A DNA stretch of 32,000 bases, from the NCBI RefSeq assembly GCF_008065095.1, contig NZ_CP042911.1, positions 1,200,001 through 1,232,000 on the forward strand, read 5' to 3'. A program made the position numbers and the translations under genes. The DNA is from Gemmata obscuriglobus (GTDB lineage Bacteria > Planctomycetota > Planctomycetia > Gemmatales > Gemmataceae). Shown here in pieces: positions 1-32,000 of this stretch (position 1 is its first letter; each line of letters starts with the position of its first letter). The notes beneath the pieces were generated by a model that worked only from the letters and a program-made list of their open reading frames with translations, did no database searches and was not told the DNA's origin.

Positions 1-1918
1 CGGGGCTGCGCGGGCTCAGGAACGTGAACCGCACCCCGAGTGTCCGACCGACTTGGGTCAGGTTTTCCGCGCTGGAGCCGTCGGCCGCGAACTTCCAGGT
101 GTCGTACAGGTCGGTCAGCAGCACGAACTTGCCGTCCGGGGTCCACTGCGCGCCGCCGTAAGGGGACGGCGTGCCCGGCGTGTCGTGCTCCTCATTGAAG
201 AACTTCACCTTCAGCTTCGCGGTGAGGTTCACCTTCTTCCCGTCGGGTACGGACACGGTGCTCCAGTCCTTACCGTCGAACGAGATCAGGTGCTTGCCGT
301 CCGGGGCGAGCGAGAAGTTCGCGGTGCTCGCGAGCGCGAGGGGCCGGGTCTCACCGCTGCGGACGTTGACCAGCGTGTAATCGCTCGGGACCGGCGAGGC
401 GTACCCGGTCATGTGCCGGTACTTGCGGTCGTCGCTGCCGACGGCCCAGTCGCCCACCGCGGGCATGGGCACGGTGACGTTCTCGTCCGACAGGTGGCGG
501 AACTGCTTCGAGTCGAGCAGCACGACCGCGCCGAAGGTGCGCGCGCGGTCGGCCCCCGCCCGGAGCTTCTGCATCGGCTGGATGTTCGCGTCCTTCCAGT
601 GCCAGATGTCGAGCTGGATGTCGTCCGGACCCGCGGGCGCGGCCGGCTGCGGCGGGCGCGGCGGGGCGGCCGAGAGGTACAGCTTCGTCCCGTCGGTCGA
701 GAAGGTGAGCGGCCCGCCGGACAGCGTCCAGCCCTTGCGGATGCCGGTGTTATCGGAGTTGAGGACCTCGTTCAGCGCGACCGGCGCCACCGGGTTGCTG
801 GTCACGCCGACGGTCGTGACGGCCCCGAGCCCGCCGACGGTCCCGAGCGGGACGCGGGTGAGCGGCTGCGGTTCGGTCTTGGCGTGGCGGTCCCACACGA
901 ACACGCGGTAGTGCGGCGGCGGGGGCGGGCTGGCGGCGGCGGGCGCCCCGGCCGGGCCGCCCTTCGGGCGCGGCGGCGGGGCCAGGTTCGGGGGCGCCAC
1001 CTGGCTGTCGTCGTACAGGAACGCCAGCTTCGTCTGCTTCTCGTCCCAGGTCAGGTTCGTGTACCGCCCCGGGCCGGACTTGAGCGGCGTGCCGCCGGTG
1101 CCGAACTTCGGGTTCAGCGTGTACACGCCGTTCTTCTCCTCGGCCTTCGAGGAAACGGTGTACACCAGGGTGAGGTCGTCGTTCGAGAGGCTGTACTCGG
1201 TCACGTCCGCGATGGTGCGGGTGGCCCCGCTGGACAGGTCGCGGATGAAGAGGTCGGAGCCGAACGTTTTGGTCGGACCCGCGGGCGGGCCTTCGCCCTT
1301 CGGCGGGAACGCCCCCCGCCCCTTGCCCTTGGCGGGCGGCGGCGCCGCGGCGGGCTGCTTGGCGTCGTCCTTATCCTTCGCGCCCTCGGCCGCCGTCGGC
1401 TTGCGGTAAATCAGGAACCCGAAGTCGGTGCCGCCGACCTGAAACGCGCCGACGCCGGAGATGCGCTCCTGTTCCTTACCGGTGGCGAGGGTCACGATCG
1501 CGAGCCCCGCCTTCGGGTACTCGTCGAGCTTCAGCTTATCGGCTTTCGCCTTATCGACTTGCGCCTTCGTCGGGGTGAGCGGCAGCAGCACCTGTTTGCC
1601 GTTGGGGGTGAACCGCGGGGCGGTCCCGAGGGCCGCGACCCCGCTCGCGCCGCCGCGCGGGAACCGGTGCTCCGCTCCGGTCGCGACTTCGCGCACGACC
1701 GCTTCGCCGTCCGCGCCGTCTGAGCCGACGAGGTACGCGAGGTACTTCCCGTCGGGAGACAGCGAAACGCCGCTCGCGCTCCGCCAGATGTCGTATTCGG
1801 CGTAGGTCAGCACCTTTTTGGCGGTCGGCTGGGCGGACAGTTGCCCGGCGGCGGCGAGCAACAGCCCGACCAACACAGCCGCAGCCAGGCCGCGTGAGGA
1901 CGCAAATGGGACGCGCAT
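1..1918 (-). CDS. Secreted beta-propeller protein, N-terminal part (S9 prolyl-oligopeptidase/DPP-IV-like or TolB-like). The 3' end runs off the left edge of the window.
   Basis: Absent from the supplied ORF track because there is no stop inside the window. The reverse strand is open from ATG (1918-1916) down to position 2. It begins MRVPFASSRGLAAAVLVGLLLAAAGQLSAQ (signal-peptide-like). Recurrent propeller-blade motifs follow: SPDGKYLAY, FTPNGKQVLL, FSTDGTKLYL, LAPDGKHLISF, WTPDGKFVLL. Third codon positions are G/C-biased. The listed 53..1723 (+) ORF is its Arg-rich antisense shadow. The catalytic domain, if any, lies outside the window, so the product is tentative. Confidence 0.75.
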   Translation of the reverse strand, partial: MRVPFASSRGLAAAVLVGLLLAAAGQLSAQPTAKKVLTYAEYDIWRSASGVSLSPDGKYLAYLVGSDGADGEAVVREVATGAEHRFPRGGASGVAALGTAPRFTPNGKQVLLPLTPTKAQVDKAKADKLKLDEYPKAGLAIVTLATGKEQERISGVGAFQVGGTDFGFLIYRKPTAAEGAKDKDDAKQPAAAPPPAKGKGRGAFPPKGEGPPAGPTKTFGSDLFIRDLSSGATRTIADVTEYSLSNDDLTLVYTVSSKAEEKNGVYTLNPKFGTGGTPLKSGPGRYTNLTWDEKQTKLAFLYDDSQVAPPNLAPPPRPKGGPAGAPAAASPPPPPHYRVFVWDRHAKTEPQPLTRVPLGTVGGLGAVTTVGVTSNPVAPVALNEVLNSDNTGIRKGWTLSGGPLTFSTDGTKLYLSAAPPRPPQPAAPAGPDDIQLDIWHWKDANIQPMQKLRAGADRARTFGAVVLLDSKQFRHLSDENVTVPMPAVGDWAVGSDDRKYRHMTGYASPVPSDYTLVNVRSGETRPLALASTANFSLAPDGKHLISFDGKDWSTVSVPDGKKVNLTAKLKVKFFNEEHDTPGTPSPYGGAQWTPDGKFVLLTDLYDTWKFAADGSSAENLTQVGRTLGVRFTFLSPRSP

Positions 1919-2234
1919 CGGAATAAACACCTCGGGCAGTGTGTCAATAGGGGTGAAATCAGGTGTAACCGGGAGAGGCACGCCAACGCCAGCAGTTTTT
2001 CCGGCTTCGCCTGCTCGCCCAATTTCCGGCGCCGGTTCAACCCGTACCGACCGCTTCCCGTGTCGCGGGCGTTCGTATTATGGAGGGAGGACGCGAAGCG
2101 ACCGGCCCTCGCCCCTCTCACTCAAAGGGAGGGGGGAAAGTCCCTTCGGAGCCGCGGCGCGGACCGGACACACCGGTACGGCGCCCGAACTCCCTCCCCG
2201 GAAGGGAGGAGCCGGGTGGGTTCTTGAGGAAATT

Positions 2235-3209
2235 ATGACCGACCCGGCGACCATCGAGAAGCTGCGCCCGAAGCTCGACCCGTTCTACCGAACGGTGGAG
2301 AGCGTGCTCATCGGCCAGCGCAAGCTGGTGGACGCGCTGCTCATCGGGCTGCTCACCGACGGCCACGTGCTGCTCGAGGGCGTCCCGGGGCTCGCCAAGA
2401 CGCTCGCGGTGCGGACCGTGGCGAGCGCGCTGGACCTGAAGTTCAGCCGCATCCAGTTCACCCCCGACCTGCTCCCGGCGGACGTGATCGGCACCCAGAT
2501 CTACAACCCGCGCACGGGCGAGTTCACCGTCAAGCAGGGGCCGGTGTTCGCGAACGTCGTGCTGGCCGACGAGATCAACCGCGCCCCCGCGAAGGTGCAG
2601 AGCGCGCTGCTCGAGGCGATGGCCGAGCGGCAGGTCACCATCGGCGAGAGCACGCTGCGGGTGCCGCGGCCGTTCTTCGTGCTCGCGACCCAGAACCCCA
2701 TCGAGCAGGAGGGCACGTACCCGCTGCCCGAGGCCCAGGTGGACCGGTTCATGCTGAAGGTGGTCATCGACTACCCGAGCCGGGCCGACGAGCTGGCGGT
2801 TCTGGACCGGATGGGCGGGCTGGGCGCCAGCGCCGACGTCGCCCCGGCCCTCGCCGCGGCGGACCTGGAGGAGTTGCGGCAGGCGGCGGACTCGGTATAC
2901 GTCGACCCGAAGGTGAAGGGGTACCTGCTCGACGTGATCCGCGCGACCCGCAAGCCGGCGGATTACGGCCTCGACATGGCCGGGCTCATCCAGCTCGGGG
3001 CCAGCACGCGGGCCGCCATCTCGCTGCTCCGGGCGGCGAAGGCGCACGCGTTCCTGGTGGGCCGCGGGTACGTCACCCCCGAGGACGTGAAGATGGTCAC
3101 GCCGGACGTGCTGCGGCACCGGCTGGTGATCTCGTTCGAGGCGGAGGCCGAGGACCTGCGGCCCGAAGCGCTCGTGAAGCAGGTGCTGGACCGGTTGCCG
3201 GTGCCGTAG
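2235..3209 (+). CDS. MoxR-family AAA+ ATPase
   Basis: ATG at 2235 lies in frame inside track ORF 1818..3209, whose upstream part looks non-coding. Walker A is LLEGVPGLAKT. Walker B region is VVLADEINRAPAKVQSALLEAM. ATQNPIEQEGTYPLPEAQVDRF is the classic MoxR/AAA_3 pattern. Confidence 0.93.
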   Translation: MTDPATIEKLRPKLDPFYRTVESVLIGQRKLVDALLIGLLTDGHVLLEGVPGLAKTLAVRTVASALDLKFSRIQFTPDLLPADVIGTQIYNPRTGEFTVKQGPVFANVVLADEINRAPAKVQSALLEAMAERQVTIGESTLRVPRPFFVLATQNPIEQEGTYPLPEAQVDRFMLKVVIDYPSRADELAVLDRMGGLGASADVAPALAAADLEELRQAADSVYVDPKVKGYLLDVIRATRKPADYGLDMAGLIQLGASTRAAISLLRAAKAHAFLVGRGYVTPEDVKMVTPDVLRHRLVISFEAEAEDLRPEALVKQVLDRLPVP

Positions 3210-3251
3210 CCGGCGCGGCGCCCCGGCCGAGCGGGGGCGGGTTCGGTGGTG

Positions 3252-3273
3252 CCCGCGCCCACCCGGGCGCGGG
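3252..3273 (+). terminator. Candidate stem-loop after the MoxR-like gene
   Basis: CCCGCGCCC (3252-3260), loop ACCC, GGGCGCGGG (3265-3273): a 9-bp perfect G/C stem 43 nt after the stop at 3209. There is no U-tract, so this is only a candidate. Confidence 0.25.
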
Positions 3274-3298
3274 AGAAGTGCGCCTTCAGGGAACGCTA

Positions 3299-4618
3299 AT
3301 GAAGCAGGTGCTGTTCGAGATCGCCGGCATCCCGATGTACGGGTTCGGGGCGATGCTGTTCGTGTGCTTCGTCGCGGTCACCGTTTGGGGATCGCGGCGG
3401 GCCAAGCGCACCGCCGACATGCCGCCCGAGCGGTTCCAGGACATGGTGATCTGGCTGTTCGTGGCCGGCATCCTGGGGGCGCGCACGCTGTACATGATCC
3501 AGTACTCGCACCACTTCCCGGACCACAGCCCGCTGGGGCTCGTGAAGGCGTTCTTCAAGATCTGGGAGGGCGGGATCATCTTCTACGGCTCCGCGCTGGG
3601 CGGGGTCATCGGGTACGCGCTCTTCTACCAGTTCGTGCTCCGCAAGCTGCACGTGTCCGGGTGGCGGCTCGCGGACGCGGTCGCGCCGCTGCTGGCGCTG
3701 GGGCTGGCGGTGGGGCGCATCGGGTGCTACCTGAACGGGTGCTGCTGGGGCCAGGTGGCGTGCGAGGAGTGCCGCCCGGTGCCGCTCGGCGCCGCCCACT
3801 TCCCGCTCTTGCCGGCCCACGCCCGCCAGCTGCTCGTCCGCGAGCAGCTGCTCCAAACCACCACCGGGTTCACGCTCGCGCCGCGCGCCCTCGGGCTGAA
3901 CGACGACCCGCGGGCGGTCGTGGCGCGGGTGGAGGCGGGCTCGGCGGCCGACAAGGCCGGGGTGAAGCCCGGCGACCGCGTCACCGGCGTGAACGACGAG
4001 CCGAACTACATCGTGCTCGACCTGAGCGGCGACGACGACAAGGTGCGGGCGTACGCGGAGGCGCTGCGCGACAAGGGCGGCCAGCTCGCCACCACCCCGG
4101 ACGGCAAGTCGCGGGTGCGGTTCTCGGAGTACGACACCTACGTGAGCGCCCGCCGCCTCGTGCCCGAGCCCGCGGACGTGACCCCGTTCGTTCGCGACAA
4201 CCTCGAACTCCTCGTGGCCGAGTGGCCCCGCGGGAAGTCGGAACTCACCCTCACCGTGGACCGGGGGGCCGAGCGGCAAACGCTGCCGACGTTCGCGCCG
4301 GCGACGATCGGGCTGTACCCGACGCAGCTCTACGAGACGGTGAGCATGGTGCTGCTCATCCTCCTGCTGCTCGCGTACTACCCGTACCGGCGGCACGACG
4401 GGCAACTGATGGTGCTGCTGATGCTGGGCTACGCGGTCCACCGGTTCATCAACGAGTCGCTGCGGATCGAGCCGAACGTCGGCAGCGGGCTGACGCTCTC
4501 GCAGTGGGGCAGCGTGGTGATCGGCGGCGCCGCCGTCCTGATCGAGGTCTACCTGCGGCTCACGATGCCGTCGCCGCCGGAGCCGCTGACCCTGGTGAAC
4601 GCCCCGGACCGCCGGTAA
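3299..4618 (+). CDS. lgt: Prolipoprotein diacylglyceryl transferase (Lgt) with an enlarged, PDZ-like periplasmic insertion
   Basis: Lgt signature GRIGCYLNGCCWG and the downstream YPTQLYE motif, flanked by multiple hydrophobic helices. About 170 aa separate the two motifs and include VARVEAGSAADKAGVKPGDRVTGVN (a PDZ-type carboxylate-binding/GD segment). Start is ATG 3299; the in-frame GTG at 3278 is an alternative. Confidence 0.9.
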   Translation: MKQVLFEIAGIPMYGFGAMLFVCFVAVTVWGSRRAKRTADMPPERFQDMVIWLFVAGILGARTLYMIQYSHHFPDHSPLGLVKAFFKIWEGGIIFYGSALGGVIGYALFYQFVLRKLHVSGWRLADAVAPLLALGLAVGRIGCYLNGCCWGQVACEECRPVPLGAAHFPLLPAHARQLLVREQLLQTTTGFTLAPRALGLNDDPRAVVARVEAGSAADKAGVKPGDRVTGVNDEPNYIVLDLSGDDDKVRAYAEALRDKGGQLATTPDGKSRVRFSEYDTYVSARRLVPEPADVTPFVRDNLELLVAEWPRGKSELTLTVDRGAERQTLPTFAPATIGLYPTQLYETVSMVLLILLLLAYYPYRRHDGQLMVLLMLGYAVHRFINESLRIEPNVGSGLTLSQWGSVVIGGAAVLIEVYLRLTMPSPPEPLTLVNAPDRR

Positions 4619-4653
4619 CAGGTTTGCCGCCCCGCTCATCGAGAAGCGACCGT

Positions 4654-5217
4654 ATGGCGAAAGTGTCTTTCCGAACCGCGCTGTTCGTGTGCGCCGACGG
4701 CGCGCGGGCCGGGGCCGCGGTCGCGGCCTTCGACGCGGCGGCCGCCCGCCTCGGGATGCCGTGGCGCGGGGCCGCGACCCCGCCCCCCGCCCTCGCCGGC
4801 GTCGAGGTGGTCGTGCCGCTCGACGGCGCCGCTCCCGACGGCTGGACGGGCCGCGTCGAGAAGTGGAACGGCGCGCTCGCGCCGGACGCCGCGGCGGCGG
4901 GCCTGATCGCGCGGCTCCTGGGCGGAACCGACCAGGAGCCGAAGCCGAAGCCCGCCCCCCCGCCGCCGCCGAAGAAGGTTCACACGGTGAAGCTGAGCCG
5001 CGAGACGGCCGGCCGGAAGGGCAAGGGCGTGACGGTGGTGTCCGAACTGCCGCTGACCGAGGACGCGCTGAAGGAGCTGGCGACGAAGCTGAAGAACGCG
5101 TGCGGCACCGGCGGCACCGCGAAGGACGGGCGCATCGAGATCCAGGGCGACCACCGCGACAAGCTGCAACAGGAGCTGGAAAAGCTCGGGTACAAGGTGA
5201 AACGCGCCGGCGGATAA
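4654..5217 (+). CDS. yciH: SUI1/eIF1-family translation initiation factor (YciH-like) with a ~105-aa N-terminal extension
   Basis: The C-terminal ~80 aa, KLSRETAGRKGKGVTVVSELPLTEDALKELATKLKNACGTGGTAKDGRIEIQGDHRDKLQQELEKLGYKVKRAGG, are a clear SUI1 domain. ATG 4654 is in frame with track ORF 3364..5217, whose upstream part is the off-frame shadow of lgt. The N-terminal part is Ala-rich and is followed by a linker, KPKPKPAPPPPPKK. Confidence 0.85.
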   Translation: MAKVSFRTALFVCADGARAGAAVAAFDAAAARLGMPWRGAATPPPALAGVEVVVPLDGAAPDGWTGRVEKWNGALAPDAAAAGLIARLLGGTDQEPKPKPAPPPPPKKVHTVKLSRETAGRKGKGVTVVSELPLTEDALKELATKLKNACGTGGTAKDGRIEIQGDHRDKLQQELEKLGYKVKRAGG

Positions 5218-5220
5218 AAC

Positions 5221-5580
5221 AGGAAGAATGTTAGCCACAAAAACGCACAAAGGGCACAAAAGAAAACCGAAGAAGAAAAGGCAGCTTGGCCACAAAAACG
5301 CACAAAGGGCACAAAAGAAAACCGAAGAAGAAAAGGCAGCTTGGCCACAAAAACGCACAAAGGGCACAAAAGAAAACCGAAGAAGAAAACAACAGAGTGT
5401 GTTTAAAACACTGCTCTGGTTTTGCTCTTCGGTTTCCTTTTGTGCCCTTTGTGCGTTTTTGTGGCCAACACTCTTCTTTGCCTTCGTCTGTGGTTTCCTT
5501 TTGTGCCCTTTGTGCGTTTTTGTGGCTAACACTCTTCGGCCTTCTGCTTCCTTTTGCGGCCGTAGCTCTTCATTCTTCCT
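5221..5580. repeat. Family A composite palindrome: three 55-bp tandem units facing two to three inverted units
   Basis: Direct units lie at 5231-5285, 5286-5340 and 5341-5395: TT(A/G)GCCACAAAAACGCACAAAGGGCACAAAAGAAAACCGAAGAAGAAAAGGCAGC, with one difference between units 1 and 2. The centre is near TTTAAA at 5402-5407. Inverted units lie at 5427-5469 and 5492-5529, with a degenerate one at 5530-5580. The outer ends AGGAAGAATG (5221-5230) and CATTCTTCCT (5571-5580) are exact reverse complements. The element lies between convergent genes. Confidence 0.9.
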
Positions 5581-6037
5581 TCGTGGCCAACTCGAACAAG
5601 TGCCGGGCGGCGCGGCCGCTGATCTCGCCGTGCTTCAGCAGTTCCGCCACGATCAGCTCCACCGCCTTCCAGTTCCCGTCGTCCGCGAGCATGTACTCGA
5701 CCTTGTCGAGCATCCGCTGCTCGTACCGCTCCACCTGCCGGTCCGACTTCCGCTCCAGGGCGAGCCGCCGCACGAACCGCAGATCCTGCGCGGCCGCGTC
5801 CATCTCGTAGGTGCCCGTGCGGCGGGCCTCCGCGGCCAGGCCGCCGAGCGCGATGAGGATCTCGCGCTCCACCCAGTCGTCGGTGGGCCTGGCCGCGCCC
5901 TTCGTGAAGCGCACCTCGCCCAGCCGCTCGCGGTTGGGGAGCACGGTCACCTTGTGGATGGTCCGGCCCAGCGCCAGCGCGATCACCGCGTGCCCGGCCT
6001 CGTGGTAGGCGGTCACTTCGTCGTGCGTCGGTTCCAT
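5570..6037 (-). CDS. Stand-alone FtsH-like (M41) zinc metalloprotease domain protein, with no AAA or TM part
   Basis: Motifs are AYHEAGHAVIALALG (HEXXH), KVTVLPNRERLGEV, ALGGLAAEA and AAQDLRFVRRLA, in the order seen in the FtsH protease domain. ATG at 6037; the upstream in-frame ATG at 6091 is an alternative. The last codons and stop overlap the end of the family A palindrome. Confidence 0.7.
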   Translation of the reverse strand: MEPTHDEVTAYHEAGHAVIALALGRTIHKVTVLPNRERLGEVRFTKGAARPTDDWVEREILIALGGLAAEARRTGTYEMDAAAQDLRFVRRLALERKSDRQVERYEQRMLDKVEYMLADDGNWKAVELIVAELLKHGEISGRAARHLFELATKEE

Positions 6038-6168
6038 GAGCACCACTTTATCCCGACCGGCCGCGTGACGGAAGTTGGGCGCGACACCCATTGACGCGCC
6101 GGCCGCGGTCGCGAGAATTGGCGTGCCGCCCGTGCGGCCCCCGCCCCGATCCCTCTCAGGTGCAGTTC

Positions 6169-7197
6169 ATGCTACGCTCGCTCCTCGCCGGCCTGCTCGC
6201 CACGGGCCTCGTCGTTACGGCCGGCTCTCCGGACTCGACGGCTCAGGACAAGAAGGACCCGCCCAAGAAGAAGACCCGCATCGCCATCAACGAGCCGAAA
6301 GAGGCGGTGAAAGACCCCGACTTCGCCGTCCAGGGCGAGTATGAGGGGACGATCCCCAACGGCGGCGGCGTTGGCGTCCAGGTGATCGCGAAAGGCGACG
6401 GGGCGTTCGCTGTCAAGATGTTTGTGGGCGGGTTGCCCGGGGCGGGTTGGGACGGCAAGTCCGTTCTCGCCGGCACCGCCGAAACGAAGAACGGTAAGAC
6501 GGTCGCGACCCTGAAAACCGGCGACAAGACGGTGACGGCCGTCATCGGCGAGGGCACGTTCGCCGTTGACGGAAGCGGGAGCAGTGGCGTGCTCAAGAAG
6601 GTGGAGCGCAAGTCGAAGACGCTGGGCGAGAAGGCGCCGGCCGGGGCCGTCGTGCTGTTCGGCGGCGAGGGCGACGAGAAGAACTGGAACGGCGGGAAGC
6701 TGGTCACGCTCTCGGACGGCAAGTTCCTCGACGTGGGCGTAACGAGCAAGCAGAAGTTCGGCGCGTTCAAGGCGCACGTCGAGTTCCGGCTGCCGTGGAT
6801 GCCGAACAGCACCGGCCAGGGCCGCGGGAACAGCGGGGTGTACTTCCAGAACCGGTACGAGTGCCAGGTGCTCGACAGCTTCGGGCTCGCGGGCGAGAAC
6901 AACGAGTGCGGCGGCATCTACACGCAGCACAAGCCGCTGGTGAACATGTGCCTGCCGCCGCTGGTATGGCAGACCTACGACATCGAGTTCACCCCGGCCG
7001 TGTTCGGCGACGGGAAGAAGACCAAGAACGGCCGCGCCACCGTGTACCACAACGGGGTGAAGATCCACGACGACATCGAGTTCCCGAAGGAGTGCCCGGG
7101 CGGCCAGAAGGAAACGGCCGAGCCGGGGCCGTTCCAGTTCCAGAACCACGGCGACCCGGTCGTGTTCCGCAACGTGTGGGTGGTCGAGGTGAAGTGA
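6169..7197 (+). CDS. Secreted DUF1080 (3-keto-disaccharide hydrolase-like, concanavalin-type) domain protein
   Basis: Start is ATG 6169 (MLRSLLAGLLATGLVVTAGSPDSTAQ, signal-like). The C-terminal half, FKAHVEFRLP...GNSGVYFQNRYECQVLDSFG...ECGGIYTQHKP...WQTYDIEF...ATVYHNGVKIHDD...GPFQFQNHGDPVVFRNVWV, matches the DUF1080 pattern. Confidence 0.85.
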   Translation: MLRSLLAGLLATGLVVTAGSPDSTAQDKKDPPKKKTRIAINEPKEAVKDPDFAVQGEYEGTIPNGGGVGVQVIAKGDGAFAVKMFVGGLPGAGWDGKSVLAGTAETKNGKTVATLKTGDKTVTAVIGEGTFAVDGSGSSGVLKKVERKSKTLGEKAPAGAVVLFGGEGDEKNWNGGKLVTLSDGKFLDVGVTSKQKFGAFKAHVEFRLPWMPNSTGQGRGNSGVYFQNRYECQVLDSFGLAGENNECGGIYTQHKPLVNMCLPPLVWQTYDIEFTPAVFGDGKKTKNGRATVYHNGVKIHDDIEFPKECPGGQKETAEPGPFQFQNHGDPVVFRNVWVVEVK

Positions 7198-7245
7198 CCC
7201 CGGCGGGGCCGTGCCCCGTTGGGTGGCTGTTGGTTTGAAGCGTGG

Positions 7246-7266
7246 CCCGCTCGCGGAGCGAGCGGG
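7246..7266 (+). terminator. Candidate stem-loop after the DUF1080 gene
   Basis: CCCGCTCGC (7246-7254), loop GGA, GCGAGCGGG (7258-7266). It lies 49 nt after the stop and has no U-tract. Confidence 0.25.
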
Positions 7267-7348
7267 TGCGCAGCCGTGTCAGATGCCTCGGTTGCGTTAT
7301 CCGGCCCATGAGGTACTGGGGGCACTACCCAGGCTGGGTGCGAAGTCA

Positions 7349-7432
7349 CTCGTTCACGGCAGGTTCGGTCGCGTCTGTTTCTTGTTGCACAGACATTTCC
7401 ATGATGCCATAACGTGAACGCGGCGCTGGTGC
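7349..7432. repeat. Family B element, truncated or deleted derivative (B3)
   Basis: 7372-7400 CGTCTGTTTCTTGTTGCACAGACATTTCC matches the outer half of B1/B2 (TGTCTGTTTCTTGTGGCACAGACATTCC) with a few mismatches. Terminal CGTTCACG (about 7351) pairs with CGTGAACG (about 7423), as in the flanks of full copies. The inner arm is missing. Confidence 0.55.
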
Positions 7433-7489
7433 CGGCTGCCGACAACGGGTAGCCGCCTGCGGCCGATTCAGCCGGGCCAGGAGAAGGCC

Positions 7490-8323
7490 GTGAAACGATT
7501 CGGATTTACGCTGATCGAGGCGCTGGTGGTGATCGCCATCCTCGCCGTACTGATTGGGCTCCTCCTTCCCGCCGTCCAAAAAGTCCGGGCCGCCGCAACC
7601 CGCCACAAGAGCGTTAACAACCTGCGGCAAATCGCTCTGGGCCTGCACAACGCCGCGTCCGATCACGACTCCCGGCTGCCCTCCTTGCGCCCGACGGCCG
7701 GGAGCGTTAACCCGTTGTCTGATTCGATCTTCGACTTTCTGCTCCCCTACGTCGAGCAGAACAACTTGTACGCCAACCGGTCGGCGCTACCGTTCGCTTA
7801 CGCGTGCAGAATCTACCAGAGCCCGGCGGACCCGACCCTGGCGGACGAGGGCTACCGCACGGTTACGGTGACGAGCTACCCGGTTAACGCCTGGGTGTTC
7901 GACGGGATGCCGTCGCTCAAGTCCTCGATCCCCGATGGGACCTCCTCAACCGTGATGATCGGCGAACGGTACGGCGTCTGTGGGTCCACGTTGATCATGT
8001 ACACGGAAACGGACGCCCACGCGTTCACGCACCGCGCGTCCATCGCGGACGGCGGCCCCGTTGGAGGGGGCCATAACCTCGGGGACGTTTATCCGATCAC
8101 CCGCGGGTCGCCCCCGGAGACAGTCGGAAGTGAGCCCCTGTGGACATTCCAGGCGGCGCCGCGCCCGGGGTATTGCGATCCCGCGCTGGCTCAGACGCCG
8201 CACCACAGCGGGATGCTCGCCACGATGGCGGACGGGAGCGTCCGAACGATCTCCCCGAGCGTTTCGCCGACGGCTTACTGGGCGATGGTTACTCCGGCCG
8301 GCGGCGAGGTTGTAGCCGAGTAA
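7490..8323 (+). CDS. DUF1559 protein with a prepilin-type N-terminal cleavage/methylation domain
   Basis: GTG start at 7490 is preceded by GGAGAAGG. The N-terminus is [36 protein letters not shown]. The C-terminus is [38 protein letters not shown]. This is the canonical planctomycete DUF1559 architecture. Confidence 0.9.
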
Positions 8324-8458
8324 GGGTGCGTTTCGAAATCGCCCGGTGCGAGCGGGTCACTTCTTGTTCGCGGGCGGCACCGGGGCACGCACCGACTTGC
8401 GCCACCCGTCACCTTGGACGCCGGACGGGTGCGTGTCCCTGTGGTAGCTACGGAGCTG

Positions 8459-8512
8459 CGCGAGCGGTTGGCTTCTCGGGCGTCGTGCCGCCCGAGAAGC
8501 CAACCGCTCGCG
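8459..8512. terminator. 24-bp perfect GC-rich hairpin between convergent genes (candidate bidirectional terminator)
   Basis: CGCGAGCGGTTGGCTTCTCGGGCG (8459-8482), loop TCGTGC, CGCCCGAGAAGCCAACCGCTCGCG (8489-8512) is an exact reverse complement. It lies between the DUF1559 stop (8323) and the PNPOx-like stop (8629). Confidence 0.45.
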
Positions 8513-8628
8513 GTGATTGTGGTGGCGGGAACGTCCGGCCGTGCCGGGGTCGGAGAACCCGGGTGCGGAAACACCCGACCTACCGGTTCCCCGTTCGGCC
8601 GCGCCGGGAACGCAAGGCGCATTCCCTG

Positions 8629-9123
8629 CTACAGCGAGACCTTGCCGTGGACCTTCGGATCGCTGCCCACCTCGGGGCGCGAGCCGGTGATGAGCGCCCG
8701 GCCGGCTTCGATCAGGTACTTCACCCCGCTGGTGCCGCTGTTGTCCCAGTACTCACCGGTCTTGCCGTCCACGCGGAGCAGCACGATGTTGGGGTCGTCC
8801 TTGCCGCCCGGGAACCACACCTTCCACTCCACCTTCCAGAGCTGCGCGACCTTCGCGCGGTCCTCGACCGGGGCCGCGGTTCCGCTCAGCGAGACGAACT
8901 TGGTGCGCGACTGCATCGTCACGACGACGTGCCCGTCCCGCGCGAGTTCGTCCATTTTTCCGGAGTGCCGGTCGGTGGCGAACCAGAGCGTCCCGTCCGG
9001 TTCGACCTCGGCGAGGGCCATCGGGCGGCCGTGCAACTGGCCGTCCGCGGCACGGGTGACCAGCATTGCGAGGCCGAACTCTTCGAGCAGTTCCCGGAGC
9101 TTGTTGTCGGGTGTGGTGGCCAT
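8629..9123 (-). CDS. Pyridoxamine 5'-phosphate oxidase-fold protein (general stress protein 26-like)
   Basis: 164 aa. FGLAMLVTRAADGQLHGRPMAL...DGTLWFATDRHSGKMDELARDGHVVVTM...KVAQLWKVEWKVWFPGGKDDPNIVLLRV is typical of the PNPOx-like split-barrel family. Confidence 0.8.
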   Translation of the reverse strand: MATTPDNKLRELLEEFGLAMLVTRAADGQLHGRPMALAEVEPDGTLWFATDRHSGKMDELARDGHVVVTMQSRTKFVSLSGTAAPVEDRAKVAQLWKVEWKVWFPGGKDDPNIVLLRVDGKTGEYWDNSGTSGVKYLIEAGRALITGSRPEVGSDPKVHGKVSL

Positions 9124-9355
9124 AACGAGTGCCCGTGTGGAATCCCCGCCGCGACGGCGGATAGGGTGAGATGTGGCAACGCAAATCGCGGGCCGCGCCG
9201 GTGCGAGGTGTCTTCTCTCCCCCCCTTCCCTCTTCCGAACGCCCCGCGAAGTGCCGCGAGCGCGGCGCCGAAACGCGCTGTCGGTTCTCGGGGGGCTTAC
9301 GTCCCCCGCTCCCCTAACTAAGATGACACGGCACGCTCACCCCGGACGCCAACCG

Positions 9356-9676
9356 ATGTCCCTTTCTCTTGAACAAGTTGCGAAGGTCGCGAAGCTGGCG
9401 CGGCTCGAGATGTCCGACGCGGACCTCGCGCGGATGCAGCAGCAGCTCTCCGCCATCCTCGACTACATCGACCAGCTCAACCAACTGAACACCGACGGCG
9501 TCGAGCCGCTCGCGCACCCGCTGCCGGTGCAGAACGTGTTCCGGCCGGACACGCCGGTGCCGTCGCTGCCCGCGGCGGCGGCGCTCCAGAACGCCCCCAG
9601 CAAGATACTGGACAAGGACTCCGGATACTTCGGCGTGCCCGCGGTGTTCGACACCGACGAGCCCGTCAGCCACTGA
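9356..9676 (+). CDS. gatC: Asp-tRNA(Asn)/Glu-tRNA(Gln) amidotransferase subunit C
   Basis: ATG 9356 is in frame with track ORF 9173..9676. MSLSLEQVAKVAKLARLEMSDADLARMQQQLSAILDYIDQLNQLNTDGVEPLAHP is the GatC consensus, and the gene lies directly upstream of gatA. Confidence 0.92.
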   Translation: MSLSLEQVAKVAKLARLEMSDADLARMQQQLSAILDYIDQLNQLNTDGVEPLAHPLPVQNVFRPDTPVPSLPAAAALQNAPSKILDKDSGYFGVPAVFDTDEPVSH

Positions 9677-9684
9677 TTCGGGTC

Positions 9685-9800
9685 GGAAGTCACAAAGTCG
9701 AAAGTCGTAAAGTCGAAGGCACTCGGCGTTACGGTCTTCGACTTTGTCGCGTTCGACGTTACGACATCAAACGTTACGCCCTCGGTTTCGACCTCCCGGA
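9685..9800. repeat. Family E imperfect hairpin built from AAGTC-periodic motifs (E1)
   Basis: GGAAGTCACAAAGTCGAAAGTCGTAAAGTCGAAGGC (9685-9720) faces GTCTTCGACTTTGTCGCGTTCGACGTTACGAC (9734-9765). It fills the 130-bp gatC-gatA spacer. Confidence 0.65.
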
Positions 9801-9806
9801 ACAGCC

Positions 9807-11270
9807 ATGTCCCTCATCGAGAAGACCGCGACCGAGCTGCTCGCCCTCCAGAGCGCGGGGAAGGCCAGCGCGCTCGAGATCGCCGACGCGTTCCTCGCGT
9901 CCGCCGCGGCGCGCGAGCCGAAGCTCAAGTCCTTCACCCTGCCGCCGGACGCCGACGCCGTGCGCGCCGCCGCGAAGGCCGTCGACGCGAAGCGGGCCAA
10001 GGGCGAGCCGCTGGGCCGCCTCGCCGGCGTGCCCGTGGCCGTGAAGGACGTGCTCTGCACCAAGGGCGTCCGCACCACCTGCTCCAGCAAGATGCTGGCG
10101 AACTTCGTCCCGCCCTACGACGCCGACGCGGTCGAGCGGCTCAAGGGGGCGGACGCGGTCGTGTTCGGCAAGACGAACATGGACGAGTTCGCGATGGGCT
10201 CGTCCACCGAGAACAGCGCGTTCCAGGCCACCCGCAACCCGTGGGACGTGGAGCGCATCCCCGGCGGCTCGTCGGGCGGCAGCGCCGCCGTGGTCGCCGG
10301 GTGCCAGGCCCCGCTCTCGCTCGGGACCGACACCGGCGGCTCGATCCGCCAGCCGGCGGCGCTGTGCGGCATCGTCGGGCTGAAGCCCACCTACGGGCGC
10401 GTGTCGCGGTACGGGCTGATCGCGTTCGCCAGCTCGCTCGACCAGGTCGGGCCGTTCACGCACGACGTGACCGACTGCGCGCTGATGATGGAGGCCATCG
10501 CCGGCCACGACGCGCGCGACAGCACGAGCGTCGCGGAGCCGGTGCCGCACTACACCCGGACCGTCAACGACCCCGTGAAGGGGCTCCGGATCGGGGTGCC
10601 GAAGGAGTTCTTCGGCCAGGGGCTCGACCCGGAGGTGGAGGCGGCCGTCCGCGGCGCGCTGAAGGAGTACGAAAAGCTCGGCGCGACGCTCGTGGACGTG
10701 TCGCTGCCGCACAGCCCGTACGCGCTGGCGGCGTACTACATCGTCGCCCCGGCGGAGGCGTCGAGCAACCTCGCGCGGTTCGACGGGATGCACTACGGGC
10801 ACCGCACCGCGACCAAGGGCGACCTGATCGCCACCTACTCCAAGTCGCGCGGCGAGGGGTTCGGGCCGGAGGTGCAGCGCCGCATCATCCTCGGCACCTA
10901 CGTGCTGTCGAGCGGGTACAAGGACGCCTACTACCTGAAGGCGCTGAAGGTGCGCCGGCTCGTGAAGAAGGACTTCGACGAGGCGTTCAAGACCTGCGAC
11001 GTGGTGATGGGGCCGACCACCCCGACCGCGGCGTTCAAGGCGGGCGAGAAGTCGGACGACCCGCTGGCGCTGTACCTGTCGGACGTGTACACGGTGTCGT
11101 GCAACCTGGCGGGCATCCCGGGGCTGAGCATGCCGTGCGGGTTCACGCAGGCCGGGCTCCCGATCGGGCTGCAACTGCTCGGCGCCCCGTTCGAGGAGGA
11201 GAAGCTCCTGCGGGTCGCGCGGATGTACGAGGCCGCGACCGCGTGGCACACCCGCCGCCCGGTGGTGTGA
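9807..11270 (+). CDS. gatA: Glutamyl-tRNA(Gln)/aspartyl-tRNA(Asn) amidotransferase subunit A
   Basis: ATG 9807. The amidase signature region is [51 protein letters not shown]. Length is 487 aa, and the gene is downstream of gatC. Confidence 0.95.
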
Positions 11271-11295
11271 AGCCGGCGCCCTTCCGAGTTTTGCT

Positions 11296-12201
11296 ATGGA
11301 CGAGACAGAGTGGTTGACCTGTGCCGAGCCGGCCGCGATGTTGGACCGACTCGGCCCTCAGGTTAGTGTCCGCAAGCTCCGGCTGTTCGGGGCCGCCTGT
11401 TGCCGACGAGCGGAAGGTGCCAGCCAGGGGGCTCTCGTCAAACGTGGGATCGACCTCGCCTATCGACTCGCCGACGGGCCAGACATCGGGGAGGACCTCT
11501 CCCGCTTTCAGAGCGACCTCCTGTTCGAGGCGTTCTCCGGTGACGGCGAAGGCTGGCGGACGCGAGCGAATATGGCCCGCTGGCACATGGCCCTGGCCGT
11601 CTTCAACGCCCTCCAGGACAGTGACCGGTTTGTCGCAGGCGAGCGGCGACCGGTTTTCGAAGGCTATCTACAGGAGCATCACGATGACATACTCCACTTC
11701 GCCTTGTCCGCGGCCCGGACGGAAGCGGGGCCGGGAGGCAACCCTGTTTTCGACCGCCCGGACATCTGCGGCCCGGACCTGACCCGTGTGTGGATCGAGG
11801 CCGCCCAAGCAATCGCCTACCACTCGCAACCGGACGACCGGCCGCGCTTAACCCTGATCCAGGAGTTAACCGCGTCGGAGGGCCGCCAGCGGTTGCGAGA
11901 CTGGGAGACCGCGGTAGAAGTTGGCCGCCAATTCGAGGCAAAGCAACAGACCGTCCTCGTCCGTGACATCTTCGGCAACCCGTTCCGTCCCGTAAGATTT
12001 GACATGGGTTGGCTCACCGGCGCTGCCGTCAGCTTGGCCGATGCGATCTACCGGGGGCAGGCGTTTGAACGCCTCCCGGTTCTGGCCGACGCGCTGGAAG
12101 CATCGGGCTGTGACGACCCCAGCATCCTGGCTCACTGCCGAAGTGGCGCCCCACACGTCCGCGGGTGCTGGGCCGTGGACTTGGTGCTCGGGAGAAGGTA
12201 A
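11296..12201 (+). CDS. Hypothetical protein of a lineage-expanded family (N-terminal WLTC..P..ML, C-terminal HVRGCW tail)
   Basis: 301 aa. The N-terminus is MDETEWLTCAEPAAMLDRL. The C-terminus is FGNPFRPVRFDMGWLTGAAVSLADAIYRGQAFERLPVLADALEASGCDDPSILAHCRSGAPHVRGCWAVDLVLG. From memory this resembles a multi-copy planctomycete/myxobacterial family. Function is unknown. Confidence 0.7.
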   Translation: MDETEWLTCAEPAAMLDRLGPQVSVRKLRLFGAACCRRAEGASQGALVKRGIDLAYRLADGPDIGEDLSRFQSDLLFEAFSGDGEGWRTRANMARWHMALAVFNALQDSDRFVAGERRPVFEGYLQEHHDDILHFALSAARTEAGPGGNPVFDRPDICGPDLTRVWIEAAQAIAYHSQPDDRPRLTLIQELTASEGRQRLRDWETAVEVGRQFEAKQQTVLVRDIFGNPFRPVRFDMGWLTGAAVSLADAIYRGQAFERLPVLADALEASGCDDPSILAHCRSGAPHVRGCWAVDLVLGRR

Positions 12202-12225
12202 CCCGCGGTACGAACCCGGAGCGGG

Positions 12226-12373
12226 GCTGATACACGAACCGGCTGTTGGTGTCCGTTTTGGTTTTTGTCTTTGTGGCACAGACATTCCTGTCTGTGCGGC
12301 GCGATAAGCGCTGCACAGACAGGAATGTCTGTGCCACAAGAAATAGACATAACTAGCCGGACCGTGAATGAGG
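12226..12373. repeat. Family B REPIN-like palindromic element (B1)
   Basis: Core arms GTGGCACAGACATTCCTGTCTGTGC (12273-12297) and GCACAGACAGGAATGTCTGTGCCAC (12313-12337) are exact reverse complements with a 15-nt spacer. Each arm is itself a hairpin (CACAGACA-TTCC-TGTCTGTG). Imperfectly complementary flanks extend out to ...GATACACG / CGTGAATGAGG. Confidence 0.9.
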
Positions 12374-12380
12374 ACTACGG

Positions 12381-12481
12381 GTCAGAAGCCGTCAGGTCAG
12401 CAAGTCATAAAGTCACGAGGCTTCGCCCTACTGAATTTGTGACGTTACGACTTTCGACGAGCGGACTTCTGACGGAAGTCC
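12381..12481. repeat. Family E imperfect hairpin (E2)
   Basis: GTCAGAAG (12381-12388) pairs with CTTCTGAC (12466-12473). AAGTCATAAAGTCAC faces GTGACGTTACGACTT. It has the same AAGTC-periodic character as E1 and lies just downstream of the GT4 stop at 12492. Confidence 0.55.
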
Positions 12482-12491
12482 TTATCTTCCG

Positions 12492-13697
12492 TTACCGCTT
12501 TACCAGTCCCGCAACCACTTCCGCCGCCTTGCGGCCGATCTGCGGCCAGTCGTAGGTCGCACGGGCCAGCTCCCGCGCCCGGTCCGCCATCCTGGCACCT
12601 TCCACCGCGTCGGCAAGTAGTTTCGCGGTCGCGTCGGCGAACGCCGGCCGTTCGGCGAGCACGAAGTGCGTCCCGGGTTCGGCGGCGATCCCTTCCGCGC
12701 CGACGGCCGTGCTGACGACCGGCAGCCCGGCGGCGAACGCTTCGAGGATCTTCAGCCGCGTACCGCCGCCGGCGTCGAGCGGCACCGCCAGTGCCGACGC
12801 ACGCAACAGGTACGGCTTCACGTCCGGCACGCCGCCGGTCACTTCGATCCCCGGCGAGCCGTTGAGCGCGAGCAGATCCGCGGGCGGGTCGCGGCCGACG
12901 ACGGCGAGAACCGCGTCCGGGACGCGGGCGCGCAGCGCGGGCAGCACGTCGCGCGCGAGGAACCGCGCCGCCGCCGCGTTCGGCCCCCAGGACATCGTCC
13001 CCAGGAACATCACCACCGGCGGGCCGCCGCGCCCGGTCGGGAGGTCCGCCAGCGCGGAGCAATCGACGCCGTTCGGAACGGTGTGAACGGCTTTCGCCCC
13101 GAGCGCGCGAAAGTGCCCGGCCTCGGTGTCGGACACCGCGAAGAGCGCGTCGCACTCCCGGGCCGCACGGCGCTCGGCGCGGTCGATCCGCTTCGCCTCG
13201 CCCTGAAGGAACGCGCCCTTCAGAGGGCTGGTTTGTTCCTCGGCGGTGCGGCGCACGAGCAGCGAGTAGACGTTGTGCAGGTCGATGACGGCGGGCACGG
13301 CCGGCGCCGCGGCGCGGTACAGGAGCCCGTCGAGGTGGTCGAGGTACAGCACGTCCGGCGGCGCCGTCTTGAGTTCGTGCTCCCACACGCGGGCGGCTTC
13401 GGCCCATGCGTGCCGCCGGTACATCACGTATGGTTCGGCTTTCAGAGCGGCGCCGAGCAGGCGCTTCGCTTCGGACCACTTCGATCGCGCCGGCACGGCC
13501 GCCGGGCGCACGGCGATCCCGGCCTTCTGAAGCGCCTCGACGCTGGCGGCCTGGTCCGGACCGACCGGGCACACCAGCCGGAAGTCGGTGGCGGCGGCGA
13601 GCGCCTTCATCAGGTGAAAGCTGCGGATGTGGCCGCCGGAGTTGAGCGGCCACGGCGGCTCACTGGTGGCCGCCAGTACGCGGGGCTTCGCGGTCAC
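12492..13697 (-). CDS. Glycosyltransferase family 4 (GT-B fold)
   Basis: A GTG start at 13697 overlaps the upstream TGA by the tetranucleotide GTGA. The N-terminus is VTAKPRVLAATSEPPWPLNSGGHIRSFHLMKAL. The C-terminal half has VVMFLGTMSWGPN...GGGTRLKILEAFAAGLPVVST (EX7E-like region). The track ORF 12492..14015 overextends into the acetyltransferase gene. Confidence 0.85.
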   Translation of the reverse strand: MTAKPRVLAATSEPPWPLNSGGHIRSFHLMKALAAATDFRLVCPVGPDQAASVEALQKAGIAVRPAAVPARSKWSEAKRLLGAALKAEPYVMYRRHAWAEAARVWEHELKTAPPDVLYLDHLDGLLYRAAAPAVPAVIDLHNVYSLLVRRTAEEQTSPLKGAFLQGEAKRIDRAERRAARECDALFAVSDTEAGHFRALGAKAVHTVPNGVDCSALADLPTGRGGPPVVMFLGTMSWGPNAAAARFLARDVLPALRARVPDAVLAVVGRDPPADLLALNGSPGIEVTGGVPDVKPYLLRASALAVPLDAGGGTRLKILEAFAAGLPVVSTAVGAEGIAAEPGTHFVLAERPAFADATAKLLADAVEGARMADRARELARATYDWPQIGRKAAEVVAGLVKR

Positions 13698-14347
13698 GCC
13701 TCGCCCTCCGCCGGGGCCTCGAACCGCTTGCGGATCACCTTGGCCGGCACGCCCGCCGCGATCACGTTGTCGGGCAGCGGTTTCGTCACGACCGAGCCGG
13801 CCGCGACCACCGTCCCCTTCCCCACATCGGCGAGAACGATCGCCCCGCTCCCCACCCACGCCCCTGCCCCGACGGTCACGAGCTTGCGCTCGCCGCCCTG
13901 CTCGCGGATCGGCTTGGTGGGGTCGTCGAAGTAGTGCGTCATTCCCCCCGAGGGGATCTGCACGTTGGCGGCGAGCAGCACGTCGCGTTCCAGGTGAACC
14001 AGCCCCAGGGTACACCGCGGGCCGACGTACACGTTCTCATCGAGCATCGCGCCCGGCTGCGAGAAGAAGGTGCCGAACTCGACGCACACCGACGGGTGGC
14101 AGCGGGCGAGCACCCGTTCGAGGAACGCCCGCCGGAGGTACTGCCCGGTCAGCCCCGGCCAGAGCGAGAGGAGCTGCGAGCGGGACTCGAGCGCCGGCCC
14201 GCGCCCGCGGACCGCGGCGCTGAGCCAGAACGACGCCAGCACCGGCGACACGCCCACGAGTGCCGCGAGCCGGGCCGCCCCTTTCGCGGCGCGCTTGAGC
14301 GGGGACGGGGCGGCCGAAGGCGGAACGTGGATGACCGGCGAACTCAT
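13694..14347 (-). CDS. Left-handed beta-helix (hexapeptide-repeat) acyl/acetyltransferase, WcaF-like
   Basis: ATG 14347 (MSSPVIHVPP...). The hexapeptide region is NVYVGPRCTLGLVHLERDVLLAANVQIPSGG...VTVGAGAWVGSGAIVLADVGKGTVVAAGSVVTKPLPDNVIAAGVPAKVI. The track ORF start at 14509 lies inside hairpin D and is unlikely. Confidence 0.85.
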   Translation of the reverse strand: MSSPVIHVPPSAAPSPLKRAAKGAARLAALVGVSPVLASFWLSAAVRGRGPALESRSQLLSLWPGLTGQYLRRAFLERVLARCHPSVCVEFGTFFSQPGAMLDENVYVGPRCTLGLVHLERDVLLAANVQIPSGGMTHYFDDPTKPIREQGGERKLVTVGAGAWVGSGAIVLADVGKGTVVAAGSVVTKPLPDNVIAAGVPAKVIRKRFEAPAEGEA

Positions 14348-14408
14348 GGTGCGGTTGTGTTCTGGAGGCTGAGCGCGAACGGTGAAGGTGGCACAGGGCT
14401 CCCGCCCT

Positions 14409-14533
14409 GCGCTACGCCCGCCTCGCAACAAGTTGAAAGGCAAAAGTGCAAAGGCAAAAGGGAAAGCCGAAAGCGCCCTCACTTTTGCCTTGACACTTTT
14501 GCCTTTCAACTTGTTGCGAGCCGGGCGTACAGC
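14409..14533. repeat. Family D hairpin element inside the glycan operon
   Basis: CTCGCAACAAGTTGAAAGGCAAAAGTGCAAAGGCAAAAG (14422-14460) faces CTTTTGCCTTGACACTTTTGCCTTTCAACTTGTTGCGAG (14482-14520): 37 of 39 positions complementary, 21-nt loop. Weaker complementarity extends to 14409 and 14533. The right arm contains the last codons and stop of the upstream GT4. Confidence 0.85.
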
Positions 14534-15627
14534 TTGTAGTACTCGTCAACGGTCCGGGCCAGTTGGTAGCGCTCCACCGCCCGGGCGCGGCCGTTGGCAC
14601 CCAGCCGGGCCGCGAAGTCGGGCGCGCGGAACAGGCGGCGGATCGCGTCCGCACAGCCGGCGGCGTCGCCGCGCGGGAACAACAACCCCTCTTGCTCGTG
14701 CCGCACGATCTCCGGGTTGCCCCCGACGGCGGTCACGACGGCCGGCAGCGCGCTCGCCATCGCTTCGAGCAGGGTCAGCGACGCCGCCTCGCTCAGGGAG
14801 GTCAGCGCGAACGCGTCGGCGGCCCGCATCAGGTCGGGGATGTCGGTGCGGATGCCCAGGAACCGCACGCGGTCCGGGACGCGCAGCTCCACCGCCAGGG
14901 CCTCCAGCTCGTTCCGGAGCGGCCCGTCCCCGACCATCAGGAGATCGACCCCCGGCAGGTCCGGGACGGCCGCCGCGAACCCGCGGATCAGCGTCTTCTG
15001 GTCCTTCACCGGGTGGTGCCGGGCGACGTGGATCAGGTACCGGCGCTCGGGCTCCAGCCCGACCTCTTCCTTCGCCACGTCCTTGTCCGCGGGCGGGCCG
15101 TACCGGTCCACCTCGATGCCGTTCTCGATGACCGCGATCCGGGCGCCGGCGAACCCGTCGGTGCGGCACAGCCCGCGCGCGCTGAACGCGCAGCACGCCG
15201 TCACGGCGTCGGCGAGGTGGTCGAGCGCGAGCCGGTTCACGGCGCGGCGGAGCGGCGACACGCGGTCCGGGTAGTGGCGGCCGTGCTCGGTGAGGATCAG
15301 CTTCGGCCGGAACCCGCACAGCGGCTTCGCCAGCGCGGAGTAGAAGAACGGCGTGTACTGGTGGGCGTGAACCACCTCGACGCCCCGCTCTCGGATCGCC
15401 GCGGCGATGCGCTGACTCACGCGCCAGTCGCGCCCCGGCTTGCGGTGGAAGCACACGAGGTCGACGCCCTCGGCCAACAGTTCCTCGCCGATGCGGCCGA
15501 CCGCGTCGAGGCAGAAGACGGTCGGCCGGATGCGGCCCCCGAGCCGGCGGATCGTCTCGCGGACGAGCACCTCCGCGCCGGCCACCTGCATCACGTGGAC
15601 GACGAACGCGACCCGAACGGGGCTCAC
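14506..15627 (-). CDS. Glycosyltransferase family 4 (GT-B fold)
   Basis: A GTG start at 15627 overlaps the TGA of the upstream gene (GTGA). The N-terminus is VSPVRVAFVVHVMQVAGAEVLV. The C-terminal half has YLIHVARHHPVKDQKTLI...FALTSLSEAASLTLLEAMASALPAVVTAVGGNPEIV. The 861-aa track ORF 14506..17091 is a read-through artefact. Confidence 0.88.
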   Translation of the reverse strand: MSPVRVAFVVHVMQVAGAEVLVRETIRRLGGRIRPTVFCLDAVGRIGEELLAEGVDLVCFHRKPGRDWRVSQRIAAAIRERGVEVVHAHQYTPFFYSALAKPLCGFRPKLILTEHGRHYPDRVSPLRRAVNRLALDHLADAVTACCAFSARGLCRTDGFAGARIAVIENGIEVDRYGPPADKDVAKEEVGLEPERRYLIHVARHHPVKDQKTLIRGFAAAVPDLPGVDLLMVGDGPLRNELEALAVELRVPDRVRFLGIRTDIPDLMRAADAFALTSLSEAASLTLLEAMASALPAVVTAVGGNPEIVRHEQEGLLFPRGDAAGCADAIRRLFRAPDFAARLGANGRARAVERYQLARTVDEYYKLYARLATS

Positions 15628-17003
15628 GACGGCACCGCCACGGGCCGCGAGACGGCCGGGTACGGGTACGGCATCGTGAGCGGCGGCAGCCCGGACGGGG
15701 CGGGGTTCAGCTTCGCCGCCACCGCCCGGGTGATGGCGTGCAACTGCACCGCCATCAGCACGCAGATGTACGGCATCTCGAAGTGTTCGAGCGACAGGAA
15801 CAGCGCCCCGAAGCAGAACAGGACCAGCGCGCACTCCAGCCCGGCGGCCAGCGACTTGATCTTGAGCGTCTCGGGGTCGGTGTACGGCCGCAGTGCCCGC
15901 CGCGTCTGCCAGAGCCCGACGAACGCCGACGCCAGCAGCCCGACGTACAGCGCGAGCGCCACCCAGCCGCTGTCCGCGGCGGTCTGGAGGTACTGGCTGT
16001 GGATCGTGCGGCCCTCCATGTCGGCCCCGTACTGGAACGTGTACAGGTTCGAGTTGCGGATCCCCATCCCGAACAGCGGGTTCTCGTTCGCCATCTGGAT
16101 CGCGATGCCCCACGTCACCTTGCGGGAGTTGGCGCTCTCGTCCATCCCGTGGTTGCTGATCGAGAAGAACCGCTCCTGGATCTCCTTGCCGGCCATCGCC
16201 ACCACGAGGCAGGCCCCGATGGCGTAAATCACCCCGACGAACCGCTTGTTCCGCGCCCGCATGAACATCGGCACGGCGGTCACGCACAGCGACAGCATGG
16301 CCCCGCGCGAGAACGACAGCAGCACCGCGTGCAGCAGGATCGGGATCACCGCCAGGTACGCCCACCGCCACCACCGGGCGCTGGCCTCCCACGCGAAGAA
16401 GCACAGCGGCACCGCCATCGCGAAGATGAGCGCGGCCCCGTTGTTGTCCAGCCCGCCGTACCCGCGGGTGGCCAGCATCAGCCACCCCGCGGAGAAGTAG
16501 AAGAAGTTGATCTCGTAGGCGATGTACACCGCGCACGCCAGCACGACGAAGTACAGGGTCCACAGCTCGCGGACCGTGCGGAGCACCAGCGTGGCGCACA
16601 GGAACATCGCGAAGATCTTGACGTACTCGAGGAAGTACGGCCAGGACACGTCCGGGTGCCGCGCGGTGACGTAGGTGAGGCTGATCCACGCGGTGAACGC
16701 GAGGAACAGCACGTGGCTGCGGGTCAGCTTCGGGTTGCCGTACCAGGGCGGGGTGGACGCGGCGAACGGGGTCCACAGCTTGAGCCGCCACAGCACGGTG
16801 ACGGCGAGCGTGACCACCGCGACCGGGAACGACCAGTTCTCCTCCGAGAGGCGGAGCCCGGAGTACTCCACCCAGTCCCAGATCGCCTGCGGCCGGAGCA
16901 CGGCGTACATGTAGTAAACGGCGATGCCGTACACCGGGGACAGCACGACCGTGCCGGCCGTCCCCAGGAACATTGTCACCGCCATGAACACCAGTTGCTT
17001 CAT
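15624..17003 (-). CDS. O-antigen ligase / Wzy-type polymerase-like polytopic membrane protein
   Basis: ATG 17003 is preceded by GGAG. There are about 10-12 hydrophobic helices. The Wzy_C-like core is LLSFSRGAMLSL, followed by a loop with NSRKVTW...NPLFGMGIRNS...HSQYLQTAADSG. Confidence 0.8.
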   Translation of the reverse strand: MKQLVFMAVTMFLGTAGTVVLSPVYGIAVYYMYAVLRPQAIWDWVEYSGLRLSEENWSFPVAVVTLAVTVLWRLKLWTPFAASTPPWYGNPKLTRSHVLFLAFTAWISLTYVTARHPDVSWPYFLEYVKIFAMFLCATLVLRTVRELWTLYFVVLACAVYIAYEINFFYFSAGWLMLATRGYGGLDNNGAALIFAMAVPLCFFAWEASARWWRWAYLAVIPILLHAVLLSFSRGAMLSLCVTAVPMFMRARNKRFVGVIYAIGACLVVAMAGKEIQERFFSISNHGMDESANSRKVTWGIAIQMANENPLFGMGIRNSNLYTFQYGADMEGRTIHSQYLQTAADSGWVALALYVGLLASAFVGLWQTRRALRPYTDPETLKIKSLAAGLECALVLFCFGALFLSLEHFEMPYICVLMAVQLHAITRAVAAKLNPAPSGLPPLTMPYPYPAVSRPVAVPS

Positions 17004-17143
17004 TCGCTCCGTCCTGACTCGCCGCCGGCCTCGCAACTATCCTAGTACCGCCAACCGCTACCACCCGGATTACGGGCGCGTGTTGTACCATCTTTCATAG
17101 CACACTGGAAAGCCCACCCCGGATCTCGAAAGGGCGCAACACC

Positions 17144-19768
17144 TTGGAACCGATCGCCGTCGATTTGAACGTCGTCTGTCCGCCGGCGGGCCGCGGGCCG
17201 GTGACCACCGGTATCCCGTTCCCGAAGGGCGCCCTTCCGGACGCCGCGAAGCTGCAACTCCGCGACGCCGCCGGGGCGGCCGTCCGGCTCCAGTCGCGCG
17301 CAACCGACTTCTGGCCCGACGGTTCGGTGCGGTGGGTGCTGCTCGACTGGATCGCGGAAGCCGGAAAGGCGCCGTACCGCGCCACCGTCGGCGAACCGCT
17401 CGCGGTCGAAGGGCCGGCTGTGGCGGTCGAGGAGCGGGACGGCGGGATAGAGGTGCGGACCGGCACGCTTTCTCTTGACTTGCACGCTGAGGGCGTGTTC
17501 ACGTTCGCTCCGCGGTTCGGCGCGGCGCCTGCGCTCGTGCCCGGGGCGGTCCCGTTCGTCGCCTGCGGCAACGGGGCGTCGTGCGTACCGTTCATCCGCT
17601 CGGCCAAAGCCGAGACGGCCGGACCGCTGCGCGGGGCGGTGCTCCTGCGCGGCGCCGCCGTGCCCGCGCAGAAGGGGATGCCGGTTGCGGAGTTTGACGC
17701 CCGGCTGCACTTCTCCGCCGGCTCGTCCGTGGTGCGAATCGAAATCACGCTGCGCAACCCGCGGCGCGCCCAACACCCCGGCGGGCTGTGGGATCTGGGT
17801 GACCCCGGCTCGATTCACCTCAAGGACGTGTCACTTCGGCTCGAATTACTCACAGGTGAAAAAGCCCTCGTCCGCGGATCGCCCGAATTCGGCGCACCGG
17901 TGGAGCAATTCGCCGCCCCGTTCGAGTTGTACCAGGATTCGAGCGGCGGCGAGAACTGGCGCAGCACCAACCACATCAACCGCAAGCACGAAGTCCCCGT
18001 GTCGTTTCGCGGTTACCGGCTGAAGTCGGGCGAGCAGGAGCGCACCGGGCTCCGCGCCACCCCCCTCGTCACGCTCGGTGAAGGTGCGAGCGCGGTCGGG
18101 ATTGCGGTCCCGCAGTTCTGGCAGAACTTCCCGATGGCAATCGAGGCCACGAACGAAGCGCTTACGCTCCGGTTGCTGCCGCAACAGTTCGGGGATGTTC
18201 ACGAGCTTCAGGGCGGCGAGCAGAAGACGTGGACGTTCGCGGTCGCGTTCGGGCCGGACGCCACGCCGGAAGCGCTCGAATGGTTCCGCCAGCCCGCGCG
18301 GGCGTTCGCCTCTCCCGAGTGGTACTGCGCGAGCGGCGCGGTTCCGTACCTCACGCCGAAGGCCGCCGACCCGAACGCCGATTACCTGAAGCTCGTGGAC
18401 TCGGCCATTGAGGGGCCGGACAACTTCGACGCGAAGCGCGAGAAGATCGACGAGTACGGCTGGCGGCACTTCGGCGACATCTACGGCGACCACGAGGCCG
18501 TTTACGGCACCGATGCGCGGCCCGTCGTGTCGCATTACAACAACCAGTACGACCCGGTCGCCGGGTTCGCGTACCAGTTCTTACGCAGCGGGCGCCTCGA
18601 CTGGCTGCGCCACATGGAGGAGCTGGCGCAGCACGTCATCGACATCGACATCTACCACACCACGCAGGACAAGTCCGCGTACAGCGGCGGGCTGTTCTGG
18701 CACACCTACCACTACGCCGACGCCGACACCGGCACGCACCGCTCGTACCCGCGGGCGCTGCTCCAGATGTCGCACATGCCGGGGCTCGACCCGAACAGCC
18801 CGCAGGCGCGGCGGTCGAAGGGGCTGTACGCACGGGGCGGCGGCCCGGCCGACGAGCACAACTACACCACCGGCCTGATGCTGCACTACTTCCTCACCGG
18901 TCGCGCGCAGTCGCGGGAGGCGGCGCTGGGGCTCGCGCGGTGGGTGATCGACATGGACGACGGCCGCAAGACCGTGTTCCGGTTCCTGTCGCGGGCGGAC
19001 ACGGGGCTCGCGAGCCAGAGCCGCGACGACGGCTACCACGGCCCGGGGCGCGGGTCCGGCAACTCGCTCGCGGCCCTCATCGACGGGCACCGGTTGAGCG
19101 GTGACGCCGCGTTCCTGGCGAAGGCCGAACAACTGGTCCGGCGGTGCATTCACCCCAACGACAACATCGCACGCCGCAACCTGTTGGACGTGGAGAACCG
19201 CTGGTTCTACACGATCTTCCTGTACTCGCTCGGCAAGTACCTGGATTACAAGGCGGGCCGCGGCGAACTCGACCGCATGTACGCCTACGCCCGCGCGAGC
19301 CTGCTCCACTACGCCCGGTGGATGGCGGACCACGAGGTGCCGACGCTGTCGCGGCCCGAGATTCTGGAGTACCCGAACGAGACGTGGGCGGCGCAGGACG
19401 TGCGCAAGAGCGAGGTGTTCAAGTTCGCCGCGAAGCACGCGACCGGCCCCGAGAAGGCGCGGTTCCTGGAGCGGTCCGAGTTCTTCTTCCGCGACTCGGT
19501 GTCGCGCCTGACGGGGTTCGAGTCGCGCACGCTGGCGCGGCCCGTCGTGCTGCTGCTCACGTTCGGGCAGATGCACGCGCACTTCCAGAAGCACCCCGAC
19601 GAAGCCGCACCGCCCCCGAAGGAGGACGTGCGCGAGTTCGGGGCGCCGGAAGTGTTCGTGCCGCAAAAGGCGATCGCCAAGAAGCGGGCCAAGTTGCTCG
19701 CGGTCGCCGGGGCCGCGGCCGGGTCGGTGAGCGTGCTGGCACTGGTCGCGTGGCTCGTGCTGCGCTGA
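17144..19768 (+). CDS. Large PcRGLX-like (RIFT-barrel + beta-sandwich + alpha/alpha-toroid) putative polysaccharide-active enzyme with a C-terminal TM anchor
   Basis: The N-terminus is TTGIPFPKGALPDAAKLQLRDAAGAAVRLQSRATDFWPDGSVRWVLLDW. The middle has PQFWQNFPMAIEA. The later part has YGWRHFGDIYGDHE...SHYNNQYD...LFWHTYHY. The C-terminus is KKRAKLLAVAGAAAGSVSVLALVAWLVLR. The family assignment is from memory of motifs and is tentative. The start is uncertain: TTG 17144, TTG 17165 or GTG 17201; there is no early ATG. Confidence 0.7.
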   Translation: MEPIAVDLNVVCPPAGRGPVTTGIPFPKGALPDAAKLQLRDAAGAAVRLQSRATDFWPDGSVRWVLLDWIAEAGKAPYRATVGEPLAVEGPAVAVEERDGGIEVRTGTLSLDLHAEGVFTFAPRFGAAPALVPGAVPFVACGNGASCVPFIRSAKAETAGPLRGAVLLRGAAVPAQKGMPVAEFDARLHFSAGSSVVRIEITLRNPRRAQHPGGLWDLGDPGSIHLKDVSLRLELLTGEKALVRGSPEFGAPVEQFAAPFELYQDSSGGENWRSTNHINRKHEVPVSFRGYRLKSGEQERTGLRATPLVTLGEGASAVGIAVPQFWQNFPMAIEATNEALTLRLLPQQFGDVHELQGGEQKTWTFAVAFGPDATPEALEWFRQPARAFASPEWYCASGAVPYLTPKAADPNADYLKLVDSAIEGPDNFDAKREKIDEYGWRHFGDIYGDHEAVYGTDARPVVSHYNNQYDPVAGFAYQFLRSGRLDWLRHMEELAQHVIDIDIYHTTQDKSAYSGGLFWHTYHYADADTGTHRSYPRALLQMSHMPGLDPNSPQARRSKGLYARGGGPADEHNYTTGLMLHYFLTGRAQSREAALGLARWVIDMDDGRKTVFRFLSRADTGLASQSRDDGYHGPGRGSGNSLAALIDGHRLSGDAAFLAKAEQLVRRCIHPNDNIARRNLLDVENRWFYTIFLYSLGKYLDYKAGRGELDRMYAYARASLLHYARWMADHEVPTLSRPEILEYPNETWAAQDVRKSEVFKFAAKHATGPEKARFLERSEFFFRDSVSRLTGFESRTLARPVVLLLTFGQMHAHFQKHPDEAAPPPKEDVREFGAPEVFVPQKAIAKKRAKLLAVAGAAAGSVSVLALVAWLVLR

Positions 19769-19889
19769 GTGCGGCCGGCGCGGTGCGGAATCGCCGCGCG
19801 CCCGCTCGGTTCGTAATCTTTCGCTTGCTTTCTTCACCCCGCTCCGGTCTTCTTGGCGACTCGACTTCTTTCTCCCGGGGGCGTTTCGC

Positions 19890-21173
19890 ATGTCGGTTCC
19901 GGCGCGGGCGTGGGCGGTGACGGCCGCCGGTACGGCCGTCAACCTGTGCCTCGGCATCCTCTACGGTTGGAGCGTGTGGAAGGCCGCGCTCGTGCCGAAA
20001 GACAAGGCGCTGTACGGGCAGCCCATGACCGGCACCAACGCCGGGTGGACGTACCTCTCCAACTCCGAAGGGAACCTGGCCTACGCGGTGTGCGGGGTGA
20101 CGTTCGCGCTGTTCATGATCCCCGGCGGGCGCCTCCAGGACCGCTACGGCGCGAAGCTCGGCGCCACCCTCGGCGGGCTGTTCCTCGCGCTCGGGTGCGT
20201 CGTCGCGGGCGTGCTGAAGAGCTTCGAGGGGCTGGTGCTCGGGTTCGGGGTGCTCGGCGGCATCGGGATGGGGCTGGGGTACGCCGCCGCCACGCCCGCC
20301 GCGGTGAAGTGGTTCCACAGCAGCCGGCGCGGGCTGATCGTCGGGCTGGTGGTCGCGGGGTACGGCGCCGCCGCGGTGTACATTTCGCCGCTCGCGGACT
20401 ATCTCATCACGGCCCACGGCCTCACGGGCAGCTTCGTGGGGCTGGGCGTGCTGTTCGCGGTGGTGGTGGTCGTCGCCGGGCAGTTGCTCGCGCCGCCGCC
20501 CGCGGGGTACGTGGCGCCCGGGCCGGCGCAAGCGGCCGCGGCGCCGGCGGCGCCCCGGGGGGCCGATTTCGGCGCGAAGCAAATGCTCGCGACGTGGCAG
20601 TTTTACCTGCTGGTCTTCCTGTTCGTGGGCTCCGCGCAGTCGGGGCTGCTGGTGATCGCCAACGCGAAGTCGTTCCTCAACGACGCGGCCGAAGGGGGGA
20701 GCTTCTTCGCACGCAACGGGTGGGTGCTCGTCACCTTCATCGGCGTGGTGAACGCCCTCGGGCGCGTCGGGACCGGACAATACTCGGACCGGGTCGGGCG
20801 GCTGAACGCGTACGCGCTCAACGGGGCCGTGTCCGCGGTGTGTCTGCTCGCGACCCCGTGGGTGATTGCGGAGAAGAACGTCGCGTTCCTGTTCGTGGTG
20901 ATCGGGGTGATGGCGTGGCAGTACGGCGGCACCCTCGCGGTGCTCCCGGCGGTCACGGCCGATTACTACGGCGCGAAGAACCTGGGCCTGAATTACGGGT
21001 TGGTGTTCACGGGGTGGGGCATCGCGTTCTTCGTGCCGCAGCTCGCCAGCGCGATCAAGGACGCCACCGACCGCTGGGACGGGGCGTTCTACCTGTCGGC
21101 CGGGCTGCTGGTAGCGGCTGTACTGGTGAGCCGCATAATCCGTAAGCCGGTTTCGGTCGCGCCCGCGGCCTGA
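19890..21173 (+). CDS. MFS transporter, oxalate/formate antiporter (OFA)-like
   Basis: 427 aa with about 12 predicted helices. AVNLCLGILYGWSVW...GGRLQDRYGAKL...GIGMGLGYAAATPAAVKWFHSSRRGLIVGLVVAGYGAAAV is the typical OFA-family pattern. Confidence 0.85.
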   Translation: MSVPARAWAVTAAGTAVNLCLGILYGWSVWKAALVPKDKALYGQPMTGTNAGWTYLSNSEGNLAYAVCGVTFALFMIPGGRLQDRYGAKLGATLGGLFLALGCVVAGVLKSFEGLVLGFGVLGGIGMGLGYAAATPAAVKWFHSSRRGLIVGLVVAGYGAAAVYISPLADYLITAHGLTGSFVGLGVLFAVVVVVAGQLLAPPPAGYVAPGPAQAAAAPAAPRGADFGAKQMLATWQFYLLVFLFVGSAQSGLLVIANAKSFLNDAAEGGSFFARNGWVLVTFIGVVNALGRVGTGQYSDRVGRLNAYALNGAVSAVCLLATPWVIAEKNVAFLFVVIGVMAWQYGGTLAVLPAVTADYYGAKNLGLNYGLVFTGWGIAFFVPQLASAIKDATDRWDGAFYLSAGLLVAAVLVSRIIRKPVSVAPAA

Positions 21174-21221
21174 GAACCTGGGTAACGTGCTACAATTGGG
21201 CACCCGCCGGGGCCAACGTCT

Positions 21222-21599
21222 ATGTTGTTCGCGCTGCTGTTCTTCCTGATCGCGTCGCACGCGCTCATGGACTACTCGTTGCAGAACGACACCATGGCTT
21301 CGTGCAAGTGTCGCCAGAGCACGCACCAGGTCGCGGTGTACGTGCCGTGGTACTACTGGCTCACCTCGCACGCGATGCTGCACGGGGTCGGGGTCGGGGT
21401 CGTGTTCCGGTGGATGGGGTTCGACTGGAACGTGGTCGCCGCGGTGGCCGTCGCCGAAACCGCGATCCACTGGGTCACCGACTACGGCAAGTGCGCGAAG
21501 TGGTACTCGCTCCACGCGGACCAGGCGATTCACATCACCTGCAAGCTCGTGTGGTGGGCGCTGGTGGCGGCCGAAGTCGTCAAGCCGGTCGGGGCGTAA
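21222..21599 (+). CDS. DUF3307-like small membrane protein
   Basis: 125 aa. Motifs SHALMDYSLQND, IHWVTDYGK and ADQAIHI match the H-x3-D-[FY]-x-x-Q / H-x3-D / DQ-x2-H pattern of DUF3307. The TAA stop (21597-21599) is one nucleotide before the ATG of the DevB-like gene. Confidence 0.65.
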   Translation: MLFALLFFLIASHALMDYSLQNDTMASCKCRQSTHQVAVYVPWYYWLTSHAMLHGVGVGVVFRWMGFDWNVVAAVAVAETAIHWVTDYGKCAKWYSLHADQAIHITCKLVWWALVAAEVVKPVGA

Positions 21600-21600
21600 C

Positions 21601-22779
21601 ATGCGGTCCTCACGCCGGGCCGGGCGCACGGTCTCAATGCTCCTGATCGGGTTGACGGCGCTCGCGGCCGGGGCCGCCGGCGGGTACTTCCTTTCCGGCC
21701 GCGCGCGCCAACCGGCTTCGTCGTCCGACGCACCGGGCGGTCCCGCGAACTCGGACCGCGTGACCGCGCTCGGACGGCTCCAGCCCGAAGGCGGCGTGGT
21801 TCCCGTTTACGGTCCGCCGGGCGACCGGATCGCGAAGTTGTACCCGGTCGCGGTCGGTCAGCCGCTAAACGTCAACGCGCCGATCGCCGAACTCGCGAGC
21901 CGCCGGGACCGGTTACAGGAAGTGCAAGTCGCGAGAACGCAACTCGACGAGGCGACCGCGGCGCACGCCGCCGCGAAGCGGGCGGGTGAGAAGAAGATCG
22001 CCGCCGCCGGGGCCGAGCTGAACCAGGCGAAGGCGAACAAGGTCAGCGATCTGGCCGCGCTGGACGCGAAGTTGAAGGCCGTGGAGCTTCAATCGCAGAC
22101 CGCCGCGAAGCAGGTCGATCGGCTCCGGAGCTTGAAAACCGCCCCGGAAGACCTGGAGCGCGTCGAACTGCTCAAGGCCCAGGCCGATGCCGAGTTGTCC
22201 GCGACGCGCGCGACGCGCGACAAGACGCAGACCACTTACGAGGAAACCGAGAAGGCCGCACAGGCCCGCATCGCGGCCGCGAAGGCGGAGCTGGACGAGG
22301 CGCTCGCCCGCACCCCGATCAAGTCGTCGGCGGAGAAGGTGCAGCTCGCGGAGCAGCTCGCCGAACTCACGATTCTCAAGGCGCCCGTGTCCGGGGTCGT
22401 GCTGAAGGTGAGCGGGCGCGAAGGGATGCCGACCGGCACCGAACCGATTTTGCAGCTCGCCGACCTGACCAAAATGACCGCGGTGGCCGAGGTGTACGAG
22501 AGCGACGTGGCGCGGCTCGCGGGCTGGGTCCGCGGCGGGCCGGTGTCCGCCGAGGTGACCAACCCGGCGCTCCCGAAGCCGCTGGCGGGTGCGGTGCGAT
22601 CGGAGGCCGACGTCACGCGCATGATCGCGCGCAACCAGGTGTTCGCGATGGGGCCGCGCGAGGACGCCGACCGGCGCGTGGTGGAGGTGGTCGTTCACCT
22701 CGACGCCGCGAGCAGCGCGGACGCCGGGCGGTTCGTGGGGCTTCAGGTGACGGTCGCGTTCGCCCCTCCGGGGCGCTAA
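21601..22779 (+). CDS. HlyD-family membrane fusion protein, DevB-type
   Basis: N-terminal TM (MLLIGLTALAAGAAGGYFL). Barrel-sandwich start is VTALGRLQPEGGVVPV. It has a long Ala/Lys/Glu coiled-coil. ILKAPVSGVVLKV...ILQLADLTKMTAVAEVYESDV is followed by RVVEVVVHLD. It is followed by DevC/DevA-type genes. Confidence 0.85.
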   Translation: MRSSRRAGRTVSMLLIGLTALAAGAAGGYFLSGRARQPASSSDAPGGPANSDRVTALGRLQPEGGVVPVYGPPGDRIAKLYPVAVGQPLNVNAPIAELASRRDRLQEVQVARTQLDEATAAHAAAKRAGEKKIAAAGAELNQAKANKVSDLAALDAKLKAVELQSQTAAKQVDRLRSLKTAPEDLERVELLKAQADAELSATRATRDKTQTTYEETEKAAQARIAAAKAELDEALARTPIKSSAEKVQLAEQLAELTILKAPVSGVVLKVSGREGMPTGTEPILQLADLTKMTAVAEVYESDVARLAGWVRGGPVSAEVTNPALPKPLAGAVRSEADVTRMIARNQVFAMGPREDADRRVVEVVVHLDAASSADAGRFVGLQVTVAFAPPGR

Positions 22780-22917
22780 CCGCTCCCGCGCGCGGGCCTC
22801 TCGCGCGACCGATGCGGCGTGGCTTCGGTGCGTTTCTGGAGCGCGGGCCTCTGGCCCGCTTGACCGACGCGGATCGGGGTGCTTTGCAGTCACGCCGTTA
22901 CAACCTGCGCCCGGAAG

Positions 22918-23063
22918 CTCATTCACGCCCCGGTTACTGGTGTCTGTTTTAGCTGTTGCCTTTGTGGCACAGACATTCCTGTCTGTGCGGCCTTCTCGCG
23001 CCGCACAGACAGGAATGTCTGTGCCACAAGAAACAGACACAACTTGCGGGACCGTGAATCAGG
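22918..23063. repeat. Family B REPIN-like palindromic element (B2)
   Basis: Arms GTGGCACAGACATTCCTGTCTGTGCGG (22964-22990) and CCGCACAGACAGGAATGTCTGTGCCAC (23001-23027) are exact reverse complements with a 10-nt spacer. Outer flanks CTCATTCACG...GGTGTCTGTTTT and AAGAAACAGACACAAC...CGTGAATCAGG are imperfectly complementary. The core and right flank are near-identical to B1. Confidence 0.9.
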
Positions 23064-23104
23064 CGGGCCGCAGGCCCGCGGTCCAGAGGCGCCCGGGAAC
23101 GCAC

Positions 23105-24322
23105 ATGACCCCTTTGCGGCTCGCGTGGGCCAACCTGGTGCACAAGCGCACCCGGACGCTGATCGCCGTCACCGGCGTGGCGTTCGCGGTGGTGCTGGTG
23201 TTCATGGAACTCGGGATGCTCGGCGGGGTCGGGCGCACCGCGACCATCCTCTACGACAAGCTCCAGTTCGACTTACTCATCACCTCCCGCGAGTACCTCG
23301 ACCTGAGCCGCGCGCCGGAGTTCCCGCGCGCGCGGCTGGCCCAGGCGCGCGTCGCGGGCGTCGCCGATGTCATTCCCGTGTCGTTCGGGGTTGCGGGCTG
23401 GCGGGCGCCGCGCCACGAGACGCCGTTCGGTACGACCGAGCCCGGCGGGGCGCTGAGCGTGAACATCGTCGCCGCCCCGCCGGACCGGCTCGACCGGGCC
23501 TTTGCGGTGGGGGACGGCGGCGCGTTCGGGTCCGCGGCCGAGGCCCGCGACGCCGGCCGCCGGCTCGCGCGCCTCGACACGTTCCTGCTCGACGAGCGCT
23601 CCAAGCCAGAGTTCGGCGACGCGGCGCAGCTCCGGCGCCTCCCGCCGGACGGCAGCGGCGGCGACCTGGTGCGCGTCAACGGCCGGCGCGCGAGCGTCGT
23701 CGGGGCCTTCAACCTCGGCACCGGGTTCAGTTGGAACGGGATGCTGCTCACGAGCGAAGAAACGTATTCCGACTTCGTGATGCGCTCCCGGGACTCCGTG
23801 AGCTTCGGTCTGGTGCAGCTCGAACCGGGGGCCGACCCGGGTGCGGCCCGGCAGCGGCTCCGGGCGGTGCTGCCGCCGGACGTGAAGGTGTACACGCGGG
23901 CCGAGATCAACGCGGACGAGCGCGGCTACTGGCTCCGGCTCACCTCGATCGGGCAGTTCCTGCTGGTGGCGGTGGTGCTGGCGGTCGTGGTCGGGGTGAT
24001 CTTCGTGTACCAGATGATGGCCGCCGACATCCGGAACATGCTGCCCGAGTACGCGACGGTGAAGGCCCTGGGCTACCGCCCGCCGTACCTGACCGGCGTG
24101 GTGCTGGGGCAGGCGGTGCTGCTCGCGGTGTTCGGGTACGTCCCGGGTTTCGCCGCTGCGCTCGGGCTGTATTATGTGGCGAGGAACTTCGGCGGCATCC
24201 CGACCCAAATGACGGTCGAGATCGCCGCCGGCGTGCTCGTGCTGACGTGCGTCATGTGCCTCGCGTCCGGGCTGCTGGCCGTGCGGAAGGTCCACACGGC
24301 GGACCCGGCGGATCTGTTTTAA
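23105..24322 (+). CDS. ABC exporter permease, FtsX/MacB-type, DevC-like (paralog 1)
   Basis: ATG 23105. The N-terminus is MTPLRLAWANLVHKRTRTLIAVTGVAFAVVLV (TM1), followed by a large extracytoplasmic domain. The C-terminal three-helix FtsX module has LPEYATVKALGYRPPYL and ends LLAVRKVHTADPADLF. 405 aa. Confidence 0.87.
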   Translation: MTPLRLAWANLVHKRTRTLIAVTGVAFAVVLVFMELGMLGGVGRTATILYDKLQFDLLITSREYLDLSRAPEFPRARLAQARVAGVADVIPVSFGVAGWRAPRHETPFGTTEPGGALSVNIVAAPPDRLDRAFAVGDGGAFGSAAEARDAGRRLARLDTFLLDERSKPEFGDAAQLRRLPPDGSGGDLVRVNGRRASVVGAFNLGTGFSWNGMLLTSEETYSDFVMRSRDSVSFGLVQLEPGADPGAARQRLRAVLPPDVKVYTRAEINADERGYWLRLTSIGQFLLVAVVLAVVVGVIFVYQMMAADIRNMLPEYATVKALGYRPPYLTGVVLGQAVLLAVFGYVPGFAAALGLYYVARNFGGIPTQMTVEIAAGVLVLTCVMCLASGLLAVRKVHTADPADLF

Positions 24323-24324
24323 AG

Positions 24325-24596
24325 GCCGAGAAGGCCGTGAAAGCCGTGTTCACCGCAGAGGAGGTTCCCTCCGCGAAGCGGGAGGGGTTCACGAGAGGGC
24401 GCAGAGAGAAAGGCAGAGAAAACAGCAGGCAGTGAGAGAATGCACGAGAAGAGCATTCACCGCCGCCGGGAGACCGCGGAGCTGTTCTCGCTCACAACTT
24501 TTCTTTGCCTTTCTCTCTGCGCCCTCTCGTGAACCCCTCCCGCTTCGCGGAGGGAACCTCCTCTGCGGTGAACACGGCCTTCTGTCTTTCTCCGGT
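24325..24596. repeat. Family C element: 73-bp perfect inverted repeat with a 90-bp partly self-complementary spacer
   Basis: GCCGTGTTCACCGCAGAGGAGGTTCCCTCCGCGAAGCGGGAGGGGTTCACGAGAGGGCGCAGAGAGAAAGGCA (24343-24415) is the exact reverse complement of 24506-24578. The spacer contains GAATGC...GCATTC and CAGTGAG...CTCAC pairs. The element occupies essentially the whole devC1-devC2 spacer (24323-24606). Confidence 0.92.
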
Positions 24597-24606
24597 TCTC
24601 TGATTT

Positions 24607-25813
24607 ATGCGTCCTCCACCCGTACCGCTGGCCTGGAAGAACCTGACGCACGACCGGGTGCGGTTCGGGCTGTTCGCCTCGGGCATCGGGTTCGCCGTGG
24701 TGCTGATGGGCGTGCAGTACGGGATCATGAACGCCATGCTGGACAGCAACACCGTGCTGATCGAGCGGCTCAAGGGGGACATCGTCCTCATCAACCCGAA
24801 CAAGGCGTCGCTGCTGTACCGCGAGGGGGTGTCGCGGCGGCGCATCGCCGAGGCGGAAGGCGTCGCCGGGGTGGCGAGCGCGCACCCGGTGTTCGTGGAG
24901 TATTCGACGGCCGCGCTCCGTCACACCGCCGACGATCCGGCCGCCCGCACCAGCACCCGACGGGTGCGGGTCATCGGCGTCGACCCGAACGCCGACCTGT
25001 TAAACCTCCCCGGGGTGTCGGCGGACGACTGGCGCGAACTCAACACGCCCGGGACCGCCCTTTATGACCGCGCGAGCCGGGCGCACCCGGACCGGACGCG
25101 GCACCCGGGCGAGTCGGTGTTCGGAAAGCTGGCCCCCGGAACGCTGACCGAACTGGCGGGCCGCGACGTTCGGCTGGTGGCCGGGTTCGAAATGGGGTTC
25201 GATTTCGGCACCGACGGCAGCGTGGTCGTCGGCGACCGCACCTTCTCGCAGTGGGTGCGCGAGCCGTACTACCCGATGAGCCCGCTGGCGGAGGCCGACA
25301 TCGGGGTGGTGAAGTTGCGGCCCGGGGCCGACCCCCGCGCGGTCAAGGCCGCGCTCCAGGCGAAGTTCGCTCCGGGCGGTGACGTGCTGGTCCTCACGCG
25401 CGCCGAGATGGTGTCGCGCGAGAAGGGGTTCTGGTGGAGCAACACGCCGATCGGGTTCGCGTTCGGCGCCGGCGTGCTGCTGGGGTTCGTGGTCGGGATG
25501 GTGATCTGCTACCAGATCCTCGCGAGCGACGTGGCCGACCACCTGCCCGAGTACGCGACGCTCAAGGCCATCGGTTACACGAACCGCTACCTGAGCTGGG
25601 TCGTGCTGCAGGAGGCGCTCGTCCTCGCGGTGGCCGGGTTCGCCCCCGGGATCGTGGTCACCTTCGGTACTTATCTTCTGCTCACCGACCTGACCGGTTT
25701 GCCGATGATACTGAGGCCGGCGCGGTTCGCTCTGGTGCTGGCGCTGACCGTCGTGATGTGCGCCGCGTCCGGGCTGCTCGCGGTGAGCAAGGTCAAGAAG
25801 GTGGACCCCGCCG

Positions 25814-25824
<11 letters not shown>
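24607..25824 (+). CDS. ABC exporter permease, FtsX/MacB-type, DevC-like (paralog 2)
   Basis: The N-terminus is MRPPPVPLAWKNLTHDRVRFGLFASGIGFAVVLM. The C-terminal module has LPEYATLKAIGYTNRYL and ends LLAVSKVKKVDPADVF. Also 405 aa and collinear with paralog 1. Confidence 0.87.
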
Positions 25825-27226
<1,402 letters not shown>

Positions 27227-27320
27227 TGAAGAGGTTGTTGCGAATCGAAAGGAGAGGAGAAGCGTTCGAGACGAGCCCGGCGTGACGGCACTGCGATCCG
27301 CTGGAAAACGAGCCGGGCGT

Positions 27321-27554
27321 TCAGGATACGGACGGATTCGGTTGAGTTGCCAGTAACTCGCCGATGACGCGCCGGAGCATTTGCCCGGTGGTCATGCCGC
27401 GCTTACTCGCGGCCGCTTCCAGTTCCATTGCCTGCCACAGCGGCAACAGCAGGGCCAGTTCGACGACCTCTTGGTCGGTACGGGCGGGCGCTGAAACGGC
27501 GTCGAACAGCGGTTGCACGGCGTCACCTGTCCTGGAAGGCGTGTACGGCAGCAT
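27321..27554 (-). CDS. Small hypothetical protein, possibly ribbon-helix-helix-like
   Basis: 77-aa ORF. The segment VELALLLPLWQAMELEAAASKRGMTTGQMLRRVIGELL has a strand-helix-helix feel. There is no strong motif, so coding status is uncertain. Confidence 0.35.
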   Translation of the reverse strand: MLPYTPSRTGDAVQPLFDAVSAPARTDQEVVELALLLPLWQAMELEAAASKRGMTTGQMLRRVIGELLATQPNPSVS

Positions 27555-28044
27555 TTGCCACCAGAATCACGGGTTACTCGCGCCCTCGCATCGCCCGCTA
27601 CGGGCTCACAACCGTTCGGTTCGCTTACTACACCGACGAAAAACGTTCAGCCTCATGCTGACGCGATCGTGAGTAGCTTGGTGGACCGGGTGGTTCAGTC
27701 GAGAGGTCGCGTTTTACATTAGTGCAAGCCGGGTGCCGCGAAGGGAAATCGCCCCGTGATTTTCATTCGACCGCGGAAAACGCAGCTTTTTTGTATTGCG
27801 GCCTTGTCACAACTGCGGTCTCTTCTTTTCGCTCACCGCTCACTCCGCGCGCACTTTATGTCAGAACGCGAGCAGCTATTTCCGCGAACATCAAATCCCT
27901 TCCGAAAACCCTGACGAACGGGAGCCGTCGCCGCTTCTGGTAAATATGGCAATTGTGTCGGCGGTGTGCATTTTTTGCAACGCACCCACTCCGTGCTACA
28001 TTCAAATTGACTGCGTAGTGCGGATCGGACGGGAGCGGCCACAC

Positions 28045-28578
28045 ATGCTCTTTGCTAACATAATGGAAACGGTCAAGATTTGGACCGCCGGCCACCTGCC
28101 GATCACGGTCGGCGGGTGCGTCGCCGCTCTTGTGCTGCTGTTCTTGGTGCTCAACACATCCCGGCGGCGACAGGGGTTGGACCCGTCGAAGCTGCAAGCC
28201 ACCGGTGCGCTCAATGCGGTCACCGGTGAGAAGTCGCTGAACTGGGACCCGCCGGAGCAGTCCTACGCGGACCGGCGCGCCGCGACGCGGCGCGAGGGGC
28301 AACCGGTCCGGGTGCTGCTCGCGGCGGCGACGTTCCGCAACGGGGCCGGCGACGGGTACGTCATCGACCGCTCGACCGGGGGGCTGAAGCTCGCCACGCA
28401 GTCGGCGCTGCCCCCGGGCAGTCTCGTCCAGGTGCGGGCCGTGGACGCCCCGGACACCATCGGGTTCGTGACGCTCGTCGTGCGGAGCTGCCGCAAGAAC
28501 GGGGCGCAGGACTACTTCGAACTCGGGTGCGAGTTCGAGCAGACCCCGCCGTGGAACGTGCTCCTGCTGTTCGGGTGA
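28045..28578 (+). CDS. Membrane-anchored PilZ-domain protein (putative c-di-GMP receptor)
   Basis: ATG 28045 (alternative 28063). TM helix is LPITVGGCVAALVLLFLVL. PilZ motifs are RRAATRR (RxxxR) and, about 27 aa later, DRSTGG (DxSxxG). The upstream part of track ORF 27796..28578 looks non-coding and is lower in GC. Confidence 0.75.
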   Translation: MLFANIMETVKIWTAGHLPITVGGCVAALVLLFLVLNTSRRRQGLDPSKLQATGALNAVTGEKSLNWDPPEQSYADRRAATRREGQPVRVLLAAATFRNGAGDGYVIDRSTGGLKLATQSALPPGSLVQVRAVDAPDTIGFVTLVVRSCRKNGAQDYFELGCEFEQTPPWNVLLLFG

Positions 28579-28591
28579 GCGACACAGAATC

Positions 28592-28797
28592 AAGGCAGTT
28601 CGGCCACAAAAGAAAACCGAGGAAGCAAAGGCAGTTCGGCCACAAAAAAGCACAAAGGGCACAAAAGAAAACCGAAGACGAAGACAAAAGACGTGTTTTG
28701 AACTCACTCTTCTGTCTTCGTCTTCGGTTTTCTTTTGTGCCCTTTGTGCTTTTTTGCGGCCACTCCTCATTCTGCCTTTTTCCTCGTGGCCACCCTG
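28592..28797. repeat. Family A palindromic element, second locus (A')
   Basis: GGCCACAAAAAAGCACAAAGGGCACAAAAGAAAACCGAAGACGAAGACA (28638-28686) faces 28713-28761 with 48 of 49 positions complementary and a 26-nt loop. Partial extra units lie on both sides. The core differs from the 5231-5395 units at about 2 of 43 positions. It again lies between convergent genes. Confidence 0.9.
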
Positions 28798-28800
28798 ACT

Positions 28801-30693
28801 TTAATCGCTCTTCTTTTCGAGCTGTATCGCGCGGGAGCCGATTCGGGCCAGGAACCGCGCCTTCTGCGCCGCGGTCAGTTCTTTCGTGTACCGGGCGCGG
28901 ACCGCCTCCACCCACCGGACCTCGCGCTTGCCGTAGTCCGTCACCACCCGCACCAGCACCGGGCCGTCGTGGCACACCGCCCCGCGGAGCTTCGCCTCCA
29001 GCTCGGCGTGCGAGGCGATTTCGACGTACCCCACCCCGAACGCCTGGGCGAGCGCCCGGTAATCGAGCCGCGTGAGGATCGTGGCCGTGGTCCGCAAGTA
29101 CGCCGGCTTCTGGAGCATCTGCATGTAGTGGTACGACTGGTCGTCGAGGATCACGAACTTCACCGGCAGGTGCTCGCGCGCGGCAGTCGTGATCTCGAGC
29201 GCGCTCATCAGCAGGCACCCGTCGCCGGTGATCGTCGCGACGGCCTTCCCGTGGTGGACCCGCTGGGCGCCGAGCGCGGCCGGGACGCTCCAGCCCATCG
29301 CCTGGTTGTCCACCGGGTTGAAGTACGTCCGCGGGTGGCACACCCGGAAGTGCTCGGCCGCGAGGTGCTCGGTCACGCTCACGTCGGTGAAGAGGAGCGC
29401 GTCTTCGGGCAGCACCTTGCGGAGCGCCGCGACCGTCGCCAGGGGGTCCACCCCGCACTTCGCCGCCGGGATGCTGCACAGCGACCGGGCGGCGGCGGCC
29501 TTCAGTTCGCGGATGCGGTTGAGCAGCCACCGGTCTTCCGGGCGGCGGAGCTGGTCGCCGCAGGCGAGGAGCCGACCGAGGAACGCGCCCGCGTCCGCGT
29601 GGACACACACGTCGGTTTTGAGCACGCGCCCGAGGTTGCAGTGGTTCGCGTCGACGTGGACGACGTGCTTCGGCTGCGGGTTGCCGTAGTAGCCCGTGGA
29701 CACCTCGCTGAACTTCACGCCGATCGCCAGGACCGTGTCGACGCCGGACTTGAGCGGGTGCATCTTGTCGCCCGCGAACACCTTTTCCGCGACCTCCGAG
29801 GCGTGCGGGCCGAAGCCCCAGCCGACCGCGAGCGGGTGCCCGTCGCCGACCGCCCCGCGGCCCGAAACGCTGGTGGCGATCGGGGCCTGGAGCAGCTCCG
29901 CAACCGCGGCGAGTTCGGCCCCGTAGCTCATGCACCCGACGCCGGCGTAGATGCCGACCCGGTGCCTCTTGTCGGCGAGGAGCGGCAGCGCGCGGGCGAA
30001 CGCCGCCTCGTCGAACGGCGGGGCCGGCACCGCGGGCGGCGGGGTGCGGTAGTCGTGCGCCTCGATGAACAGGTTGTACGGCACCACGACGGCGACCGGG
30101 CCGGGTTCGCCCTGCGTGGCGGTCACGAACGCCTGGCGCACCGCGGCGGCGATCTGCGCGGCCGTTTGCACCTGGTACACGCACTTGCACACCGGCTTCA
30201 GCAGCTCGACCTGATTCAGCGAGTGGACCTGAAACGGCTTGGCCTTTTCGCCGTTCGCGACGTCCCCCACGATCGCCACGAGCGGCGACGAGTCGAGCAG
30301 CGCCTCGCCCAGCCCCGTGAGCGAGTTCGTGACGCCGGGTCCGGGCACCACGCACAGCACCCCGGGGCGCCCGGTGCTGCGGGCGTAGCCGTCGGCCATG
30401 CACGCCGCGGAGAACTCGTGCGTGACGAGGAGGTAGGGTATGCCCTTCTCCTTGAAGGTGTCCCACAGCTCGTTCTCTTGCGCGCCGGGGATGCCGTACA
30501 CGCAGCCCACGCCCTCGGCGCGCAGTGCTTCGCAGAGCGCCTCGGCGCCGGTCATGCGGCCGAACACCCAGCCCGGGTGCCGGGCGGCGCGGGCGTCCGC
30601 GACCGGTCCCGCCTGGGTCGCGCTCGTGGCGAGGGCGCCGCCGACCGCGGCGGCCCCGTGAAGCAGTCCGCGGCGGGAGAACGCGAAATCCAT
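28801..30693 (-). CDS. Thiamine-pyrophosphate-dependent enzyme (acetolactate-synthase-like family) with a Tat-type N-terminal signal
   Basis: ATG 30693 is preceded by GAGG. The N-terminus is MDFAFSRRGLLHGAAAVGGALATSATQA. The PYR domain has GAEALCEALRAEGVGCVYGIPGAQ...VTHEFSAACMADGYAR...GPGVTN. The PP domain has TGDGCLLMSALEITTAAREHLPVKFVILDD. An alternative start is ATG 30555 (MTGAEAL...). The 868-aa track ORF overextends upstream. Confidence 0.85.
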   Translation of the reverse strand: MDFAFSRRGLLHGAAAVGGALATSATQAGPVADARAARHPGWVFGRMTGAEALCEALRAEGVGCVYGIPGAQENELWDTFKEKGIPYLLVTHEFSAACMADGYARSTGRPGVLCVVPGPGVTNSLTGLGEALLDSSPLVAIVGDVANGEKAKPFQVHSLNQVELLKPVCKCVYQVQTAAQIAAAVRQAFVTATQGEPGPVAVVVPYNLFIEAHDYRTPPPAVPAPPFDEAAFARALPLLADKRHRVGIYAGVGCMSYGAELAAVAELLQAPIATSVSGRGAVGDGHPLAVGWGFGPHASEVAEKVFAGDKMHPLKSGVDTVLAIGVKFSEVSTGYYGNPQPKHVVHVDANHCNLGRVLKTDVCVHADAGAFLGRLLACGDQLRRPEDRWLLNRIRELKAAAARSLCSIPAAKCGVDPLATVAALRKVLPEDALLFTDVSVTEHLAAEHFRVCHPRTYFNPVDNQAMGWSVPAALGAQRVHHGKAVATITGDGCLLMSALEITTAAREHLPVKFVILDDQSYHYMQMLQKPAYLRTTATILTRLDYRALAQAFGVGYVEIASHAELEAKLRGAVCHDGPVLVRVVTDYGKREVRWVEAVRARYTKELTAAQKARFLARIGSRAIQLEKKSD

Positions 30694-31135
30694 TTCGCAC
30701 CTCGAATGACAGTACGGCCCAGGTGTATCGGCAAATGGGGAATGGCGGGTTCGCGCGGAATGCGCAAGTTTGGCGTTTTTGGGGCGACAGAGTTGCGCGC
30801 CCCGCCGCCCGTACCGCGCGAGTGGCATCCCTCTCAACACATCACGTCTGTTCAGTGCCGAGCAGCCGCGATGTCGCGACGTGTTTGGCCCCGGGGAATC
30901 GGGTGCGGGGCGGCTTCGGTTTTTTCGGCCCGCGGGTGGCCTTCCGATACCGCCCCAGGTTCGCACCCCGGGCCGGCTCCTTGTGCCATTCGGCCATCGG
31001 CCCGACCGACCACGCTCCCAGACCCGCCCATGTTTCGACCGGAACGGCGATCCACGGTCCCGGGCACGCACCCGACACTTCCAACGCCAGGTGGTAGGCG
31101 GATTACGAACGAACCGCTCCGTATCACGCAAGACC

Positions 31136-31279
31136 GAGAACCCGGTGAGCCTGTTCGACCTGGACGCAGCCGCCCAGCACCGGCTCGGGCTGGACCACGA
31201 GAAGTTGACCTTCAAGTTCCAACTCGACACGCGACTCACGGCCGTGGAGCCCGCGCACCCGGTAACGGCGATCCTGGCG
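31136..31279 (+). pseudogene. Relic of the C-terminus of a DUF1501 (sulfatase-fold) protein
   Basis: The translation [48 protein letters not shown] resembles the conserved DUF1501 tail (..[37 protein letters not shown], recalled from memory). There is no matching upstream body, no start and no proper stop. Confidence 0.4.
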
Positions 31280-31312
31280 TGGCCGTGCTTCAGGGTGGGC
31301 GAGCGCATGCGG

Positions 31313-32000
31313 TCAGGCTTCCGGGTCCGGGTTCCACCAGCACGGCCCTTTGTCGCGCCGCGCGTCGATTGCGCGGCGCCGGATGTCCTCCATTTCCTTC
31401 GCCTCAAGCGGCCGGAACGACCGCGCCGCGGCGAACGCCGCGTCCTGCTCGTTCGGGTAGCTCAGCCCCAACAAAGCGACGTCGGGGTTCAGTGTGAGCG
31501 TGTAGTGCAGGCACTCGGCGACGGCGAGCCGGGGCAACGTTGCGCTCGCGTCGTCCGTGCCGCCGCTCGACACCTTGCCGCGCGGCCGGGATTTGAGCGG
31601 CTGGTTGTAGCCGCTCGTGTCACCGACCAGTTTGCCCGCGCCGAAGGTCTTGAAACACACCGTTCCCACCCCGAGCGACTGCGCGAGCGGGAGCACGTCC
31701 GTAACGTACCGCGAATCCACGAACGGCCCGAGCGGGAACATCACCACATCGCACACACCGGCGTGGAGGGCCGCGAGCAGCACGTCCGGGTTGTGCGACG
31801 AGATGCCGCGGAACCGACACTTACCCCTTCTGACAGCGTCGGCGAGTTGGTCGAACCCGCCGCCGGGAGCGCACTGGCGGTCGAACGCGTCCCGCTCCGA
31901 GAGGTTGTGGAACACGAACGCGTCGGTGTGATCCAACCCGAGGCGCGCGAGCGAGCCGTCGATTTGCGGCCCGACGGGCTGTTCGGGGTGGTCGATTTTG
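31313..32000 (-). CDS. Aldo/keto reductase family oxidoreductase. The 5' end runs off the right edge of the window.
   Basis: The frame is open from 31999 to the stop at 31313. Upstream of the track's TTG at 31936 it continues [33 protein letters not shown] (the typical AKR SL.RLG.D..D....H block), then [13 protein letters not shown]...FPLGPF...[15 protein letters not shown]. Confidence 0.8.

Follow-up and report, generated by a model that had tools for sequence, protein, structure and literature searches.

The stretch of DNA that we analyzed (the window) comprises 32,000 nucleotides of the Gemmata obscuriglobus genome (contig NZ_CP042911.1, positions 1,200,001 to 1,232,000). We derived its gene layout from our own codon-model gene calls, backed by Pfam hits, and these independent calls reproduce the spacers of a preliminary description that had placed nine hairpin elements of five families between genes and none in the five divergent promoter spacers. 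The divergent spacers are indeed free of them, with 0 of 5 containing an inverted repeat of at least 18 paired nucleotides. The number of occupied spacers was given as 7 of 16, which is inconsistent with the accompanying list of eight. All 8 occupied spacers lie among the 11 non-divergent spacers of 16, for which the chance from the window alone is C(11,8)/C(16,8) = 0.013 by simple arithmetic. We computed RNA fold z-scores against dinucleotide shuffles, and A1, A2, B1, B2, C and D are all predicted to be very stable hairpins, with z from -13 to -20. The remaining three elements fare less well: E1 is moderate, E2 is weak, and B3 is an arm fragment. There are multiple families, as described, and five is an undercount, given additional REP-like units and an outer doublet in the window.

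A1 is a family A composite foldback (5223-5537; z = -17.2, MFE -183 kcal/mol) that occupies the convergent spacer between a SUI1-domain gene (stop at 5217) and an M41-like gene (stop at 5570). It consists of three forward units (about 5231-5285, 5286-5340 and 5341-5395), an apical loop (about 5396-5413) and two reverse units (about 5414-5476 and 5477-5537), each unit being 55-63 nt long, and a degenerate unit tail (5538-5590) overlaps the stop codon of the M41-like gene. The second family A element, A2 (28602-28761; z = -17.6), lies in the convergent spacer between a PilZ gene and a TPP-enzyme gene and contains a partial forward unit (28602-28637), a forward unit (28638-28691) and a reverse unit (28708-28761). 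Logan contig L001 terminates within A2. The inner stem of family A is flanked by a run of five to six A residues before it and a run of five to six T residues after it. The GC content of A1 and A2 is 0.45-0.48, versus about 0.70 elsewhere.

Family B has a different architecture. B1 (12226-12373, core 12271-12339; z = -13.6) is REPIN-like, and the convergent spacer that it occupies follows ORF 11296-12201. Its core is a pair of inverted REP units, each with a GTGG foot, a 9-bp stem (GCACAGACA/TGTCTGTGC) and a 4-nt loop, TTCC, and is flanked by about 45 nt of family-specific sequence; relatives are also found at loci of G. algarum and JC717. B2 (22917-23063, core 22962-23029; z = -13.0), in the HlyD-to-FtsX1 spacer, has a core with 30/30 nucleotides paired and is enclosed by an outer REP-like doublet (22830-23092) whose arms (22830-22863 and 23059-23092) are 82% complementary and each carry the sub-hairpin GCGGGCC-TCTG-GCCCGC. 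B3 (7373-7401) is a fragment of one family B arm that does not form a hairpin (z = +1.2) and gives weak BLAST matches to family B copies in L013. Two small GTGG-footed REP-like units can also be read from the sequence. One is solitary (7242-7266, GTGG-CCCGCTCG-CGGAG-CGAGCGGG) and absent from the preliminary list, and its stem is identical to that of GTGTGG-REP doublets of relatives (compared with L053 and SH-PL17). The other adjoins element D (14388-14411, GTGG-CACAGGGC-TCCC-GCCCTGCG) and has a same-family doublet at L015:1697-1827. The GTGG foot is present in all family B copies, and together with the 9-bp stem, 4-nt loop and inverted doublet it makes the comparison with REPINs that had been proposed an apt one for this family. 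A GT[AG]G foot is the defining feature of class 2 REPs, and Y1 transposases with high-copy hairpins are on record for Planctomycetes (PMC6006769; PMC3733652).

The other elements are long foldbacks or simpler hairpins. C (24339-24582; z = -20.2, MFE -211 kcal/mol), in the intra-operon spacer that separates two FtsX permease genes, has 84-nt arms that are 98% complementary, a 76-nt apical region and the sub-hairpin CCCTCCGCgaagCGGGAGGG in each arm; a shorter relative is found in G. algarum (L045:2158-2272). D (14413-14529; z = -13.1) has arms of GCAAAAG-type sub-repeats, and its right arm reaches 24 nt into the 3' end of a glycosyltransferase gene whose stop is at 14506, overlapping the final 8 codons and the stop. 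E1 (9682-9768; z = -4.7), in the gatC-gatA intra-operon spacer, has arms of AAGTCG-type sub-repeats, and E2 (12381-12473; z = -2.45), an imperfect family E-like hairpin, shares a spacer with B1 and has a relative at L029:3222-3316. A GC hairpin (8459-8512; 24/24 paired, z = -8.5) with a perfect 24-bp stem and a 6-nt loop occupies the convergent spacer 8324-8628 and has no relative among 120 sampled elements, making it a singleton in that sample. The elements fall into two structural classes. Class 1, to which family B, the doublet enclosing B2 and the small GTGG-footed units belong, consists of REP/REPIN-like doublets: two units in inverted orientation, each with a stem of 8-9 bp, a loop of 4-5 nt and a GT[AG]G foot that stays unpaired. 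Class 2 consists of the long foldbacks (A, C, D and E), whose arms are made of short sub-repeats or, in family A, of tandem 55-63-nt units.

Using the core 24-mer of family A as a query for dispersal, we found 47 loci that carry it, all of them non-orthologous and spread over at least six other Gemmataceae genomes, and none of the 47 has flanking genes in common with the window. G. algarum JC673 accounts for 26 of these loci; the other hosts are Gemmata sp. SMAG_U3706, IIL30, a Planctomycetia MAG, a Planctomycetota MAG and two Frigoriglobus MAGs. The window elements are accordingly members of dispersed repeat families and not one-offs. Families B, E and F, a relative of C and the REP unit adjoining D all recur in the flanks of the family A loci, and about 120 inverted-repeat elements in about 0.49 Mb group into 46 clusters, 12 of them multi-copy. 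The context bias is likewise reproducible, and the independent loci support it much more strongly than the window alone. Family A copies lie in 21 convergent, 20 tandem and 0 divergent spacers (P(0/41) = 1.8e-6), with convergent spacers enriched 3.6-fold (p = 2e-8). Other inverted repeats, scored across about 0.46 Mb of independent loci, follow the same pattern: they were found in 2 of 57 divergent spacers versus 32 of the 150 that are convergent or tandem (Fisher p = 0.0013). Divergent spacers are strongly but not completely avoided, as family B copies lie in a divergently flanked 1.3-kb region in strains JC717 and JC673. Two stylistic traits ascribed to the elements do not generalize. The A/T enrichment seen at A1 and A2 is not the rule, most inverted-repeat families in the sampled genomes being GC-rich, and a purine-first arm style is seen in 7 of 9 AT-rich families (p = 0.18), with families B and F having the opposite polarity, T-rich side first.

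Comparison of orthologous spacers reveals both filled and empty sites. JC717 carries D, whereas SH-PL17 and LR593886 lack it and have a 4-nt overlap between its two flanking genes; A2 is missing from the matching PilZ-downstream spacers of three relatives. Elsewhere one family stands in place of another. The spacer between the two FtsX genes holds three different families across four genomes, with inverted-repeat families other than C in three relatives, and the spacer orthologous to that of B2 in L053 contains a GTGTGG-REP doublet. E1 is found in JC717 and, with co-varying arms, in L051; it is missing in G18 and replaced by a different family in L055. The gatA-GT spacer carries B1 and E2 in the window versus two family F hairpins in JC717 (95-98% identical). 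A palindrome can also be nested within another element, as with a GC palindrome of about 205 nt inside the apex of a giant hairpin in SH-PL17 only. The SUI1/M41 spacer contains family A in 4/4 genomes examined, in two further Gemmata genomes as full-length versions of 350-400 nt, and family A has persisted at this one site across Gemmata species. A1 and its JC673 ortholog differ in unit number (3+2 versus 1+1) and show at least five differences mirrored on both arms, with flanks that are about 95% identical. Within the window, family A occurs as short copies that are probably trimmed or re-duplicated derivatives of the full-length hairpin of related species.

The different families at one orthologous spacer, the filled and empty sites, the nested palindrome and the altered unit number with paired changes on both arms all indicate duplicative, fast-turnover elements. 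We consider it likely that the genome from which the window comes, like related genomes, carries dozens of non-coding, hairpin-forming dispersed repeat families of two structural classes that are mobile or turn over rapidly and are tolerated outside promoters. Elements would be copied to new sites, or would replace one another, through a trans-acting activity, with an HUH Y1 (RAYT-like) transposase as the obvious candidate for class 1. Once in place they would be remodelled by gene conversion, unit slippage and possibly hairpin-templated repair, which would keep the arms complementary. They would survive in transcribed, promoter-free DNA between convergent genes and between the genes of operons, and harmlessness there together with purging from divergent promoter spacers would account for the context bias. 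Within 3' or inter-cistronic RNA they are predicted to fold into extremely stable hairpins, and the stem of family A, roughly 40 bp with the A run before and a U run after, could plausibly serve as a bidirectional terminator or 3'-end protector. The sampled loci contain no Y1-like ORF, and no mobilizing enzyme (transposase or RAYT) was found. We rejected as mobilizing genes the ORFs between paired B copies, which look spurious, and as a parent an IS630-like remnant beside an A copy, which has no terminal repeats in common with it. Neither the D junction nor the nested-palindrome junction shows a target-site duplication. Rfam returned only sub-threshold miRNA-like matches, attributable to hairpin shape alone.

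A different reading is that the hairpins are primarily host-selected punctuation, either bidirectional intrinsic terminators or stabilizers of mRNA 3' ends and inter-cistronic regions, with mobility merely supplying them. The elements do begin within a few nucleotides of stop codons and fill convergent spacers, where family A is over-represented; the A and T runs bracket its inner stem; and a generic scan for canonical terminators, which is blind to loops longer than 8 nt, found no enrichment in the window. A hairpin is also present in 4/4 genomes between the FtsX genes and in 4/5 between gatC and gatA, with the family varying, and family A persists at one site across species. Against this, many comparable spacers are hairpin-free in every genome (for example, a convergent spacer between an ABC gene and a small gene, in 4 genomes), D splits a gene pair that overlaps in relatives, its left arm decays freely between close strains, and families B and F are reversed in polarity. 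Furthermore, G.U mismatches are not in excess over A.C on the sense strand of tandem-context hairpins (63 versus 77), and hence there is no sign of selection at the RNA level. We regard this reading as unlikely.

More improbable still is action at the DNA level, whereby the elements might be BIME-like sites for gyrase or nucleoid proteins, bent DNA or cruciforms that would relieve supercoiling, or insulate it, between converging transcription units. E. coli BIMEs are similarly located, and their binding of gyrase and IHF is established. Such a role would fit the enrichment between convergent genes, the A-tracts about 9-10 nt apart in family A arms in a 70% GC genome and the strand symmetry of mismatch types, but the families are unrelated in sequence and so offer no single binding motif, and half of the A copies lie within tight tandem spacers. 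Very improbable as a full account is that the palindromes are made and kept locally by template switching during replication (fold-back or quasi-palindrome correction) without transposition: the co-changing arms of one element between close genomes, the 14 of 55 family A arms in G. algarum that match their partner arm best (1-2 expected by chance), the outer stem of D, in which the last codons of the host gene recur in inverted form, and the near-perfection of stems whatever their apparent age all speak for it, but it leaves unexplained the nested foreign palindromes and the recurrence of one 24-mer and one 350-nt composite across several genera, at dozens of loci that are unrelated, and is at most a maintenance mechanism on top of dispersal.

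The reading as dispersed, fast-turnover repeats can be set against known systems. Family B and the small units resemble the REP/BIME and REPIN-RAYT systems of E. coli and Pseudomonas in their unpaired GTGG foot, short stem-loop and inverted doublets, and GT[AG]G-footed REPs are on record for the planctomycetes R. baltica and Planctomyces (PMC3733652, PMC6006769). The window elements are also extragenic, at gene ends and inside operons, with clustering, nesting and several families per genome; the variable forward and reverse unit numbers of family A recall BIME mosaics, and persistence at orthologous sites recalls REPINs. Unlike in REPIN-RAYT systems, a cognate RAYT was not found among the sampled loci. 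REPs are also GC-rich and much shorter than A, C, D and E, whose arms measure 50-170 nt, are not themselves palindromic and are A- or purine-rich. The window elements share with bacterial MITEs and with foldbacks that are transcribed into mRNA hairpins (Neisseria Correia/NEMIS, enterobacterial ERIC/IRU, RUP and Nezha) a small, non-coding, dispersed, whole-length palindromic form, positions near gene ends with probable co-transcription, presence or absence varying between relatives, and the donation of stop or C-terminal codons (D and the A1 tail). Unlike those elements, they show no target-site duplication and no parent insertion sequence with matching ends, their arms are arrays of short sub-repeats or tandem 55-63-nt units, and changes on one arm are matched on the other. 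Class 3 TnpA-Y1 'REPtron-like' systems, which occur mainly in Planctomycetes and Acidobacteria, are associated with atypical high-copy hairpins that are described as having a CnGA foot (PMC6006769). These systems have the phylum and the high-copy, non-canonical secondary structures in common with our elements, but neither the CnGA foot nor the transposase was found here, and we treat the link as a literature lead. Bidirectional intrinsic terminators likewise place a stable stem right after the stop codons of convergent genes, with an A run before and a T run after as in family A; the stems here are 40-85 bp versus 5-15 bp, the T run of family A is paired to its A run and capped by an outer GGCCAC/GTGGCC clamp, and several families lack T runs.

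Our literature searches returned no description of such repeats in Gemmata, in agreement with the suggestion that they are uncatalogued. The hairpin families appear to be the local, uncatalogued counterpart of REP/REPIN/MITE-type repeats that other bacteria carry. The long persistence of family A at one site, together with the varied families at the same intra-operon sites, could also mean that hairpins are selected for there and not just tolerated.

An inverted-repeat scan and direct reading of the sequence both recover the hairpin elements at the positions first reported for them in the window, which has a GC content of ~70%. When each element is folded as RNA and compared with dinucleotide shuffles, the z-scores are -17.2 for A1 (5223-5537), -17.6 for A2 (28602-28761), -13.6 for B1 (12226-12373), -13.0 for B2 (22917-23063), -20.2 for C (24339-24582), -13.1 for D (14413-14529) and -8.5 for the GC hairpin (8459-8512), followed by -4.7 for E1 (9682-9768), -2.45 for E2 (12381-12473) and +1.2 for B3 (7373-7401). 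By this measure seven elements stand out as extraordinary hairpins, whereas E1 scores moderately and E2 marginally. The preliminary description had claimed nine hairpin elements, a count from which B3 drops out as a mere fragment of a family B arm, and had assigned them to seven spacers where its own list gives eight. Its count of elements and families was nonetheless too low. Sequence reading adds GTGG-footed REP-like single units at 7242-7266 and 14388-14411, and the inverted-repeat scan adds a REP-like doublet (22830-22863 and 23059-23092) inside which B2 is nested.

These elements are repeated well beyond the window. A 24-mer that is invariant in family A is found at 47 loci of other genomes in a collection of species-representative genomes, with 26 of the 47 in G. 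algarum JC673 and the remainder in Gemmata sp. SMAG_U3706, Gemmata sp. IIL30, a Planctomycetia MAG, a Planctomycetota MAG and two Frigoriglobus MAGs. No flanking genes are common to the window and these loci, which therefore represent independent sites. The flanks of the family A loci, together with six further loci, also yielded copies of families B, E and F (the last a hairpin family seen in relatives), a shorter relative of C and a D-adjacent REP-like unit. The full-length family A composite is likewise dispersed to non-orthologous positions, at two loci of SH-PL17, while dispersal is thinner for C (one relative) and D (an orthologous copy only). Family B is present at seven sites in the ~0.49 Mb sampled from several genomes. 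A census of the ~0.49 Mb using an ungapped inverted-repeat finder (at least 20 paired nt) identified 120 elements, or ~1 per 4 kb, which fall into 46 sequence clusters, 12 of them with at least two members. Many dispersed families of hairpin repeats are thus common to the Gemmataceae, and the elements in the window are members of them. In the literature searched, these repeats are not described for Gemmata, in keeping with the suggestion that they had not been catalogued.

Two traits initially ascribed to the elements do not extend to the larger set. A/T enrichment holds for those first noticed but is not a general trait, since AT-rich clusters make up only 9 of the 46 and most are GC-rich. 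The proposed shared style, in which the purine/A-rich arm comes first, is seen in 7 of 9 AT-rich families (p = 0.18), and there is no such bias across all 46.

The surrounding gene content is that of a Gemmata genome. Pfam domains in the window include those of a DUF1559/N-methyl protein of a type typical of planctomycetes, GatC and GatA, glycosyltransferases and a DevC-type ABC system. GatA is 99% identical to GatA of Gemmata sp. JC717, the closest proteins being those of Gemmata, and the DUF1080 protein is 97% identical to its counterpart in G. algarum JC673. Gene calling relied on a codon log-likelihood model for which Pfam-confirmed ORFs served as the training set, and these independent calls reproduce the spacer map drawn up earlier. 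Our gene model, in agreement with how the database annotates G. algarum JC673, suggests that the region at 3299-5217, listed mechanically as a single ORF (3364-5217), probably comprises two genes encoding an LGT/PDZ protein and a 187-residue SUI1-domain protein. On the minus strand at 5570-6091, a short ORF of ~155-173 codons has a match to the Peptidase_M41 (FtsH protease) domain, in the first half of that domain only. Four Gemmata genomes conserve it as a stand-alone gene, whose 3' end in the window, final codons and stop included, runs into the degenerate tail of the family A element. Adjacent paralogous genes for FtsX/DevC-type permeases (23105-24322 and 24607-25824), 71-77% identical in DNA sequence over long stretches, are separated by hairpin C.

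The positions of the elements relative to genes are strongly biased. For family A, whose copies were ascertained by sequence alone, we counted 21 copies in convergent spacers, 20 in tandem spacers and none in divergent spacers, with two more at the ends of called coding sequences and four at contig edges. Un-ascertained spacers of at least 60 nt in the same loci are 27.5% divergent and 14% convergent, so that the probability of observing 0 of 41 in divergent spacers is 1.8e-6 and the convergent excess has p = 2e-8. A second test considered all other inverted repeats with at least 22 paired nt in the non-window loci, skipping the family A spacers. Such repeats occupy 2 of 57 divergent spacers, 6 of 29 convergent spacers and 26 of 121 tandem spacers (Fisher p = 0.0013 for divergent depletion). 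The context bias is therefore real and general, though not absolute. The window's five divergent spacers had been described as free of elements, and indeed none of the five contains an inverted repeat with at least 18 paired nt; nor do the divergent spacers of the syntenic block contain any in five genomes. The elements, then, are strongly depleted from divergent spacers and enriched between convergent genes and inside operons, as first proposed, but the rule has an exception in family B of JC717 and JC673.

This chief exception is a ~1.3-kb divergently flanked region (L049 2941-4261 and L013 300-1300 in the fetched loci of JC717 and JC673) that lies upstream of an ABC ATPase gene and lacks convincing ORFs. 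It holds two family B doublets ~460 nt apart and a CCCCTCCCT-type hairpin, and in JC717 it has no Rfam match. The convergent spacer between the ABC gene and a small gene has no inverted repeat in four genomes, and a hairpin is therefore not obligatory. Hairpin doublets of the form CCCCCTCCCT-GCA-GGGAGGGGG are found within ORFs called as coding by both our model and the database (L016 4405-4673; L051 4076-4282 and 6926-7072); either these doublets are tolerated inside genes or the gene calls are wrong.

Comparison of orthologous spacers reveals gain, loss, replacement, nesting and changes in unit number among related genomes. The convergent spacer between gatA and GT holds B1, E2 and an extra ORF in the window versus two family F hairpins in JC717; the flanks are 95-98% identical, and homology ends exactly at both stop codons. 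The extra ORF (11296-12201, 301 codons, no Pfam match) lies between gatA and the B1/E2 spacer and is missing from the otherwise 95-98% identical JC717 locus, where the two family F hairpins stand instead. This ORF may belong to a paralogous family of Gemmata and have been inserted here. Between the two FtsX genes, the window has C, two genomes have a GTGTGG-REP doublet and another has a third inverted repeat. The HlyD-FtsX1 spacer holds B2 in the window versus a GTGTGG doublet in locus L053. Between gatC and gatA, three genomes carry E, one locus (L055) carries a different family and G18 has essentially nothing. The L055 spacer came from a metagenome scan with generic GatA peptide patterns, whose other matches were distant homologues.

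An empty site is available for D. In SH-PL17 and LR593886 the genes for the glycosyltransferase and the hexapeptide transferase share a 4-nt overlap, and the same gene pair in the window and JC717 is separated by a 158-nt gap that holds D and a REP-like unit, with the outer stem of D including the last codons of the glycosyltransferase gene. Among the genomes compared, A2 is found in the window only, and a giant hairpin is present in three genomes and absent from the window and JC717. At two SH-PL17 loci, a ~205-nt GC palindrome lies inside the small apical hairpin of the giant purine/pyrimidine element. Two other genomes have the orthologous elements without this GC-rich, GTAG-motif-rich nested palindrome (L052 ~700-930, reverse strand; L137 ~3130-3330). 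The two SH-PL17 composites align with each other over 326 nt. Nucleotide homology to the close relatives JC717 and JC673 also ends within a few bases of stop codons at window positions 7207, 11268, 12503 and 28801. Homology ends and gene order changes at repeat-bearing spacers, so these spacers coincide with synteny breakpoints.

Family A combines such remodelling with long persistence at one ancient site, the convergent spacer between the SUI1-domain gene and the M41-like gene, which holds a family A element in all four genomes examined. Each family A arm is an array of 55-63-nt units (GGCCAC-A5-6-GCAC-AAA-GGGCAC-AAAAG-AAAACC-GAAGA), and forward units always precede reverse units (+-, ++- or +--; -+ was never seen). 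A full-length version of 350-400 nt, with a purine-rich 5' arm and a pyrimidine-rich 3' arm and with the family A core included, is present in two more distant Gemmata genomes, in the same spacer as A1 and in the spacer between the PcRGLX and MFS genes. This suggests that the short copies of the window derive from it by trimming and re-duplication. Between flanks that are ~95% identical, the orthologous element has 3+2 units in the window versus 1+1 in JC673. At least five of the differences between the two appear on one arm and, in mirror image, on the other, as in GGCCAC/GTGGCC versus GGCCGC/GCGGCC and AAAGGGCAC/GTGCCCTTT versus AAAAAGCAC/GTGCTTTTT.

We considered how the arms remain complementary. 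Compensatory evolution does not account for D, in which the differences from JC717 are confined to the non-coding arm, where nine positions differ, mostly lowering pairing. Strong arm-to-arm homogenization is not borne out: among the family A elements of G. algarum, arm identity is 0.82 within elements versus 0.76 between them, a modest difference only, and 14 of 55 arms have their own partner as best match. Complementarity is probably kept in part by whole-element conversion or hairpin-templated repair.

REPs and REPINs typically occur in tens to hundreds of copies per genome. Family B resembles them in four structural and positional respects. Like a REP (~20-40 nt), its unit is a short imperfect palindrome, GCACAGACA-TTCC-TGTCTGTGC, which lies inside each 30-32-nt arm. 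The arm consists of a GTGG foot, a 9-bp stem and a TTCC loop, and the unpaired foot lies directly 5' of the stem in both window copies and in four copies from other loci (L013, L025, L033 and L049). As in a REPIN (an inverted REP doublet), two units stand face-to-face across a short spacer, of 5 nt in B1 and 8 nt in B2. Finally, siting is extragenic, at gene 3' ends and in operons (B1 in a convergent spacer and B2 in a tandem one), with the 1.3-kb regions of JC717 and JC673 as exceptions. The foot recurs at the single units at 7242-7266 and 14388-14411, a GTAG-footed family in two other loci (L012 and L021) has the same layout, and GTGTGG-TCCGCTCGC-TCCG-CGAGCGG doublets occupy orthologous spacers of relatives. 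Class 2 REPs are defined by a 5' GT[AG]G foot (PMC6006769), and REPs and Y1 transposases have been documented in other planctomycetes (PMC3733652, PMC6006769). By its sequence, family B matches the definitions of class 2 REPs and REPINs and is best described as REP/REPIN-like.

The elements of families A, C, D and E are 90-400 nt long and palindromic along their entire length, and none contains an ORF with coding signal. They are like MITEs in being small and non-coding with terminal inverted repeats. Dispersed non-orthologous copies are known mainly through A (47 loci), with one relative for C and an orthologous copy only for D; presence/absence polymorphism is seen for D, A2, the giant hairpin and the nested palindrome. 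In these respects they recall BIME mosaics as well as MITE or foldback repeats such as Correia and ERIC. Neither a target-site duplication nor a parent insertion sequence was seen in the material compared, and the arms are built in an unusual way. In families D, E and F and in the hairpins of L008 and L055, each arm is a run of 7-14-nt sub-repeats; the extreme case is L008 790-919, where the arms are pure tandem heptamers, (TTGGTCA)n.

REPINs are defined in part by a cognate HUH Y1 transposase (RAYT), whose single-copy gene has the same REPs on its flanks. Using phmmer with approximate IS608 TnpA and E. coli RAYT probes, we found no Y1 transposase among the 4,398 ORFs of the fetched loci, and the sampled DNA contains no other plausible mobilizing gene. 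The ORFs that separate paired B copies would encode Arg/Pro-rich products and look non-coding or spurious. A frameshifted remnant of an IS630-family transposase directly adjoins a family A hairpin (L027 2500-3283); it has no matching terminal repeats and is unrelated to it. Among the sampled loci, no insertion sequence shares ends with A, C, D or E, and no direct repeat marks the junction of D or of the nested palindrome, two junctions compared between fairly distant genomes. The GTGG-footed families predict a RAYT-type transposase.

As RNA, the elements would form 3'-end hairpins, which raises the question of a role in termination. Like an intrinsic bidirectional terminator, family A places a stable stem-loop soon after a stop codon: A1 begins 6 nt past the stop at 5217, and family A copies fill the spacers between stop codons. 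Runs of A5-6 and T5-6 bracket the inner stem, a layout missing in B and F, and this arrangement makes a bidirectional terminator role plausible for family A. A generic terminator scan, which covers loops of up to 8 nt, flags none of the elements and gives no enrichment of canonical terminators. In tandem-context hairpins there is no sense-strand excess of G.U over A.C mismatches (63 versus 77), so the mismatches carry no mark of selection for RNA folding.

Taken together, the elements are probably non-autonomous, duplicative repeats of the REP/REPIN/BIME/MITE kind. That they also have a real function as terminators or stabilizers is a possibility we hold only tentatively. Their context bias would mainly reflect selection against promoter disruption, to which preferential insertion into existing hairpins, suggested by nesting and by co-occupied spacers, may add. 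Unlikely, in our view, is a broader reading in which a fast-turnover pool of selfish hairpins is the main supply of transcript-end and operon punctuation in the Gemmataceae. In that case, the presence of a long hairpin would be conserved per spacer and its sequence would not; arms would stay complementary through hairpin-templated conversion and not through selection at the level of base pairs; purine-first/pyrimidine-second foldbacks of phased A-tract sub-repeats would form a distinct, lineage-specific class of element; and mobilization might leave no target-site duplication. A known RNA family and a phage or viral origin were both rejected, as Rfam returns only sub-threshold miRNA and snoRNA look-alikes in the window and the cores of families A and B have no exact match in viral contigs.

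We regard the elements as belonging to a kind already known, of REP/REPIN/MITE type; what is new is the Gemmata families and their partly variant architecture. Gemmata has been studied for its unusual cell biology, and to our knowledge its non-coding genome has barely been described. Roughly one hairpin repeat per 4 kb, from dozens of families, explains both assembly breaks and synteny breakpoints exactly at stop codons. One Logan contig (L001, 4.1 kb), 100% identical to the window, has its start inside C (24549) and its end inside A2 (28665); short-read assemblies of this organism evidently break at the repeats. Gene calls are affected as well, since the repeats contribute stop codons and C-terminal codons to genes. 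Their concerted two-arm changes and variation in unit number provide a natural system for studying the maintenance of long palindromes in bacteria. If the elements do terminate or stabilize transcripts, then operon boundaries would be set by them in a GC-rich phylum in which canonical terminators are scarce.
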